Assembly: GCA_963825315.1 (NCBI GenBank)
Contig: CAWGST010000003.1
Span: 7,743-71,742, forward strand
DNA: 64,000 nt
DNA from: an uncultured Verrucomicrobiae bacterium
Lineage (GTDB): Bacteria; Verrucomicrobiota; Verrucomicrobiia; Limisphaerales; Palsa-1400
Reading direction: 5' to 3'
Shown here: in pieces, positions 1-64,000 of the stretch
Layout of the letters: every line of letters begins with the position of its first letter
Position numbering within the stretch: position 1 is the stretch's first letter
Made by a program: the position numbers and the translations under genes
The notes under the pieces: generated by a model
What the model was told of the DNA's origin: nothing
What the model saw: only the letters and a program-made list of their open reading frames with translations
Database searches by the model: none

Positions 1-2
1 AC

Positions 3-554
3 CGCATGCGCTGCGTCGAGGGATGGTCCATGGTGATTCCATGGGTCGGTTTTCCGCTGTCCAAACTTCTCGATCTGGTCGAGCCGTTCAGCAATGCGAA
101 GTATGTCGCCTTCGAGACGCTGCTGGATCCCAAGCGCATGCCGGGACAGCGAAGCGCTGTACTCGAATGGCCTTATGTTGAGGGTTTGAGAATGGATGAA
201 GCGATGCACCCGTTGACCCTGCTGGCCAGCGGGCTGTATGGGCGTGCGTTGCCGCCACAGGACGGCGCCCCCATTCGGTTGGTCATACCCTGGAAATACG
301 GGTTCAAGGGCGTCAAGTCCATTGTCAAAATCAAGCTGGTGGCGACGCAACCACGCACTACCTGGAGTGAATCTGCCCCGAATGAATACGGCTTCTACGC
401 CAACGTCAACCCGCAGGTTGACCATCCCCGCTGGAGTCAGGCCACCGAACAACGCATCGGCGAATCGGGACGGCGTCCAACCCTGATGTTCAACGGCTAT
501 GCAGAACAAGTGGGTCATTTATACACCGGAATGGATCTGCGCGCGAATTTCTGA
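3..554 (+). CDS. msrP: Protein-methionine-sulfoxide reductase catalytic (molybdopterin) subunit MsrP/YedY, C-terminal part; the 5' end lies outside the window
   Basis: The ORF is open to the window edge. The translation ([21 protein letters not shown]...[20 protein letters not shown]...[10 protein letters not shown]...FNGYAEQV) is collinear with the C-terminal half of E. coli YedY as I recall it. msrQ follows 15 nt downstream. Confidence 0.9.
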
Positions 555-569
555 CCGGCAAAAACCCTC

Positions 570-1220
570 GTGAAAGAGAACGATATTCGTTTCGCCAGGT
601 TTCTCGTGCTCGTCAATGCCGCCGTGCCGGCGACATTGCTTGGCTGGGATGCCTGGCGCCACAAGCTGGGGGCCAACCCGGTCAATTTCGCAATCCTCAC
701 GACCGGTATGTCGGCGCTGGTTTTTTTGATGCTGACACTTTTGGTGACGCCTCTCCGAAAAATCACCGGCTTAAATTGGCTGATTTTCTCCCGGCGCACG
801 TTCGGGCTTTACGCCTTCTTCTACGCCTGCATGCATTTCCTGATTTTCTTCAGCCTCGACCGGTCGTTCAGCATTTCCAGCACGTTTTCGGAAATGCTCA
901 AACGCAAATACCTGCTGTTGGGCCTCACCGGTCTGCTGGTCATGGTGCCGCTGGCCGTCACCTCCACCAACGCCATGATCAAACGCCTTGGCGGCAAACG
1001 CTGGCGGGCGCTGCATCGGCTCGCTTATGTGGCCGCCATCGCCGGCGTGATTCATTATTATATGCAGGTGAAAGCCGATGTGCGCCAGCCGCTGGCGTTT
1101 GCGGCGGTGCTGGCCATCCTGCTCGGCTGCCGGCTGGTGGTTTACTGGCGCCGTCCCAAGTCAGTGCCGGCGGCAACTACCGCAGTCAAACCGAAGATAT
1201 GGTCCGGTCCGTTGCCATAG
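570..1220 (+). CDS. msrQ: Methionine-sulfoxide reductase heme-binding membrane subunit MsrQ/YedZ (ferric-reductase-like TM domain)
   Basis: GTG start. The 216-aa product has multiple hydrophobic helices with conserved His residues (CMHFLIF, ALHRLAYVAAIAGVIHYY) and sits immediately downstream of msrP. Confidence 0.85.
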   Translation: MKENDIRFARFLVLVNAAVPATLLGWDAWRHKLGANPVNFAILTTGMSALVFLMLTLLVTPLRKITGLNWLIFSRRTFGLYAFFYACMHFLIFFSLDRSFSISSTFSEMLKRKYLLLGLTGLLVMVPLAVTSTNAMIKRLGGKRWRALHRLAYVAAIAGVIHYYMQVKADVRQPLAFAAVLAILLGCRLVVYWRRPKSVPAATTAVKPKIWSGPLP

Positions 1221-1231
1221 CTGCCGCGACC

Positions 1232-1333
1232 GCGGACTTGTCGCGCCGTAGCGCAGCGAAGGTGGATCATCCCTGTGACGGTGGACTTGTCGCGTCGTCT
1301 TGTCGCGCCGTAGCCACAGCGGCGAAGGTGGAA
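1232..1333. repeat. Two tandem copies of a dispersed intergenic repeat, GCGGACTTGTCGCGCCGTAGC-N-GCGAAGGYGGA
   Basis: Copy a is at 1232-1267 and the longer copy b at 1281-1333. The same 36-nt unit recurs at 55058-55123, with 32/36 identity between 1232-1267 and 55088-55123. Confidence 0.8.
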
Positions 1334-2303
1334 GCGTAGCGGAGATGGACGGAAATAAAAATAGGCGATTGTGCGGGACGCATTACCAATTTCCTAGGCC
1401 TGACCCTTTCCCTTTCACTTTCATGCTCATAAAGTTTTGACGTCAGCCCAAAAACCAGATCAGCCGGGGTAAACTTCAACAACCGTGCTCATGGCACAAA
1501 GTTAAGCGCAAAGCAGGGCCATCGTCAAATTCATCCGCGTTTAGGATTGTCAATTAAACGGCACTTCAGTAAAATGACTGGCAGTTCTTTCACATGGCCA
1601 AGGCAGTTCATCCCGCCGGCAGTGCGTCAGTTTGAGTCTAATCCATAACATTGCGCAAGATAAGGCAAGGAATTCCCAAAAGAGGGTGAGTATTCTTGCG
1701 ACAATCAGACCATGCCCGCTTCCAACAAACAAAAGGACACGCAACATGAGAATCGCCCTGACAACATTGACTGTGAGCGCGGCCATTCTGACAGCGCTTC
1801 TTATCGGATCGAGTGACGTTTGCCACGCCCAGGCTCAATCGCAATTCAACATTGAATCGGCCTCCGTGGTAGAAGTTTCTGCGATGCCAACAAACGGCAT
1901 TTTTTGGAGCATGTCGGGCAATTTCCCCCCGAGTCCATTCGACCCGATGCCGTCTCTTTCATTGTATACGGACGGCACCCCGGGCAATTTCTGGTTCGAC
2001 GACAGGGCTTTTGACTACCAGTCCTACTGGACGCAGGTGTCAGCGGATGCCAACACGTCCCGCAGCGGGGAAAGGACGATGGACGAAGTACCCGCGCCGC
2101 CCGGCTATGGCGGCAGCAGCGGTTCTTCAGGCGGCGGAGCCAGTCCGCAAATCGGCTTCACTCCTCCAGACAGCGGCTACGTTCCTTGCGAAACCTGGAC
2201 CAATTTCTGGCTGGAAATCTCCGCTAGTTCCAACGTCATTGACATAATCATCAGCAACACACTTCCGGGCATGTCCTACATTCTGCTGAAAACGACCAGT
2301 CTA

Positions 2304-3303
2304 GAGCGTTTTAAATAAAACTGTAGCCATTCCGTTGGGCCTGTGGTATAGGCAGTTCATGCGAACTTTATCGTTGGACCTGCGCGAACGGATTTTGGCT
2401 TCCTATGACCTTGAAGAGGGGACTCGCGTGGAGGTCGGCGATCGTTACCGGGTTTCGCTGGGCCTGGTCAAGAAGCTCTTGCAACAACGCCGACGGACCG
2501 GGGAGATCGGTCCGCGCCACCGTTTCTCCGGGCGCAAGCCGATGATCCTGGCGGCCCATCAGCGCCAGATGCGGACTCTATTGAATCAGAAGCCCGACCT
2601 GACCTTGAAAGAGCTGCGCGCCGGCTTGGAACTGGACTGTTCTCTGCCCGCCATCCACTACGTTCTGGCGAAGATGGGGCTGACATATAAAAAAAGACAC
2701 TCCATGCCAGCGAGCAAGACCGTCCGGACATTGCGCGGGCGCGCCGCGCCTGGCGGCGTCGGCAAGGCGGTTTGGACCCGGCCAAACTGATTTTCCTGGA
2801 CGAATCGGGTGCCAAAACCAATCTGACCCGCCTGCGCGGGCGCGCCCTGCGGGGTCAGCGTGTCCACGCCCAATGTCCGCAGGGCCATTGGCAAACCACG
2901 ACCATGATCGGCGCCATCCGCCTGGACGGTGCCACCGCCTGCATGACCATCGAGGGGGCCACCGATACGGAGGTTTTCCGGGTCTATGTCGGCCATGTCT
3001 TGTGCCCGACGCTGCGCGCCGGAGATGTGGTCATCATGGATAACCTCTCCCCGCATAAAAGTGAGCCGACCCTTTCGCTGATCGCGCAGGCTGGAGCCCA
3101 AATCCTCTTCCTTCCAGCCTATTCCCCAGACCTCAATCCCATCGAGCAAATGTGGAGCAAAGTCAAATCCCACCTGTGTACAGCCGAGGCCCGCACGCAG
3201 CCCGCTCTGCTCCAGGCGATTGCTTCAGCTTTGCAGAGTATCACGCCCCGGGATGCCATGAACTGGTTTGCCTCTTGTGGCTACAGTTTTATTTAAAACG
3301 CTC
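2304..3303 (+). mobile_element. IS630-family insertion sequence (1,000 bp)
   Basis: Perfect 25-bp terminal inverted repeats, GAGCGTTTTAAATAAAACTGTAGCC, at 2304-2328 and 3279-3303. They are flanked by a TA duplication (2302-2303 and 3304-3305), the IS630/Tc1-mariner hallmark. Confidence 0.9.
2359..3296 (+). CDS. IS630-family DDE transposase, encoded in two frames joined by a -1 shift on an A7 run (2689-2695)
   Basis: The upstream frame has an HTH part (MRTLSLDLRERILASYD...). After the shift the sequence reads ...TYKK-KTLHASEQDRPDIARARRAWRRRQGGLDPAKLIFLDESGAKTN...DNLSPHK...YSPDLNPIEQMWSKVK. 938 nt + 1 gives 313 codons. Confidence 0.85.
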
Positions 3304-6300
3304 TAAACAATCCAGATTGGGTCCCCATTCAAACAAATACCGCCTCCAGCAATTCCATCGCCGCGAGTCTGATCAGTGCGGGAACAAATGCCACGCTGTT
3401 TTTTAAAGCTGTGCTGACCGCGAATGATCAGCCTCCTTTCATCACCGTTGCGCCCTCCAATCAGGTTGTCTTCGCGGGCAGCAGCGCGGTCTTCACTGTG
3501 ACCGCGACGGGGCTTGCGCCATTGAGCTACCAGTGGCAGCTTAACGGAACCAACCTTCCGGGCCAGACCGCCGCCAACCTGACCATTGGCAGCGTCCAAA
3601 CCAACAATGTCGGCAGCTATACCGTCATCGTTTCCAATGTCATCTGTTGGGAAAGCGCGACCGCCGGGCTTGGGTTGACCTGGTCCAATTCCTTGGGCGC
3701 CCCCATCGACGCTTCTCCTGCGATTGGACCGGATGGGACGGTGTACATCCTAAACACCGCGAACACCATGTTCGCCTTGGACCCGGTTGTTGGAGGCATC
3801 AAATGGTCCACCAACCTCGGAAGTGGCTATGACAACGGCATCACTTCGTCGGCGGCGGTGGCTGCAAACGGGTCCGCCGTCTATGTTGGTTCATTGGATG
3901 GAACCCTTTATGCCCTCAATACAACGAACGGCGCCGTTCTCTGGAGCAATCAACTTGGCGGCTCGATCTATTCCTCGCCGGCCATCAGCGCAAGCGATGG
4001 CACTATCTATGTGGGGACCTGGTATCCAAGCTCGTATGGACTGTTCGCCATCAACCCGGCCACCGGTGCCACCAACTGGTTTTTTGAAACGGATGACCCG
4101 AACAGCGGTCAAACCGGCATTGACTCCTCCCCGGCTATTGGGCCGGACTGCACCATTTATTTTCTGGTTCCGTACCAGAATTATTACGGCGATTTGTACG
4201 CCGTTTCCCCCAATGGAGCGTTGCAGTGGTTCTTCCCGCTTCCCGGCGCGTACGCTCCGGCTTCCTCGCCAGCCATCGGCGCGGACGGCACGATCTATGT
4301 CGGCTCGGGGGACGGTTATCTTTATGCGATCAGCCCCAGCGGAACGTTGGAATGGATTTTCGACACCGGTGACGGCCAGGCGATTAATTCCTCCCCCGCT
4401 ATTGGCGGGGATGGCACGGTCTATATCGGTTCAACAGACGGCAATCTCTACGCCATCACCAATGGCGGTTTAAAGTGGCAGTTCACCGCCACAACCAGTT
4501 ACGGCTACCCGATCTTTTTCATCTCATCACCAGCCCTCAGCGAGGATGGCGTGATCTACATTGGCGGAGAGGATTATTGGTTCGGCGTGAACAACTTCGT
4601 CTATGCCATCACCAACGACGCGGTCAAATGGACGTACCCAACGGGCGGATCTGTCGTTTCTTCCCCCGCGATCAATCCGGCGGATGGCGCCGTCATCATC
4701 GCCAGCGAGGACGGTTACGTCTATAAGCGTCCGGGATCCGGAAGCCTGGCGGCGAATGCCCCATGGCCTATGTTTCATCAGAACGTCCGCCACACCGGCG
4801 CCGTGCCCAACCCTGCCTGTTCCGGCGGTGGTGTCGCCTTTCCCAACAACCCCGGGTTCTCTTCGGGTTACAGCACCTTCAGCTTTTATCTGAGCGGCAC
4901 CCCTGGAAGCCTTTGGTATGTTTTTGCCTCAAGCGATCTGGCAAACTGGAGCCAGCTGGGCAATGTCTCATTGGATTCCTCTTCGGGGACAGAAGAGTTT
5001 TTCGACGACACTGTGGCTGGAGTGACCAATCGTTTCTACATGGCGCAATCTGGCAATTCCTGCTCGCCAGTCATCGGTTTCATCAATATGACCATCCCGC
5101 CCGGAAAAAATCTAATCGCAAACCAGTTCTATCAGGTAAATGATGGCGATTCTCCGCAGAATACAGCGAACGGATTGCTCGATTTTCTGGTGAACAATGG
5201 TTTTTCTTCTCCCTATTTACCCGGCGGGACCGAAATCATGAAATGGAATGGGAACGACTTTGAGAGTGATACTTACGATGCGGTTAATAAACTCTGGTCA
5301 ACCAACGGCGACGCGACGCTATTACCCGGTGAAGCGGCATTCATCATTAACCCGACGAGTTCTTCCTTGACGATACCTTTTGTGGGGTTGGTCTTGCAAG
5401 GGCTGTCGGCCAACCCGATTGTCGCCGGGACCAATTATGTCAGTTCCATTGTCCCGCAAGCCGGGCGCATCCAATCGGACCTGGGGTACAAGCCGAACAC
5501 TAACGATCAAGTGCTGTTGTGGACCGGCAACGGCTTTTCAACCCACACTTATAGCGGCAGCGGATGGAGTTCGGGGGAGCCGGTGCTCAACGTCGGGCAG
5601 GGATTCGTCCTGGTCGCCAGCCAAACGAACCTTTGGCAGCAGAGTCTCTCCGCCTGCCAGCCTGGGTTTTTCGTGGTGCCGTCAAATCCTCTCTGGACTG
5701 ACACCGGCATCTTCGTCAATAGCAACGACACAGTGATGTTCACCAACGTTAGTGGAATTTGGAACGGCGGCCCGGACCAGGGACAGGTGGGGCCAGGCGG
5801 AGAGATTGACAACGATGCGTTCGATTGCTTCTTAACAACCAATCTTGCTCTTCACGATAGCCTCATAGCGTTTGTGGGACCGAATCCTTATTATTGGGGC
5901 ACCACTAACGAGTGGGTGTACGGAAACACCTATTTCCCGCAAGGGGCGAGTACCAACGGTTACTGGCCGGTCGGCACAAACGGGACATTCACAACCGATC
6001 GCGCCGGTGAACTTTGGTTTGGATTCAATGACGATGCGGTCAATCTGCAAACAAACGATAACACGGGGTTCGTGGCCGGACAAATACAGATCACCAATGG
6101 GCCATGACGTTTCACCCGATAACGACCAGCGCTTGCATGTGGCCCTTCATCTGGCAGCAAAGCTGCCCGGCCTGCGCCGGCCCTTAAGCCGATAAACCGG
6201 CCAAGGGGAGGCATGATCTGACAAGGCCGCGCTCAAGCCAGGACGCGCGGCAATGTTGACAAAGGGTCGTGAATGAACGACGTTTGTTAAAGTTAATCCG

Positions 6301-6305
6301 CGAAC

Positions 6306-7150
6306 ATGAAGCGAAGCCGTCAGTGCAAAGCGTTTACGCTCATTGAGCTTTTGGTGGTGATCACCCTCATTGCGATTCTGGCGGCGCTGCTCCTGCCCGC
6401 TTTGGCCAGCGCCAAACATCACGCCAAGGATGTCAATTGCGTGAGCAACCTCAAGCAATTGACCCTCAGCGGCTTGATGTACATGGATGAAACGGGCCAG
6501 ACTATTCTCGAAGTTGATACGAACGATTTGGATTCTTGGCTTGGAGGCTTAAGCCCTTACGGGTTGACAAGCAATATTGTCCTTTGCCCGGCGACACGCG
6601 TCACAACCCAAACGGTTCCAAATGGCGATGTGATTGGAACCGCAAGCCTTGCATGGTACAACTGGCCATTGGGCACAATCGCGCCGGTCAATGGCAGCTA
6701 CAGCATGAATGGCTGGCTTTTCTCTTGGGACCCGGCCATCACTAGCAGTATGTTTTCAGGATGGGTGGCCCCCCCCCCACGGTCGTCCTTAACAATCCCC
6801 AGTTTTTGTTTAATAAACCAACCTCGGTTCAAAGGCCGGCGCAAACTCCCCTCTTCAATGATGCGGTCGTTTGGAACGAATGGCCGCTCGAATCCGATCA
6901 CCCTGCGCCTGACCTTTCCCAGGGAGAGGCTGTTGGCATACCAGGAATGACCCGCTGCACAATTTGGCGGCATGGGGGAAAAACGGCGACCTCGCCAGTC
7001 AGCGCCTCCATTTATCGCCCTTTCTTGATGCCGAATGACGCGGCGATCAACATCGGCTTTGACGATGGCCATGCCCAAATGGTAAAATTGAACTCCCTTT
7101 GGAGTCTCTACTGGCATTACAGCTGGAGGCCGTCTGCAACGCCACCTTAG
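6306..7150 (+). CDS. Prepilin-type N-terminal cleavage/methylation domain protein with DUF1559-like C-terminus (paralogue 1), frame broken at a C10 tract
   Basis: N-terminus [27 protein letters not shown]-terminal [10 protein letters not shown]...[15 protein letters not shown] lies in the other frame (ORF 6761-7150). Adding one C at 6769-6778 restores a 281-aa ORF. Confidence 0.8.
6769..6778. repeat. Homopolymeric C10 tract inside the coding sequence
   Basis: GTGGCCCCCCCCCCACGG. The paralogue at 11229-11243 reads GGGGCCTCCCCCCCC and stays in frame. Confidence 0.95.
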
Positions 7151-7413
7151 CAGCCCTCGTTTGAAACCATAATACGGGGGTGGTGCTCGGACAAATAGAG
7201 ATCACGCCACCATAACGTTTCGCCCGATAACGACCAGCGCTTGCATGTGGCCCTTCATCTGGCAGTAAAGCTGCCCGGCCTGCGCCGGCCCTTAAGCCGA
7301 TAAACCGGCCAAGGGGAGACATGATCTGACAAGGCCGCGCTCAAGCCAGGACGCGCGGCAATGTTGACAAGGGGTCGTGAATGAACGACGTTTGTTAAAG
7401 TTAATCCGGGAAC

Positions 7414-8226
7414 ATGAAGCGAAGCCGTCAGTGCAAAGCGTTCACGCTGATTGAGTTGCTGGTGGTCATTACGATCATTGCGATTCTGGCGGCGCTGCTC
7501 CTGCCCGCTTTGGCGAGGTCGAAAATGAACGCCCAACAGGTCAACTGCTTGAGTAACGTCAGGCAGATAACTATGGCGGGATTGATGTACATGAACGAGA
7601 CTGGACAGAACATGCGCTACAATGACTCGGGCATGCCGGAGTTCGATCCGTCTTGGCCAATTACCCTTTGGATGGGAAGTTTGAGTGATTATGGTGTTAC
7701 GGATGAGCTGCGATTATGCCCTTCTACTCACCAGCCGTCGCCAGTCCAAAATACGGCTGTATGGGGTACGGCGTCTATCGCATGGGATTGGGGAGTCAAT
7801 TTAACGCCTCCGATAACGGGCACTTACGGTTTCAATGGCTGGCTTTGGAGTTTTGCGCCGGGAACTAACTTTTACCGATCTGGCACTTTTCCGACCTTTG
7901 TTTTTCCCAAGCCCACGTCGATCCAGAGAACGCCACAAACGCCACTTTTTTTCGATTCGATATGGGTGTGCTCTTGGCCCATAGAAAATGATACGCCAGC
8001 CACCGACCTTTATAGTGGTGCGCCCATTCTCAACACCCTTGGAATTCAACGCTGTACTATTTTGCGCCACGGCGGGAAAACCGCATCATCGTCCTATCCT
8101 TTCTCCGGGCAAAAACAGGCTTTACCAGGCGCAATCAATATGGGCTTTGCAGATGGCCACGCGGAATTGTCCCCGCTGAGAAATCTCTGGAATTATTATT
8201 GGCATCTCAATTGGCGGCCGCCTTGA
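7414..8226 (+). CDS. Prepilin-type N-terminal cleavage/methylation domain protein with DUF1559-like C-terminus (paralogue 2, intact)
   Basis: 270-aa ORF with [26 protein letters not shown] at the N-terminus and [10 protein letters not shown]...[15 protein letters not shown] at the C-terminus. It shares about 200 bp of upstream sequence with paralogue 1. Confidence 0.85.
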
Positions 8227-8239
8227 GCGCATTGTGGAG

Positions 8240-8884
8240 ATGAACAGACGAGAAAGCCGCCATTGCCACGCCTTTACGCTCATTGAGCTTTTGGTGGTCA
8301 TCGCCATCATCGGCATTATCGCCGCGATGGTTGTCAACATGAATAGCGCCGCCCAAACCGCCAAAAGAAACGCCCAAGTCAACGGCGATAAGGCCAATCT
8401 CACCCTAATGATTGATAATTATCAAGCCAAGCTCAATTTTTACCCGCCGGACAACGGCAGCCTGGCCAGCGCCCTTCCTGCCAATTACGAAGCATTGGCC
8501 GCGATCAATCCTTTGCTCTACGAATTGACCGGCGCGTCAATCAATATCAACACTGGGAACATTGTACTGTTTGATGGCACTAATATTTCTTCCCAAAACT
8601 TCAGCAATTGGTACGGGCGTGCCTCCGTCAACAATGCAAACCCGGACGAACCTAATAATTTTTTCAACCCAGGGCCGCAGCCCAAGGAATATACAAACTA
8701 TGATGTCATGCCTGCTCTGAAAGGCCTGCTCGTGCCTGTTCCCGGTGCTCCGACCTTCAACTTTTGGCATTACGATTCCTCCACAACCAATCGCCACAAC
8801 CTCTCGAGCTACGATTTATGGGCCGAATACATCAGCGCCACCAGGAACGGCGTCAACATCATCACGATTAACGGCAACTGGTGA
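8240..8884 (+). CDS. Type II secretion/type IV pilin-like pseudopilin (prepilin N-terminal methylation motif)
   Basis: [32 protein letters not shown]... is a class III signal followed by a hydrophobic helix. I prefer the ATG at 8240 over the GTG at 8234. Confidence 0.75.
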   Translation: MNRRESRHCHAFTLIELLVVIAIIGIIAAMVVNMNSAAQTAKRNAQVNGDKANLTLMIDNYQAKLNFYPPDNGSLASALPANYEALAAINPLLYELTGASININTGNIVLFDGTNISSQNFSNWYGRASVNNANPDEPNNFFNPGPQPKEYTNYDVMPALKGLLVPVPGAPTFNFWHYDSSTTNRHNLSSYDLWAEYISATRNGVNIITINGNW

Positions 8885-9395
8885 TGAACTTCGGAAAACA
8901 AACCTATCGCATCGCAACGTCCCCTGACGGTGCATGCCCAAGTGGGTGCCTGAACATCAATCGAATGAGTCAGCGCAAAGCCTTTACGCTCATTGAGCTT
9001 TTGGTGGTGATCACCCTCATTGCGATTCTGGCGGCGCTGCTCCTGCCCGCCTTGGCCAGCGCCAAACATCACGCCAAGGATGTCAATTGCGTGAGCAACC
9101 TCAAGCAATTGACCCTCAGCGGCTTGATGTACATGGATGAAACGGGGCAGACCATTCTCGCGGTTGATACGAACGATTTGGATTCTTGGGTTGGAGGCTT
9201 AAGCCCTTACGGATTGACAAGCAACATTGTCCTTTGCCCGGCAACTGGTGTCACAACCCAAACGGTTCCAAATGGTCAACTGAATGGAACCGCAAGCCTT
9301 GCATGGTACAACTGGCCATTGGGCACAGGCGCGCCGGTCAATGGCAGCTATAGCATGAATGGATGGTTGTTTTCTTACGATCCAGCCGTTACTAG

Positions 9396-9538
9396 TATTA
9401 CTTTGTTAAGTATAAGATCGGAAAAAAAGCATGAAATGCCCATAAACATTGACGAAAACCGCGATTGGGCGACCGGATTTTGCTCTTTCAACACATTTCA
9501 TTCTTCACTCGCAGTTTGCGCAACTTAACAGAGTAATA
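9396..9538. mobile_element. 143-bp non-autonomous MITE-like element
   Basis: 15-bp terminal inverted repeats, TATTACTTTGTTAAG and CTTAACAGAGTAATA, with 1 mismatch. Flanked by CTAG at 9392-9395 and 9539-9542. AT-rich with no ORF. Confidence 0.7.
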
Positions 9539-9542
9539 CTAG

Positions 9543-11202
9543 CAGCCTGTCGGACTTGACCAGAAACATTTTTTCAGGATTTCGCGTAATCTGCTATTGG
9601 AGCCTGTAGCACGGAGTTGACGAATTCGAAAAGACCAGTCGGATCGGACCAATAGAGTCCGGGAGGGGTGTCAATCGAAGCTTCGATCAAATGTTTGTTC
9701 CGCCCGGCCTTTTTCCTCGGATTTTCACTGGGAGCGGACCAGTTTCAATCCCGCTCCCAAGATGTGCAGTCGTTTGAGGTTGTAGGCGACGCAGACCAAC
9801 TGCCATTCCAGCCCGACTTTTTCCAGTCCGCGCAGCAGAAATTGCCGGAATCCCATCACGCTCTTGATGATGCCAAAGACCGGCTCCACCGTCTGCTGTC
9901 GTAATTTGTACTTGGCTTGGCCAACCTCCGTTTTCAGCCGGTGCTTCATCACCTCGCTCATCTCGGCTCCCGCGACGGGCTCCGCCGGTTCCTCCTTCTT
10001 CTCCAAATCGCTGACGGTGCGATGGTGCTCTCTCTTTTCCAGCGCCGCATAGACCGTCGTCCCGCTGGGCCGCCCTTCGGGCGTTTGTTCCACGGCCCGC
10101 ACCGCCGCTTCGCTGTAAAATCCGCTGTCGGCCAGGACGGCCGCAACCGATTCCACCGGGGCGGCCACCGCCGCCACGGTGGGGGCCAGTTCCTGTTTGT
10201 CGTTGCACGCCTGGCTCACCCGCTCTCCCACGATCAAGCGGCTGTCCACTTCCACGGCGGCTTGCGCGTTGTAGCTTTGCTCAAAATGTGGGCCGCTGCC
10301 CGCTTTCATGATCCGGCTCTGCGGGTCGGTGAAGTTATATTGGTCGCTGGGACCCGGTTCGGGCGTCGGTGCCTGGGGCGGCTGGCCGCGCATTCCTTCA
10401 CCCCGTTCTTTTTTGGCGGCCCGCTCGGCCAGTTTCTTCTCGTGTTCGGCCAACTCGACGGCGTAGCGCGCCTGGGCCCGGGCTTCAATCTCGGCCCGCG
10501 CCTTGGCCAGCGCGGCTTTGCGCTCTTGGCGGCGGGTGATCTCGTCGGGAATGCTCAGCCCGTCTTGCAAGGGCGTGCTGTCGGCTTGCTCGGCTTTGGC
10601 CATCAGTTCCTTGACCTCCAGGTCCAGTTGTTCGATGGTTTTGCCCGCGTGTTCGTAGCTGACGGCGGAGTGCTTGCTGGCATTGGCCATCACCTTGGTC
10701 CCGTCCACGGCCACGGTGATTTGTCCGACCTGCAAAAACTTCAACGCCTGCGCCAGCTCCAACACCCGCACAAAGGTCTCTTGCAACAGCGCTTTGTTCT
10801 CGCGCCGGAAAGTGCAAATGGTGTCGTGGTCCGGATGGGTGTCTCCGCAGATCATCCGCACCGGCACACTGTCGTAAGTCGCCTGTTCGATCCGCCGCGA
10901 ACTGAAAAGCCCGGTGGCATAGCAATAAAGCAACAAGACCAAAAGCATTCGCGGCGGATACTGTTCGCTACCAGTTCCCCTTTCGTTGACCTTGATTCGG
11001 CGTAAATCCATCTCCTCAACGGCGTCCAGAATGAAATGCGCCAGATGGTCTGTCGGCACCCAATCGCGCAGATTGGGGGGCAGGATCAGCGGGGTGTCGT
11101 AATCAATAGTGATAAAGCGTGCAGCCATACTTGACTGATGCCCTCTGGCCCTTTCACGTTCAAACTTTCTGAAAAAACCTTCGCTCTAAGTCCGACAGGC
11201 TG
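9543..11202 (-). mobile_element. IS5-superfamily (IS1182-like) insertion sequence, 1,660 bp
   Basis: Terminal inverted repeats CAGCCTGTCGGACTT (9543-9557) and AAGTCCGACAGGCTG (11188-11202). Flanked by CTAG at 9539-9542 and 11203-11206. Encodes a 467-aa transposase. Confidence 0.85.
9725..11128 (-). CDS. IS1182/IS5-type DDE transposase
   Basis: The 467-aa ORF has an N-terminus FITIDYDTPLILPPNLRDWVPTDHLAHFILDAVEEMDL (DUF772-like), a coiled-coil middle section, and a C-terminus ADSGFYSE...QQTVEPVFGIIKSVMGFRQFLLRGLEKV typical of IS1182-family transposases as I recall them. Confidence 0.85.
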   Translation of the reverse strand: MAARFITIDYDTPLILPPNLRDWVPTDHLAHFILDAVEEMDLRRIKVNERGTGSEQYPPRMLLVLLLYCYATGLFSSRRIEQATYDSVPVRMICGDTHPDHDTICTFRRENKALLQETFVRVLELAQALKFLQVGQITVAVDGTKVMANASKHSAVSYEHAGKTIEQLDLEVKELMAKAEQADSTPLQDGLSIPDEITRRQERKAALAKARAEIEARAQARYAVELAEHEKKLAERAAKKERGEGMRGQPPQAPTPEPGPSDQYNFTDPQSRIMKAGSGPHFEQSYNAQAAVEVDSRLIVGERVSQACNDKQELAPTVAAVAAPVESVAAVLADSGFYSEAAVRAVEQTPEGRPSGTTVYAALEKREHHRTVSDLEKKEEPAEPVAGAEMSEVMKHRLKTEVGQAKYKLRQQTVEPVFGIIKSVMGFRQFLLRGLEKVGLEWQLVCVAYNLKRLHILGAGLKLVRSQ

Positions 11203-11762
11203 CTAGCACCATTTCGACATGGGTGGGGCCTCCCCCCCCAGTCGTCGTTGGCAATCCACAGTTTGTGTTTAATAAACCAAGCTCAGTTCAAAGGCCGGCG
11301 CAAACTCCGCTCTTCACCGATGCCATCGTTTGGAACGAGTTTCCGATGGAGTCCGATCATCCTGCGCCTGACCTTTCCAAAGGAGAGGCTGTTGGCATAA
11401 CAGGAATGACCCGCTGCACAATCTGGCGGCATGGGGGAAAAACGGCGACCTCGCCCGTCAGCGCCTCCATTTATCGCCCTTTCTTGATGCCGAATGACAC
11501 GGCGATCAACATCGGCTTTGACGATGGCCATGCCCAAATGGTAAAATTGAACTCCCTTTGGAGCCTTTACTGGCATTACAACTGGAGACCGTCTGCAACG
11601 CCGCCTTAACAACTTCGTAAACTCCTTTCTGACAACATGTTATGACTATTCAAAAAGCCGAAAATTTCACGGTTTTTTTTCGGGGCGGATTACTATTGAG
11701 AAATTCAAAATCAACCCTGAAAGCATTCGGGGTTCGGGGTTGCAAAATGAAAGCCGGCTGCC

Positions 11763-11790
11763 TTCTTAATTCCTAATTCTTAATTCTTAA
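11763..11790. repeat. (TTCYTAA)x4 heptamer array overlapping the metW 3' end
   Basis: TTCTTAA TTCCTAA TTCTTAA TTCTTAA read directly. Related ATTAAGAA-type motifs form the hairpin at 24085-24188. Confidence 0.9.
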
Positions 11791-12390
11791 TTTCCCGCTG
11801 TGGTCCGGCGGGCTGCAACAGGGTCACCACTTCCTCGGCAAAGAGGTTGGGCAGGATCACCACCCGGCCGCGCGCGTTAAAGCAGGCATCACGAATACTT
11901 GAGACCGCACATCTGCCGGCAGAATTCGCGGAAGTCGAGCAGGGACAGGAAGTGCAGGTTCGCCGTGCGATACCAGGGCTGGGGAAGGGATTTGGTGACG
12001 GGTGTGCGTCCGCCGAAACAGAATCTGCAGCCGCACCCGGTAGTGGGCGAAGTTGCTGTAGGCGATGATGACCCGGCCTCCGACGCGAAAGGCTTCCCGG
12101 ACAATCTCCGTGGGCGAAATCAATTCCTGAAACGTGCCGAGCAACAACACGTAGTCGAACGACTGATCGCCATACTGATCCAAACCCTCGGCAATGTTGC
12201 CTTGATGCACCACCAGCCCGCGCTGGATGCAGCCGGCCACCAATTCGGGATTCCTTTCCACGCCCTCGGCGACGGCGCGCTTGAGCCGGACGACCCGTTC
12301 CAGGAATGCGCCGTCGCCCGTTCCCAAGTCCAGCACGCGGGCGCCGTCGGGTATCCAGTCCAGAACGGTTTCGTAAATTCCGGGGTGCAT
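11780..12390 (-). CDS. metW: Methionine biosynthesis protein MetW (SAM-methyltransferase-like), with two apparent +1 frameshifts near the 3' end
   Basis: The N-terminal 125 aa (MHPGIYETVLDWIPDGARVLDLGTGDGAFL...) are MetW-like. The expected continuation GGRTPVTKSLPQPWYRTANLHFLSLLDFREFC and then RDACFNARGRVVILPNLFAEEVV lies in the other two frames. 611 - 2 nt gives 203 codons. Confidence 0.75.
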
Positions 12391-12397
12391 GGCTCAA

Positions 12398-13600
12398 CTA
12401 AATCGCCGCGCCGGCTTGCTTGGAAATGGCGTGGCGGTGTTCATTCTCCAGGTAATGGCGCACGACATTGGCGAATTCCGGGTTTTGGATCAGAAACGAA
12501 TCGTGTCCGTAAAGGGTTTCGAGGTTGATGTAGGTGGCGGCCACGCGGGCGCGCTTGAGCAGGCGCACCAATTCCCGCGACTGCGCCGGCGGATAGAGCC
12601 AGTCGGAGGCGAAGGAGATCACCAGAAAACGCGCTTTCACCCGGCGCAAAACCTCCTCCGGCGGTTCACCGCCAAACAAATCGAACTGGTCCAGCGCCTT
12701 GGTCAGGTAAAGATAGGAGTTCGGATCGAATCGGCTCACGAAACTTTCCCCCTGATGGTGAAGATAGCTTTCGACGGTGAAGAGGGCCTCCTCGGCGGCG
12801 GCGGCGTTGGCCGGCGGCTGCAAGGTGCGGCCGAACTTCCGCGTCATGGCGTACTCGCTGAGATAGGTGACGTGCCCCACCATGCGGGCCACGGCGAGAC
12901 CGTGGTTTGGGCCGCAGTCGGGCGTGTAGTTTCCGCCGTTCCAATTCGGATCGGTGATGATGGCGCGGCGGCCGATTTCATTGAAGGCAATTTGCATGGC
13001 GTTGTGCGAGGCGCAGGTTGCGATGGGCACGCAAACGCGGACCAGCTCCGGAAAATTCACCGCCCAGGCCAGCGCCTGCATTCCGCCCATCGAACCCCCG
13101 ATGACAGCGAACAGCCGTGAGATGCCCAAGAGTTCGATGAGTTTTGCCTGCACCGTCACCATGTCGCGGACGGTGACGGGAGGAAAGTCCATGCCGTAAG
13201 GCTTGCCCGTTTCGGGCCGGGGCGACATCGGACCGGTCGTGCCGTCGCAGCCACCCAGCACGTTGGAACAAACGACGAAGAATTTGTTCGTATCAATCGC
13301 CTTGCCCGGGCCAACGTGGAAATCCCACCAACCAGGACGCTTGGTGTCCGGGTGAAGGCCGGCGGCGTGGGCGGTGCCCGACAAGGCGTGGCAGACCAGG
13401 ATGGCGTTATCGCGCCGGGCCGAGAGCGTGCCAAGCGTTTGGTACGACACTTCCACCTGATCGAACGTGAAACCGGACTGGAGTTGCACTCCGCGCAAGG
13501 TGACGGTTTGAGTGTGAGTCACGCCCAGGGGCGATTGATAACCCGCGATCTTCTGATCTTGAAGATCGCCCTGGATGATGCTGGCGGGCGGGTTCTTCAT
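12398..13600 (-). CDS. metX: Homoserine O-acetyltransferase MetX
   Basis: 400 aa from the ATG at 13600, with CHALSGTAHAAG...GGSMGGMQALAWA (nucleophile elbow)...YGHDSFL. The ORF-track extension to 13816 is Arg/Pro-rich and unlikely to be coding. Confidence 0.9.
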   Translation of the reverse strand: MKNPPASIIQGDLQDQKIAGYQSPLGVTHTQTVTLRGVQLQSGFTFDQVEVSYQTLGTLSARRDNAILVCHALSGTAHAAGLHPDTKRPGWWDFHVGPGKAIDTNKFFVVCSNVLGGCDGTTGPMSPRPETGKPYGMDFPPVTVRDMVTVQAKLIELLGISRLFAVIGGSMGGMQALAWAVNFPELVRVCVPIATCASHNAMQIAFNEIGRRAIITDPNWNGGNYTPDCGPNHGLAVARMVGHVTYLSEYAMTRKFGRTLQPPANAAAAEEALFTVESYLHHQGESFVSRFDPNSYLYLTKALDQFDLFGGEPPEEVLRRVKARFLVISFASDWLYPPAQSRELVRLLKRARVAATYINLETLYGHDSFLIQNPEFANVVRHYLENEHRHAISKQAGAAI

Positions 13601-13640
13601 TGGCCTTGAACTCCAGTGCGGTTCACGTTGCTGGCGCGGT

Positions 13641-14949
<1,309 letters not shown>

Positions 14950-15310
14950 TTATTCGAGGCTGCTGCCAAAATGACCGCAACCCACCGCGAGCGTCAAGTG
15001 TTTGTTCACCGCGTAAGCCAACGCGCATTGCAAATTACAGTATTGTGGCGGAATGAGCCTCCATGCCAAAAATCGTGAATTTTGCAGCTATTTTATCGTT
15101 GAACCGTCACAACCAGTTGTCAATAAGGCACTTAGATTAAAGGCTGAAGGCTGAAGACTGAACAGTGGAATAGAGTTTCATTAAAAGCCTTCTTTGGCAC
15201 CAAATTGGAGCGGCCAGCCACGACACGACTTTACCAAATGAATGCAGAAAAGAGAATTCCCGTTGAAAGAATTGACGTGACCGTGCTTTTTTGGGCCGGG
15301 CGCGTGAAAA

Positions 15311-16240
15311 TCAGATTGCTAAATCCAGAGGAAGGTCGCTGATGTCTCGAAGTCGCTTGCCATTTACGAGGGTTGCTAAATCCTTTTTCTGATCGCCGCG
15401 GCCTTTTTTCGCAAGGTCTTCAACCGAAGCCAGGAGTTCAGGCAATGCGACATGATAAACACAGTCCAAGTCGCTCGTGCCAAGCGCCAGGGACGCGATT
15501 CGCGAGGGCAAAGGTTCTGGCGTGATTGCAACAATATGCGGCACTCGCCCCTTGCGGTTACGGATAAGATTTAGAGCCTCTGACCGTGCATTTTGAGCTC
15601 GGTCACTGCGCAAAGTCCACTTGCATGAAACACTGGCGTGCAGCAATAGAGTTTGGTGTTCAACCTGTTTGCCCTTCACTGTTGTGCGCGTTTCGGGCCG
15701 GTTAATTTGCCGAAGCGGCGTGAGTCGCGCATACGTCTCATCGACCACATTGAATGGCGCATTTAATTTTTCATCTGGTTCGGGGCGGCGCAAAACAACC
15801 ACATCAGGCGTGATGATGTAATCTGCGCCAAGAGCGGAAGCGACATCGGCATCCGCTTCAATCATTTCCATGAGCTTGGTTAGATGCTCGTATTGCTCAA
15901 AATTGGAAATCTCAACCGACTGGCTGGAACGACGGTCGCGAATTTCCCACCCACCGGGGCGCAGATGGTCTAATTTTAAAAATGTTGCGCGTAAAAAGTC
16001 GGCGACCGCTTCCTCAAATTTCTTGCCAGACGTTTGCCCGGCCTCCTTTTTTTGAGTAATTGCCTGCCCGATGCGTTCCAACATTCCTTGAGCTATGGCA
16101 ATGCTGGCGTCGCTATCTTTGTCGGCAATATTCGGAACGCCACTCTTATCCGCCGTTAAAATTCCAGCAAGCAAGGCGCGATGAAAATCATTCCGGGCGT
16201 TAGTAATAAGCGGCTGCATTTTCATCGGAATAATTTTCAC
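15311..16240 (-). CDS. Type II restriction endonuclease, NgoMIV family (predicted GCCGGC specificity)
   Basis: ...LLLHASVSCKWTLRSDRAQNARSEALNLIRNRKGRVPHIVAITPEPLPSRIASLALGTSDLDCVYH...VNGKRLRDISDLPLDLAI closely parallels R.NgoMIV as I remember it. The true start may be the MQPLIT Met at 16219. The GTG at 16240 overlaps the methylase stop. Confidence 0.8.
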   Translation of the reverse strand: MKIIPMKMQPLITNARNDFHRALLAGILTADKSGVPNIADKDSDASIAIAQGMLERIGQAITQKKEAGQTSGKKFEEAVADFLRATFLKLDHLRPGGWEIRDRRSSQSVEISNFEQYEHLTKLMEMIEADADVASALGADYIITPDVVVLRRPEPDEKLNAPFNVVDETYARLTPLRQINRPETRTTVKGKQVEHQTLLLHASVSCKWTLRSDRAQNARSEALNLIRNRKGRVPHIVAITPEPLPSRIASLALGTSDLDCVYHVALPELLASVEDLAKKGRGDQKKDLATLVNGKRLRDISDLPLDLAI

Positions 16241-17268
16241 GCCATTTTTTGCTGGCGCGCCCTTTTGGTTTGGAAGTTCGTTTCAAGCAATCTCATTGTT
16301 CCGACGCGGTCAGCACTATTCAATTGAACTCGTTGTCGATTTAGCGCACGGCGGATTGCCAATCCAACTGCACGGGCAACCAGCGGTGGAAATGCGTTTC
16401 CAACTTGGCGGTAGGCGATTGTCTTTTTGCCTGTAAATTTCCAGTCGTCTGGAAAACTTTGAATCCTTGCAACCATGCCAACGGTTAAGCGTGGCATCCC
16501 ATTTTCAGGAAAGTTTTCGTCGGGAGCTTCATCGGCAATGCCCATTCCATCCACATAAAGCTCGCGCCACTGCTTTTTTGCGCGAGTTGGGCCAAGGTCT
16601 GGTCCGCCATGTTTTTTTGAGCCCCCTACAATTGTCGGCGCAATTGCCAACGCTTTGCCAGCCCAAGATTCTGCCCCAGTCCAGCCATTAGCACCCATCA
16701 AATCCACCAAAGTTTCTCCAACCGAACGAAACGGACCAGTCGGTTCGGGCCATTCAAAAAATTCTGCATCACGCGGCTGTAAGCCAACGAGAATGAAACG
16801 TGGGCGCAACTGCGGGACACCGAAATCAAAAGATTGAAGAACTTTCCATTCTGCCTGGTATCCAAATTTCGAAAGTTTGGCCATCAAAGCCCGCCGATAA
16901 CCCTCGAACTTTGCTGAAGCCAAACCCGGAACGTTTTCGAGCAGCACAGCGCGCGGACGAATCGTCTCGATAATTTTTAGGGCAGCCGGAAACATATCCC
17001 GCTCGTCATCACTTCCGAGTTGCTTCCCCGCGATACTGAATGGGGGACAAGGCACACCGCCAGCAATCAAATCAATGCCTGAATAATCTTGAGCACGAAA
17101 ATTGCGGATGTCGTCTTCGACCACTTTCCAATGAGGCCGATTCGTCCGAAGCGTCGTGCAATAGTGTGGTTCGTATTCAACCGCTGCGACATGATGAAAT
17201 CCGGCCATTTCTAAACCGAGGGCCTGGCCGCCACCACCTGCACAAAGTTCTATTGCGGAAAAGCTCAT
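16237..17268 (-). CDS. DNA (cytosine-5)-methyltransferase
   Basis: m5C motifs are present: SAIELCAGGGGQALG (motif I), GGVPCPPFSIAGK (PC motif IV), LLENVPG (ENV), QLRPRFILVG, and YRQVGNAFPP. Confidence 0.92.
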   Translation of the reverse strand: MSFSAIELCAGGGGQALGLEMAGFHHVAAVEYEPHYCTTLRTNRPHWKVVEDDIRNFRAQDYSGIDLIAGGVPCPPFSIAGKQLGSDDERDMFPAALKIIETIRPRAVLLENVPGLASAKFEGYRRALMAKLSKFGYQAEWKVLQSFDFGVPQLRPRFILVGLQPRDAEFFEWPEPTGPFRSVGETLVDLMGANGWTGAESWAGKALAIAPTIVGGSKKHGGPDLGPTRAKKQWRELYVDGMGIADEAPDENFPENGMPRLTVGMVARIQSFPDDWKFTGKKTIAYRQVGNAFPPLVARAVGLAIRRALNRQRVQLNSADRVGTMRLLETNFQTKRARQQKMA

Positions 17269-17723
17269 TTACTGCCTCGATTTTTACCGCTGGCCCCGCG
17301 AAAAGGCGAGCGACAATTTTTGTGGAGCGCACGGGCGATTTTGGCAGCAATCGCAACAGGGGCGGAAAGGTGATGCGCCCAAATGCGGAGGACCGTCCAT
17401 CCGGTTTGGCGGAGCGCCCTTGAGACTGATCGGTCACGAGACTTGTTCCGGGCGAGCTTCTGAGACCAGTATGCGGTGTTGGTTCCTGGCTGCCTTCCAT
17501 GCTTTGGGCATCCGTGCCAAAAGCAACCATCAACAAATATGGCTAGACGTTTGCGGCCAAAGGCAAAATCTGGCTTGCCCGGAAGCGGTTGATGCCGTCG
17601 CCAGCCAGTGATTCGTGCCGCGCGGAGTATGGCTGCCAGTTTTAACTCGGTTTCCTTGTTGCCGCGGGAGCGGATTGCGCCCATCACTTGGGATCGTTTC
17701 TCTTTGGTGAAAACGTCTGACAT
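17265..17723 (-). CDS. vsr: Very-short-patch repair endonuclease Vsr
   Basis: MSDVFTKEKRSQVMGAIRSRGNKETELKLAAILRA...KPDFAFGRKRLAIFVDGCFWHGC...TNTAYWSQKLARNKSRD...GWTVLRIW. There is an ATGA overlap with the methylase start. Confidence 0.9.
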   Translation of the reverse strand: MSDVFTKEKRSQVMGAIRSRGNKETELKLAAILRAARITGWRRHQPLPGKPDFAFGRKRLAIFVDGCFWHGCPKHGRQPGTNTAYWSQKLARNKSRDRSVSRALRQTGWTVLRIWAHHLSAPVAIAAKIARALHKNCRSPFRGASGKNRGSK

Positions 17724-18246
17724 GAAGGAAGCATGACAGATGGAGACCTGACAAGTCAAATGGGGTCCCATAGTTTGGTTCGTTTTTGGATAATCTCGGA
17801 ATCATTTATCGCCACTTGCCCGCATTGAGGCGGTTCCATGTTGGCCCTTTGACGGTAAAACTTTCTGCGTTTGCGAAGTATGTAATCCTGAAATATTTTC
17901 ACATGGACAAACACCTGTCCATCTGGTCAAAGGATCGAAGGGGTCAACCGTAGCGTTGGCCATTTTGGGGATTGTAAAAGTCCCGGGCAATTGGTCTTTT
18001 CTCATTCCCCGCCGCCAACAAAACCTGCTTTTTTGCGTGCTTGTCAAGAATACATACTTGACAAGAAGGCCATCGACACGCGTTTTAATCAATGTTTGCA
18101 GGGGTTTCGTGTTCCAAAAAAACCTCCCACCATGAGATGTACAACTTCCGCCTCTTGTGCTAAAATCCTCCAATGAGCACGCATTGTCGCGCCAAAAGGC
18201 AGCTTCGGAATGTCCAAAGAGCGCAACCGTCCCGGTCGCTATGTGG

Positions 18247-18323
18247 GGCGTCCCGCCCCGCTCTTCCGCTCAAGGATGTGTTTGGCGGGACGCCAGACAC
18301 CGCGTGCGAGACGCACGCGCTCC
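18247..18323. repeat. REP-like GC-rich motif cluster (GGCGTCCCGCC / GGCGGGACGCC inverted pair plus GCGAGACGCACGCGCTCC)
   Basis: A perfect 11-bp inverted repeat at 18247-18257 and 18284-18294. The 40-nt unit at 18284-18323 recurs in reverse orientation at 53530-53569, with the first 11 and 17 of the last 18 nt identical. Confidence 0.75.
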
Positions 18324-18790
18324 CAATCCGTCTTTCTGCCCTCCTGAATGATCCGCAGGGGAATCAGACAGAAAGAGTCCATGGTTTCCATTCCTCCCCC
18401 GAACACTTTCGCGGTTCCCCTGATGATTTCCTCTGCCCAAGGAGAATCCGGCCTATCTTCTTGTCCGCCTTGGCCTTGGCGTCGGCGGATGCGCCTTTTG
18501 CCCCTGGCGACTTTGCGTTTGATTCCCGCATCAAAAATCAAACTCCGTCGCACCGTGTCGCAGTCAGTCGCAGTGATTTTATGGAAGGCCCGGTCAAAGC
18601 AACCCGGCCAATTTCCGAAAAAGTTAAAGTCATTCACAGTCAAAGAACCGTAAAAACCGTAAAATCACTTTCGGGCCTTTTTCAATTGGAAACTCCTGCC
18701 GTCCAATCGGTTCCAACCAAAACAGGCTGGGGAGATTTTACGGCTTTTGCGTTAATTTTACGCATGGGCATGGGGGGAGGGGGTCAATGA

Positions 18791-18820
18791 ATCCTTATCT
18801 TAATCTTAATCCTAATCTCA
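18791..18820. repeat. (ATCYTA)x5 hexamer array
   Basis: ATCCTT ATCTTA ATCTTA ATCCTA ATCTCA. Same family as the arrays at 21484-21551 and 43503-43539. Confidence 0.9.
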
Positions 18821-19131
18821 GGCGAGGGGTCTGGCGCGGCTCAGAGGCGCAAGACCGGTCTGCTTCGATGGCAAATTCATCGGATACACGGAAAAAACTT
18901 TCCGGGAGCCGAGGACCGTGGCCAAACAAGCCGGACGGGCCAAGCAGCAGCGGCGCCCGTCTGTCAATCGAATAGAGGAAAAAATTATCAAATGCCAAAA
19001 ATGCCAAAATCCGTGCAATTCAGGCCCGTAAAAGGCTCGTGGCAGGGTCAAGTGACGCTGTTCTCGCCGCATGAGCGGCGGCCAAACTTGAACTTTGAAC
19101 TCCGGGCCGGATTGTGGCTTCATCTCCCGCC

Positions 19132-21042
19132 ATGAGCAAAATCGTCGGCATTGATCTGGGCACCACCAACTCGCTGGTCGCCATGGTGGATTCAGGCATC
19201 CCCTGTGTCATCGCCGATGCGGAGGGGCGGCGGTTGACTCCGTCGGTGGTCCACTTCCCGGGGAACGGCGCCGCTCCCGTCGTCGGCCACAAGGCCAATC
19301 GGGTGCGCGTCCTCAAGCCGGACGAAACGGTCTATTCCATCAAGCGTTTCATGGGACGGCGCGGCGCGGAGATTTCGCGCGAGGAAATGCTGGTGACTTA
19401 CCCGGTCAGAGGCGAAGGCGCGGGGCCGGTGAGCGTCGCCATTCATGGCCGTTCGTATGCGCCGGAGGAAATCTCGGCGGAAATTTTGAAAAAATTGAAA
19501 CAGGACGCGGAGAGCGCGCTGGGCGAACCGGTCACGCGCGCGGTCATTACCGTGCCGGCCTATTTCAACGACGCGCAACGCAACGCGACCAAAAAGGCGG
19601 GCGAATTGGCCGGTTTCACCGTCGAGCGCATTGTCAACGAACCAACGGCCGCGGCGCTGGCCCATGGCTTGGGCAAATTGACCGAACATTCCAAAATCGC
19701 CGTGTATGATTTGGGCGGCGGCACTTTCGATCTTTCGATCCTCGAATTGAACGGCGGCGTTTTTCAGGTCCTCTCCACCAACGGCAACACACGCCTGGGC
19801 GGCGATGACCTGGACAAACGCCTGGTCGATTTCATCCTCGAAAAAATCAAGGCCGGCGGCGGCCCGGACGCGGCGCTCGATTTGCCCATGCTGTCGCGCA
19901 TCCGGGAGGCAGCCGAGCAAACCAAAATCCGCCTCTCGACCGAGCCGGCGGTGGAAATCGCCCTTCCCTTCCTCTCTCCCGATTATCATTTTCACCTGAT
20001 GCTGCGGCGCGAAGAATTGGAGGACCTGACGCGCGACATCCTTCTGCGCACGCGTCCGCATTGCCTGCGCTCCCTGGCCGATGCGAAACTGGAGGCCAAA
20101 GACCTCGATCAAGTCATTCTCGTCGGCGGCCAGACCCGCATGCCGCTGGCGCGAAGAATTGTCGCGGAAATTTTTGGCTGCGCGGAGTTCGACGAAGCGC
20201 GCGGCGATGTTCGTTTGGGCGCCGATTATCACCCGGCGTCCGGCCCGCGCCTGAACACGTCGCAGAACCCGGACGAAGCGGTTGCCCTGGGCGCGGCCAT
20301 TCAGGCGGAAATTCTTTCCGGCGGATTCAAGGATGTCCTTTTGCTTGACGTCACGCCGCTTTCCCTGGGCATCGAAACCTTCGGCGGATTGATGAACGTC
20401 ATCATCCCGCGCAACTCGACCATTCCGATCAAGGCGGGCGAACTGTTCACCACCGCCGTTGATCAACAGCCCGAAATGTTGATTCATGTCCTGCAAGGCG
20501 AGCGCGAGCGGGCCGAAGACAATTGGAGCCTGGGCCGGTTCACGCTCGATTTCCCGCCCGCGGCCAGGGGCCTGCCGCGCGTCGGCGTGCAATTTGAAAT
20601 TGACGCCGACGGCATTCTGCACGTCCTGGCCCGCGACACCAAAACCGGCCGGCAGAAAATCGTGGAAATGAAATCCGCCGTCGATGTCTCCGATGCCGCC
20701 GTGCAAAAGATGGTTGAAGAATCGGTCGAACACGCCTTCGACGACTTGAAGGCGCGCCAGTGGATCGAAGCCAGATTGCGCGCCGTGGAAACGCTTCAGG
20801 CCGCGCGCAAGGGCCTGGCCGATTGCGCGGGAGAGATCGAGGCCGATTACAAAACAAAAGTGGAAACGGCCATGAGCGCGTTGGAAGCAGCGCTGGCGGC
20901 GGAAGACCCGGAGACCAAGACGGGCGATCCCATTCGTCTCAAAGCCGCCAACGCCGCCTTGGACGAAGCCACGCGGCCCCTGGCCGATCTGCTCATGGAC
21001 AAGGCGATGGACGCCATGTTGCGTCAGCGGGGGCTGATATGA
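19132..21042 (+). CDS. hscA: Hsp70-family chaperone, HscA-like
   Basis: MSKIVGIDLGTTNSLVAMV...VITVPAYFNDAQRNATKKAG...IAVYDLGGGTFDLSILE...ILVGGQTRMP...VTPLSLGIET. The SLVA signature and the lack of a C-terminal EEVD tail favour HscA over DnaK. No isc genes are adjacent. Confidence 0.7.
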   Translation: MSKIVGIDLGTTNSLVAMVDSGIPCVIADAEGRRLTPSVVHFPGNGAAPVVGHKANRVRVLKPDETVYSIKRFMGRRGAEISREEMLVTYPVRGEGAGPVSVAIHGRSYAPEEISAEILKKLKQDAESALGEPVTRAVITVPAYFNDAQRNATKKAGELAGFTVERIVNEPTAAALAHGLGKLTEHSKIAVYDLGGGTFDLSILELNGGVFQVLSTNGNTRLGGDDLDKRLVDFILEKIKAGGGPDAALDLPMLSRIREAAEQTKIRLSTEPAVEIALPFLSPDYHFHLMLRREELEDLTRDILLRTRPHCLRSLADAKLEAKDLDQVILVGGQTRMPLARRIVAEIFGCAEFDEARGDVRLGADYHPASGPRLNTSQNPDEAVALGAAIQAEILSGGFKDVLLLDVTPLSLGIETFGGLMNVIIPRNSTIPIKAGELFTTAVDQQPEMLIHVLQGERERAEDNWSLGRFTLDFPPAARGLPRVGVQFEIDADGILHVLARDTKTGRQKIVEMKSAVDVSDAAVQKMVEESVEHAFDDLKARQWIEARLRAVETLQAARKGLADCAGEIEADYKTKVETAMSALEAALAAEDPETKTGDPIRLKAANAALDEATRPLADLLMDKAMDAMLRQRGLI

Positions 21043-21458
21043 GCACCAAGAAGGAGAAAATGGCCGGGAAGGTTGAACAGTGGCGCGGCCGGGGCGGCGA
21101 TCCGCATTACCTGGGTTATTTCGATTGCTTCAATCGCGGCCTGTTTTATGAAGCGCACGATGTTCTGGAACAGCTTTGGCTCAAGGATCGTCATGGCCCG
21201 AACGGCCCTTTCTACAAGGGATTGATTCAACTGGCCGGGGCCTTTGTCCATCTGCAAAAGAACCGCCTGCGCCCCGCAGCGGCGCTTTTCAAACTGGCCG
21301 ATGCGAACCTGAAAAATTATCCCCCGCAACACGAGCAACTCAATCTGCGCGAGCTGGGAGACTTGACCGCGCGCTGGCTGGCCGAACTGGAAGCGGGCGG
21401 GTTCAAGGCCAACCCGCTCACTGCGGCCAATCGTCCGAAGATTGCCATGCCGGCTTGA
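21039..21458 (+). CDS. DUF309-domain protein
   Basis: 139 aa containing YLGYFDCFNRGLFYEAHDVLEQLWL...YKGLIQLAGAFVHLQKNR, the DUF309 helical-hairpin pattern. ATGA-type overlap with the upstream stop. Confidence 0.65.
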   Translation: MSTKKEKMAGKVEQWRGRGGDPHYLGYFDCFNRGLFYEAHDVLEQLWLKDRHGPNGPFYKGLIQLAGAFVHLQKNRLRPAAALFKLADANLKNYPPQHEQLNLRELGDLTARWLAELEAGGFKANPLTAANRPKIAMPA

Positions 21459-21483
21459 CCGCCGCCGGTGGGGGGTTCTGGCT

Positions 21484-21551
21484 CCTAATCTTAATCCTAA
21501 TCCTAATCCTAATCTCTTGAAAACTGGATTAAGATTAAGATTAGGATTAGG
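21484..21551. terminator. Long imperfect hairpin built from opposed (CYTAAT)n hexamer arrays between convergent genes; possible bidirectional terminator
   Basis: The left arm (21484-21516) and right arm (21526-21551) pair at 23 of 25 positions (2 C.A mismatches, 1 G.U). It lies between the stop codons at 21458 (+) and 21599 (-). There is no flanking U-tract. Confidence 0.45.
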
Positions 21552-21598
21552 AACGGCTATCCAAAAATCGGGATGCACCCCGTCGCTATCTTCCGTTG

Positions 21599-22816
21599 TT
21601 AAAATCCATGATCTTTATCTTTGGACTTTGATCCCTCATCATGGCCTCCACCCGGCCGCGCGTGGTCTATTCCAGCGCCACGGGCATGTTCGACTTCCCG
21701 CGCATGGGCGATGTGGGCATCGTGAAATTCGATCCTTTCCGCGCGCACCTCATGATGAGTCAAAAGGCCGATGCGGTCACGGCCAATCCCGTCAAACACA
21801 AACCGGCCGCCGACAAAGCCGTAGTGATTGGCCAGGATGCTGCCCCTGAACAGCAGAGGCACCCGCCAGAGCGGCGCCCGAAATGCCAGATAATCGCGCG
21901 CCCAGAAATGATCGAAGGGAATAAAGACAAACAGGTCGGGGGCAAGACCGAAGTCCACGTCCGCAGCCAGGCGGCCGTTCCACATCAAACCGACTCCCGC
22001 TTCGAAGCGCGCGCCGGGCGGCAGCGGAGCCCAGCCACAAAAGCCTTCCCCTTCGGCATGGCGCCAGCAAACCCAGGCCGGACCCCAATTATACCCAGGC
22101 ACCCAAACCCAGCCCAGGCGAATGTCCCGCATCCAGCGGCCATAGTGAAATGTATATTCGCCCCAAGGATAATCGGACTGCCAGGACCAGCCGTCGTCCG
22201 TGTAAACCCAGTGCCCCGCGTTGAAATAAGGACGCCAATCAGGCACAGTCGCCTGCACGGACGGGACCCAACAGGGGCCTTCGCCCGGAACATCAACCCA
22301 TGTGCCGTAGGGCGCCAATTGGGCTTGGAAATAACTCAAATTAACGTCCGATGCGGGCGGCGGGACCGTTGGCGCGGGCGTTACAACCGGGGCCGGATAG
22401 GGGGAAACTTGGGTCGGATATGGGGAAACCGGGGCCGAATATGTGACAACCGGGGCCGGATTTACCGGGGGCGCGGGAGTAGCCGGCGTCGTCACGGGAA
22501 CGGGAGCGGCGCTGGACTTGGCTTGCAACAAGGCCGAGATGACCGGTTGCGAAACCCCCTGGGTATTGAGATAAAGAATGTCATCCGCGCTCAGGTTGTA
22601 GGATGCGCCGGAGTTTCTGATGTAAGCCAAAATCACATCATCGCTCATTTTCGCCTGCGTCAGTTTCACAACCTCCTGCAGTTGCGGAGACTGATTGGCC
22701 GGGGCCGGCTGGGCGTGGCCCAGGGTGCCCCCGTTCCAGCACAGCCAGCCGATGGCCAGCACGGCCAGGGCTGAAAGAAGTTTCAATTTGCGATCAGACA
22801 GTTCATTCGTATTCAT
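21599..22816 (-). CDS. Secreted Trp-rich repeat protein with Pro-rich linker (DUF6600-like)
   Basis: Begins MNTNELSDRKLKLLSALAVLAIGWLC, followed by a PAP-rich linker, then GTWVDVPGEGPCWVP...GWSWQSDYPWGEYTFHYGRW...GWVWVPGYNWGPAWVCWR. The family name is recalled from memory only. Confidence 0.6.
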   Translation of the reverse strand: MNTNELSDRKLKLLSALAVLAIGWLCWNGGTLGHAQPAPANQSPQLQEVVKLTQAKMSDDVILAYIRNSGASYNLSADDILYLNTQGVSQPVISALLQAKSSAAPVPVTTPATPAPPVNPAPVVTYSAPVSPYPTQVSPYPAPVVTPAPTVPPPASDVNLSYFQAQLAPYGTWVDVPGEGPCWVPSVQATVPDWRPYFNAGHWVYTDDGWSWQSDYPWGEYTFHYGRWMRDIRLGWVWVPGYNWGPAWVCWRHAEGEGFCGWAPLPPGARFEAGVGLMWNGRLAADVDFGLAPDLFVFIPFDHFWARDYLAFRAPLWRVPLLFRGSILANHYGFVGGRFVFDGIGRDRIGLLTHHEVRAERIEFHDAHIAHAREVEHARGAGIDHARPGGGHDEGSKSKDKDHGF

Positions 22817-23022
22817 ATCATTGTCAGGTTTGAGACCCTTTTCGGCGTCTCGTTCAAATTCATTCCATTGACCCATACGGCGCGCCGCCTGGAATCTTGC
22901 AATCTTAATCGCCTTCGTGCAAGCCGGGAATCCCTGAAAAAAAAGCGAAAAAAAGCGCGCCATGACGAATAAAAAGGAAAGGGTTTCGTCTAATGATTAG
23001 CCGAAGTGAACCATAAGATTAT

Positions 23023-24090
23023 ATGCAGCAGTCCAAGCTCAAAAAATCATGCTCCCAATGCGAACCTTTCGCTTCGCCGCTGCTGCTGTTGGCGCTGGGG
23101 ATGATCTGCAACGCCGCGTTCGGAGCGCCTCCGGTCATTTTTACGTTGCCCGCCAATGCCAGCGGCGCGGAAATCCAAAAGGCGCTGGACGCCTTGCCGC
23201 CCGACGGCGAAGTCCTTCTCAGCGCCGGAACCTATGAAATCTCCCAGCCGCTGCTGTTGCAGCACGATTATGAGACTTTGCGCGGCCGCGGACCGGCCAC
23301 CCTCCTGCATCTGGCCGACGGGGCCGATTGCCCGGTGGTGATTCTGGGGCCGCCCATGACCAAAACCAGGCCTCCGGCGGCGCATCTGCGCCTGGCGGAC
23401 CTGCGGATTGACGGAAACCGGAAGAACCAGAAGCTGGAGCTGTGGCGAACGGCCGGCGACGGCTCCGAGTTCAATAACAATGGCGTGCAAATTTGGAACG
23501 TGACCGATGCGGCGGTTGAACATGTGGTCTGTTGCCATTGCCGTTCCGGAGGCCTGGTCGCCGCCAGCGTCCGCCGCCTTCAAGTGAACGATCTCGACTC
23601 CTATGACAATCAATTCGACGGACTGGCATGTTACCAGACCGAAGAAAGCCGCTTCGACGGCCTGCGCCTGCATGACAATCTGGGGGCGGGCCTGTCATTG
23701 GACCTCGCTTTCAACCATAATTTCATCACCAACGCGGTGTTGGCGGGCAACGATCTGGGTATTTTCATGCGCCACTCCCGGAATAATTCGTTTCAAAGGC
23801 TGACCATTTCCAAGAGTCATCATCACGGAGTTTTCATGGCCCAAGCCGCTGCTCACACCGCCAAGGGCTGGCAGCTCTGTCCCGACACCCAATGCATCGG
23901 CAACAATTTTCAAAGCCTGTCCGTCAATGATTGCGGCGGGAAGGCCTTTCTCGTCAACGACGCCTCCTGCACCAACAACGCCATCTTTGGGGCGAGTTTC
24001 CTGCGCAACATCCTGGGTGGCTTGGGCCAGCCCGCCACCAATCCCGTCAGCTTTCAGGCCGTGGCCGAACTTAGCCATCCGGGAAATTAA
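23023..24090 (+). CDS. Secreted right-handed parallel beta-helix repeat protein
   Basis: Signal peptide, then repeated hydrophobic/Asn-Gly turn units (NNNGVQIWNVTDAAVEHV, NDLDSYDNQFDGLACYQ, HDNLGAGLSLD, AGNDLGIFMRHS, ISKSHHHGVFM). Confidence 0.65.
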   Translation: MQQSKLKKSCSQCEPFASPLLLLALGMICNAAFGAPPVIFTLPANASGAEIQKALDALPPDGEVLLSAGTYEISQPLLLQHDYETLRGRGPATLLHLADGADCPVVILGPPMTKTRPPAAHLRLADLRIDGNRKNQKLELWRTAGDGSEFNNNGVQIWNVTDAAVEHVVCCHCRSGGLVAASVRRLQVNDLDSYDNQFDGLACYQTEESRFDGLRLHDNLGAGLSLDLAFNHNFITNAVLAGNDLGIFMRHSRNNSFQRLTISKSHHHGVFMAQAAAHTAKGWQLCPDTQCIGNNFQSLSVNDCGGKAFLVNDASCTNNAIFGASFLRNILGGLGQPATNPVSFQAVAELSHPGN

Positions 24091-24188
24091 GAATCAAGAA
24101 GGCAGAATTAAGAAGTCGTGCCTGAGCCGCCTTGGCGTCAGCGGATGCCTTTTCCGATTTCTTAATTCTGCCTTCTTCATTCTTACTT
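24085..24188. terminator. 31-bp-arm inverted repeat (AATTAAGAATCAAGAAGGCAGAATTAAGAAG / complement) between convergent genes
   Basis: The arms at 24085-24115 and 24159-24188 are complementary except for about 3 positions, with a 43-nt loop. The repeat lies between the stops at 24090 (+) and 24238 (-). Confidence 0.45.
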
Positions 24189-24237
24189 AATAAGCAGGCT
24201 CCGGTTATCCGACTTCGCAAGGCTATCACGATCGCCA

Positions 24238-25083
24238 TCAGTAGAACCAGTAATGCCCAGCGAAGTATTGTGTTTCAATCGCCTTCGGCGGATTCATCAC
24301 GACATGGCCATCGGCGAAACTCAAATTTACTCCGGTGAGATGTCCGTTAAAATAATGCGCCATTGAGACCGTCGCTCCATTAATCACCGGCGGATTCGTG
24401 AAAAAGGAAGGAGTTAAGTTTGTGTTGATGGGCAAATTGTCATAGAGGAGATCGCTTATGAATGGAACATGAGAGACGCTTGTATCGCTGATCTTGTACG
24501 GCCATCCATAGATTCCGGCGACGGTCTGGTTTGTACCGGCCGCTTGATACTTGGCGTTGGCGCAATCAAAGTTTGGGTAGGTGCCGCTGGAGGTCTCACC
24601 GCCTGGGCGCTTAACCCAATAATTGTGATTCAACTTGTCTTCATCAGGGTAAGCACTGTTCGGAAGGAAATTTTCGAGGTCCTGGATGGTGATTAGCGGG
24701 CGGCCGTACATCTTTTGGAATGCCGCGTTCGCGTTCTGATAATCCAAGGGACGAACCGGGCAGAACCACATTGGAACCGTCAGGCCAAAAGGCGCCAGAT
24801 CGGGGACCATGTTCGTATTGGCGTCCCAAGGCCATCCTCCGTAGCCAATGGCGCCAAATCCGGGCAGAAACGAATTAAAATTGTTGGCATAAAGATTGGC
24901 GACCATCCCCCATTGTCTGAAGTTGGCAGTGCAGTTGGTGACCAGGGATTGGTATTTTGATTTGGCTACGGTGGGCAGCAGGATGGCCGCCAGAATGGCG
25001 CTGATGGCGATCACGACCAGCAGTTCGATCATGGTGAATGCCCGGTGGATGGCGCCTGCTAAATCAGATTGTTTTCGTGCCAT
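24238..25083 (-). CDS. Prepilin-type N-terminal cleavage/methylation domain protein with DUF1559-like C-terminus
   Basis: MARKQSDLAGAIHRAFTMIELLVVIAISAILAAILLP...NLSFADGHVVM. I prefer the start at 25083 over the ORF-track start at 25179. Confidence 0.8.
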   Translation of the reverse strand: MARKQSDLAGAIHRAFTMIELLVVIAISAILAAILLPTVAKSKYQSLVTNCTANFRQWGMVANLYANNFNSFLPGFGAIGYGGWPWDANTNMVPDLAPFGLTVPMWFCPVRPLDYQNANAAFQKMYGRPLITIQDLENFLPNSAYPDEDKLNHNYWVKRPGGETSSGTYPNFDCANAKYQAAGTNQTVAGIYGWPYKISDTSVSHVPFISDLLYDNLPINTNLTPSFFTNPPVINGATVSMAHYFNGHLTGVNLSFADGHVVMNPPKAIETQYFAGHYWFY

Positions 25084-26009
25084 GCCGCGAGCATGCCGCG
25101 CCCCGCCCGCTTTGTCAACCACCAAAATGACACAGATTTTAAGTTTGACGCCGGCCCGGCCCTCAGCTAGTATGGGCAAAACTCACCAAGAAATGAGAGC
25201 GATCATCAGCCAATTCTCTATTTTTGATCGTATGAAAAGAACATGGCCCGTCCTTTTGGTTTTGCTGCTATTGGCCGCACCGGCAGCGGTGCAAGCCCAA
25301 TCAGGATCAGGTAATAATTACAATTACAGCATAAATGCCAGCAATACGAACACCATCACCATCACCGGATACATCGGGTCTAGCAATGCTGTGACCATTC
25401 CGACCAACATCAACAACCTGCTGGTCACCGGTATTGGGAATGGTCTGTTCGCTGTCTTTGGCTCCTGGGTTACCAGTGTCACAATTCCCGGCAGCGTCAC
25501 CAGCATTGGGGCGGCTGCGTTTGATTTCTGCACTAGGCTGACCAGCGTCACGATTCCCGGCAGCGTCGCCAGCATCGGGGCGGGTGCGTTTGGTTTCTGC
25601 ACCAGCCTGACCAGCATCACGATCTCCAACGGCGTTGCTAGCATCGGAGGCGCGGCATTCGAAAATTGCACCAACCTGACCAGCGTCACGATTCCCGGCA
25701 GCGTCACCAGCATCGGAGGCGCGGCATTCGAAAATTGCACCAACCTGACCAGCGTCATGATCAGCAACGCCGTCACCGGCATCGGGGATTATGCGTTCGA
25801 TAACTGCACCAGGCTGACCAGCGTCTATTTTGGGGGTAACGTTCCCACTATTGGTTTGGATGCATTCCAAGGGGACCCCGTGACGTTTCATTATCTGGCG
25901 AGTCCACCAGCGTCAGGGGGTGGTTACGAATACTGGATAAACACCGACAATCCGAACACCATTACCATCATCGCTTACACCGGCCCCGGGGGCGCTGTGG
26001 CCATTCCTA

Positions 26010-27170
26010 TATATCCGCGCATAAATAATTCGACATATTGGCGGGCCGCATGATATGCTGCGGGCAATATGCGACCTGTTTTTGCCCGAGGCAATTCACG
26101 CACCGCCCAGTTGTTGCTGCAACTGCGCAAGGAAGCGATCAAGGACCAGGAGCCCCGCGTGGCTCAACGTTTTCACGCCATCGCCTTGAGTGTCGAAGGC
26201 TACACCACCACCCAGATTGCGCAGTCCCTCAAGGTGCATCGCTCCTCCGTTCCGTTGTGGATTGAGCAATGGAACCACCAACGGGAAGTGGGGCTGCTGG
26301 AAGGCCATCGCAGTGGCCGGCCTTCCGGTTTGACCCGTGCGCAGCAAGAGCAGTTGCAGGACATCTTGGATAGCGGGCCAGTGGCCTACGGCTTGGAGAC
26401 GGGCCTCTGGACCTCGCCGGTGATCAGCGGCGTCATCGCGGAGGAGTTTGACCTGCATTACCATCCGGGCCACGTCCGCAAGATGCTCAGGCGTTTGGGC
26501 TATTCGGTGCAGCGGCCGACCACACGGTTGGTGCAGGCTAATCCGGCGGAGAAAAACCGATGGGTTCGCTACACCTATCCCCGCCTTAAAAAAAAGCCTG
26601 GAGGGAAGGGGCGGTAATCGTCTTCGAGGATGAAGCCTCGTTCCGCCAGACGCCGACCTTGCACGCGACTTGGGCGCGGCGGGCCAGCCAGCCGCAAATT
26701 CCGACGCGGGGAGAGCGCCACACGCAGAAGATTTTCGGGGCGGTGCGTTTGGAGGACGCCCGGTTTGTTTATCTTCATCAACAGGAGTACTTCCAGTGGG
26801 AAACCTACGTGGGGTTTCTGGACCAGGTCCTGGTGCCCGCGTTTTATCGGCGTGGACACCGGGTGTTTCTGATTCAAGACAACGCCTCCTACCATAAAAA
26901 GCAGGAGACGTGGGATTGGTTTTCCCAAAACCGGCGTTATGTGGAGGTTTTTCCGTTGCCGCGCTACTGGCCCGAACTCAACGCCACCGAACGGATCTGG
27001 AACTACACGCGCAAACACGCCACTCACAACCGCTACTTTGAGAAGCCCCAAGACCTATGCCGGGCATTGTTCCGCACTTTCCGCCACGTCCAGCGGCAGC
27101 CGGAAGAAATTGAAAACCTGATGCGCCCCTTTTTTTGATCATGATGTCGAATTACTTATGCGCGGATATA
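26010..27170 (+). mobile_element. IS630-family insertion sequence (1,161 bp), unrelated in sequence to the copy at 2304-3303
   Basis: 27-bp terminal inverted repeats at 26010-26036 and 27144-27170 with 1 mismatch. TA duplication at 26008-26009 and 27171-27172. Confidence 0.9.
26069..27138 (+). CDS. IS630-family DDE transposase in two frames joined by a -1 shift on an A8 run (26588-26595)
   Basis: The upstream frame ends ...YTYPRLKK. The -1 frame continues KAWREGAVIVFEDEASFRQTPTLHATWA...FLIQDNASYHK...YWPELNATERIW. 1,070 + 1 nt gives 357 codons. Confidence 0.85.
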
Positions 27171-28818
27171 TAGCAGCATCAACGGCTTGACTGTCACCAG
27201 CATCGGGGATGGTGCGGATTCTGTCTTCGCCAACACCGGAGTGACCAGTGTCACGATCCCCGGCTGCGTCACCAGCATCGGAGGCGCGGCCTTCGAAAAC
27301 TGCGCCAGCCTGACCAGCGTCACGATTCCCGGCAGCGTCGCCAGAATCGGCGCGGCTGCGTTCGCCGGCTGCACCAGCCTGACCAGCGTCTATTTCGGGG
27401 GTTTCTCGGGCGCTGCCATCATTGGTTCGGCTGCGTTCTCTGAGGACCCCGTGACGTTATATTATTTGTCTGGAACAAATGGTGGTTTCGATTACAGCAT
27501 AAATGCCGGCAATACGAACACCGTCACCATCATCGCTTACACCGGGCCTGCCGGTACCGTGGCCATTCCAACCAACCTCAACGGCTTGATGGTCACCATC
27601 ATTGGGAATGGCCAGCTCCCTGTTTTCGCCGCCGCCACCCTGACCAACGTCACGATTCCCGCCAGCGTCACCACCATCGCGGAGTCTGCCTTCGAAGACT
27701 GCACCAACCTGACCAATGTCACGATTCCCGGCAGCGTCACTACGATCGGTGATTATGCGTTCGCAGACTGCACCGGGCTGACCAACGTCACGATCTCCGA
27801 CGGTGTCACCAGCATCGGATACGGCGTCTTCGAATCCTGCACCAGCCTGCCCGGCGTCATGATTCCCGCCAGCGTCACCAACATCGGGGAGGGGCCGTTC
27901 GCGTACTGCATCAACATGACAGACATCATGGTGGATCCGGAAAATCTCTTTTATAGCAGTACGAATGGAGTGTTGTTCGACTACAGTCTGGCCACGCTCA
28001 TTCAATATCCAGGAGGCATGGGCGGAAATTACACTATTCCCCTCACCGTCACCAGCATCGGAGACGATGCGTTCTCTCAATCCGGCCTGACCAGCGTCAC
28101 GATTCCGTCCGGCGTCACCAGCATCGGAACGTATGCCATCGCCTTCTGCGGCCTGACCAATGTCACGATTCCCGGCAGCGTCACCAACATCGGGACGAAT
28201 GCGTTCTATTACTGCGCCAACCTGACCAACGCCACCATCGCCAACGGCGTCACCAGCATCGAAGAAGGTGCGTTCGACGACACCGGCCTGACCGGCGTTA
28301 CGATTCCCGGCACCGTCACCGCCATTGGGGATGGGGCGCTTTATTACTGCGCCAACCTGACCAACGTTTTACTCACGGGCAACGCTCCCACCGTTGGTTT
28401 TGAGGCGTTCTTCGGTGACCCCGTAACGTTTTATTATTTGCCTGGCGCCAGCGGCTGGAGTCCATCTCCCGGTCTTCCGAATCCCGTGCTGTGGAACCCG
28501 CTGATCCTGGCTGGCAACGCCAGCTTTGGCGTGCAGAACAATCAATTTGGATTCAACATCACCAACGGCACAACCACTAATATCCCCATCGTGGTGGAAG
28601 CCTGCGCCAATCTGGCCAGCCCCGTCTGGACTCCGCTCCAGACCCTCACGCTCACCAACAGTTTCTATTTCAGCGATCCCCAGTGGACGAATTACCCCGG
28701 CCGCTACTACCGCATCAGCTCTCCCTGACTTGGGGAAATGGGCCTGCTTACCAGAACAACCTGCAAATTTTTTCATTTTTCGGTGGGAATTTGGGGGGAG
28801 GCGTGCGTATCCTGTCCC

Positions 28819-29298
28819 ATGCGAACCGCCATTTATCCCGGTAGTTTTGATCCGCTGACCAATGGACACTTGGATTTGGTCCAGCGCGCGGCCAAGCTTT
28901 TTGACCGTGTCATCGTCGCCGTGGCGCGGAATGACCGCAAAAAGGGGCTGTTCACATTGAAGGAGCGGCTGGCGCTGGTGCGGGTCGCAGTCGCCAATAT
29001 GCCGAAGGTGGAGGCGGCTTCGTTTGACGGGTTGCTGGTCAATTACGTGGAAAAACAGAAGGGCCAGGCCATTATCCGGGGCTTGCGGGCGGTGTCGGAT
29101 TTTGAATTTGAATTCCAACTGGCTTTGATGAATCGTAAATTGAACGAACGTGTGGAGACAATTTTTATGATGCCCAAGGCAAGTTACACCTTTCTCAGTT
29201 CCCGAATTGTCAAGGAGATCGCCGCCCTGGGCGGGAATGTGGATTGTTTTGTGCCGGAACATGTCCGGTTGGCGTTGGCGCGCAAATTGCGCAAATGA
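28819..29298 (+). CDS. coaD: Phosphopantetheine adenylyltransferase
   Basis: MRTAIYPGSFDPLTNGHLDLVQRA...IIRGLRAVSDFEFEFQLALMNR...SSRIVKEI matches the canonical CoaD motifs. Confidence 0.92.
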   Translation: MRTAIYPGSFDPLTNGHLDLVQRAAKLFDRVIVAVARNDRKKGLFTLKERLALVRVAVANMPKVEAASFDGLLVNYVEKQKGQAIIRGLRAVSDFEFEFQLALMNRKLNERVETIFMMPKASYTFLSSRIVKEIAALGGNVDCFVPEHVRLALARKLRK

Positions 29299-29340
29299 AC
29301 AGGAGCGGCCGAATGTTTCCTGCCCGGCCGCGTTACCATC

Positions 29341-29826
29341 ATGTCCTTGAAAGTTAACATCCGGCATTTGGAAGCGGGCGACGTTCTGTTGCGCGGAGAA
29401 CTGTCGGTGGCGGAGGCGGGCCTGGATTGCGCGGATGAATTGGTCCACGCCCGGCAGCCGGTGCGCTACGATTTGACCGCGCAAAAGTCGGGGCGGGACG
29501 TCCTGGTGCAGGGGAAGGTCGGGTTGGTGTTGGATTGCGAGTGCGCCCGGTGTCTTAAAGCCTTCCAGCAGCGGTTGGAATTGGGGCATTGGATGGCGCT
29601 GGTGCCCCTGGCAGGCCCGGAAAAGGCCGAGATTAAAGACGATTGCGTGGACTTGACGCCTTTCTTGCGGGAAGATATTCTCTTGGAGTTTCCGCAACAT
29701 CCGTTGTGTGAAGCCGATTGCGCCGGTCTGCCCAATCGGGCGGAGAAAAATGCCAGACAAACAAAAAGCGCCAGCCAGACGCCAGGTTCGCCTGTCTGGT
29801 CAGAATTGAATAAACTGAAGTTTTGA
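29341..29826 (+). CDS. yceD: YceD/DUF177 family protein
   Basis: 161 aa with the CxRCL...C motif (LDCECARCLKAF...HPLCEADCAG), in the conserved position upstream of rpmF. Confidence 0.75.
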   Translation: MSLKVNIRHLEAGDVLLRGELSVAEAGLDCADELVHARQPVRYDLTAQKSGRDVLVQGKVGLVLDCECARCLKAFQQRLELGHWMALVPLAGPEKAEIKDDCVDLTPFLREDILLEFPQHPLCEADCAGLPNRAEKNARQTKSASQTPGSPVWSELNKLKF

Positions 29827-29838
29827 AAGAGAAAAAGT

Positions 29839-30027
29839 ATGGGAGTACCCAAACGCAAGCCTTCGCACAGCCGTCAACGCATGCGGCGCGCCTACAATAG
29901 CAACTTGACCCTGCCGCAACTGAGCACCTGCCCGCAATGCGCCGCCCCTTATGTCCCTCACCGGGTCTGTCCCGCGTGCGGCTTTTACAAAGGGCGGCAG
30001 GTCATCACAGTCAAAGCGACGGCTTAG
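29839..30027 (+). CDS. rpmF: 50S ribosomal protein L32
   Basis: MGVPKRKPSHSRQRMRRA...CPQCAAPYVPHRVCPACGFYKGRQV. Confidence 0.92.
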   Translation: MGVPKRKPSHSRQRMRRAYNSNLTLPQLSTCPQCAAPYVPHRVCPACGFYKGRQVITVKATA

Positions 30028-30074
30028 AGCCTCTTGGGAGCGTGGAAGACTGGTTCTTTCGCGCTTTTTTGTTT

Positions 30075-31157
30075 ATGCGAATGGTTGTGGATGTGATGGG
30101 CGGGGATCACGGGCCGGGGGTGGTCATTGACGGCGCGCGCCTGGCCCTGCAATCCCACTCGTCCATCGAAGAGCTTTTTTTGGTGGGGCGGGAAGATGAA
30201 ATCCAGGCGGGGATGACCCGCGCCGGCCTGCGCGACCCGCGCGTGAAAATCGTTCATGCCAGCGAAACGTTGACCATGAACGACAAACCCGTGGAGGGAT
30301 TGCGCCGGAAAAAGGATTGCTCGATACTGCGCGCGGTGGATTTGCTCAAGGAAGGCAAAGCCGATGCGTTGATCTCGCCCGGCAACACCGGCGGCATAGT
30401 CGCGGCGAGCACCATCCGGCTCCGGCCGCTGGAAGGTCTGGACCGGCCGGGCATCGCCACGGTGATTCCCGCGCCGAAGAATGAGTTTGTCCTGCTGGAT
30501 GCCGGGGCCAGCGTGGAATGCCGACCCACTCATCTCTTGCATTATGCCATTATGGGGAGTATTTACTCGCGGGAAATCCTGGGCTGTAAAAGCCCGCGCG
30601 TGGGCATATTATGCAACGGCACCGAAGCCAACAAAGGCACCGAAATGACCCAGGAAGCCTTCAGGCTCTGCAAAATGGTTGACCTGAATTTTATCGGCAA
30701 CGTCGAAGGACACGATTTGTTTCATGATCGCGTCGATGTCGTGGTGTGCGACGGTTTTATCGGCAATATCGTGTTAAAGACCCTGGAAAGTTTTGCCAGG
30801 GGCTTGGCGGCGTGGCTCAAGGACGAAATCTCCAAAAATCCCAAACGGATGCTGGGCGCGTTGCTCGTCAAAGGCGCCTTGCGCTCCATCAAGCGCCGGA
30901 CGGACCCCGACACGCGGGGCGGAGCGCCGTTGCTCGGCCTCAACGGCATCATCTTCAAAGCACACGGCTCGGCCCGCGAACGGGCCATCATGAACGGCAT
31001 TGGCCAAGCCGTACAGGCGGTGGAACACCACATCACCGACATCATTCGCAGCGAAGCCGCCCAAGCCAACCAACGCGTGGCAGAAGCCAAGGCCCGCGAG
31101 GAAGCCCAATTAAAAGCCGGACAGGAACGCCTGGCGGCAGAAGCGGCCAAACCATGA
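30075..31157 (+). CDS. plsX: Phosphate acyltransferase PlsX
   Basis: MRMVVDVMGGDHGPGVVIDGA...SPGNTGGIVAAS...VCDGFIGNIVLKTLE...GAPLLGLNGIIFKAHGSA. Confidence 0.9.
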   Translation: MRMVVDVMGGDHGPGVVIDGARLALQSHSSIEELFLVGREDEIQAGMTRAGLRDPRVKIVHASETLTMNDKPVEGLRRKKDCSILRAVDLLKEGKADALISPGNTGGIVAASTIRLRPLEGLDRPGIATVIPAPKNEFVLLDAGASVECRPTHLLHYAIMGSIYSREILGCKSPRVGILCNGTEANKGTEMTQEAFRLCKMVDLNFIGNVEGHDLFHDRVDVVVCDGFIGNIVLKTLESFARGLAAWLKDEISKNPKRMLGALLVKGALRSIKRRTDPDTRGGAPLLGLNGIIFKAHGSARERAIMNGIGQAVQAVEHHITDIIRSEAAQANQRVAEAKAREEAQLKAGQERLAAEAAKP

Positions 31158-32191
31158 AATCATTGCCAAAAAAGTTTAACAACCCGCGCGCCAGTCACAA
31201 TTTCCAGGGCCGCACCTGCTCCATCCTGGCCGTCGGCTCCTATGTCCCCGAACGGGTGCTTTCCAACGCCGACTTCGCGCAAATCGTCAACACGTCCGAC
31301 GAATGGATCACAACCCGGACCGGGATCAAGGAGCGCCGCATCGCCTCCAAAAACGAATGCACGTCCGATCTGGCCGCCAAGGCGGCCTTGCGCGCCATGC
31401 AACGGGCCAGCCTCACCCCCGATCAAATAGACTTGATCGTGCTGGCCACCATTACGCCCGACATGCCGTTTCCATCCACGGCCTGCCTGGTCCAGGAAAA
31501 AATTGGCGCCCGTCGCGCCGTCGCCTTTGACATCCAGGCGGCCTGTTCGGGGTTCATTTTCGGATTGGAGGTCGGGCAGCAATTCATCATGTCGCGCACC
31601 TATGACACCGCCCTGGTCATCGGCGCCGAGAAACTTTCCTCCATCGTCAATTGGAAAGACCGCAACACCTGCGTCTTGTTCGGGGACGGCGCGGGCGCGG
31701 CGATTTTGCGCCATCGCCCTGCGGCCCACGGCCTGCTCACGGCCTGCATGGGGTCGGACGGGAGCCGGGCGGACCTGCTCTGCATGCCCGGAGGGGGTTC
31801 AAGCTGCCCGGCGACCCGCGAATCTCTGGCCGCTGGAATGCATTACTTGCACATGAAGGACGGCAAAGAAACATTCAAGAGCGCCATCACCGCCATGTAC
31901 TCGGCGGCAAAGGAAGTATTGCGGCGCTGCGAACTGGATATTACACAAATTAAATGCGTCATTCCCCATCAGGCCAACCGCCGCATTATTGACGCGGTGG
32001 CCGAACGGCTGGGGGCTAGGCCGGACCAACTCTTTGTCAACCTCCACAAATACGGCAACACCTCCGCCGCATCCGTGGCCATAGCGCTGGACGACGCCGT
32101 GCAAAGCGGCCGGATTCAGCGGGGCGACCTGGTTTTGCTGATCGTCTTCGGCGCCGGCCTGACTTGGGGCGCGGCAGTGATCGAATGGTAA
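31154..32191 (+). CDS. fabH: 3-oxoacyl-ACP synthase III
   Basis: ...VNTSDEWITTRTGIKERRIA...FDIQAACSGFIFGL...VIPHQANRRII...KYGNTSAASVAIALD.... Confidence 0.92.
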   Translation: MKSLPKKFNNPRASHNFQGRTCSILAVGSYVPERVLSNADFAQIVNTSDEWITTRTGIKERRIASKNECTSDLAAKAALRAMQRASLTPDQIDLIVLATITPDMPFPSTACLVQEKIGARRAVAFDIQAACSGFIFGLEVGQQFIMSRTYDTALVIGAEKLSSIVNWKDRNTCVLFGDGAGAAILRHRPAAHGLLTACMGSDGSRADLLCMPGGGSSCPATRESLAAGMHYLHMKDGKETFKSAITAMYSAAKEVLRRCELDITQIKCVIPHQANRRIIDAVAERLGARPDQLFVNLHKYGNTSAASVAIALDDAVQSGRIQRGDLVLLIVFGAGLTWGAAVIEW

Positions 32192-32307
32192 TTGGGTGGC
32201 CCGCAGGCGGGGCAGGCAGAGGAAGGATGTGGCTAAAACCCGCGATTACAAATAAGCTGGTTTTCTCCATTTGACGCCCTCCCAATCGGTGTTAGATTAC
32301 CTTAACT

Positions 32308-32610
32308 ATGAGCGCAAGAAAAATGGATTCCGAATCGCTCGGCATGACGCCAGCGCCTACTCAATGCCTGACTCTCCCTACTGCCGCAGTTCATGTCCGG
32401 AAAAATGGAATCGAATTTCGCAATAACCATTCCATCCCGGCTTGGACGGAAATGACCGTCACCTTGCAGGGACCCAATCCGGCCAGGAAGGTCAATTTCA
32501 CGGGGGTGGTCGTGGCCTGTTCGGGCGATCGCCGCGAGGGCTATTTGATCTCGATGCTGTTTACCCATGTTTCCCGGCTGTCGCAGGCCCGCTTGCTCGG
32601 TTATTCCTGA
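32308..32610 (+). CDS. Small PilZ-like beta-barrel protein (canonical RxxxR motif not seen)
   Basis: 100-aa ORF directly upstream of pilT. The pattern ...VHVRKNGIEFRN...VTLQGP...FTGVVVACSG..EGYLISMLF resembles a PilZ domain. This is a weak call. Confidence 0.4.
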   Translation: MSARKMDSESLGMTPAPTQCLTLPTAAVHVRKNGIEFRNNHSIPAWTEMTVTLQGPNPARKVNFTGVVVACSGDRREGYLISMLFTHVSRLSQARLLGYS

Positions 32611-32647
32611 CTGGATTATTGCCGCGGTTGCCTTGTAAATTGGGGGC

Positions 32648-33736
32648 ATGGAAACTTTTCGCCGCATTTTGGCTGCCGCCGTCGAAGGCGGGGCATCGGA
32701 TGTTCATCTGAAGGTGGGCGCCCAGGTTGTTTTCCGCATTAATCGAAAGCTGGTGATGGTCGAAGCGCCTTTGCCCACCGCGGAATGGATGGAGACGGTG
32801 GTGGAGAACGTTGTGCCGAAGCACTCCAAGGAACAGCTCAAGCAGGACCACGAATGCGACTTTTCTTATTACCTGCCCAACACCGGACGTTTTCGCACCA
32901 ATTGCTTTTATCAACGCGGCCAGCCTTGTTTGTCCATGCGTTTCGTCAAAACGCAGGTGCCGAGCTTCGAGGAGTTGGGACTCATTCCCGTTCTCAAGCA
33001 ACTTGCCGAGTCGCCCCGCGGCATTGTTCTGCTGGCCGGCTCCACCGGTTGCGGCAAATCCACCACCCTGGCCGCGATGGTCGAGCATATCAATGCCAAC
33101 AGCCGCAAACACATCATCACCCTGGAAGACCCCATCGAGTACGTTTTTGAAGACAATCAATCGGTCATCGAGCAACGCGAAATCGGCCTGGACACCACCT
33201 CGTTCGGGCACGGGCTGAAATACGTTCTGCGCCAGGACCCGGACGTGATCATGATCGGCGAAATGCGTGACGACACCAGTTTTTCCGCCGCCATGAGCGC
33301 GGCCGACACCGGCCACCTGGTCCTGTCCACCCTGCACACCACCAACGCCGCCCAATCCATCGGGCGCATTCTTGATTTCTTCAAACCCGACGAACGCGAC
33401 CAAATCCGCCGCCAGATTGCGGGCACTCTGCAAGCGGTGGTCTGCCAGCGCATGGTGCCCACCATCGCCGGCGGCATGACGCCCGCGCAGGAGATCATGA
33501 TCAACACCGGGACAGTCCGCAAATTGATCGAGGAAAACCGCCTCGAAAAGCTGGGCGCCGCCATTGAAACAGGCGGGGAGGAAGGCATGCTCAACTTCAA
33601 CCAGCATTTATTCCAACTGGTCCGGGACGGCAAAGTTTCGCAACAAGACGCCCTGGCCAAAGCCACCAATGCGCAGGCCCTGGAAATGAATTTCCAAGGC
33701 ATCTTCCTCACCGAAGGCAAACGAATCCTCGGCTGA
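32648..33736 (+). CDS. pilT: Type IV pilus retraction ATPase PilT family
   Basis: GASDVHLKVG...LLAGSTGCGKSTTLAAM (Walker A)...ITLEDPIEY...RQDPDVIMIGEMRD (Walker B/Asp box)...GHLVLSTLHT (His box). Confidence 0.88.
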   Translation: METFRRILAAAVEGGASDVHLKVGAQVVFRINRKLVMVEAPLPTAEWMETVVENVVPKHSKEQLKQDHECDFSYYLPNTGRFRTNCFYQRGQPCLSMRFVKTQVPSFEELGLIPVLKQLAESPRGIVLLAGSTGCGKSTTLAAMVEHINANSRKHIITLEDPIEYVFEDNQSVIEQREIGLDTTSFGHGLKYVLRQDPDVIMIGEMRDDTSFSAAMSAADTGHLVLSTLHTTNAAQSIGRILDFFKPDERDQIRRQIAGTLQAVVCQRMVPTIAGGMTPAQEIMINTGTVRKLIEENRLEKLGAAIETGGEEGMLNFNQHLFQLVRDGKVSQQDALAKATNAQALEMNFQGIFLTEGKRILG

Positions 33737-34017
33737 TGTTTTTGCCATCAACAGATTCAACAGGCCCGTCCAACGGCCCATCGCCCGCCGCCCCAATCCA
33801 CATTATTTGTCTTAAAGGCCCACGGCAAATGCACCGATAAGAACGTTGACGTGAAAATTTTGAGCCGTCATCACCTGAGCCACCGGGCAAACTTCAGCGC
33901 AGCAGGATTTGGCGGCGGGCTTCCGCAAATCGCCGCCCGCAAAGATTTGCCTTGTCGGATTGCCGTTTCTTTGCCACAAGTCTCGTCATAACAAATGTTT
34001 GCCGAACAATACCAAAA

Positions 34018-35214
34018 ATGAAAACAAATCATGAATCCCGAATCGCAGGGTTTATTGCCCTGGTGTCGTTTATTGGCGTTCTGGCCTGCCCCAGCTCAGT
34101 TTTTGCGCTGGGCTTTGCGATGCCGGATCAGGATGCATTTGCCACGGCGCGCGCCAATGCCTTTGTCGCCACCGCCGATGATCCCGCCGCGGTGTATTAC
34201 AACCCGGCCGGCATCTCGCAACTGGATGGAGCGCACATTTCCCTGGGCGCCTATGGCGTTGTCTATGGCTCCAGTTACAACGGCGCCGCCGGTTCCATCG
34301 ACAGCAAGACTCAATTGGAGGTCCTGCCCCAGGTCTTCTCGACCTGGAGCCTGCCCAAATATAATCTGACGTTTGGCTTGGGCGCGTATTCCCCCTACGG
34401 CCTCAGGGTGGAATGGCCGGACAACTCGTTATTGGCTGCCGCCGGCCAAACGGGCGAAATTGACTACTACACCCTCAACCCCGTCGTCGCTTACCAGATC
34501 ATTCCCTCTCTCTCCATCGCCGCCGGACCCACGCTGAATTACTCCGAGGCGGATTTGAAAGAAAATCCGGGCTTTATCAATCACTTCCGCGGCCGGGACA
34601 CGGATGCCGGATTCAATGCTGGCGTCCTATGGCATCCCTGGGAACAACACTCCTTTGGCGTCACCTACCGCAGCGCCACGGATATGAATTATAACGGGCA
34701 CGCCACCTACCTCGCGATGCCGTCTGCCAATATTCCCAACACGGCCAATATTCATTTCCCGCAGACAGTGGCGTTTGGCTACTCCTTCCGGCCCACCACC
34801 AATTGGAACTTTGAGGCCGATGCGAATTGGACGGATTGGACCGAGCTGAAGACGGTGAATGTCAGTCCGCAGCCCGTGCCCGAGCAACTGGCCTTCGACT
34901 GGCATCCGAGCTGGATGTTTGACTTTGGGGCAACCCGCTATTTGGGCGGCGGCTGGCGGCTCAGCGGCGGTTACATGTACAGCATGAACACGGTGCCCGA
35001 CAACACGTTTAATCCGCTGGTGCCTGATTCAGACCGGCATATCTTCAGCCTTGGCGTGGGGAAGAATTACGATCATTTTAGCTGGGATGTGGCTTATCAG
35101 TTGGGCTGGAGCCCGACACGCACTGTGAGCAGCGACAATACTTTCCCGGTAGCCAATGGCAGTTATGAGTTTTTGAGCCATGCCATCACCATCAACTTTG
35201 GCTACCACTTCTGA
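34018..35214 (+). CDS. Outer-membrane transport protein, FadL/TodX (OMPP1) family
   Basis: Signal peptide. N-terminal FAMPDQDAFATARANAFVATADDPAAVYYNPAG hatch motif. Alternating beta-strand pattern ending ...ITINFGYHF. Confidence 0.8.
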   Translation: MKTNHESRIAGFIALVSFIGVLACPSSVFALGFAMPDQDAFATARANAFVATADDPAAVYYNPAGISQLDGAHISLGAYGVVYGSSYNGAAGSIDSKTQLEVLPQVFSTWSLPKYNLTFGLGAYSPYGLRVEWPDNSLLAAAGQTGEIDYYTLNPVVAYQIIPSLSIAAGPTLNYSEADLKENPGFINHFRGRDTDAGFNAGVLWHPWEQHSFGVTYRSATDMNYNGHATYLAMPSANIPNTANIHFPQTVAFGYSFRPTTNWNFEADANWTDWTELKTVNVSPQPVPEQLAFDWHPSWMFDFGATRYLGGGWRLSGGYMYSMNTVPDNTFNPLVPDSDRHIFSLGVGKNYDHFSWDVAYQLGWSPTRTVSSDNTFPVANGSYEFLSHAITINFGYHF

Positions 35215-36457
35215 CCGAGCCAGCGCCCCGGCTGAAAAACCGCGCCGGACTCTCCTCATCGTCGATGACGAGGAGGGGCCGCGGCAGTCCTTGCGCGTCG
35301 TTTTTAAGGACGATTACAATCTGCTGATCGCCTCCGAAGGCCAGCGCGCCGTCGAACTGGCCCAGGAGCATAAGATCAACGTCGCCATCCTGGATATTCG
35401 CATGACGGGCATGAGCGGGACGGAGGTCTTGGAACGGCTCAAAGCCATTCAGCCTTCCATCGAAGTCATCATGCTCACCGCCTACGAGACGGTCGAGACG
35501 ATCCGCCAGGCCCTGCGCCTCGGCGCCTGCGATTATCTCAACAAACCTTTCGATGTCGCCACGGTGCGCAAGGCCGTCGCCACCGCCATGGAACGGCATT
35601 CCTTCGCCGACGAGATCCGTTCCAACAACGAAAAACTGGCCGCTCTCCAGGTTGAGTTGCACGATCAAAAACTGCAGGAGGAAATCACCCGCACGCGCGG
35701 CGAGATTTACGCCAGCATTATTCATGACATCAACGGCCCGCTGACCATCATTTCCGGCTTCATTCAAATCATCAATCAGCGCATGGGCGATTCCAAACGC
35801 CTGGAGGGCGACGACTTGGAAATGGTCAAAGACCGGCTGCGCCGCATCACGCGCCAGGTCAGCAATTGCATCGAGATTTCCCATCGTTATCTCAGTTTCA
35901 TGCGCCAGCAGCCCACCGCTCCGGCGCGCATCCACGTCAATCAAATTTTGGAGGACTTGCGCGAACTGTTGCAGGTCCACCCCAGCAAGGCCAGCAACAC
36001 CCTCAAAGTTCAAGCCCTGTCCAAAGACGTTGAACTGCAAATCAACGGCACCGATCTGATCCAAATCCTCCTCAACCTCGCCATCAACGCCCTGCAATGC
36101 TCGGCCGACCCGCACCTGGTTGATATTTCCGGCCAAATCCTCGAGACCGGCGTGGACTTCTCCAATCTGCACGATGGCCCGACCGACCGCATCCTTTACG
36201 GGCAAGGCTTCGCCAACACTCCGCCGCTTTTGCTTCTGGCCGTGCGCGACGATGGTTCCGGCATTCCGCCCGATGTTCTGCCCAAGATTTTTCAGCCTTA
36301 TTTCACCACCAAACCTCCCGGCAAGGGCACGGGCTTGGGTCTGGCCATTGTTCATCGCCTGCTCAAGGAAGCCCGCGGCTGCATGCACGTCCATTCCGAA
36401 CCCGGCAAAGGCACCTCCTTCGACATTTACCTCCCCACGACCATCCGCCGCGGCTGA
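35180..36457 (+). CDS. Hybrid signalling protein: N-terminal receiver (REC) domain fused to HisKA + HATPase_c
   Basis: LLIVDDEEGPRQSL...AILDIRMTGMSG...LNKPFD (REC). SIIHDINGPLTIISGF (H-box). RDDGSGIP...GKGTGLGLAIV...GKGTSFDIYLP (N/G boxes). The ATG overlaps the upstream gene by 35 nt, so the start is uncertain. Confidence 0.85.
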   Translation: MPSPSTLATTSDRASAPAEKPRRTLLIVDDEEGPRQSLRVVFKDDYNLLIASEGQRAVELAQEHKINVAILDIRMTGMSGTEVLERLKAIQPSIEVIMLTAYETVETIRQALRLGACDYLNKPFDVATVRKAVATAMERHSFADEIRSNNEKLAALQVELHDQKLQEEITRTRGEIYASIIHDINGPLTIISGFIQIINQRMGDSKRLEGDDLEMVKDRLRRITRQVSNCIEISHRYLSFMRQQPTAPARIHVNQILEDLRELLQVHPSKASNTLKVQALSKDVELQINGTDLIQILLNLAINALQCSADPHLVDISGQILETGVDFSNLHDGPTDRILYGQGFANTPPLLLLAVRDDGSGIPPDVLPKIFQPYFTTKPPGKGTGLGLAIVHRLLKEARGCMHVHSEPGKGTSFDIYLPTTIRRG

Positions 36458-36517
36458 TTTATCGCGGAAGTAGTTCATTGCTGTTTTCGCGGGAATTGAG
36501 ACAATGGGCGTGAAACT

Positions 36518-36566
36518 AATGACGAATGTCGAAGCACCAATGACGAAAAAATGTCCAAATGACGAA
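36518..36566. promoter_or_regulatory. Three spaced AATGACGAA boxes upstream of yicC-gmk (possible operator or dispersed repeat)
   Basis: AATGACGAA at 36518-36526, 36539-36547 and 36558-36566, with 21- and 19-nt spacing, ending 21 nt before the yicC ATG. Confidence 0.3.
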
Positions 36567-36586
36567 TGGCGAAAGGGACATCGCCC

Positions 36587-37465
36587 ATGAAATCCATGAC
36601 CGGCTACGGCCGCGGCGAGTCCGCCCAACATGGCTTCAAAATCACGGTCGAAGTCAGTTCGGTCAATCGCAAGCAAACCGAAATCGCCGTCAATTTGCCG
36701 CGCGACCTCGAGGTCTTGGAAGCCCAGATTCGCGATGAAATCAACCGCCGCGTCGCGCGCGGACGTCTCACCGTCCGCCTGTCCGTCCATGCCGCCGAAG
36801 GCGCCGCCGGCAGGATGCGCCTCAACCCCGCTCTGGCCAGGGCCTACGCCAGGGAACTCCGGGGCCTGGCCAAGTCCCTCCGCCTGCCCGACGATGTGAC
36901 GCTCGACATGCTGGCCCGCGCGCCCGGCGTCCTGCAACCGGACGAAGAAATCCGGGAAGCCGAAGCGCTTTGGCCCGGGACGGCCAAGGCCCTCACCACA
37001 GCGCTGGACATGATGCTGAAGATGCGCGAACGCGAAGGCGCCTGGCTGGGCAAAGATTTGAAAACCCGCGTGGCCCGCATGAGGGCCGGCGTGGCCCGCG
37101 TCCAGCGCCGCGCCCCCCAAGTGGCCGAACGCTACCGCTCCCAATTGCTCACCCGCATCAAATCCGCCGGGTTGGAGTCGCCCGCCCTTGAGGACGACCG
37201 TCTGCTCAAGGAAGTCTTTTATTTTGCCGACCACGCCGACATCTCCGAGGAACTGACCCGCCTCCAGAGCCACTTTCAGCAATTCGACGACTGCGTCAAA
37301 TCCCGGGAACCGATTGGGCGCACCCTCGATTTTTTGGCGCAGGAAATCAATCGCGAAATCAACACCCTCGGCGCCAAGGCCAACGACAGTCTGATTTCCC
37401 GTGAAGTCGTTGTCCTGAAAGCGGAGCTGGAAAAATTTCGCGAACAAGTCCAGAATGTCGAATGA
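36587..37465 (+). CDS. yicC: YicC-family stress-induced protein
   Basis: MKSMTGYGRGE...VSSVNRKQTEI...ADISEELTRLQSHFQQF...GRTLDFLAQEINREINTLGAKA. Confidence 0.88.
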   Translation: MKSMTGYGRGESAQHGFKITVEVSSVNRKQTEIAVNLPRDLEVLEAQIRDEINRRVARGRLTVRLSVHAAEGAAGRMRLNPALARAYARELRGLAKSLRLPDDVTLDMLARAPGVLQPDEEIREAEALWPGTAKALTTALDMMLKMREREGAWLGKDLKTRVARMRAGVARVQRRAPQVAERYRSQLLTRIKSAGLESPALEDDRLLKEVFYFADHADISEELTRLQSHFQQFDDCVKSREPIGRTLDFLAQEINREINTLGAKANDSLISREVVVLKAELEKFREQVQNVE

Positions 37466-38109
37466 AGAATCCGGGGCCAGATGGGGAGGTTCGCCTTTCC
37501 TCGCCGTTATTGGTTGTTATTTCCGCGCCTTCCGGCGGCGGCAAGACGACCTTGTGCCAGCACATCCTGGCCCGCCATCCGGGCATGGTTCGCGCCATCA
37601 CCTGCACCACGCGCCCGCCCCGGCCCGGCGAACTCGATGGCCGCGACTATTACTTTCTCGATTCCGCCGCCTTTTCCCAACGCCTGGCTTCCGGCGGCTT
37701 TCTCGAACACGCCACCGTCTATAACCATTGTTACGGCATTCCCAGGACCGAAGTCCTCGACAAGCTCCGGCAAGGCAGCGACGTCCTGCTCAACGTCGAT
37801 GTGCAGGGCGCGGCCACCGTTTGCGGCCGCGCCGCGCAAGACGCCGAACTGGCCCGCGCCCTCGTCACCGTCTTCCTGACTCCGGCCAGCCTGGCGGTAT
37901 TGGAAGCGCGCCTGCAACGGCGCGGCGCCGATTCCCCGGCCGAATTGGCCCGGCGTCTGAGTGTGGCCCGGCAGGAAATCGCGCAATGGCCCCATTTCCA
38001 ATACCTCATCATCAGCACCACCATTGCCGAGGACGTGCGCCGGATGGAAGCGATCATTGACGCCGAGCGCCTGCGCCAATCCCGGTCCACTTTTACGTTG
38101 GGTGGTTGA
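37462..38109 (+). CDS. gmk: Guanylate kinase
   Basis: ISAPSGGGKTTL (P-loop)...TTRPPRPGELDGRDYYF...FLEHATVYNHCYG. ATGA overlap with yicC. Confidence 0.9.
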   Translation: MKNPGPDGEVRLSSPLLVVISAPSGGGKTTLCQHILARHPGMVRAITCTTRPPRPGELDGRDYYFLDSAAFSQRLASGGFLEHATVYNHCYGIPRTEVLDKLRQGSDVLLNVDVQGAATVCGRAAQDAELARALVTVFLTPASLAVLEARLQRRGADSPAELARRLSVARQEIAQWPHFQYLIISTTIAEDVRRMEAIIDAERLRQSRSTFTLGG

Positions 38110-38157
38110 TCTTCATCCTGATTTTCAGTCTTTCGCAACCATCGAACCGCTGATTTC

Positions 38158-38300
38158 TGGTCAAAAATAGCCAGAAAGGTCATATTGATAGATAGAGGTC
38201 TGGAAAATCGGCAACACGGCAACAAGCCTTATTTTACAAGGGTTTCGTTGCCCTTTTCCGCCGGCAACACAGCGGCAACGGCTGGCAACATGTTGCCTCT
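38158..38300 (-). repeat. Remnant of a mobile-element terminus: 3' end of a DUF3631-type gene plus 93 bp downstream (inverted copy of 56680-56819)
   Basis: 38158-38250 matches the reverse complement of 56727-56819 at 90/93. 38251-38300 retains a degraded C-terminal coding sequence (PAVAAVLPAEKGNETLVK* versus QPVAGVLQAEKLNETLVK*). Confidence 0.85.
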
Positions 38301-38596
38301 TTTTTGGCAAAGGCGCGAAGGATTAAAGATTTCCTTTCCATTTATATTAAAACACTGGGGTTTCCGAGGTTGATGGGGGCGCTTCCAATTCGCCACACGT
38401 CGCGTGGCGCATCCAAGGCATCAGTCAAGGATTGGAAGCCGGTGCAACTCCACCCGAATCTTTCGTGGTCGCTTTTCCGCGAACTCCCGCGGCTACGCCA
38501 ACCGTTCCCGCTGACAGACATTCCACGCCACGTCTTCCCGGCCACGGTCCGGGTGAACGAAAACGAAACGATCCCTCGTCCCGCTGAATGGATTTG

Positions 38597-38720
38597 AATT
38601 GGCGGAGTCAGGCCCCAAAAGCAGCCGATGTGTCGTTGCAGAATTTGGAGGCCCATGAAAGGGTCCTCAAAAAGTGGCAAGCAAAATGAACGAATACCAA
38701 TTCCCGAAGACCCTTTCAGG
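38597..38720. repeat. Direct repeat R1 flanking phd-vapC (partner R2 at 39581-39718)
   Basis: ATTGGCGGAGTCAGGCCCCAAAAGCAGCCGATGTGTCGTT...GACCCTTTCAGG contains an internal 10-bp inverted repeat, TGAAAGGGTC / GACCCTTTCA. Confidence 0.85.
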
Positions 38721-38786
38721 CCATAATGAGAGCTTCAAATAAAAGTGGTGTCTTGCCGGGAGTAAAAAAACATGTATAGTTAAACC

Positions 38787-39041
38787 ATGATCGAATCAAC
38801 CGCCGCAAACATGGCCCGGAATTTCACTGAATTTCTGGCCAAAGTTGAGCGTGGCGAGACTATCCGCATCCGCGATCAGGGACGGATGGTCGCCCGCATG
38901 GTGCCGGACTGTGATTTTATGCCGGGACAGCAGGCGGCGGAATTGTTCAAGGGACATCGGGCAGACGTTGAAGCCGCCAACGCCATAACCGGCGAACTCA
39001 GAAAGCTCGATCTGGAATCCGAAAATGCCCTGGATCATTGA
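38787..39041 (+). CDS. Type II antitoxin, Phd/YefM-like
   Basis: 84-aa ORF (NMARNFTEFLAKVERGETIRIRDQGRMVARMVP...) overlapping the downstream PIN toxin gene by 17 nt. Confidence 0.7.
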   Translation: MIESTAANMARNFTEFLAKVERGETIRIRDQGRMVARMVPDCDFMPGQQAAELFKGHRADVEAANAITGELRKLDLESENALDH

Positions 39042-39438
39042 CACGGATATTTTCATCGAAGGCGAACGTGGCAACGCCGCCTTTATCGGTTGGCTTCAGA
39101 GCGCGGATGGAATTGCGACAGCCGACATCGTTCGCGGCGAATTCCTTGTCGGGGCTCATGCGGTGGCAGACGAAACCATTCGTCAAAGAGGCGTTCAGTT
39201 TTACTCAGAACGGATCGCTGGCTTGCCGTCTTTTTCTTCCGAACCGGCCGATTATGCCAAAGCTGCCGCGTTGGCTGGGGATGCGCGCCGCAGCGCCAAA
39301 GGCAAACCTGGACTGATTGACGGCTTGATCGCTGCCATTGCCATTCGGACCGGCGCGACTGTAGCCACGCAGAACACCAAAGACTTCAACGCAATGGGGT
39401 GTCCCTGCTCAAATCCGCTTTTGAAGAGTTTGGATTGA
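39025..39438 (+). CDS. vapC: Type II toxin VapC (PIN-domain ribonuclease)
   Basis: MPWIIDTDIFIEGERG (first acidic motif)...GLIDGLIAAIAIRTGATVATQNTKDF (C-terminal PIN motifs). Confidence 0.82.
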   Translation: MPWIIDTDIFIEGERGNAAFIGWLQSADGIATADIVRGEFLVGAHAVADETIRQRGVQFYSERIAGLPSFSSEPADYAKAAALAGDARRSAKGKPGLIDGLIAAIAIRTGATVATQNTKDFNAMGCPCSNPLLKSLD

Positions 39439-39580
39439 GGAAGATTGCTTGCCTGTGAGCTCTTTCCAAAAGGACTGACACTCTCAGGACGCGGGGGAAA
39501 AGCCTGTCTCAGACGATTCAAGACGGTGGAGCGGAATGGGCTTGTCTCGCCGAAATTGGATGAAGGCGGAAGCGGCTTGC

Positions 39581-39718
39581 ATTGGCGAAGTCAGGCCCCA
39601 AAAGCAGCCGATGTGTCGTTTGAGAATTTGGAGGCCCATGAAAGGGTGCTAGAAAATTAGCAAGCAAAATGAACGAATACCACGTTTCAATAAATCCTTG
39701 CTTCCGAGGACCCTTTCA
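39581..39718. repeat. Direct repeat R2 flanking phd-vapC
   Basis: Same unit as 38597-38720 with a few substitutions and a 19-nt insertion (CGTTTCAATAAATCCTTGC). Confidence 0.85.
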
Positions 39719-39775
39719 CTCATAGCGAAGTCGCAAGTCGTTTGAGCCGACTTTGCGGAAAGCTGACCACTTCCA

Positions 39776-42700
39776 TCATTGCATCACCGCCCTATAAAAC
39801 CGCTGGTTGAAATTCGTCGGTGCCGGATCAGTGATAAACGACGGCGAGTTCGTGCTGACAAAATTTGTAAGTGGGAGCCAATTGAAAAGGTCTATTGAGG
39901 CGTCAATCTCATAATTTGAACCGATAGGGCCTTGCAATGTCAGATCGAAATTGCCCGTATTCCAAAGAGGTGATCCGAAACCAATTACAGGGAAATTCGG
40001 AGCGAAATTCGCAATCAACAACTGGTTGCCTGTCGGCGTAAATGTATAACTCGACGAACTGCTGACAATCGTCCCGCCTTGAGTCCAGTTGAAGAATGTG
40101 TACCCACTGTTTGGGGTGGCAACCAGTGTCACACTTTCGCCACAACCTATGCTTTCATCGCCGCTAGTCGTTCCTTCGCCCGAAGGGAAAACTCCACTGG
40201 TGATGCTAAAGGCAACTGGCGCGAAATTTGCCACAAAATTATGATTTGTATCGATTGTAAAGCTGTAATTTGCTGCGCCGCTCACCGGAAGACCATTTTC
40301 TGTCCAACCGACAAAAGAATAGCATTCGGCCGGAGACGCCTGGATAATCGTTGGCGTTCCGCAGTTAAAAGCACCTCCATCGTTCACGGTGCCCCCTGCC
40401 GACGAATACACGGCGACGTTGTAGGAAATCGGCGCGAAGTTGGCCGTGAACACTTGATTGGTTGCCACCGTGAATGGATAATTCGTCGAGGTGCCAACCT
40501 GGGTCCCGTTCGTTGTCCAGTTGACGAACGCGTAACAAGAATCTGACACCGTCGCCGTGAGCGTTTCGCTCTGTCCATTCGTATAAAGACCATCCCCACT
40601 TGTTGAGCCGGCAAACGGTGGTGTCGCAACTGTCCTTATAATTGAACTACCTAGTGGAGCGAAGTTGGCCACTAAATTAGAATCCGAACCGGCTGTAAAA
40701 GTGTAGTTCGAAGACTGGCTTACAAAGCCTACAACCTCGTTTGTCCAGTCAGCAAAGGCGTATCCCAAGTTTGCATTTGCCGTGACCGTAACACTCGTTC
40801 CACAAGCAATAGTTCCACCACCTGTTGTTGTGCCGCCATCCGGGGGCGAGTTCGTCATTGTAATCGTGTAAAAGTTCGTCGTGAAATTCGCCACCAGCGT
40901 CTGATTGGTTGTCGCCGTGAATGAATAATTGGGCAATAAGCTGACCACAATCCCATTCCACGACCAGCATGAAAAGGTGCAGCATGAACTTGGCCTTGCG
41001 GTCACGGTTACAACGGAATTGCTATAAGCGCCGCCGCCGCCGCTGTTCGTGCCGCCATCTGGAGGCGAATTACTCGTGATGATTGTAAAATCGGCCGGGC
41101 CTGTAGGCACTGGAACAGTAGCAGAAACAGGATTTCCAAATCCATCGATCACATGGGCGCTAAAAGTCGGATTCCCATAAACGCTTTGATTGGCGAGCAT
41201 GTAGTTGAAAGAATATTCATTCACGCTCAGCCCACCTTTTTCTTGACCGCCGCAGTAAATTGTTCCCAAAGTTGTAATCTGACCGCACTCTACTTCAGGC
41301 ACACCCCACCCCCAATGTCCCAAAATCCACCGAAGATCTATCGGAGATTGAGGTTGAGGAAGGGCTGAAAGAGCGATGAGCACTTTCAAGTAGTTTCCGC
41401 TAGTCAAAAACCCCCCGTTGCACACAAAGAAATCGAGATTCCCTGTCAGATTCTGATTCGCTTGTCCCTTCATTGGAAACGAATAGCACAAGATGCCGGG
41501 TTGCTTAAAAAGGAATTCTTGAGCCATTTGTGAGTTATAGAGAACCTGAACAGCCACGTCGGACGCTATTTCAACGGGGCTTGAAGGCGCAGGCTGGAAA
41601 CCATTCAATTGGCTAGCGACGGTTTCCTCTGCAACCCACCAACCCATCTCGCCGACATCCGCCGCATCCAATAATGTTCCCCCCACGTCAAATGGAGCAG
41701 TGGCCAAAAAGTTAACAACCTCCAAATCATCGTTCTGGCCGTTCGGGAGAACCGCAGCGAAGAACGCACTAGGTTCAATTTGGACGAGATTGTGCTGTTG
41801 CAATTGTGTGACGATTGGATTGACTAGATTTGCGAATTCGGTATCAGAAATGACCAGCGGAAAACCTGTTGTCGGCGCTTGGATTTCCAACACCAAGTAG
41901 CCAGGCGGAAAGGTAACTGGCAAGGTCAGAACATATGGAGTTGACCATCCGCCTTGGGTTTGGGGGTTTTGCACCTGAAGCATCACTTGATCATCCGAAC
42001 TAAAATGGTCGCCAGTAAATGGACTAAACTTAAAGTTTGCGATGTCAATTTCATTGCCCGTCCAACTTGTGATGTTGATGGTATCCCAATCACCCGCTCC
42101 CCCGGCACTCCAATTCGTTGCGCCCGTAACAGGGTTGATGTCATAAACAATTAAGTTGGTGAGGGCATTAGGAATTCCGCTTGCGCTCCCAAACCCACTT
42201 CCCTGAATTGACATTGTGAGATTCCCGCCGCCAGCGGGACCGACATTTACGCTCGTAATTGTCGGTACGGTAGGGCTACCGGATTGGGAAAGTTCCTGAA
42301 TTTCTGCACTGCTAAGCGCACGGTTGTAAATACGCACGTCAGATAGACTCCCGATGAAGCGCGTGGAGACTCCGCCTCCTTCCCACCAATGAATGCCCAT
42401 GCCAGCATTCCCAGCGGAAGGAACCATTGTACCGCCTGCAGTACCCTAAGACTTGTCCGTCGAGGTAGGTTGTCATAAGACCATTTGCAAAAACTAACGA
42501 GAATCGATGCCATTGGTTCATATAGGAGGCGTACGGATCAATTCGTGCATCGCCCGCAATAAAAGTTAACTGCCCATCGTCTGGATAGTAAGCAATCGTC
42601 ACAACCTGCCCCATTCCGAAGTACTGGACACCAAGGGAAATCAAGCCTTCACCCGGATCGGCGTACCCGGTGATGCCTTGAATGTTCGCCCACAGCGAAA

Positions 42701-42989
42701 CCGTGAAACCCGAAAAAGGCGAGAGATCGATTGATGGAATCCCGACATACTGGCCAGATGTGCCAAACTCTCCCTGTCCAACGAGATAAATTGCTTGCGT
42801 GCCGGGACTCGGCCCGGCAACGAAGCTTGGTGAATTCCATAAAGTTCCATTCAGCCCATTCCCGCTCGCATCAATTGCGTTTCCATTAAAGGGATACCAA
42901 GCGATGAGCCCTTGGTTTAATTGGCATAGACCTGCAAATGGCGTGACCAGCATCGCCGCAACGGCAAATGTGAGCATTTCGAGTTTCAT
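39776..42989 (-). CDS. Giant secreted protein: N-terminal LamG/concanavalin-like domain, central region, six tandem InlB-B-repeat-like domains; one apparent +1 frameshift at 42441-42450
   Basis: Signal MKLEMLTFAVAAMLVTPFAGLC. LamG pattern WYPFNGNA.DASGNGLNGTL...FTVSLWAN, continued in the next frame as ...GIHWWEGGGVSTRFIGSLSDVRIYNRALS. Repeats of ...Y.F..WT.NG......NY.FT......ANFAP. 3,214 - 1 nt gives 1,071 codons. Confidence 0.75.
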
Positions 42990-43502
42990 GTATTTTCTCC
43001 TTCCTGCATCGTTTACTGGGTTCAGAATTTACATGCTGTTTTTAGATGGTTTGAAGCTTTTCCGTGCCATGCGGGGCTGTCTTAGAAAAATGACATTTTA
43101 TCTTCATTTTTGATGGTTGCCGCCTCGTTTTCCATAGCCGGGATGGTGCGACGGCGGAGGTTGCGTGAAAAACCTTCTCCTTGAATCGAACCTTTTGTGA
43201 AATGAACCGCCGCAGAAACTGCCCTTTCTGGATACAACCATTGCACGGGCATTGAAAGCTCACCCCGATGGAACCAACCGCCTGAAAGTTTGATCTCATC
43301 CTAAATTCCGACTGCCGCAGTCATTTTCCCACGCCAACATCTTTTTCGGAACATGCGGATTGAAACAAAATCAAGCGCCCGTTGCAAGCCTGAAAATCTT
43401 GAAAAATCAGGGTATCCAGAGAAAGATTTTCCTGTCGGCGGTGTCACGGCTTGGTTGCCGCCTTTATTTACAAGCTCCCAATGATTTGGTCAGAACCGCC
43501 CT

Positions 43503-43539
43503 GAGATTAAGATTAGGATTACGATTAGGATTAGGAGCC
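43503..43539. repeat. (ATTAGG/ATTAAG)n hexamer array ending GGAGCC
   Basis: GAGATTAAGATTAGGATTACGATTAGGATTAGGAGCC closely resembles the reverse complement of 21481-21516. Confidence 0.9.
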
Positions 43540-43858
43540 GGAAACTGGCCCCGATCTTTTTTTCACATGGACGGCATTTGTCCAGCCGGCCTAGTCATAC
43601 TGCCGGAATGAAAAACAGACATCCTTCGACGAAACCGAAAACTCAACCCCGGGTCCTGGCCTCTTTTGGCCGGGCCAATCTGGTCAGAATGGCCGGTTCC
43701 TGTTGCGAATTGCGCGGCGCTTCAGAGGACGATTTCACCGCCGCCAAGGAATGGATTTCCCTCTTCCTGCATGAGGCCGTCCTGTGCGACGCCCCCATTC
43801 TTCACGCTGATGGATAATCCAAATCTGAAATCTCAAATTTGAAATCCCCCATCCAGGT

Positions 43859-45638
43859 TCACAGGCGGGCGACGAGCAGTTCGCGCTGGAAAGTGAGTTC
43901 CTTGGGCAAATCCGCGTAAAGCTCGAAGAAAAGATCGTCGTGGGCCATGATTTCGCGCCGCCATTCCTCCAGGTTGATGGCCTGGGCCTGGGCCATTTTA
44001 GCCGCGTCGAAATCCTTCATCCCGGCCAGGTCGAAATCGTGCGGGCCGGGCACCCAGCCCAGCGCGGATTCCAAGGCATCGGCCCGGCCATGCGTCCGAT
44101 CCAGGATCCATTTGAGCACGCGCATGTTTTCGCCGAAACCGGGCCAGATGAATTTTCCACTTTCATCGCGGCGGAACCAGTTGACATGAAAAATGCGCGG
44201 CGGGACGGAAATCTTTTTGCGCATGCGCAACCAATGGTGCAGATAATGCCCCATGTTGTAACCGCAGAAGGGCAGCATGGCCATGGGATCGCGGCGCACT
44301 TTGCCCACCGCGCCCATCGCGGCGGCCGTGGTCTCGGAACTCAGCGTCGCCCCCATATAAACGCCGTGAATCCAGTTGAAGGCCTGATAGACCAACGGCA
44401 TGGTCGTGCCCCGGCGGCCCCCAAAAATGATGGCGCTGATCGGCACTCCGTTCGGGTCGTCTGCTTCGGGAGCGCAGGCCGGATTATTGCTCATGGGAGC
44501 GGCAAAGCGGCTGTTGGCATGTGCGGCCGGTTCCTTGCTGCCGGGTGTCCACGGGCGTCCCTTCCAATCGGTCAGTTGCGCGGGAGGCTCCTTGGTTTTG
44601 CCCTCCCACCAAACATCCAAGTCAGGCGTCAGGGCCACATTGGTATAAATGGTGTCGTGAGAAATGGTTTCCATCGCGTTGGGGTTGGTCTCGGCATTGG
44701 TTCCGGGCGCAACGCCAAAATAACCCGCCTCGGGATTGATGGCGTAGAGCCGCCCGTCGGCCCCCGGTTTCATCCAGGCGATATCGTCCCCGACCGTGCG
44801 AATTTTCCACCCGGCAAAATGGGGCGGGGGCACGAGCATGGCGAAATTGGTTTTGCCGCAGGCGCTGGGGAAGGCCGCGGCCACGAAGGTTTTTTCACCC
44901 GACGGCGATTCGGCGCTGAGGATGAGCATGTGTTCCGCCAGCCAGCCTTCTTTGCGGGCCAGCCACGAGCCAAGGCGCAAGGCAAAACATTTTTTGCCCA
45001 GCAAGACGTTGCCTCCATAGTTGGAGCCGGTCGAGATGATCGCGTTGTCTTCCGGGAAATGCGCGATGTAACGCCGTGCCGGATCGGCCTCGAGCATGAC
45101 AATGCAGGCCGCGATTGAAATCCTCGCTCTGCCCCAGGTGTTCGAAGGCAATCCGGCCCATGCGCGTCATGATCCGCATGCTCAACACCACGTAAAGCGA
45201 GTCGGTCAGTTCCAGGCCGACTTTTGTCAGGGTGGAACCGGGCGGTCCCATCAAATACGGAATCACATAGAGGGCGTGTCCGCGCATGCCTCCGGCGCAG
45301 AGGGCATGGAGCTTGCGGTACATCTCCCTGGGCGCGGCCCAATGATTGGTCGGACCGGCGTCCTCCTCGGCGGAAGTGCATATAAAAGTGCGATCCTCAC
45401 TGCGGGCCACGTCGTCCGGTTTGGAACGGTGATAATAACAGCCCGGCAGTTTCTGCTGGTTGAGCTTGAGCAAAATCCCCTGGGCCAGCGCTTCTTCCGT
45501 CAGCCTTTTCTTTTCCTCCCCGGACCCGTCGCACCAGACTATTTTATCCGGTTGGCACAACGCCGCCATTTCCTCGACCCAGCGAATGACGGCCTCATTG
45601 GTGGTGTTGGGCGGGTTCATCTTGTATATCATTGCCAT
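43859..45638 (-). CDS. pckG: Phosphoenolpyruvate carboxykinase (GTP) with one apparent +1 frameshift near 45098-45106
   Basis: The N-terminal frame reads ...WCDGS..E...[22 protein letters not shown]...YVIPYLMGP. The C-terminal frame reads ...[32 protein letters not shown]...[12 protein letters not shown]...[19 protein letters not shown]. 1,780 - 1 nt gives 593 codons. Confidence 0.88.
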
Positions 45639-45683
45639 CAAACATATCGCAAGGCGGCGCTTAAAGTCAAAGATTGTATGGGG

Positions 45684-47103
45684 TTAATCGTTGTACGCGC
45701 TCTCGCCGTGCTGCGTCTGGTCCAATCCCGAACCCTCCTCCTCCGGCGTCACCCGCAGGTCGGCCAGCGCGCTGACAAGCTTGAGGATGACAAACGTTCC
45801 CGACGGCGGCGAGAACCACGGTGAAGATCAGCCCGCGAAATTGATTGCCCAACTGCGCCGGGCCTCCGGCCAGCGACACCACCTTGCCGCCGGCGGTGAA
45901 GGTGTTCCCGATGGCCGCGTTGACGTCCGCGCTCGCGAACAACCCCACCATGAGCAAGCCCGTCGCGCTTCCAACGGCGTGAACGCCGAAGACATCGAGC
46001 GAATCGTCGTAGCGCAACGACGCTTTTTGAGTTTGCTCACCGCCAGTGTAGCAAAACACCCCGCCTGTCAATCCTATTAAAAAGGCCGCCGGGACCGTCA
46101 CGAAACCCGAGGCGGGCGTGATCGTGGCCAGGCCCGCGACCATGCCGGAAGCGACGCCGAGCACGCTGGGCTTGCCCTTGAGGCGCCATTCGGTCACTCC
46201 CCATCCCAGCGCCGCGGCGGCCGCCGAAAAATGCGTTGCCGCAAACGCGCTGCTGGCCAGCGCGCCGGCGTTGAGCGCGCTGCCGGCATTGAAACCAAAC
46301 CAGCCCACCCACAAAAGTCCCGCGCCGATCAGGCTGAGGACGACATTGTGCGGGGGCATCGGCTCGGCAGGGAAACCGATCCGCTTTCCGAGCACCACCG
46401 CGCAGACCAGGGCCGAAACGCCCGAACTGACATGGACCACCATGCCGCCGGCGAAATCGAGCACGGGATACCGGCCGCCATTGCTCCAATTAAACAGGCC
46501 GCCCCGGCCCCAAACCATGTGGCACAACGGGAAATAAATGAACGTCACCCACAGCACCATGAACAGGACGTAAGCCTTGAACCTCATCCGTTCCGCAATC
46601 GCGCCGCTGATGAGGGCCGGCGTGATGATGGCGAACATCATTTGAAACAGCATGAAGCTCTCCTGCGGGATCGTCGGCGCATAGGCCGGATTCGGCGCGG
46701 CCCCCACGCCTTTGAGCATGAAATACTGAAACGGATTTCCGAAAAACGGGTTCCCTTCCCCGAAGGCCATGCTGTAGCCGTACACCATCCACAAGGCCGA
46801 GACCAACGCCATCAAGATCAGGCTTTGCATCATCGTGCTCAGGACGTTCTTGCGCCGCACCAATCCGCCATAGAAAAGAATCAAACCCGGCGCCGTCATC
46901 ATGAGCACCAGCGCGGCGCTGGCCAGCACCCAGGCGTTATCGCCCGCGTTGATGAGCGGAGCCTGGCGGCTGGCCGCCTCCAACCGGGCGACGCGCTGCT
47001 CCATCGTGGCCGCGCCTTGCGCATAAACCGGGTTGAGAAATGCGGGCAGGAGCCAGCAGACCAGAGCGGCGGAGACCCACCGCGGAAGACCAATTTTTTT
47101 CAT
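45684..47103 (-). CDS. amt: Ammonium transporter (Amt family) with one apparent +1 frameshift near 45794-45802
   Basis: Signal plus 11 TM helices, with DFAGGMVVHVSSG and FGVHAVGSATG motifs. The conserved tail TFVILKLVSALADLRVTPEEEGSGLDQTQHGESAYND* lies in the next frame. 1,420 - 1 nt gives 473 codons. Confidence 0.88.
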
Positions 47104-47194
47104 GAACCCTGAAATCTTAACCCAGTGCGTCCCCTCCCGGTCAAATTAAAATCTCATGCTTCCGCGCCGGCCTGTTCTGTTGTAACTTGCCGTC

Positions 47195-48151
47195 ATGTCG
47201 CAGCCCGAAGAAAAGGCGGGGCCAGCCGCCGATGCCCGGATTTTGGAGTTTCTTCGCCATCTGGCCGCCGATCAGGACGCCTCCATTTACACGCAAAGAA
47301 ACTATCGCCAGGCCCTGCTTGAATTCTTTGCCTGGTTCAAAAAACAGCGCGGAACCGTCCCGGACTGGTCCGTCTTGCGCCGGGACGACTTTCGCGATTT
47401 TCTCCGCTTTCTCGGCCGCGGCCAATTGAGCCGCGCCGCCATTCAACTCCGCTTTTCCGCCCTGCGTTCCTTTTACAAATTTTTGATTCGCAACGGCGCG
47501 GCCGGCGTTTCGCCGATCAGGAATCTTTCGCTGCCCCAACCGCAAAAACGCCTGCCCCTATTCCTGACGGTGGAACAATTGCAGGACCTGCTCGAAGCGC
47601 CCGGCGTGGAATTGCGCCGCGACGCGGAGAAAGGCGAAGCGGACGCCAGCCTTTACTTTCGCGACGCCGCCATTTTGGAGGTCATTTATTCCTGCGGCTT
47701 GCGCGTCAGCGAGCTTTGCCGGCTTTGCGCCGCTGATATTGACTGGTCCCAACAAGTGGTGTGCGTGCGCGGCAAGGGAAAAAAGGAACGGCTCGTTCCC
47801 ATTGGCGCGCCCGCCCTGGAAGCGATCCGCGCCTACTGGAAACATCGAACCGCCCTGGTCCAGGGCGGCCAGGCGGTTTTTTCCGCGCGCCCGAACAAAA
47901 CAACTCCGCTCTCGCCGCGCACGGTGCAAATGCGCCTGAAGAAGTATCTTTGCTCAGCCGGCCTGGACCCCAACATGACGCCGCACAAATTGCGCCACAG
48001 TTTCGCCACCCACCTGTTGGACGCCGGCGCGGATTTGCGCAGCGTCCAGGAACTGCTGGGCCACGCCCATTTGGTCACGACCCAGGTCTATACCCATATC
48101 ACGACCGAGCGATTGAAGCGCGCCTACGACCAGGCGCACCCGCGCGCCTGA
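47195..48151 (+). CDS. xerC: Tyrosine recombinase, XerC/XerD-like
   Basis: N-terminal SAM-like domain (YTQRNYRQALLEFFAWF). Catalytic region with GLRVSELCRL, KGKKERLVPIG, HKLRHSFATHLLDAGADLRSVQELLGHAHLVTTQVYTHI. Confidence 0.85.
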   Translation: MSQPEEKAGPAADARILEFLRHLAADQDASIYTQRNYRQALLEFFAWFKKQRGTVPDWSVLRRDDFRDFLRFLGRGQLSRAAIQLRFSALRSFYKFLIRNGAAGVSPIRNLSLPQPQKRLPLFLTVEQLQDLLEAPGVELRRDAEKGEADASLYFRDAAILEVIYSCGLRVSELCRLCAADIDWSQQVVCVRGKGKKERLVPIGAPALEAIRAYWKHRTALVQGGQAVFSARPNKTTPLSPRTVQMRLKKYLCSAGLDPNMTPHKLRHSFATHLLDAGADLRSVQELLGHAHLVTTQVYTHITTERLKRAYDQAHPRA

Positions 48152-48184
48152 AAAAGAATGCCGCATATCCCCTTGAAAATGAAA

Positions 48185-48258
48185 TGCCAGCGAGTGGAAT
48201 CGAACCACTGACCTCGGGCTTATGAGTCCCACGCTCTAACCAACTGAGCTACGCTGGC
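48185..48258 (-). tRNA. tRNA with CAT anticodon (Met; a lysidine-modified Ile2 cannot be excluded)
   Basis: Cloverleaf folded by hand: acceptor GCCAGCG/CGCTGGC, D arm GCTC-AGTTGGTTA-GAGC, anticodon loop CTCATAA, T arm AGTGG-TTCGATT-CCACT, discriminator A, no encoded CCA. Confidence 0.9.
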
Positions 48259-48308
48259 CCAACCGGGTTATATTTCGCGAAGAACAATGCCGCTGTCAAA
48301 TGCGATTT

Positions 48309-48350
48309 AAAAACAAAAAGCCCCTGTCCAGCCTTGCGACTGAACAGGGG
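48309..48350 (-). terminator. Rho-independent terminator (minus strand)
   Basis: In the minus sense the sequence is CCCCTGTTCAGTCGCAAGGCTGGACAGGGG followed by CTTTTTGTTTTT. It has a 7-bp outer stem plus inner pairs and a GCAA loop. Confidence 0.75.
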
Positions 48351-49290
48351 CAAATTGGGGTCTGGGAGTTCGCCATGCTCTCTTTCCCACGCTGACATTA
48401 GGCGCACCCTTGCGGGGCTGCCAGCTTCCCGACGCCATTCTCCACGGCAAGCGGAGTTTCCGGCCTCATAGCAGGGCCGTCCAGCGCCTTGCGGTCGCTG
48501 AATTATTGAGTGAGGCCTCTTAGCTCGCTTGGGCTGGCGCTTGCGGACGCCGGCTTGCGAACCAGGGCAAGACACGTATGCGACTTTGGATTCGCGTCTT
48601 GACCATTTGCGCTGGGTCGGCCACCGCTTTTGGCGATGCGTTGGCCCAGTGCCACGGGTCTGACCTCTTATCTCTCAGGTTGCCTTTCGTCACATGCCGG
48701 CGGTGTCGTTTGTAACATCGCCTGCATCTTGGAAGGTTTTTACAAGCCTTGCCTTGGCTGTGTCTCCTTCCCGGTGCGAATGCTCACTTTGTCCCGCCTT
48801 TCGGCGTCTTTCTTTGGGCTGGCCTTGGGTTCAAGACCGCCAGAGTCACCCGCCCCGTGCTGATGCACAGTAGCAACCTTTTACCCTCCGGGTAACTGCG
48901 ATTGGCTCAGGCCTGAAACCGGCCTGAACTACTTGACTCAACTTGGAACGGCTTCTGTTTCGTTCCTTGTCGCTCAGTTCCTGCTTCGCGTTACTGACAG
49001 CGCGCGAACGCCGCCAGAGGAACTGGTGAATACTGCCTCCGGTCTCCGCCTCTTGCAAGGCGGACTTAGAGGGGTTGGGCCAACCAGCCTGACTCAACCT
49101 TTCCCCAGTCACCTGGGATCATCCTTGGAACTCCGGCAATTTTCTTTCGTCCACCACCGTCATTCCAGCTCTTTCAATGAACTGCGAAGATCATGGCACA
49201 ATTCTTTTGCGATGAATACTAAATCTTATCCACAGGGTTATTCACCATCGCCAAATCTTATTCACAACCCGCCATCGCCACAAAAATCAA
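48351..49290 (-). ncRNA. Candidate large structured non-coding RNA (unidentified class)
   Basis: About 940 nt with no credible ORF in six frames, although flanking genes are tightly packed. The region is dense in local hairpins, including C-GCAA-G loops, and ends at the terminator above. The strand was inferred from GNRA loops and terminator polarity. Confidence 0.35.
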
Positions 49291-49508
49291 TACGGACGGC
49301 GCTTTTGCGCGCATGCGATTCTCCGGCCGCGGCGCGGCGATGGACCGCCCCGGCGCCGATGGTGGATAAGTTTTAAGCCGGAAATGCGCCGGAAACTGCA
49401 TCCACGCCCGAATTCAGGCTTTTTTCTTGTCCTGGCCGCCGTTTTTTTCCGTTTGATGTAGGCGACGCGGCGTTTGCGTTTCACGACTTTATTTGTTTGC
49501 TGGCCCAT
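49287..49508 (-). CDS. Hypothetical very basic small protein (uncertain)
   Basis: ATG preceded by GGAAGAAAG. The N-terminus is MGQQTNKVVKRKRRVAYIKRKKTAARTRKK. The rest is Arg/Gly/Pro-rich and may be non-coding read-through. Confidence 0.25.
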   Translation of the reverse strand: MGQQTNKVVKRKRRVAYIKRKKTAARTRKKPEFGRGCSFRRISGLKLIHHRRRGGPSPRRGRRIACAQKRRPY

Positions 49509-49552
49509 ATATCTTTACTTTCTTCCAAAAATGCGTTCTTTAATGGCGCACT

Positions 49553-50191
49553 ATGAAGAGCCGGCACCGTTCATTCAACATCTATTTTGCGCTGGTCTGC
49601 CTTGCCCTGGCCGGCGGTTGCGCCGCGACCATGGATGTCAAGAAGAAAACAAACCCCAAAAAAGAGCAGTCCACCATCCGCCTGTACCTGGAAGGGCAGA
49701 AAGCGGACAGAATGACCGCCGGCACAGTGCTGGTCACGAGCAACAGAATCCCCTTTACAGTCCAACGCGAGCCTTTTCTGGACGAAGGGGACTTGAGCAA
49801 GGCCTCGATAGTTGATGATGCGGATGGCAGTTTTTACATTCAACTGGTGTTCAACGATCACGGGACATTGTTGCTGGATATGTACACCTCCGACAACAAA
49901 GGCAGGCACATCATCGTCTTCTCTCAATTTCCCACGCCCGGCCAAAAGGCCCATCAGGCAAAGAAAAAGGCGGACGTTTCGGATGACTCGGATTTGGTGG
50001 ATAAAAGCAATGCCGAGCCGCCTTCCGCCGCGCCCCGATGGTCCGGCTGGCTTGCCGCGGTGTTGATTCGGGACCGCATCTCCAACGGCATGTTCCGCTT
50101 CACCCCGGACGCCTCCCGCGCGGAGGGCCTTCGCATTGTGCGGGGACTGAGAAATGTCATTGGCAAGGAAAAGAAAAAGGAACAATTTTAG
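49553..50191 (+). CDS. Hypothetical lipoprotein
   Basis: Lipobox ALAGGC at the end of the signal peptide (MKSRHRSFNIYFALVCLALAGGCAAT). 212 aa with no family recognised. Confidence 0.6.
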   Translation: MKSRHRSFNIYFALVCLALAGGCAATMDVKKKTNPKKEQSTIRLYLEGQKADRMTAGTVLVTSNRIPFTVQREPFLDEGDLSKASIVDDADGSFYIQLVFNDHGTLLLDMYTSDNKGRHIIVFSQFPTPGQKAHQAKKKADVSDDSDLVDKSNAEPPSAAPRWSGWLAAVLIRDRISNGMFRFTPDASRAEGLRIVRGLRNVIGKEKKKEQF

Positions 50192-50221
50192 GCAATCATC
50201 TCCCCAATCTTTTCGATTGAT

Positions 50222-51226
50222 GTGAACAAGATTTTTCTCTCCGGCCTGTTTCTTTTCGCGCGGCTCGCGGCCCTGGCGCAACCGTTTCATTTGCCCACGG
50301 CCAATCAGGCCTTGTTCGAGAAAGGCGGGGAGGAGAAGTTTTTTGTTGGGACCTCCGGCCATTCCTGGACGAGCGGGTGCTTTGGATGCGTTCGTTCCGG
50401 CGGCCGGCAAATGCACGAGGGCCTGGACATCAAATGCCTGCAACGGGACAAGCGCGGCGAACCGTCCGACCCGGTCCTGGCCACGGCCGACGGCACGGTG
50501 GCGTATATGAACAACCGGCCCTCCCTTTCCAATTACGGCCGGTACATCGTTCTGCGTCACGTCATCGGCGGCCTTGAAGTTTATTCCCTCTACGCCCACC
50601 TGGCGGAATTCGCCGGCGGCCTCAAAGCGGGCCAGGCGGTGAGCGCCGGCGAAAAAATCGCCGTGATGGGCCGCACCAGCAACACGCGCGCAGGCATCTC
50701 CAGGGAACGCGCCCATGTCCACTTCGAGCTGAATCTTTTTTACAACGATCATTTCAGCGCCTGGTTCAAAAGGCATTATCCGAAGGAGCATGACGATCAC
50801 GGGATTTGGAACGGACAAAACCTGGTCGGCTTTGATCCGCGCCTGATCTTCCTGGCCCAGCGCGAAGAAGGCCCGCATTTCGACCTCGCGCGCTGGCTGC
50901 AACAGCGCACCGAGATTTGCCGCGTCCTGGTGCGAAAAACCGATTTTTCCTGGCCCAAGCGCTATCCCATGCTGGTGCAAAACGACCCGGCCCTGCCGCG
51001 GGAGCGAATCGCCGGTTACGAAATGGCGCTCGATTTCAACGGTCTGCCCTTCCAATTGATCCCCCGCGCCGCCTCGCAAATGAAAGGGACCGCCAAGTAC
51101 CAACTGCTCTCGGTCAACGAAGCCGAATACACCAAAAATCCCTGCCGCAGGCTGGTGACGCGCCGGGGCGCCCATTGGCAACTGGGCGGAGAGGGCGTCA
51201 ATTTGCTGGATTTGCTGACCAACTGA
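50222..51226 (+). CDS. M23-family metallopeptidase
   Basis: GTG start and signal peptide. HEGLDIK...GTVAY...GRYIVLRH...YSLYAHL...RAHVHFEL fits the HxxxD / HxH zinc-site pattern of M23 peptidases. Confidence 0.8.
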   Translation: MNKIFLSGLFLFARLAALAQPFHLPTANQALFEKGGEEKFFVGTSGHSWTSGCFGCVRSGGRQMHEGLDIKCLQRDKRGEPSDPVLATADGTVAYMNNRPSLSNYGRYIVLRHVIGGLEVYSLYAHLAEFAGGLKAGQAVSAGEKIAVMGRTSNTRAGISRERAHVHFELNLFYNDHFSAWFKRHYPKEHDDHGIWNGQNLVGFDPRLIFLAQREEGPHFDLARWLQQRTEICRVLVRKTDFSWPKRYPMLVQNDPALPRERIAGYEMALDFNGLPFQLIPRAASQMKGTAKYQLLSVNEAEYTKNPCRRLVTRRGAHWQLGGEGVNLLDLLTN

Positions 51227-51246
51227 TGCAGTTATATGTTCACACC

Positions 51247-51840
51247 ATGATTATGAATACTGTGCAAGCCAAAACATCAATTGAACCGCTCGAACTTCAC
51301 CGCCTGCTGGCGGAAGGCGGCCCCTCCCAATTGCTCGATGTCCGCACGCCGGGGGAGTTCGCCGCCGCGCATGTGCCGGGCGCGAAGCTGATCCCTCTCG
51401 ACGACCTCGACCCGGCCGCCTTTCAACGACAGCGCGGCGCGGAGGGAATTCCGGTCTATGTTCTCTGCCAGTCTGGCCAACGCGCCCGCAAGGCGATTGA
51501 AAAGCTCGAACGGGCCGGGGTTCACGGCTGCGTGCTGGTCGAAGGCGGCACACAGGGCTGGATGGACGCGGGGCTGCCGGTCGATCGCGGCCAAAGCAAG
51601 GTTTTGCCGCTGATGCGCCAGGTGCAAATCATCGTCGGCCTTGTTTCGGCTGTGGGCGCGGCTCTTGCGCTGGCCGTCCACCCGCTCTTTGCCATCATCC
51701 CGCTCGTCACCGGCTGCGGTCTGCTGTTTGCGGGAATGACGGGCCTGTGCGGCATGGCGCTGCTGCTGGCGAAAATGCCGTGGAATCGCGCCCAAACCTG
51801 CGGTTCTTGTTGTGCAACAAAAGCGGAGTCTGGTTTATGA
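51247..51840 (+). CDS. Rhodanese-domain protein with C-terminal DUF2892-like membrane segment (YgaP-like)
   Basis: LLDVRTPGEFAAAHVPGAKLIPL...VLCQSGQRARKA (active-site Cys loop), then two TM helices and a CGSCC tail. An alternative ATG lies at 51226. Confidence 0.78.
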   Translation: MIMNTVQAKTSIEPLELHRLLAEGGPSQLLDVRTPGEFAAAHVPGAKLIPLDDLDPAAFQRQRGAEGIPVYVLCQSGQRARKAIEKLERAGVHGCVLVEGGTQGWMDAGLPVDRGQSKVLPLMRQVQIIVGLVSAVGAALALAVHPLFAIIPLVTGCGLLFAGMTGLCGMALLLAKMPWNRAQTCGSCCATKAESGL

Positions 51841-53477
51841 AAAATCCTCTCCGCATCGTGATCGTCGGGGGTGTGGCCGGAGGCGCTTCCGCCGCCGCCA
51901 AAGCGCGCCGGGTTGATGAAAATGCCGACATCCAGATCTTCGAACGCGGCCCCTACATCTCCTTCGCCAACTGCGGCCTGCCGTATTTCATCGCCGGCGA
52001 AATTGACGACCGCGCCAAATTGATCGTCATGACACCGGAAAAATTCTGGGAACGCTCGCGCGTTCGCGCCCACGTCAACCACGAAGCGCTTTCGATCAAC
52101 CGCGCCGCGAAAACCATTTGTGTCAGGGAACCGGATGGCCGGCAGCGCAACGTGCCTTACGACAAACTCGTCCTGAGCCAGGGCGCGAAGGCCATCGTGC
52201 CGCCCGTTCCCGGCGCGAACCTGCCGCATGTTTTCACCCTGCGCGACATCCCGGACATGGACCGCATTGCCGCCTTCCTGAACGAACGGCAACCGCGTCA
52301 CGCGGTCGTCATCGGCGGCGGATTTATCGGACTGGAAATGGCGGAGGCGTTTCACCACCGCGGCCTTCACGTTACCATCGTTGAGCGCGATCCCCACATT
52401 CTGCCGTTGTTGGACCGCGACATGGCTGCTCACCTGCAGAATCAAATCCGCCGCGACGATTTTGAGTTCAAAACCGGCGCCGCCGCAACGCAGTTCACCG
52501 GCGGCGGGGTGGAATTCGCCGATGGCAGCCGGTTGCCGGCAGATCTGGTTTTGATGAGCGTGGGTGTGAAAGCGGAAGTGGAACTGGCGCGGGCGGCGGG
52601 ACTGGAGATAGGCGAAACCGGCGGGGTGAAAACCAACGGCCGCCTGGAATCGTCCGACCCGAACATTTACGCCGTGGGCGACGCGGCGGAAACGATGCAC
52701 GCCCTGACTGGCGCGCGGGCGCGCATTGCGCTGGCCGGCCCGGCCAACCGCCAGGGACGCATCGCCGGCGCCAACGCGGCGGGCGCGCGCCTGATCTATC
52801 CCGGGGCGCTGGGCACCTCCATCGTGCGGGTTCTGAACATGACCGCCGGCTTCACCGGCCTCAACAGCGCCCAGGCGCTGAAGGCGGGCTTCACCTTCTT
52901 CACCAGCCTCACACGCGATGACAGTCACGCGCATTATTATCCGGGCGCAAAACCAGTGCTGATTAAAATCGTCGCGGAGGAAGGCACAGGCCGGCTGCTC
53001 GGCGCGCAGGTCCTGGGTGAATGCGGTGTGGACAAACGCGTGGATGTTTTGGCGACAGCCATCACCGGGAAAATGAGCGTGTTCGATCTGGAAAATCTTG
53101 ACCTGGCCTACTCTCCGCCGTTCGGTTCGGCAAATGATCCCATTAACACGGCGGGATTCGTGGCCGGTCATATCGCGCGGGGCAACCTTGCCACCGTTGC
53201 GCCGGAAACCTGGAAACCCGATGGCGACTACCTGCTGGACGTTCGCGACCCCGGCGAACTGGCGGAATTCGGCAAGCTCAACAACGCTGTGAACATCCCT
53301 TTGGGCCAGTTGCGCGACCGTCTTGGGGAATTGCCGCGCGACCGCCGCATCGTGACTTACTGCCAGAAAGGGCAGCGCGGTTATCTGGCCGCGTGCGCCC
53401 TCCACGGGCGCGGGTTCGAGGATGTGGCCAATTTGCGCGGCGGATTCCTTCAATCGAAACTACTCGGCCAAATTTAG
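51837..53477 (+). CDS. CoA-disulfide reductase / NADH-oxidase-family flavoprotein with C-terminal rhodanese domain
   Basis: IVIVGGVAGGASAAAKARR (FAD GxGxxG)...SFANCGLPY (redox Cys)...VVIGGGFIGLEMAE (NAD site)...YAVGD... The C-terminal part is LLDVRDPGELAEFG...YCQKGQRG. Confidence 0.85.
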   Translation: MKNPLRIVIVGGVAGGASAAAKARRVDENADIQIFERGPYISFANCGLPYFIAGEIDDRAKLIVMTPEKFWERSRVRAHVNHEALSINRAAKTICVREPDGRQRNVPYDKLVLSQGAKAIVPPVPGANLPHVFTLRDIPDMDRIAAFLNERQPRHAVVIGGGFIGLEMAEAFHHRGLHVTIVERDPHILPLLDRDMAAHLQNQIRRDDFEFKTGAAATQFTGGGVEFADGSRLPADLVLMSVGVKAEVELARAAGLEIGETGGVKTNGRLESSDPNIYAVGDAAETMHALTGARARIALAGPANRQGRIAGANAAGARLIYPGALGTSIVRVLNMTAGFTGLNSAQALKAGFTFFTSLTRDDSHAHYYPGAKPVLIKIVAEEGTGRLLGAQVLGECGVDKRVDVLATAITGKMSVFDLENLDLAYSPPFGSANDPINTAGFVAGHIARGNLATVAPETWKPDGDYLLDVRDPGELAEFGKLNNAVNIPLGQLRDRLGELPRDRRIVTYCQKGQRGYLAACALHGRGFEDVANLRGGFLQSKLLGQI

Positions 53478-53529
53478 ACAAACCAAACTATTGGTGCATT
53501 GAAGTTCGTTGCAAAATGCTGATGCGCGA

Positions 53530-53569
53530 GGAGCGCGGGCGTCTCGCCCGCATCCGTCGGCGTCCCGCC
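53530..53569. repeat. REP-like 40-nt motif (reverse-oriented copy of 18284-18323)
   Basis: GGAGCGCGGGCGTCTCGCCCGCATCCGTCGGCGTCCCGCC. It sits at the junction between the high-GC core and the low-GC island. Confidence 0.75.
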
Positions 53570-53768
53570 GACGGAATTATTAAAATTACTTCCATGACAC
53601 CACCCAATTGTCCGTTTCATAAACTTTTCGCCATCGGCACAAAGCTGCAAAACAGCAATTTGTGGCAATAGTATGCTTTGACCCGTCAGACGGTGTGACC
53701 CGCCAGACAGATGCGCATCTGATTAAGGCGTTGATTTTGCTCCCTGGCGGCGACATCTTCGGCGGCAA

Positions 53769-54788
53769 ATGAAACCGGAAAATAAAATGGTGGGTTGGAA
53801 ACAATATCCCGGTCAAAAAGTCCAACTAACCGAAATATCAAAATATATCGTAGAAAGACTTGGCAAGGAACTGTGCAACTGCTCGCACGAATTTTTTAAG
53901 TGCAACACCTCAGGCAAAAGAAGGACAGAAATTATTAAGTGCGCTTCGGCTCACATTGGTGACGAGCTGCATTACAAAGTATATGCAAATAAACTTTCGG
54001 GCTGCTTGCCACCGCCAATTGATGGAGGGCAATGGAAATCCAGAGAATGGCTTTATGACCTTCATTGGTACACTGAAGTGGACGACATCAAGGATTTGGG
54101 CGGGTTCATAGAGATGCTGAGGGTGCCCAACGATTCCGATAAATTATCCCCCTTTTTGTGGAACCAGTTGCTAGACCCGGAAGAGCGAAAAACGCTGGAA
54201 CATTATCAGTCGTCGCCGTCAAGTTCAACGAAAGCTCGAAAAGTTGTTTACGAACTGCTCAAAAAGATAATTGACGGACAATCGATTTACGAACCGACTC
54301 GGTTCAATGGCAAATCGCTTGAAGATATTTCGATTGAAGCGAGCATACTTTTGAACAAATTCAAAAAGAACCTCAAAAAGCGGCGTAAGAGGAACAGTCG
54401 GGCAGTCTCCTGCGAAAAACTCCTGAAGCGCCACAACCGCCTGCTTCTCCAATACACTTATCCAGAAACGGTATTGTCGAGGAACCACGAGTATATGCCG
54501 ACACGTTTACCGTTAGTCGCTGAATTCGAGTGGCGCCCGAAAAGGGAGGAGGACAGCATTGTGCCTTACAGCGGTTTCAAATTTGACTTTCAAAAGCTTT
54601 TGGTCGCTAACGCCGACTTGAGACTAATGGTTTTCAAAATAAAAAAGGGCGAAAAACTTTCGGAGCTTGGCAATTACTTTGACAATGCAATTAAGAGCTA
54701 CGAACATTTAGAGCCGGGATCGCGATTCCTTTTTATCGCATTTGCCGAAGGAGAAGACAGATTTTTCTATGCAGAAAAACACAAATGA
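53769..54788 (+). CDS. Hypothetical 339-aa protein in low-GC island; possible split PD-(D/E)xK-like nuclease core (speculative)
   Basis: A long clean ORF in AT-rich DNA. It has a Cys/His cluster (CNCSHEFFKCN...CASAH), hydrophobic-Asp (EWLYDLHWY) and hydrophobic-E-x-E/K (LPLVAEFEWRPK) strands separated by a basic helical insert (KKNLKKRRKRNSR), and DFQKLL. No family recognised. Confidence 0.6.
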   Translation: MKPENKMVGWKQYPGQKVQLTEISKYIVERLGKELCNCSHEFFKCNTSGKRRTEIIKCASAHIGDELHYKVYANKLSGCLPPPIDGGQWKSREWLYDLHWYTEVDDIKDLGGFIEMLRVPNDSDKLSPFLWNQLLDPEERKTLEHYQSSPSSSTKARKVVYELLKKIIDGQSIYEPTRFNGKSLEDISIEASILLNKFKKNLKKRRKRNSRAVSCEKLLKRHNRLLLQYTYPETVLSRNHEYMPTRLPLVAEFEWRPKREEDSIVPYSGFKFDFQKLLVANADLRLMVFKIKKGEKLSELGNYFDNAIKSYEHLEPGSRFLFIAFAEGEDRFFYAEKHK

Positions 54789-54900
54789 GAGAAAAGAACA
54801 AACCTGTCGGCTATCGGCTCGAGTCCGAGAAGTCACAGGAGCCATTCTGCGTTGCACTTTTTCCTCGCGCTGTCCCCAATGAACTCGATTCAAGGAGCCG

Positions 54901-54924
54901 TCATAGGGTCATAGGTCATAGGGG
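54901..54924. repeat. Iteron-like (TCATAGG)x3 tandem repeat
   Basis: TCATAGGG TCATAGG TCATAGGGG, followed by AT-rich sequence, in the 490-bp intergenic region upstream of the DUF3631 gene. Confidence 0.8.
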
Positions 54925-55057
54925 TCAAACCGTACTATTGACTTGTTGATGTTCTTTTGCCGGCGCTAAGGTCCGCCTCGGCGCGCCCCGAAATGCTGGC
55001 ACATATTAACGCCGACACGGATAAAGCCTGCTTCGTCTGCGTCCATCTGCGTGTTTC

Positions 55058-55123
55058 GCGGACTTGTCGCGCCACAGCTTGGCGGCGGCGGACTTGTCGC
55101 GCCGTAGCCCTGCGAAGGCGGAT
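55058..55123. repeat. Two tandem copies of the GCGGACTTGTCGCGCC... dispersed repeat
   Basis: Copies at 55058-55088 and 55088-55123. The second is 32/36 identical to 1232-1267. Confidence 0.8.
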
Positions 55124-55220
55124 ATTTCGCGGTTAAAACTCATAAGCTATTGCAGTTCAAGCCTTTAAGCCACTTTTGCCTCAAAAGTGAAGGTTTTTTA
55201 AAAATTCTTCCAAATATCTG

Positions 55221-55249
55221 TTGACGAAATGATGTATTAACGATAATCT
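55221..55249 (+). promoter_or_regulatory. Putative sigma70-type promoter for the DUF3631 gene
   Basis: TTGACG (55221-55226), a 17-nt spacer, then TAATCT (55244-55249), 33 nt upstream of the ATG. Pattern match only. Confidence 0.3.
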
Positions 55250-55281
55250 TCAGCTAATGAACAATTGAACAATTAAAATAT

Positions 55282-56748
55282 ATGAGAAAGACACCAAAAC
55301 TATTCACCGAAGAGACAGAAACCGAGTGGCCCGGAGAGGTCAACCTGGCAGAACTGCTGAACGAAATCAGGAACACAATCCGAACGCACGTTGTAGTGAA
55401 CGCGAAAGCGGCCATTGCGCTTGCGGTATGGGTGGTCCACACCTACGTTTTCGAGTTGCGCGATGCCGTGGCTTACGTCGCCATTGAATCACCGGAAAAA
55501 AGGTGCGGGAAAACGACGCTTCTTTCAGTCCTGGCGGGGCTGGCATCAAAACCATTGATTGCATCGAATATTACGGCAGGGGCGCTGTTCCGCGCCATTG
55601 ATGAAGCGTCACCAACGCTGTTGATTGACGAGGCGGATACTTTCCTGGCGGGCAACGGGACCATGCGCGGCATCCTCAATTGCGGCAACACCTGGAGAAC
55701 CGCTTTTGTAGTGCGGTTGCGCAAAAAAGGCGAGGGAGCGCGGGAGACGGAAGTTGCCGGGGAGACCATGAAAAAAGAAGGTGAATTGGAAAAACCGCCA
55801 GCCGAAGGGAGCCTTGTTTCATACGGCTGTTACTGCCCGAAAGTCGTGGCCATGATAGGGCAGGTTCCCGAAACGCTGGCCGACCGAAGCATCGTGGTAA
55901 AGATGAGCCGCAAGTTAGTTGAAGAAACATGCGTTCCTCTCAAAGATTTCCATCCGGGGCAAATCAGGGCCAAATGCAAAAAGTTTGCCAGGCAGAACGA
56001 ACAAATCGTCAAAGACGCGCCGCAAGAGCGCCTGGAGGGGCTGAACGACCGGGCCGCGGACACCTATGAACCGCTCGCTGTCATCGCCCGCATGGCCGGG
56101 GAAAATTGGCTCCAGGAATTGACGCAAGCGGCAGCCTGGCTCACCTCGTCACAGAACGTTGACAGCAAAGGCCCCACGCTGCTTCTGGATGTGCTGGAAA
56201 TCCTGCTGACCGCCCCCGGCATGAAGATGTTCAGTCGAGACCTGGCCGGGGCGCTCAGAGGGGAGCGCGGATTCGTTCCGACCCAGCATTTTGCTGAAAA
56301 AAAGGTCACGGAACAAGTTTTGGCAACGACCCTTCGCAGATATGGCGCGCGCCCTTCAACCATGCGAATCGGGCGCGAAGTCAACAAGGGCTACTCGGCC
56401 CAGGACTTTCGCGAGGCGCTGCAACACTACGTGCCAAGGGCCGATATTGACGCACGGCTCGAAGAGATCAAAAAAACCGATGCCATACGGCAGGAACTGG
56501 CAGATGAACTTGGCAAGGAGGTCGAAGTACAAGAAGCCGGTCGTCTGCTGAAATTGGCGAAATTGAAGTTGGCAAGGCTCGAAGCGATGAAAGGTTCAAG
56601 CCAGGCATTGCAGGAACCGTTGCCGGAGGGGTTTAACGACATCACAGAGCAAATCAAGGCCGAAATAGTCGATTTGCAAAAGAAAGTGTTGCAGCCAGTT
56701 GCAGGGGTGTTGCAGGCCGAAAAGCTCAACGAAACCCTTGTAAAATAA
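55282..56748 (+). CDS. DUF3631-like P-loop NTPase typical of integrative/plasmid replication modules
   Basis: WPGEVNLAELLNEIRNTIRTHVVVNAKAAIALAVWVVHTY...ESPEKRCGKTTLL (Walker A)...PTLLIDEADTFL (Walker B)...GILNCGN...PKVVAMIGQVPETLADRSIVVKM matches my recollection of DUF3631 proteins. Confidence 0.75.
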   Translation: MRKTPKLFTEETETEWPGEVNLAELLNEIRNTIRTHVVVNAKAAIALAVWVVHTYVFELRDAVAYVAIESPEKRCGKTTLLSVLAGLASKPLIASNITAGALFRAIDEASPTLLIDEADTFLAGNGTMRGILNCGNTWRTAFVVRLRKKGEGARETEVAGETMKKEGELEKPPAEGSLVSYGCYCPKVVAMIGQVPETLADRSIVVKMSRKLVEETCVPLKDFHPGQIRAKCKKFARQNEQIVKDAPQERLEGLNDRAADTYEPLAVIARMAGENWLQELTQAAAWLTSSQNVDSKGPTLLLDVLEILLTAPGMKMFSRDLAGALRGERGFVPTQHFAEKKVTEQVLATTLRRYGARPSTMRIGREVNKGYSAQDFREALQHYVPRADIDARLEEIKKTDAIRQELADELGKEVEVQEAGRLLKLAKLKLARLEAMKGSSQALQEPLPEGFNDITEQIKAEIVDLQKKVLQPVAGVLQAEKLNETLVK

Positions 56749-56819
56749 GGCTTGTTGCCGTGTTGCCGATTTTCCGGACCTCTATCTATCAGTATGACCT
56801 TTCTGGCGATTTTTGACCA
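56680..56819 (+). repeat. Mobile-element terminus (3' end of the DUF3631 gene plus 71 nt downstream); inverted partner of 38158-38300
   Basis: See 38158-38300. Similarity stops abruptly at ...ATTTTTGACCA (56819). Confidence 0.85.
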
Positions 56820-56940
56820 CCTATCATCCATATCCCGGTTCTGGCGCATTTTACAGGGCTTTCTTTCAGAAACGGCCTTGTTTGCCAATTTTGAGCCGGA
56901 TTCAATCGCAACTCCTCGGCCAGACGTAAGCGGAACACAA

Positions 56941-57034
56941 CGGTCAACTGAGGGCGATAATCGAAACGGCTTCGTCTGCCTCATCCCGACCGACGCCCGT
57001 GGCACGCGGATCAAGGGTTGGCATTCCGTCAACT
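56941..57034. repeat. 94-bp direct repeat DR-a: orphan copy of the 3' end of the CBM48-like gene
   Basis: About 87/94 identical to 59656-59749. On the minus strand it still reads VDGMPTLDPRATGVGRDEADEAVSIIALS* but lacks the upstream part of the gene. Confidence 0.85.
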
Positions 57035-57114
57035 CCGCTCTAATCTCGTCGGCCTGCATTTTCACACGCCGACGCAACGGAGCCTTTAACGCAAAGGCCT
57101 TAACTCCCCGCCCC

Positions 57115-59484
57115 TCACCGCAAATCCAGCCGCCGAAATAGACAGACTTTCAGCCAATCCAGGCAACTCAGATAAATTGCTCCGATGGCTGCGACACCGA
57201 GCAGGAGCAACGGGCTGATGGCCGGCATCAATATGCCTCCCAGCACGAATGCCGCCATGACGCCCAGCCCCAAAATCGAGCTGCCGACCAGGAAACGGCT
57301 CGGCTGTGATTTCCAGAAGTGCCCGCGTTCGCGCAGCAGATAGACGCCCGCCTGGGAACTCAAAATCAACGCGGCAAACGTCAGCGTCTGCAAATGCGGC
57401 ATGTCCAGAATGAGCGCATAATGGCCCCACAGGAAAACGCCGAGCGAGAACACCAGTTTGCACGCGGCAAGCACCGTGGCGCACAGCAGAATTCCCCGTG
57501 TGTTCCAACGGTTGGGATGAGTCGAGAATCCCATCTGGTCGGTTGAAATGGACATGGTGAGAAAATCATTGAGAAACAGGATGAGCACCATGAGCATGGG
57601 CGTCAGCGGTTTGTGGGCGGTCACTAGAAACCCGATCACCAACAGCGCCATCAGTTCAATTTTTTTGATGAGCATGTTGAGCGTGTAGGTGATGATGCGT
57701 TGAAAAACACGCCGGCTGGTTTCAATGGCCGGCACGACACCGCTTAATCCCGGGGAAGTCAACACCATCGCCGCGGCGGCTTTGGCGACGTCCGTGGCGT
57801 TGGCCACAGCCACCCCCGCTTCCGCCTGGCGCAACGCCGGAGCATCGTTGACGCCGTCGCCGCTCATGCCGACCACCTCGCCACGCCGTTGAAACGCCCG
57901 CACCAGCTTGAACTTGTCCTCGGGAAACACGCCGGCAAACACGTTATAGTCCGTTGCGTCGCCTTGAAGATCACCGTGCAACTTCTCAGGCGGGCATACT
58001 TGGGGCGGGATTCCAACCTGCCCGGCCACATTCCGCGCGGTAAGCGCGTTGTCGCCCGTCACCATCACGATCCGAACACCGGCGTTGCGAATGGAACTGA
58101 CGACCGCCTTGGAATCGCCGCGCACCGCGTCTTCAAGACCTATCAAACCAACCAACTGCAATCGCGCGTCTTCTCCTGCTCCCACGGCCAGCACGCGCTG
58201 CCCGCGCCCGATGATGGCTTCGGCTTGCGGCTGCCAGAGGGATTCGGCCACCCCGGCCATTTTTGCGATGACGGCGGGCGCCCCTTTGACAAAGCGTTCC
58301 TGGCGGCCGCTGTTATCGCGATACAGGGCCTCGGACCGCTTCGTTGCCGGATCGAATGGTTTAAATTCAATCCGCTCCATCCCGCCGTCGTGCCAGCCGC
58401 GGTCGGTGGCGGCTTTGATGATCGCGCCATCAACAGTATCCAGTCCGGCCGGATCGCTGGCCAGAGCCGATGCGCGCAGAAGATCACCTTCTGCAAAACC
58501 CGGCACCGGCCAAATCGCATTCACCGTGGCCTCGTTCCGCGTAAGGGTTCCGGTTTTGTCGCTGCACAATACCGTCATTGAAGCAATATCGTGCAGGGCG
58601 CTGAGCCGCGTGATCAGCACGCCGTGTTTGGACAATTCCACCGAACCCAGGGCGGCTGCGAGCGTAAAGGTGGCGGGCAAAGCGACTGGAATCGAAGCGA
58701 GCAGAATGGCGAGCAGCAGGGGCAAAATATATTCCAGGGACATGCCTTGCAGATGGGCGTAGCCCGTCACAATCACCACCATCGCGGCGTTCACCACAAA
58801 CAAGTTTCTGACCACCCCCACGATTTCGTGTTCCTGTCGATTGGCCGACCCTGCGGTGCGGACCAGTTCGGCGGTCTTGCCAAAAAAGGTGCGCGCACCC
58901 GTGGCAGTGACTTCGCCCGTCGCTTCGCCGCCACGGATCATCGAACCCGCATAAGCCACTTTGCCCGGTTCGACCGAAACCGCAGCCGACTCACCCGTGA
59001 GGGCGGATTGATCCGCAAGCAGCGATCCCTCCTCCACCCTCACATCGGCGGGCACGATGCTGCCCTGGCGCAAATGGATGACGTCTCCTGGAACTACGCC
59101 CTCCGCCGGCAATGTGGTCCACGCGGCGTCCCGGCGAACCCGCGCCTGTACGTGCAACTGCTGCCGCAGAAGCGTCAATGCCTTCTGCGCGCGGCCTTCC
59201 TGTAGGAAACTCAGTATGGCGTTTAAAACGAGCAACCCGCCAATCACCGCAGCCTCGACACCCTCGCCTAGAAAGAATTGGATAATGATCGTGGCCTCCA
59301 GCAGCCAGGGAATGGGAGCCCAAAAGCGTTTGATGAACTCCTTGAATGGATGGGGCCTTTCTTCGATGACAGCATTCGGACCGAACTGTTTCAGCCGCGC
59401 CTGGGCCTCAGCAGAAGTCAGACCCCGCCCATTCTCGGAGCGGGGATAAGAACTTTGAACCGGCGTTTTCACATTTGCTTTCAT
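57115..59484 (-). CDS. P-type cation-translocating ATPase (type III, H+/Mg2+-ATPase-like)
   Basis: GLTSAEAQARLKQFGPNAV...LCSDKTGTLT (phosphorylation site)...MVTGDN...GMSGDGVNDAPALRQAEAGVAV, with 8-10 TM helices. I prefer the ATG at 59484 over the TTG at 59529. Confidence 0.88.
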   Translation of the reverse strand: MKANVKTPVQSSYPRSENGRGLTSAEAQARLKQFGPNAVIEERPHPFKEFIKRFWAPIPWLLEATIIIQFFLGEGVEAAVIGGLLVLNAILSFLQEGRAQKALTLLRQQLHVQARVRRDAAWTTLPAEGVVPGDVIHLRQGSIVPADVRVEEGSLLADQSALTGESAAVSVEPGKVAYAGSMIRGGEATGEVTATGARTFFGKTAELVRTAGSANRQEHEIVGVVRNLFVVNAAMVVIVTGYAHLQGMSLEYILPLLLAILLASIPVALPATFTLAAALGSVELSKHGVLITRLSALHDIASMTVLCSDKTGTLTRNEATVNAIWPVPGFAEGDLLRASALASDPAGLDTVDGAIIKAATDRGWHDGGMERIEFKPFDPATKRSEALYRDNSGRQERFVKGAPAVIAKMAGVAESLWQPQAEAIIGRGQRVLAVGAGEDARLQLVGLIGLEDAVRGDSKAVVSSIRNAGVRIVMVTGDNALTARNVAGQVGIPPQVCPPEKLHGDLQGDATDYNVFAGVFPEDKFKLVRAFQRRGEVVGMSGDGVNDAPALRQAEAGVAVANATDVAKAAAAMVLTSPGLSGVVPAIETSRRVFQRIITYTLNMLIKKIELMALLVIGFLVTAHKPLTPMLMVLILFLNDFLTMSISTDQMGFSTHPNRWNTRGILLCATVLAACKLVFSLGVFLWGHYALILDMPHLQTLTFAALILSSQAGVYLLRERGHFWKSQPSRFLVGSSILGLGVMAAFVLGGILMPAISPLLLLGVAAIGAIYLSCLDWLKVCLFRRLDLR

Positions 59485-59655
59485 TACTGCAACGGAACCT
59501 GCCCGCCGCCTGAAAAACCTTCTCTCCAATGAAAGACAGTGTGAACGTTAATCTCCCATGAAACTTAAATCAATTTTTGAACACAGGCTTGGCCGTAGCA
59601 GCGATTGTTGCTGAGATACCCCGGTCTTCACTCCGTTCACGCGAGCCACTCACTT

Positions 59656-59749
59656 CGTTCAACTGACGGCTATAATCGAAACGGCTTCGTCTGCCTCATC
59701 CCGCCCGACTCCCGTGGAACGCGGATCAAGGGTTGGCGTTCCGTCAACT
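59656..59749. repeat. 94-bp direct repeat DR-b (functional 3' end of the CBM48-like gene)
   Basis: Partner of 56941-57034. Together the two copies bracket the P-type ATPase gene. Confidence 0.85.
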
Positions 59750-59964
59750 AAAAATCGATACTGGTGATGTCCGTGGGGCAATTCCGCCTGGAGATACCAC
59801 CAACCCTCGGCGCGCTGCCGCATCGCAGCAGGCGTCCATTGGTTGAAATCACCCTCTAATTCCACCGATTTTGCCTGCGGCGCGCGGCAATAGAAATTGA
59901 CCGGTTTGAGTGTTTTCCAGGCCGAATATGCGCCGGCGCTTGTCTCGCATTGCAAAGATTTCAT
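59659..59964 (-). CDS. Small CBM48/AMPK-beta glycogen-binding-like (E-set) domain protein
   Basis: KPVNFYCRAPQAKSVELEGDFNQWTPAAMRQRAEGWWYLQAELPHGHHQYRFLVDGTPTLDP fits the CBM48 pattern (V.F......A..V.L.GDFN.W....M......W......L..G.H.Y.F.VDG). Confidence 0.7.
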   Translation of the reverse strand: MKSLQCETSAGAYSAWKTLKPVNFYCRAPQAKSVELEGDFNQWTPAAMRQRAEGWWYLQAELPHGHHQYRFLVDGTPTLDPRSTGVGRDEADEAVSIIAVS

Positions 59965-59967
59965 AAT

Positions 59968-60231
59968 TCATTTCCCTGCCTGTTCCCACATGTGTTCCTC
60001 CGCGGTGAGCACATGTCCGGCTGCCGTCGCCTGTGGCTGCGAGTTCACCGGGCGTCTGCGGTGGCCACGGACTGCTTGATGGAGATCGAGTACCTGTTCG
60101 CGGTCGAGCCACAAAATGTTTGTCACGGCCTGAATCTGCGCTTGCGGAACCTTCTCTCGGCACACTGGGCACGAACTTTGTGCGCGCGCCTTCACAGCCT
60201 CGCCTCGACGAGCTTCAATTTGCATTTTCAT
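59968..60231 (-). CDS. Hypothetical small protein (87 aa)
   Basis: The ATG at 60231 overlaps the response-regulator stop by 17 nt, and the stop lies 4 nt before the CBM48 gene ATG, so it is operonic. Contains SCPVC. Confidence 0.35.
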   Translation of the reverse strand: MKMQIEARRGEAVKARAQSSCPVCREKVPQAQIQAVTNILWLDREQVLDLHQAVRGHRRRPVNSQPQATAAGHVLTAEEHMWEQAGK

Positions 60232-60694
60232 GGCTGGCCTCAACCGGGTGGGCTGGCAACGATTCACGGTTCCCGGAAAACAGGTTGTCGAGCATGGATG
60301 TCAGTTGGCCACGCAGATCGTCCGACTTTGACACGAATCCGTTGGCGCCCGCGTCCTTGGCTTGGGACCGGCATTCCAAAGTGTCTTCCGACGTCACAAT
60401 CACGATCACCGGCGCGTAACCAGACCGTTCACCAGATTCCTTGATGGATCGGGTTGCTTCGAGCCCGTCCAAGCGCGGCATGTTGACATCCATCAAAACC
60501 AAGTCTGGCTTGAGGGTGGCCACAGAGCGGAGGGCCTGGCGTCCATCGGCAGCCGTTCCCACAAGTTCAAGACCCTTCTCTTCTATGAGCATGGTTAAAA
60601 ATGCGCGCATGAATTGTGAATCGTCCACCAGCAGTGTCCGAACGTGTTGATGGCCTTGAAAGCCCGCTTGTGGGGCAGGATTTGGTGGGTTCAT
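60215..60694 (-). CDS. Single-domain response regulator (CheY-like receiver)
   Basis: RTLLVDDSQFMRAFL...DLVLMDVNMPRLDG...VIVIVTSED...GANGFVSKS. Confidence 0.88.
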   Translation of the reverse strand: MNPPNPAPQAGFQGHQHVRTLLVDDSQFMRAFLTMLIEEKGLELVGTAADGRQALRSVATLKPDLVLMDVNMPRLDGLEATRSIKESGERSGYAPVIVIVTSEDTLECRSQAKDAGANGFVSKSDDLRGQLTSMLDNLFSGNRESLPAHPVEASHENAN

Positions 60695-61467
60695 AGGTTG
60701 GCAAACAGAGGGATTCGATTCATCTCAGGTGGTGGCGCACAGAGGCCATTCGCCAACGGCATAGTCAGCCGACAGGGCTTGCGTTGCCGCGAGCGCATGA
60801 CATCCGTGATGGCGTTGCTAATGGCCGTAGGCTGATAATTGACCGATGTTCCATAAGAGACGGCGCACCGCGCGGGACTTTCCACTGATCCGCCGGCGCC
60901 GTGGAACTTGCGCCCTGTTTCGCAACGTTCGTCCCCTCGGCGTCCCGCCTTTGGTTTTGCATCGGCAACATGGCATCTTGTTTTGGAGAGCGGTGTCGCT
61001 TGCAGCACGAATCTCATTCCGGTGCGGCGGGCGGCCTGGCGCAAACGCGATTGGACCGGAGTCCAACGGTCGCTTTCTTGACGGCTGGTACTGATAAATG
61101 CCAGCAAGCGACGGTCCTCGATTGTCGTGGCGGTCTTCCGCGTTCGGATCCATTCATCCACCAAATCGGGCAAATCCGCATGTTCGTGCGCAACAATGAC
61201 AACCATGTTCGCCTTCGCCACCTCCTTGGCCAACCGTTCGCCAACATGGGGCCTGGAAAGTTCCTCGAATTTCAGAAAGCGTGGATTGAAACGGAGGTTT
61301 TCCCCAAAACTCTCCACGAGCCGCTCGACAACTGTTCTGGCGAAGTTTGCGTTGCTGAAGTCGTCGTAAGCGACGACCAGATTGAATTCTGCCGTTTGCG
61401 GCTTACACGAGGCAGAGTTTTCCACTTTTCCCCACTTTGCCAACGGCCCTTTTCTCTGTTGATTCAT
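60691..61467 (-). CDS. Hypothetical protein; the N-terminal ~130 aa have an alternating beta/alpha (flavodoxin/receiver/TIR-like) pattern and the C-terminal half is low complexity
   Basis: FNLVVAYDD...ARTVVERLVESFG...ANMVVIVAHEHADLPDLVDEWI...RLLAFISTS. ATGA overlap with the downstream response regulator. No family recognised. Confidence 0.5.
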   Translation of the reverse strand: MNQQRKGPLAKWGKVENSASCKPQTAEFNLVVAYDDFSNANFARTVVERLVESFGENLRFNPRFLKFEELSRPHVGERLAKEVAKANMVVIVAHEHADLPDLVDEWIRTRKTATTIEDRRLLAFISTSRQESDRWTPVQSRLRQAARRTGMRFVLQATPLSKTRCHVADAKPKAGRRGDERCETGRKFHGAGGSVESPARCAVSYGTSVNYQPTAISNAITDVMRSRQRKPCRLTMPLANGLCAPPPEMNRIPLFANL

Positions 61468-61500
61468 CGTATCCTTTCAAGATCTGGCGGCCTGCATCGT

Positions 61501-62610
61501 TTAGGCAGCCACCTCTTCTGGTTGCGCCTCGGCCAGCTCGGCCTGGCCTTCTTCCCATTGCGCCAGCTTTTGTATGACGCTGGCAGGGTCTTGCGATTTG
61601 TTGAGGACTTCTTCGCGGGAGATAAGGCCCTGCTGATATTTTTCCATGAGATACCCGTCCAGAGTCACCATGCCGTACTTCGCCCCGGTCTGGATGTCGG
61701 AATTGATCCGAAACGTCTTGTTGTCCCGGATCAGCGCCGCGATGGCCGGGGTGTTCATCATGATTTCATAGACGGCAATGCGGCCCGGCTTGTCGATGCG
61801 GGCCAACAGCAACTGGGAAATGACCGCCTGCAACACGGTGGAAAGCTGGATGCGGATGGTTTCCTGCTGGTTGATGGGGAAGGCGTTGACCAGACGGTCA
61901 ATGGTCTTGGCCGCGCCGGTGGTGTGCAGGGTGCCAAAGACCAAGTGGCCCGTTTCCGCCGCAGTAATGGCCGCTTCCATCGTTTCCAAATCCCGCAACT
62001 CGCCGACCAGAATCACGTCCGGGTCCTGCCGCAACGCCCGGCGCAGCGCCTCGGCGAAACTGGGGACATCGATGTGGATTTCGCGCTGGGTGACGATGGC
62101 CTTTTTGTGGGTGTGATAGTATTCGATGGGGTCCTCGACGGTAATGATATGCGCATCATCGCGCTCCTCGTTGATAATGTTAATCATCGACGCCAGAGTA
62201 GTGGTCTTGCCCGAGCCGGTCGGCCCGGTGACCAGCACCAGGCCGCGCGGCTTGTGCAAGAGCGTCATAATGGTGTGCCGCGGCAAGCCAATTTGTTCCA
62301 AGGTCAGCAACTTGGTGGGGATTTGCCGCAGGACCAGACCGAAGTTGCCTTTTTCTTTGAAAACGCTGACACGGAACCGGGCCACTTCGCCGAAGGCAAA
62401 GCCGAAGTCCGCGCCGCCTTGCTCGCGAACCTGCTGGATGCAGTCTTCGGAGGTGATGCTGCGCATCAGTTCTTCGCTGTCTTGCGGCTGCAAGGGCGCC
62501 CCATCGACGCGCTGGAGAACGCCGTGGACACGGATGACGGGCGGCACACCAACACGAATATGCAAGTCGGAGGCTCCCTCGGAAACCACCAACTGCAACA
62601 AGTCTGACAT
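61501..62610 (-). CDS. pilT: Type IV pilus retraction ATPase PilT (second paralogue)
   Basis: [21 protein letters not shown]...[17 protein letters not shown]...ITVEDPIEY...[14 protein letters not shown]...[10 protein letters not shown]. An alternative ATG lies at 62622. Confidence 0.9.
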
Positions 62611-62767
62611 TGAATACGTCATACAATCTTTGACCGCGCGAACATTAACGGCTGATGAATTTAAGATTAAAATTTCAGAGACGGTTTGCCAAAGTCGATC
62701 ACGAGCGTACGTTGCTTTGGGTCGGGAAGATAAAATCGACCCGCCCCAGATCGGAGGGGTTGAGAAA

Positions 62768-63133
62768 ATGAAAAGACGTTCTTCAATAATTCGGATGGCA
62801 TTAGACCGCACATGGAGGCCGGGAATAGGACTGATGCTTCTGGGGATTCTGACAGGTTGCGGAGGTTACGGCTACTATGGCTACTATGGGCCTGATTATG
62901 ACGATTACTATTATGGCCCGGACTTTTATGGGGATATCTGGGGGGGTGGTGTTTATGGGTTCGGGCATTATCATCACGGCAGGTTCGATCATGATTTTGG
63001 CCATCGGGGGTTCACGAGCCGAAGCGCTGGAAGTGGATTTCATGGGGGAGGCGGATTTCACGGAGGGGGTGGATTTGGTCACGGCGGCGGTGGCGGCGGC
63101 CACGGAGGGGGCGGCGGAGGCCATGGCAGATAA
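62768..63133 (+). CDS. Gly/Tyr/His-rich putative lipoprotein
   Basis: Signal with lipobox LLGILTGC, then [24 protein letters not shown]...[32 protein letters not shown]. Confidence 0.6.
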
Positions 63134-63154
63134 CATTCAAACCACTGAAATCTT

Positions 63155-64000
63155 ATGAACTTGAAGACTTTTAGGTTTCCCTCCATCACGGCTTTGGCAT
63201 TGGGGCTTTTATATGTGACATGGCTTGGGCAGGTTCGGGGTCAAGACCAGCCAGCCGCGTCACAACGCACTTTCACCTCGCCGGCGGAGGCGGCAATCGA
63301 GCTGGTCAAAGCGGCCAAAGCGCATGACCGGCAGGCGATTCGTGAGATCTTCGGCCCCGACGCCACCAATCTTTTGACCGGTGATGCGACCCTGGATGAA
63401 AAGCATTTTGAAGCGTTCGCCACTCATCTGGCCGAACGTTGCGAGGCCGTGGCGGACGGGAGTGACAGGGTGACTCTGGAGCTCGGACAGGAGCAGTGGC
63501 CGTTTCCCATTCCGCTAATCAAAACCAATGGGACGTGGTTCTTTGACACCATTGCCGGGGAGGAGGAAATTATTAATCGGCATGTTGGCCGGGACGAATT
63601 TTACGCGATTGGGGTTTGCCGCGCTTACGTGAAGGCGCAGCGAGATTACGCCAGCCGATTTGCGAGCAGCACTGGAGCGCCAAAATACGCGCAGAGGTTC
63701 AGGAGCACGCCTGGAAAGTGGGACGGCTTGTATTGGCCGGCCGAGACAAACAGCACGCCCAGCCCTTTGTCGTCCTTCGTGGCTGAAGCCTGTTTGGAAG
63801 GGTACGACTGGAGCCGCAGCAGCGGTCCACGTCCGTTTCACGGATATTTCTTCAAGATTCTGACGCGGCAAGGCCCTGCCGCTGCGGGCGGCAAAATGAA
63901 TTACGTCCGGAGCGGCGAAATGAACGGCGGCTTTGCGTTGGTTGCATATCCCGTCCGCTGGGGAGAGTCAGGAATCATGACGTTCATCGTGAACCAGGAG
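63155..64000 (+). CDS. DUF2950-family secreted protein, 3' end outside the window
   Basis: This ORF is open to the window end, so it is absent from the ORF track. Translated by hand: MNLKTFRFPSITALALG...WPFPIPLIKTNGTWFFDT..GEEEIINRHVGRDE...KYAQRFRSTPGKWDGLYWP...FHGYFFKILTRQG...GGFALVAYPVRWGESGIMTFIVNQ. Confidence 0.75.
   Translation, partial: MNLKTFRFPSITALALGLLYVTWLGQVRGQDQPAASQRTFTSPAEAAIELVKAAKAHDRQAIREIFGPDATNLLTGDATLDEKHFEAFATHLAERCEAVADGSDRVTLELGQEQWPFPIPLIKTNGTWFFDTIAGEEEIINRHVGRDEFYAIGVCRAYVKAQRDYASRFASSTGAPKYAQRFRSTPGKWDGLYWPAETNSTPSPLSSFVAEACLEGYDWSRSSGPRPFHGYFFKILTRQGPAAAGGKMNYVRSGEMNGGFALVAYPVRWGESGIMTFIVNQE

Follow-up and report, generated by a model that had tools for sequence, protein, structure and literature searches.

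An inverted repeat pair around an 18.4-kb block of a Verrucomicrobiae genome as probable independent members of a DUF3631-linked, origin-like repeat family at island ends

Two similar sequences lie in inverted orientation 18.4 kb apart in a 64,000-nt stretch of DNA from an uncultured Verrucomicrobiae bacterium (the window; genome G000), and an earlier note had read them as two copies of one mobile-element terminus, left either by a large inversion or by twin integrations. Do they form a pair at all? The similarity itself was confirmed: the inverted match of 38158-38250 with the reverse complement of 56727-56819 was recounted at 90 of 93 positions, and the degraded continuation proposed between 38251-38300 and 56680-56726 is real and falls in the last 20 codons of a DUF3631 gene, where the left copy reads GTTGCC three times and the right copy GTTGCA three times. 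In a repeat search of 37000-58000, this was the single standout inverted pair, with arms of 140 nt each (38151-38290 and 56687-56826), 88% complementary and separated by 18,396 nt, the runner-up being only 37 nt at 70%. By our own count the arms agree at 123 of 140 positions, the longest perfect run being 49 nt (38202-38250). We consider, with a probability of about 70%, that these arms are independent members of a DUF3631-linked, origin-like repeat family found at island ends, and that their pairing is incidental and involved no inversion. The features concerned are listed in Table 1.

Table 1. Features around the two arms (window positions unless a contig is given).
Feature	Position	Strand	Evidence
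gmk (guanylate kinase), core gene abutted at its 3' end by the left unit	37462..38109	+	Pfam Guanylate_kin, 1.3e-30
Left-unit tail: AT-rich CTATCTATCAAT stretch, variable hairpin, conserved stretch; points outward to gmk	38118..38205	-	Family alignment
Left-unit 89-nt A-type core, orphan without DUF3631 gene	38206..38294	-	BLAST with core consensus, 94%
Left-core GTTGCC repeats	38284-38289, 38274-38279, 38263-38268, 38218-38223, 38210-38215	-	
Variable low-GC island L: Phd/PIN toxin-antitoxin pair, Flg_new_2 giant protein, LamG protein	38460..43528	.	GC ~0.50, Pfam
Core block: pckG, amt, xerC, tRNA-Met, M23 peptidase, CoA-disulfide reductase	43528..53692	.	Collinear with G003
339-aa protein, first gene of right island	53769..54788	+	No family match
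Region upstream of the DUF3631 gene, duplicated along with the gene on contig C2	55123..55281	+	
DUF3631 (RepAM-type) P-loop gene; last ~20 codons repeat-encoded	55282..56748	+	Pfam PF12307
Right-unit 89-nt A-type core	56683..56771	+	
Right-core GTTGCA repeats	56688-56693, 56698-56703, 56709-56714	+	
Right-core GTTGCC repeats	56754-56759, 56762-56767	+	
Right-unit tail, same subtype as left tail (93% identical), directed away from DUF3631 gene	56772..56826	+	
Fragment of a second unit tail, another subtype	56827..56940	+	
Orphan second copy of a gene 3' end, that at 59656-59749	56941..57034	+	93% over 94 nt
DUF3631 loci running into a unit in this genome	Window; C2:326.5 kb; C1:1721 kb; C1:1593.9 kb		

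The outer limits of the two arms were not those first described. The left copy had been said to stop abruptly at TGGTCAAAAAT, but an alignment of copies showed that its likeness to other family members continues to about 38118-38123 and ends 9-14 nt from the gmk stop codon. Four species of the genus share a conserved gmk 3' end, and the left-unit tail was found at the orthologous place in G003, a same-genus species. The right copy had been described as abutting an orphan gene end; that orphan end is real, but about 115 nt of a truncated second repeat tail intervene, and this fragment matches C1:3013295-3013355 (93%) and C1:2427004-2427083 (85%), both of which adjoin family units. As the note had stated, the right copy alone keeps a full DUF3631 gene. 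The left copy is an orphan: a tblastn search detected no DUF3631 remnant at the left core beyond the repeat-encoded tail. In the right island, the 339-aa protein had no match in Pfam, PHROGs, PADLOC or NCBIfam, and positions 55138-55276 upstream of the DUF3631 gene form a module of their own, dispersed in at least 10 copies.

If the arms had recombined, the 18.4-kb block would have inverted or would flip within the population. The 49-nt perfect run in inverted arms would be enough for RecA-dependent exchange, and the area is prone to rearrangement, as gmk and pckG are not adjacent in other genera and the neighbours of gmk differ in G002 and G004. Against this, G003, which is about 93% identical and is the sole relative with a contiguous assembly at the gmk-pckG region, shows collinearity with the window between 34.6 and 53.7 kb, where gmk and pckG-amt-xerC keep their relative order and orientation; a unit stands beside gmk in G003 too, and the right island, including the right arm, is entirely missing there. 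G002 and G004 carry gmk, pckG-amt and xerC on separate contigs with other neighbours, and their synteny is therefore uninformative on orientation. The GC skew of the core block is negative, like that of both flanks. The DUF3631 frame runs uninterrupted into the right arm, and the present junction is therefore native. Lastly, inverted neighbour pairs are not enriched in this genome (3 outward-facing among 23 neighbour pairs less than 40 kb apart). As far as gene order and sequence tell, no inversion has occurred since the split from the nearest relative, and recombination between the arms is a very unlikely account of the locus. Given the 49-nt perfect run, a rare flip within the population is possible.

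The sequence had been treated as a two-copy feature, whereas it has 47 matches in the genome. BLAST with the core consensus returned about 32 near-full copies of the 89-nt A-type core, and at least 66 related units were counted by a motif of two repeats plus tail; strict triple-GTTGCC arrays numbered 38, versus 0 for the reversed control. Each unit consists of three GTTGCC words one helical turn apart, a spacer, two further GTTGCC words and an AT-rich tail. The words are 6-8 bp long with a spacing of 10-11 bp, and the first three are identical. The A-type arms have 3 + 2 repeats around a 38-nt spacer, and the arrangement in relatives is 3-5 + 2. The spacer of the B/C subtype, which is the commoner one, contains an invariant TTAAGT and a GTTGA-loop-TCAAC hairpin; the A-type core of both window arms is without this constant hairpin and its consensus fold is weak. 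In a comparison with the pC194-like nick motif CTTGATA, 29 of 66 units had TTGATA in the tail when its complementary strand was read, and 39 of 66 had TATCAW. Thirty matches were found in G003 and short pieces only in G002 and G004; G001, G005 and 25 genomes of other genera or families gave none. Multiplication of orphan copies was seen in at least three genomes of two genera (G000, G003 and G015). Judged from sequence, the family is lineage-restricted and modular, and the window arms are independent members of it. Neither core is the closest relative of the other (that of the left arm is 96.6% identical to C1:2440790), and the inverted orientation and 18.4-kb spacing of the arms are incidental. 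Among some 66 near-identical units, any two may pass for a special pair, which calls for caution.

The units might be genes for a structured small RNA or for a peptide of 20 residues, since the left copy has, at its end on the opposite strand, a short hairpin and then a T run, and many copies contain an ATG-initiated 20-codon frame. However, no relevant Rfam match was obtained at eight scanned loci carrying the repeat, the codon at the stop of the short frame differs among copies (TAA, TGA, TCA, TGG, TAT), and the consensus fold of 28 copies reached only -6 to -9 kcal/mol per 140 nt on either strand. The structured-RNA reading was dropped because of this weak fold on both strands, and we regard an RNA or peptide product as hardly credible. 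The units might instead act as outward-firing promoters or operators (TTGCCG, 18 nt, TATCAAT) that activate the gene adjacent to an island; phased direct repeats recall response-regulator sites, and in two checked islands (C1:2711.5 kb and C2:706.6 kb) the tail aims at the start of the flanking gene. This appears quite improbable, as the downstream gene is co-oriented in only 28 of 59 arrays, both window copies aim at the 3' ends of convergent genes, and a consensus scan found no sigma-70-like site in either arm.

Insertions of 12.4, 4.7 and 6.5 kb that have no counterpart in relatives each contain one of three other units, placed 18-140 nt in from the edge, and the empty sites in those relatives are also without a unit. 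In all three islands checked in this way, the unit is at one end and its tail faces core DNA. Across 59 arrays genome-wide, the GC content of the 2-kb flanks was 0.554 on the inner side and 0.588 on the outer side, and the inner value was the lower one in 46 arrays (p=5e-7; polarity p<1e-5), a result robust to larger gaps. The units thus mark one end of islands that are low in GC and strain-specific, and their tails face the core chromosome. These islands are small and integrase-less, and their cargo includes defence, toxin-antitoxin and restriction genes. At the place of island L, G003 carries a different insert of 3.4 kb, and island L is unmatched between conserved borders. The right unit lies within, and not at the outer edge of, a genome-specific region of 13.4 kb. 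No shared terminus was found at the opposite ends of five islands, which are heterogeneous and hold only other short dispersed repeats. The units offer a practical marker of island boundaries in genomes that are hard to annotate, and their presence in integrase-less islands raises the question of how such islands move.

The description of the arms as a mobile-element terminus holds insofar as each is a terminal module of inserted accessory DNA. That they are a pair of copies of one element's end is unsupported: A-type cores number about 32 and units at least 66, with no enrichment of inverted neighbour pairs. Likewise, they are "twin scars" only in the loose sense of two island ends: they are independent and of different age, the left site being present also in G003 and the right one confined to this genome.

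The units may also be MITE-like non-autonomous transposons moved by a transposase, their association with DUF3631 being a historical accident. The copies are many and small with sharp module boundaries, their orientation is random with respect to neighbouring genes (28 same, 31 opposite), a 16-bp palindrome (TGGYYAAAWWTAGCCA) stands on both sides of some units, and the genome is rich in IS elements. However, no target-site duplication was observed in the filled and empty sites compared, the junctions being replacements rather than clean insertions, and the units are polar and come with kilobases of cargo. Together with the conserved linkage to DUF3631 genes described below, these observations make a MITE-like origin unlikely.

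Other mobile systems were considered. Paired inverted units as transposon-like ends were rejected for want of enrichment. An integron cassette array was discarded, the best TIGR02249 score being 80.6 bits against a cut-off of 265, so that no integron integrase was recognised, and the units are weakly folding direct repeats rather than attC-type hairpins. A Tn7-like end, which would call for a TnsB-type transposase and TniQ/TnsD, was rejected as well, since neither PF09299 nor PF06527 had a match in G000 or G003; the TniQ search was also matchless in control genomes, and that absence is weak evidence.

The units are linked to DUF3631 genes. A unit starts at, or overlaps, the stop codon of these genes, or its repeats begin 100-190 nt past it; in the window gene, three repeats fall within the last 20 codons and two past the stop. 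Every DUF3631 gene of this clade in the genome runs into a unit. The same design (3-5 repeats, hairpin, 2 repeats) follows homologues in G002, G003, G004, G015 and G018, as well as in three of four unrelated metagenome contigs with 50-53% protein identity, and repeats lie within or at the end of their own gene in 10 of 11 homologues in the taxonomic family at 50% identity or more. They were absent at one G004 homologue, at one metagenome contig and at the homologues in G008 and G010, which are 43-45% identical. The repeat word varies by lineage (GTTGCC, GTTGCG, GTAGCG, GTTACC, TGTAACGG, TGTAAAC, TGTTGCGCC) and the hairpin is constant. This same architecture, kept with different words beside DUF3631 genes across genera, suggests selection on a cognate site and not the accident that a MITE-like origin supposes.

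The encoded protein scored 73.3 bits against PF12307 (cut-off 24; residues 211-383), and Walker A and Walker B motifs are visible in its translation. It has more than 3400 homologues, all with PF12307; PHROGs, PADLOC and NCBIfam gave it no name, and a PDB sequence search returned nothing. Its AF2 model (pLDDT 74.9) has a helix/beta-hairpin region at about 296-383. A Foldseek comparison of this model with the PDB gave no match at E<=0.001 (best 0.088), and SaPI PriRep1 (7pds) ranked only 42nd (E 2.2). Genes for an integrase, an excisionase or transfer were absent from the islands and from the 6 kb around the DUF3631 homologues examined, a search that covered three loci in G000 as well as G015, G018 and four metagenome contigs; the intact, integrase-bearing element with this terminus that the note had envisaged was not found at any of them.

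Initiators with iteron origins are familiar on plasmids, on phage satellites and on integrative elements of actinomycetes. To our knowledge, no cis site has been described for the large DUF3631 clade of Verrucomicrobiota and neighbouring phyla; here a putative one can be read straight from the sequence, and its lineage-varying word and constant hairpin may represent a testable specificity code. RepAM is a DUF3631 protein (PMC3218068), and binding to repeats and support of replication are known for the RepAM of pMEA300 only (te Poele et al., reviewed in PMC2440964). Because the native place of the unit is at the DUF3631 stop codon, and RepAM binds repeats of its own gene, we infer by analogy that the iteron array would be the cognate cis site of the DUF3631 protein, an origin-like site of binding and melting, with parallels, studied by experiment, in the pMEA300 RepAM repeats and in the iterons after SaPI rep genes. 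The right arm would then be an intact gene-plus-site module in a region specific to this genome, and the left arm an older orphan site adjoining gmk.

In this genus the site would have multiplied far beyond its gene, mostly as orphan copies: three full DUF3631 genes and one fragment stand against at least 66 units in this genome. Around 60 units lack both a DUF3631 gene and any detectable trace of one past some 30-50 nt of the gene 3' end, and tblastn with six homologues found only the repeat-encoded tail 5' of the orphans. A gene-independent spreading route is therefore needed, which weighs against the origin-like reading, as do the weak A-type fold without the constant hairpin, the lack of a significant structural match to known initiators, the absence of mobility genes, the internal position of the right unit and the homologues without repeats. 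It is conceivable, if doubtful, that the orphan units are functional origins fired in trans by the DUF3631 initiator. If so, expression of one of the few DUF3631 genes, for instance upon phage attack, would lead to over-replication of dozens of defence and accessory islands in place, or else to their release as replicating circles. This would amount to a genome-wide, origin-tagged and integrase-free amplification or mobilisation of islands, and would explain the fixed-polarity placement of the units at island ends.

Among known systems, pMEA-type RepAM shares with the window gene the Pfam family PF12307, several identical short repeats within the initiator's own gene or at its 3' end, a hairpin among the repeats (here in the B/C subtype, whereas the A-type window arms have only a weak one) and a gene position near one end of an integrated element. 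It differs in host (Actinomycetota, versus Verrucomicrobiota here), in protein sequence (26-29% identity) and in the place of the repeats, which lie well inside the RepAM gene and here start from the stop codon or 100-190 nt later; in addition, the site is amplified here to dozens of orphan copies per genome. Membership of the actinomycete-type integrative and conjugative elements (AICEs) was rejected, as no integrase, excisionase, attP or FtsK-type transfer gene accompanies the rep gene here, nor is a Prim-Pol gene nearby, whereas a Streptomyces plasmid-form element used for comparison carries the AICE genes and has the gene order DUF3631, HTH, integrase. SaPI origins have 6-12 iterons directly 3' of rep, split into two sets by a central region (PMC9371898). 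The likeness lies in hexanucleotide iterons immediately past the rep frame, in two sets with a central region, in an iteron sequence specific to the initiator variant, and in a P-loop initiator with a predicted winged-helix-like part, the SaPI-type initiator being a self-loading helicase whose winged-helix domain is C-terminal. However, no sequence similarity emerged from the PDB search and no significant fold similarity from Foldseek, direct repeats predominate among the iterons here while those of SaPIs face each other, int, regulator and packaging genes are missing here, and orphan copies are not known as a SaPI feature. Finally, like REP/BIME and Correia elements and integrase-less attC arrays, the units are intergenic, present in dozens of copies, situated in strain-variable DNA and used as IS targets, at least six units being split at CTATCTA. 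In contrast to these, they are phased direct repeats instead of a palindrome or attC-type hairpin, they occur in a genome without an integron integrase, and they are polar to islands and have an identifiable protein-gene partner.

The repeat search of 37000-58000 returned a single outstanding inverted pair, whose arms are 140 nt long, 88% complementary and 18,396 nt apart, the runner-up being a pair of 37 nt (70%). An in-register count over the full arms gave 123 matches out of 140, 49 of them in one unbroken stretch (38202-38250), and 90 of 93 positions matched again over 38158-38250, thus confirming the inverted repeat; its occurrence by chance is not an issue. However, the earlier note described the arms as two copies of one terminus, and the left arm matched 47 places across its own 5.46-Mb assembly. 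The arms therefore belong to a family and do not constitute a pair. Neither core was the nearest relative of the other, the left one being 96.6% identical to a copy at 2.44 Mb of contig C1, and the 45-nt tails alone were each other's nearest (93%).

The alignment of these matches demonstrated the anatomy of the repeated unit. The A-type core (89 nt, ~32 copies, 88-100% identity) starts with the 12-bp palindrome GCAACATGTTGC and contains three GTTGCC repeats with a 10-11-bp spacing, a 38-nt spacer, and two further GTTGCC repeats; it is followed by an AT-rich tail reading TTCC.GACC and then CTATCTATCAAT onward. The B/C-type units, which outnumber the A-type and are frequently found in tandem with it, have a different spacer, with TAAGT and then a GTTGA-loop-TCAAC hairpin, and the word itself varies in some of them (e.g. 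GTTACC or GTAGCG). A motif search for the two-repeat-plus-tail part retrieved 66 units (20 A, 39 B/C, and 7 other). Among the 30 relatives compared, the family was found in bulk only in G003, the closest genome of the same genus (30 matches); a few short pieces were present in G002 and G004, and no match was found in G001 or G005 or in 25 genomes from other genera and families. In at least six units, insertion sequences of two or more kinds interrupt the tail at one and the same place, CTATCTA, which is present on either side of the insertion; the unit tail is a preferred IS target. Runs of the TAATCN hexamer (e.g. TAATCCTAATCGTAATC) occur at ~120 places in the genome, including 43460-43530 of the window (C3:51202-51270), often at island borders and between units.

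Features of the window and of the rest of the source genome (C1 to C6, contigs; plain coordinates, window).
Feature	Location	Remarks
gmk	37462-38109	in yicC-gmk, directly before left arm
Left arm	38151-38290	A-type core
Low-GC stretch	right of left arm	GC ~0.50; Phd/PIN pair, 883-aa Flg_new_2 protein, LamG protein
~117-nt direct repeats	38583-38699, 39566-39682	88%; either side of Phd/PIN pair; few more partial genome copies (C5:346879, C1:1256551)
Core block	~43.5-53.7 kb	GC back to ~0.60; pckG, amt, Xer-type recombinase (NF001399 above cut-off), tRNA-Met, M23 peptidase, CoA-disulfide reductase with rhodanese domain
pckG	43859-45641 (-)	two overlapping frames; PEPCK_N positions 1-166 in 44895-45641, remainder in 43859-45151
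Second low-GC stretch		339-aa gene without family assignment, DUF3631 gene
Dispersed module	55138-55276	separate; just upstream of DUF3631 gene; 10 or more copies, spread over four contigs
DUF3631 gene	55282-56748	PF12307, 73 bits
Right arm	56687-56826	A-type core; entered by DUF3631 reading frame
P-type ATPase gene	after DUF3631 gene	opposite strand
94-bp direct repeat	56941-57034, 59656-59749	93%; brackets P-type ATPase gene; second copy is the real 3' end of the gene that follows
DUF3631 copy	C2:322700-327000 (L055)	second cassette, 4.3-kb low-GC island; copy 95% identical, cassette DNA 93% over 1.64 kb; neighbours BglII-like endonuclease and N6/N4 methylase (restriction-modification pair)
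DUF3631 3' fragment	C1:1.72 Mb
DUF3631 paralogue	C1:1.59 Mb	57% identical
Unit-edged insertion	C1:860.5 kb	12.4 kb
Unit-edged insertion	C1:2706.9 kb	4.7 kb
Unit-edged insertion	C2:700.2 kb	6.5 kb
IS-split units	C5:386971-388861, C5:850197-852298, C1:2071704, C6:35658, C2:459800, C5:222140

The earlier note also proposed a large inversion of the 18.4-kb block. In G003 (~93% identical here), yicC-gmk, pckG-amt, and xerC-tRNA lie on a single contig in unchanged order and orientation, the whole locus is collinear over 34.6-53.7 kb of the window, and the right island, which holds the DUF3631 gene, is missing. The GC skew of the core block is negative, as in its flanks. Nothing points to an exchange between the arms, and an inversion between them is very unlikely. 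G002 and G004 cannot settle the orientation, since gmk, pckG-amt, and xerC are on separate contigs with other neighbours, gmk included.

G003 also has a unit at the gmk site, but it belongs to the C subtype and reads GGTAAC in place of the window's GGCAAC. At this orthologous site (window 38151-38296, L033:4340-4500 in G003), the flanks are conserved and the unit spacers differ; the subtype was exchanged in place, either via conversion or via independent insertion. The island between the conserved borders 38460 and 43528 differs in content. After the reductase gene, G003 carries 4.2 kb of other DNA and then sequence whose counterpart in the source genome is at C3:74.8 kb, past the window end, so that 53693 to ~67.1 kb is specific to the source genome. 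gmk and pckG adjoin only in the source genome and G003 and are megabases apart in G015 and G009; their distance in other genera indicates that the region downstream of gmk is an old hot spot, and the gmk-pckG junction, where the left unit sits, is an old synteny breakpoint. Other differences were observed along the locus. Between amt and xerC, at 47153-47159, G003 has a 1.8-kb insertion with an 81% match on C6 of the source genome. The P-type ATPase is not found in G003 and has a match of only 77% in G002. pckG is a single open frame of 590-650 aa in the relatives, and its split in the window means either that it is a frameshifted pseudogene or that the assembly is in error.

Three other A-type units were compared with G002, G003, and G004. 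Each lies within an insertion missing from these relatives, 18-140 nt from its edge and with the tail facing the conserved flank, and the unit is also missing from the empty sites. These islands carry IS elements or genes for a PLD-type nuclease, a dynamin-like GTPase, a phosphoesterase, and a PHP-ATPase (weak matches to defence families). Over 59 arrays genome-wide, the mean GC of the 2 kb on the inner side was 0.554 versus 0.588 on the outer side, the inner side being lower in 46 (p=5e-7); windows with GC below 0.54 made up one third of inner, 3% of outer, and 11% of random ones. The window arms fit this polarity, their tails pointing outward, toward gmk and away from the DUF3631 gene, the right unit being internal to its genome-specific region and not at its outer edge. 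No common sequence was found at opposite island ends, and inverted pairing of units was not above expectation. Searches for an integron integrase and for TnsB and TniQ found none, the TniQ profile matching in no genome, control genomes included, and an integron and a Tn7-like system were rejected. A promoter role for the unit is improbable, as the units show no preferred orientation relative to the next gene (28 same, 31 opposite) and no sigma-70-like site scored in either window arm.

DUF3631 sequences of this clade occupy only four places in the genome, and all four run directly into a unit; some 60 other units are orphans. The same design, consisting of 3-5 phased repeats from the stop codon, TTAAGT/hairpin, two repeats, and a T-rich tail, was found 3' of two homologues in G002, one of the two in G004, two in G015 (another genus), and one in G018 (a third genus), and of a remnant in G003. 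Three of four unrelated metagenome contigs (50-53% protein identity) bear it 100-190 nt past the stop. The repeat word changes with lineage (GTTGCC, GTTGCG, GTAGCG, GTTACC, TGTAACGG, TGTAAAC, TGTTGCGCC) and the hairpin, which is missing from the A-type core, is constant, as expected for a protein paired with its specific binding site. That the unit is a MITE, as the 16-bp palindrome flanking some units might suggest, is doubtful, since the observed junctions are replacements without target duplications and the design kept beside DUF3631 genes across genera would be left unexplained. A structured RNA can practically be discounted, as Rfam gave no match and the consensus folds were weak.

A role of the unit as a site for the DUF3631 protein is suggested by known replication initiators. 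Walker A and B motifs are present in the window protein, whose AlphaFold model (pLDDT 74.9) contains a helix/beta-hairpin region at ~296-383; a PDB fold search with this model gave no significant match. Plasmid-form Streptomyces elements encode distant homologues, their gene order being Prim-Pol, DUF3631, HTH, integrase, and one distant homologue was found in a Pseudomonas phage. The actinomycete integrative element pMEA300 has as its replication initiator RepAM, a DUF3631 protein (PMC3218068), and the RepAM repeats, which can form a hairpin, are regarded as the origin (PMC2440964). Staphylococcal islands carry 6-12 iterons directly 3' of rep, arranged as two sets on either side of a central region, and every Rep recognises its own iterons (PMC9371898). 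By these parallels with RepAM and the staphylococcal islands, the unit would be the cognate origin-like site of DUF3631, and an origin function is likely, with a probability of about 0.6-0.7.

Follow-up and report, generated by a model that had tools for sequence, protein, structure and literature searches.

A full-length MISL RNA locus in a verrucomicrobial genome with a conserved, predicted 5' leader and an upstream array of DnaA-box-like sites

Results

The minus strand of the window, the whole stretch of 64,000 nucleotides that was analyzed, very probably carries from ~48310 to ~49184 a stand-alone MISL gene of ~870 nt, with an inferred promoter, a compact fold, action in trans and an input from DnaA. 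With cmscan, positions 48365..49124 of this strand matched the Rfam family MISL RNA (RF03079) with 605.3 bits (E=2e-183), far above the gathering score of 274.6 bits, and the match covered model positions 1-751 of 751 without truncation. Eighteen relatives from among the most divergent ones also cleared the threshold of the family (479-597 bits). An earlier note, made from the sequence alone, had postulated a large structured minus-strand RNA ending at a terminator and had named a cmscan run against Rfam as a check; the full-length match, together with the covariation and the lack of coding periodicity described below, bears this out. What does not hold is its reading of the locus as a new candidate RNA: the locus is a member of a known Rfam family and hence already catalogued. 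Apart from MISL and the tRNA, cmscan of 48000-49600 at E<=1 returned a single match, by chance and below threshold, on the tRNA; RNase P, tmRNA, SRP, 6S, OLE, GOLLD, ROOL, HEARO, group I/II introns and riboswitches were not matched, in line with the note, which had seen no signatures of RNase P, tmRNA, SRP or group II introns. MISL RNA was reportedly described by Weinberg et al. (2017, NAR 45:10811), whose main text does not mention the name MISL. As the only experimental work on MISL, a literature search turned up in-vitro chemical mapping that forms part of the Ribonanza data set.

The span first assigned to the RNA (48300-49290) includes the core but extends too far on the 5' side, as 49125-49290 contains the 5' leader, the predicted promoter and three DnaA-box-like sites rather than RNA core. 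The features of the locus are collected in Table 1.

Table 1. Features of the MISL locus in window coordinates
Feature	Position	Strand	Description
tRNA-Met(CAT)	48185..48258	-	Neighbour, downstream of terminator
Intrinsic terminator of MISL	48310..48351	-	14-bp stem, GCAA loop, U tract
MISL RNA core per Rfam	48365..49124	-	760 nt; 19 hairpins; cmscan
PK1	48985..49008	-	Loop UUCGCG (residues 117-122) pairs with CGCGAA (residues 135-140)
PK2	48578..48695	-	Residues 430-435 (48695..48690) pair with hairpin loop 542-547 (48583..48578)
PK3, candidate long-range pairing	48678..48878	-	GGUUGC (247-252, 48878..48873) with GCAACC (442-447, 48683..48678)
5' leader beyond Rfam model	49127..49184	-	Two hairpins, ~60 nt
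Extended -10 element, predicted	49190..49198	-	TGC-CATGAT
-35 element, weak, predicted	49213-49218	-	TATTCA
DnaA-box-like 9-mer TTATCCACA	49226-34		Perfect consensus match
DnaA-box-like 9-mer TTATTCACC	49238-46		Orientation as TTATCCACA
DnaA-box-like 9-mer TTATTCACA	49258-66		Orientation as TTATCCACA
Fourth DnaA-box-like site TTATCCACC (read on minus strand)	49361..49369		Opposite orientation
Small basic protein gene	49416..49508	-	Position given for the conserved start, MGQQTNKVVKRKRRVAYIKRKKTAARTRKKP; tblastn; neighbour outside the RNA

The window copy contains 171 of the 177 base pairs of the model, and 160 of these 171 are canonical. In a MAFFT alignment of 104 sequences, which was built from sequence only and without structure input, the model pairs were 87.4% canonical across the family, compared to 36-42% in shifted controls. 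Compensatory (double) changes were obtained at 110 of the 171 model pairs in the same alignment, and the strongest mutual-information pairs mostly coincided with model pairs. The secondary structure of MISL is under strong selection. All four helices that had been folded by hand are consensus helices of the Rfam model (loops 48489-92, 48628-32, 48799-802 and 48446-50). A long-range helix joins residues 451-461 and 610-617 (window 48664-48674 / 48508-48515), and the window copy has the invariant junction sequences of the family, GCAACCUGAGAG-UAAGAGG, GCCUCACUC, GGUUGCUACUG, CCUGCUAUGAGG and GAAUGGCGUCGGG.

Two pseudoknots are supported by covariation in the alignment. PK1 was 89.6% canonical (25-47% in shifted controls) and covaried at 121-136 (CG 68, UA 28, UG 6) and 122-135 (GC 63, AU 30), and PK2 was 85% canonical (19-35% shifted) with covariation at 430-547, 433-544 and 434-543. 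The two hexamers of the candidate pairing PK3 are fully complementary and invariant in the 104 sequences; because neither ever varies, covariation is uninformative here. Several other mutual-information pairs, such as 652-687 and the group 94/315/316/336/649/661, were rejected as contacts, being two-state clade differences.

Short repeats had been taken as a further sign of structure. Five plus-strand copies of CTTGCG (CGCAAG in the RNA) start at 48333, 48409, 48488, 48540 and 48554. Across the window the hexamer occurs at the level of chance (59 observed versus 61 expected, both strands); the remaining 27 plus-strand copies give an expectation of ~0.1 per 227 nt, so that the local cluster of five is beyond chance. 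The proposal that these copies form GNRA tetraloops applies to three or four of them: three are GCAA tetraloops (the loop of the terminator and RNA residues 633-636 and 712-715) and one caps the long helix 563-602, while the last belongs to the 5' strand of the same helix, outside any loop. The repeat GUUGAGUCA is indeed present twice, at 48934 and 49090 (0.35 expected).

At the 3' end, a 13-nt linker (48352-48364) connects the core with the terminator, whose stem-loop was scanned at 48351..48320 with 9 G-C pairs, followed by TTTTTGTTTT. A hairpin with a T run ~48 nt past the Rfam 3' end was found in 88 of 113 loci, including the window, versus 31 of 271 control windows; the terminator seen in the initial reading of the minus strand is real.

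At the 5' end, the leader contributes two hairpins, for which the leader was also folded as single sequences in 10 lineages. Hairpin 1, CAGUUC-AUUGAAA-GAGCUG (49184..49166), is kept in all clades as GTTC(A/C)TTGA(A/T)AGAAC; an A-U pair is replaced by U-A between clades, and a U-G wobble is paired in the sense RNA only. In hairpin 2 (49165..49127) all 5 pairs of the outer stem GGAAU/GUUCC covary, and the stem is 95.5% canonical versus 20-36% in shifted controls. The 5' end of the RNA probably lies near 49183, which would extend the RNA by ~60 nt beyond the Rfam model, and transcription is predicted to start at ~49182-49184, downstream of the elements listed in Table 1. Relatives in the clade of the window share an aligned pattern of -35 TTGTC.. 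and -10 gaTAtgAT, and in Opitutae-type loci a promoter was not recognisable. We count the promoter as inferred, because a strict scan for sigma-70 promoters in 48100-49650 found no site. Overall, conservation appears to reach beyond the Rfam model on both sides and to include the 5' hairpins, the promoter, the DnaA-box-like array and the 3' terminator.

Directly upstream of the predicted promoter, 2-5 positioned DnaA-box-like sites are found in the whole family. In 103 loci, TTRTYCAC boxes occurred 2.0-2.6 times per locus between -260 and -105 of the Rfam start, compared to 0.02-0.06 per 400 nt elsewhere, and the sites hold clade-specific fixed positions and orientations. Most loci in the clade of the window have a proximal box TGTG(G/C)A(T/C)AA at -108..-114 from the Rfam start, that is at ~-50 from the predicted transcription start, and a counterpart of the fourth site at ~-245 is conserved within this clade. 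Most boxes read TTATTCACC; positions 5 and 9 of this 9-mer depart from the consensus of E. coli, and a protein other than DnaA might be the one that binds the sites. The boxes track MISL and not the small ORF further upstream, as locus L122 has the small ORF and neither MISL nor boxes. A phased array beside the promoter suggests that MISL transcription may be set by DnaA.

An array of this kind could also belong to a chromosomal replication origin or a datA/DARS-like locus, in which case MISL would be an origin-proximal transcript that opens or regulates the origin, as transcription of mioC and gid affects the opening and regulation of oriC in E. coli. The DnaA-box cluster of an oriC is present, with four boxes within 49226-49369, and sites in both orientations occur family-wide; a stretch of ~40 AT-rich nt that separates the RNA start from the proximal box would also fit, although it reads as a promoter too. 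Genes of the window diverge from ~49.3 kb, a point in favour of an origin, but those at the locus are not divergent in L121 and L123. GC skew argues against an origin as well, with means of -0.050 downstream (83 loci) and -0.013 upstream (86 loci) and no origin-type switch. In the 51 loci with two flanks the difference of downstream minus upstream was -0.037 and thus of the wrong sign (p=6e-4; a weak test, given the short flanks of 8 kb). The cumulative skew of the window has no minimum at 49 kb, and neither the window nor any of 120 loci contains a dnaA signature. The array does not behave as a replication origin; this explanation is disfavoured and we regard it as improbable. A literature search on oriC and DnaA boxes of Verrucomicrobia yielded nothing relevant.

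All 120 pattern matches from species-representative genomes contain a MISL homologue (nhmmer), 103 of which are complete and not cut by the end of the locus. Nearly all carriers bear a Verrucomicrobiota label (Opitutae, Limisphaerales/Pedosphaera and Verrucomicrobiales); a few are labelled otherwise, probably because contigs were mis-binned in MAGs. In the complete genomes OY970130.1 and OZ245769.1, MISL lies near 1.68 Mb and near 0.57 Mb, respectively. The window has its closest relatives, with 94% identity, among MAGs of Limisphaerales type, and at least two carriers are cultured, Limisphaera sp. VF-2 (L085) and Horticoccus sp. 23ND18S-11 (L089). MISL and its upstream region stay constant while the flanking genes change between clades: Opitutae-type loci have TypA downstream and HrpB upstream, and the window has tRNA-Met and xerC downstream and, upstream, a small ORF together with genes for a lipoprotein and an M23 peptidase.

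The tyrosine recombinase gene and the tRNA gene directly downstream might be taken to mark an integrated island, and MISL would then be the RNA of a mobile element or phage, either GOLLD/ROOL-like or a transposon-associated guide RNA. However, the recombinase scores as a chromosomal XerC/XerD (TIGR02224 302 bits; PRK00283 cut-off passed), each of 120 loci has MISL only once, the upstream gene order does not change inside a clade and a plasmid search gave no match. MISL sequence does occur in three IMG/VR contigs, but these viral contigs are chimeras of RNA-phage fragments, since the MISL pieces lie at their ends with differing orientations and breakpoints. Because such pieces in RNA-phage contigs would be derivable only from RNA, they suggest indirectly, as does the conserved terminator, that MISL is transcribed. 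A mobile origin is, on this evidence, very improbable.

Alternatively, the region could be a precursor, or a leader that acts in cis, linked to tRNA-Met or xerC, for example a processed 5' extension or a riboswitch-like regulator. tRNA-Met shares its strand with MISL at a gap of 106 nt, and the identical arrangement is found in L034 and L079, the closest relatives of the window; these are, however, the only 2 of 109 relatives with a tRNA <=300 nt downstream. The adjacency pointed out in the earlier note is present here, but it is incidental, a chance feature of one lineage and not of the family. Moreover, a strong terminator separates MISL from tRNA-Met, downstream genes differ among clades, and xerC lies on the strand opposite to MISL. 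This explanation is largely refuted and extremely improbable.

The ORF-poor character of the stretch was confirmed. Between the xerC-like gene, which ends at 48151, and the next credible gene, which starts at 49553, only short overlapping ORFs are found on both strands (longest 147 aa), and five tested ORFs had no match in Pfam. A decayed protein-coding gene that folds by chance, the alternative named at the outset, would agree with stop-free runs of 64-249 codons on both strands, which are expected at such G+C, but it is refuted with next to no likelihood left by variation without lag-3 periodicity, lengths evenly spread modulo 3, no Pfam match for any tested ORF and compensatory base-pair changes throughout. 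MISL itself is non-coding.

Upstream of the RNA, the clade of the window has a conserved, unannotated small gene with a very basic product of 31-45 aa. With tblastn, ORFs of 31-76 aa (most of them 31-45 aa) were found on the same strand 320-780 nt upstream of MISL in 27 loci; in the window this reading frame runs on without a stop to 49287. A profile search retrieved 2107 protein clusters at E<=0.01, and the best 120 of these are 31-52 aa long and nearly all unnamed or 'hypothetical'; no match in Pfam or NCBIfam was obtained. Linkage to MISL is not obligate, as L122 has the small ORF, the lipoprotein gene and the M23 gene without MISL. The small basic protein is a possible partner of MISL in the clade of the window.

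Discussion

A routine Rfam scan is enough to annotate the locus as MISL, and it therefore has no discovery value. Large, ornate bacterial RNAs without known function are few, MISL among them, and the locus matters as a pointer: the 5' extension, two pseudoknots, the terminator, the DnaA-box-like array and the small basic protein offer handles for an orphan RNA. The leader, PK1/PK2, the array and the small gene were not found in the Rfam model or in the literature searched.

MISL would have an extended -10 promoter of its own, with the conserved 5'-terminal hairpin at the start of the transcript, and would fold compactly, held by two or more pseudoknots and the long-range helix, with its invariant nucleotides located in the junction strands. 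We propose that it may act in trans by virtue of how it folds in three dimensions, either as a ribozyme or as the core of a ribonucleoprotein, and would not act by base-pairing to mRNAs or by regulating neighbouring genes. This proposal is made because the body is compact and pseudoknotted with invariant junction nucleotides, and because the flanking genes vary between clades. MISL might be controlled by DnaA. The complete picture, a fold-dependent RNA with its own phased DnaA-box array whose synthesis is tied to the initiator and thereby to cell cycle or growth state, maybe together with a ~35-aa basic protein in one clade, is tentative and in our view possible rather than probable. If this picture holds, a regulatory input would be defined, to our knowledge for the first time, for a large orphan RNA of bacteria, and ~60 nt would be missing from the 5' end of the Rfam model.

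In comparison with known systems, the core does not differ from RF03079: all model helices are present and the host is verrucomicrobial. DnaA-controlled promoters include those of E. coli dnaA, nrdAB and mioC, and DnaA-box clusters outside origins are known from datA, DARS and B. subtilis. Like these, the MISL locus has several 9-mers matching TTATNCACA that abut a promoter (predicted here), and it shares with DnaA-controlled promoters the close phasing, its two proximal boxes being 12 nt apart from start to start; unlike in those promoters, the boxes mostly have a final C and not A. We know of no large structured RNA gene that is a target of DnaA.

OLE RNA is a ~600-nt RNA of Bacillota that forms a ribonucleoprotein and binds small basic proteins including bS21 (PMC12054373, PMC12265935). 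Both OLE and MISL are large and ornate, are highly conserved within the one phylum to which each is confined, and are encoded once in the chromosome; the biochemical function of neither is established, and the conserved small basic protein gene upstream of MISL in the clade of the window offers a further parallel. MISL nevertheless has no sequence or model similarity to OLE, has no adjacent gene for an oapA-like membrane protein and is not in an operon. GOLLD and ROOL are large RNAs that form homo-oligomeric cages (PMC12286853). MISL resembles them in size class, in its many GNRA-type loops and, in the window, in the adjacent tRNA; but the usual setting of GOLLD and ROOL is a prophage with a tRNA nearby, whereas MISL is chromosomal, single-copy and tRNA-adjacent in 2/109 relatives, and is found in phage or plasmid records only as chimeras. 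In contrast to group I/II introns, MISL has neither an intron-encoded ORF nor an exon context. With large ribozymes and universal RNAs it shares multiple junctions, pseudoknots and invariant unpaired nucleotides, and by analogy this pattern suggests fold-dependent chemistry or the scaffolding of proteins.

Identity and fold of the RNA

The whole window was scanned against Rfam at curated thresholds, and two matches only were obtained, tRNA-Met and the large structured non-coding MISL RNA (RF03079). The latter scored 605.3 bits (gathering score 274.6) and covered the complete model, which bears out the large structured RNA that an earlier note had proposed for the minus strand from sequence alone. 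Rescanning of 48000-49600 at E<=1 gave no further match on the minus strand. When the consensus structure of RF03079 was transferred onto the window copy, 171 of the 177 model pairs were present and 160 were canonical, and all four helices that the note had folded by hand are helices of the model. The terminator that it described is likewise found, as is GUUGAGUCA, which does occur twice. Its cluster of CGCAAG hexamers exists as a local excess, with five plus-strand copies of CTTGCG inside 227 nt where the remainder of the window predicts about 0.1, while the window-wide count is at chance; three copies are tetraloops as suggested, one lies inside a helix strand and one caps the long helix 563-602. 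The locus agrees with RF03079 in everything that can be tested for membership, and no Rfam family other than MISL RNA (and tRNA at its own gene) matched it. Therefore, the large structured RNA as originally stated is an already known family.

Features of the MISL locus. Coordinates are window positions; residues are numbered along the RNA from the Rfam start (49124), and negative numbers are nucleotides upstream of it.
Feature	Position	Strand	Details
tRNA-Met	48185..48258	minus	Rfam scan
Terminator	48351..48320	minus	14-bp stem, GCAA loop, then TTTTTGTTTT
MISL RNA (RF03079)	48365..49124	minus	model positions 1-751 of 751
Hand-folded helix loops	48446-50; 48489-92; 48628-32; 48799-802		UUGCC; GCAA; CAAAA; GAAA (model structure on window copy)
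PK1	residues 117-122 with 135-140		crossing pairs, covariation
PK2	residues 430-435 with 542-547		crossing pairs, covariation
PK3 (candidate)	residues 247-252 with 442-447		GGUUGC with GCAACC
Leader hairpin 2	49165..49127	minus	outer five pairs all covary
Leader hairpin 1	49184..49166	minus	GUUC-N7-GAAC, extended to 6 bp, about -58..-40, every clade
Predicted extended -10	49198..49190	minus	TGC-CATGAT, read from sequence
DnaA-box-like site 1	49226		TTATCCACA, perfect match to DnaA-box consensus
DnaA-box-like site 2	49238		TTATTCACC
DnaA-box-like site 3	49258		TTATTCACA
DnaA-box-like site 4	49361-69		TTATCCACC, orientation opposite to the other three
Small basic protein gene	49416-49508	minus	same strand as MISL; starts at 49508 downward, MGQQTNKVVKRKRRVAYIKRKKTAARTRKKP..., about 290-385 nt upstream of Rfam start
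Lipoprotein-like gene (weak SecDF_P1_head match) and M23 peptidase gene	49553-51226	plus

Conservation, covariation and pseudoknots

Relatives were gathered by scanning for the 19-base conserved RNA stretch GCAACCTGAGAGNTAAGAGG with one genome per species, which yielded at least 120 loci. Exactly one homologue was present in each of the 120 loci listed, and their source records are nearly all Verrucomicrobiota (Opitutae/Lacunisphaera, Limisphaerales/Pedosphaera and Verrucomicrobiales). Among the loci listed, identity to the window reaches 94% in the nearest relatives (Limisphaerales-type MAGs) with a median of 63%, and the 18 relatives least like the window are all full length and above the Rfam threshold (479-597 bits). 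Three homologues (L002, L075, L081) extend to 850-1000 nt through insertions, yet each aligns with the model over its full length. Six MISL contigs from public MAG records (L023, L040, L044, L046, L106, L018) are labeled Saccharimonadales, Bifidobacterium/Bifidobacteriaceae, Klebsiella or Dongiaceae; they are probably mis-binned, because their MISL sequences are of Limisphaerales type.

To the window copy 103 complete homologues were aligned with MAFFT without structural information. In this alignment 87.4% of the Rfam pairs were canonical, versus 36-42% when the 3' partners were slid by 1-3 columns, and compensatory double changes (in at least 2 sequences) were obtained at 110 of 171 pairs versus 51-69 in the slid controls. 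The conservation and covariation that the note had named as checks were thus both observed. Decay of a protein gene, which it had named as refutation, finds no counterpart in the data: variation among homologues showed no three-base periodicity, lengths are unconstrained modulo 3, and none of the five ORFs searched in the region matched Pfam.

Mutual-information analysis recovered mostly model pairs, plus crossing pairs. For PK1 and PK2, 85-90% of the pairs are canonical, which falls to 19-47% in slid controls, and covariation is seen at two or three positions in each. Both strands of the candidate PK3 are invariant and complementary in 104 of 104 sequences and so cannot covary. Taken together, these data show a single-copy non-coding RNA gene that is conserved and bounded by a terminator. 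Selection acts on its secondary structure and pseudoknots, and the RNA stays constant while its neighbors change.

Ends of the transcript

In an alignment of the 250 nt 5' of the Rfam start from 106 loci, conservation extends beyond the RF03079 model. The second pair of leader hairpin 1 switches between A-U and U-A from clade to clade, and in several lineages including the window its 3' arm is GAGC, which preserves pairing in the sense RNA, by a U-G wobble, and breaks the DNA palindrome. The outer stem of hairpin 2 is 95.5% canonical versus 20-36% when slid, and the hairpin forms in 10 of 10 lineages folded. With these two hairpins, each conserved or covarying, outside the model on its 5' side, RF03079 seems to stop about 60 nt short of the true 5' end. 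Just 5' of the leader, the window's clade carries a -35 TTGTC.. / -10 gaTAtgAT pattern. Since a strict consensus promoter scan found no promoter, this element is placed tentatively, as is the transcription start near 49183 at the base of hairpin 1. About 48 nt past the Rfam end, 88 of 113 loci (window included) carry a strong hairpin followed by a T run, compared with 31 of 271 control windows. A primary transcript of about 870 nt is thus probable.

A DnaA-box-like array upstream of MISL

Window-wide, the DnaA-box-like 9-mer occurs at chance level (eight matches), yet three of the eight lie within 144 nt at MISL. In a search for enriched 8-mers at -300..-60 in all loci, performed with no prior motif, TTATTCAC ranked first in each of the two major clades (30/43 and 51/59 loci; background about 0.002 per 240 nt). 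Strict TTRTYCAC matches number 2.6 and 2.0 per locus, compared with 0.06 and 0.02 in 400 nt of sequence elsewhere. They all fall within -260..-105, with positions and orientations fixed per clade. The 9-mers (TTATCCACA, TTATTCAC[CA]), immediately 5' of the predicted MISL promoter, are conserved in Opitutae-type and Limisphaerales-type loci alike, with about 45-95-fold enrichment over the flanks. The proximal box in the window's clade, TGTG(G/C)A(T/C)AA, is found at -108..-114, which corresponds to about -50 relative to the predicted start. The boxes track MISL through differing neighborhoods: Opitutae-type loci have HrpB upstream, and the window has the small ORF and a lipoprotein gene there. 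They are missing from L122, a locus with the small-ORF neighborhood and no MISL.

The array is better read as a promoter responsive to DnaA or to another factor than as a replication origin, and MISL transcription may be coupled to DnaA. An origin appears very improbable: mean flank GC skew, compared across the 51 loci for which both flanks are available, has the wrong relation (downstream minus upstream -0.037, p=6e-4), cumulative skew of the window shows no minimum at the MISL locus, no DnaA signature was found nearby, and genes are non-divergent at two of the related loci (L121, L123). We retain a slight chance for it because these tests are weak with 8-kb flanks.

Neighboring genes

Upstream of MISL lies an unannotated gene for a conserved, very basic small protein (MGxQxNKVxKRxRRxAYLKRKK...). 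The window's ORF is without the usual stop, its frame being open to 49287. In the window's clade, tblastn located the same ORF (31-76 aa, most 31-45 aa) in 27 loci, at 320-780 nt 5' of MISL. A profile search returned 2107 protein clusters at E<=0.01, of which the best 120 are 31-52 aa and nearly all unnamed or 'hypothetical'; no Pfam or NCBIfam family matched the ORF. Its linkage to MISL is frequent, not obligate, and only its position and charge make it a candidate MISL partner. The lipoprotein-like and M23 peptidase genes diverge from it across a gap of 44 nt, and the trio is kept in about 30 loci (L121-L125 examined), in L122 despite the absence of MISL.

Adjacency to tRNA-Met, which the note had made part of its candidate, is incidental: among the loci listed, a tRNA lies within 300 nt downstream in 2 of 109, both the window's closest relatives. 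The tRNA appears to have a promoter of its own right after the MISL terminator (48259-48310, minus; TTGACA at about 48292..48287, AT-rich stretch to TATAAC), which the strict scan did not call owing to its spacing of 18-21 nt, depending on the -10 chosen. Nothing points to an integrated island, since the recombinase gene on the far side of the tRNA scores as chromosomal XerC/XerD, and a plasmid search for MISL gave no match.

The MISL pattern also matched three IMG/VR contigs (L126, L127, L128), short levivirus-like RNA-phage fragments with a maturation protein in one and an RdRp-like ORF common to the other two. Each carries a piece of MISL at one end, with differing orientations and breakpoints. 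In two of them the viral sequence is 100% identical up to the same junction and continues as sense MISL in one and antisense in the other; phage carriage was therefore rejected, and the contigs are chimeras, probably made by template switching. As levivirus contigs derive from RNA only, their MISL pieces indirectly indicate that MISL was an abundant transcript in those samples. The chimeras may also point to the hosts of these RNA phages.

Comparison with known large RNAs

In the Rfam model and the literature searched, no description of the leader, the pseudoknots, the DnaA-box-like array or the small basic protein was found, and only these additions, including the extended 5' end, merit follow-up. 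MISL would act in trans through its folded structure, either as the core of an RNP or as a ribozyme, which is how bacterial RNAs this large and complex (OLE, RNase P, GOLLD, ROOL) are usually interpreted. GOLLD and ROOL are associated with prophages and tRNAs, whereas MISL is associated with neither. OLE is like MISL in kind and differs in sequence and gene context; the small basic protein bS21 is part of the OLE RNP (PMC12054373), a parallel to the small basic protein encoded beside MISL.
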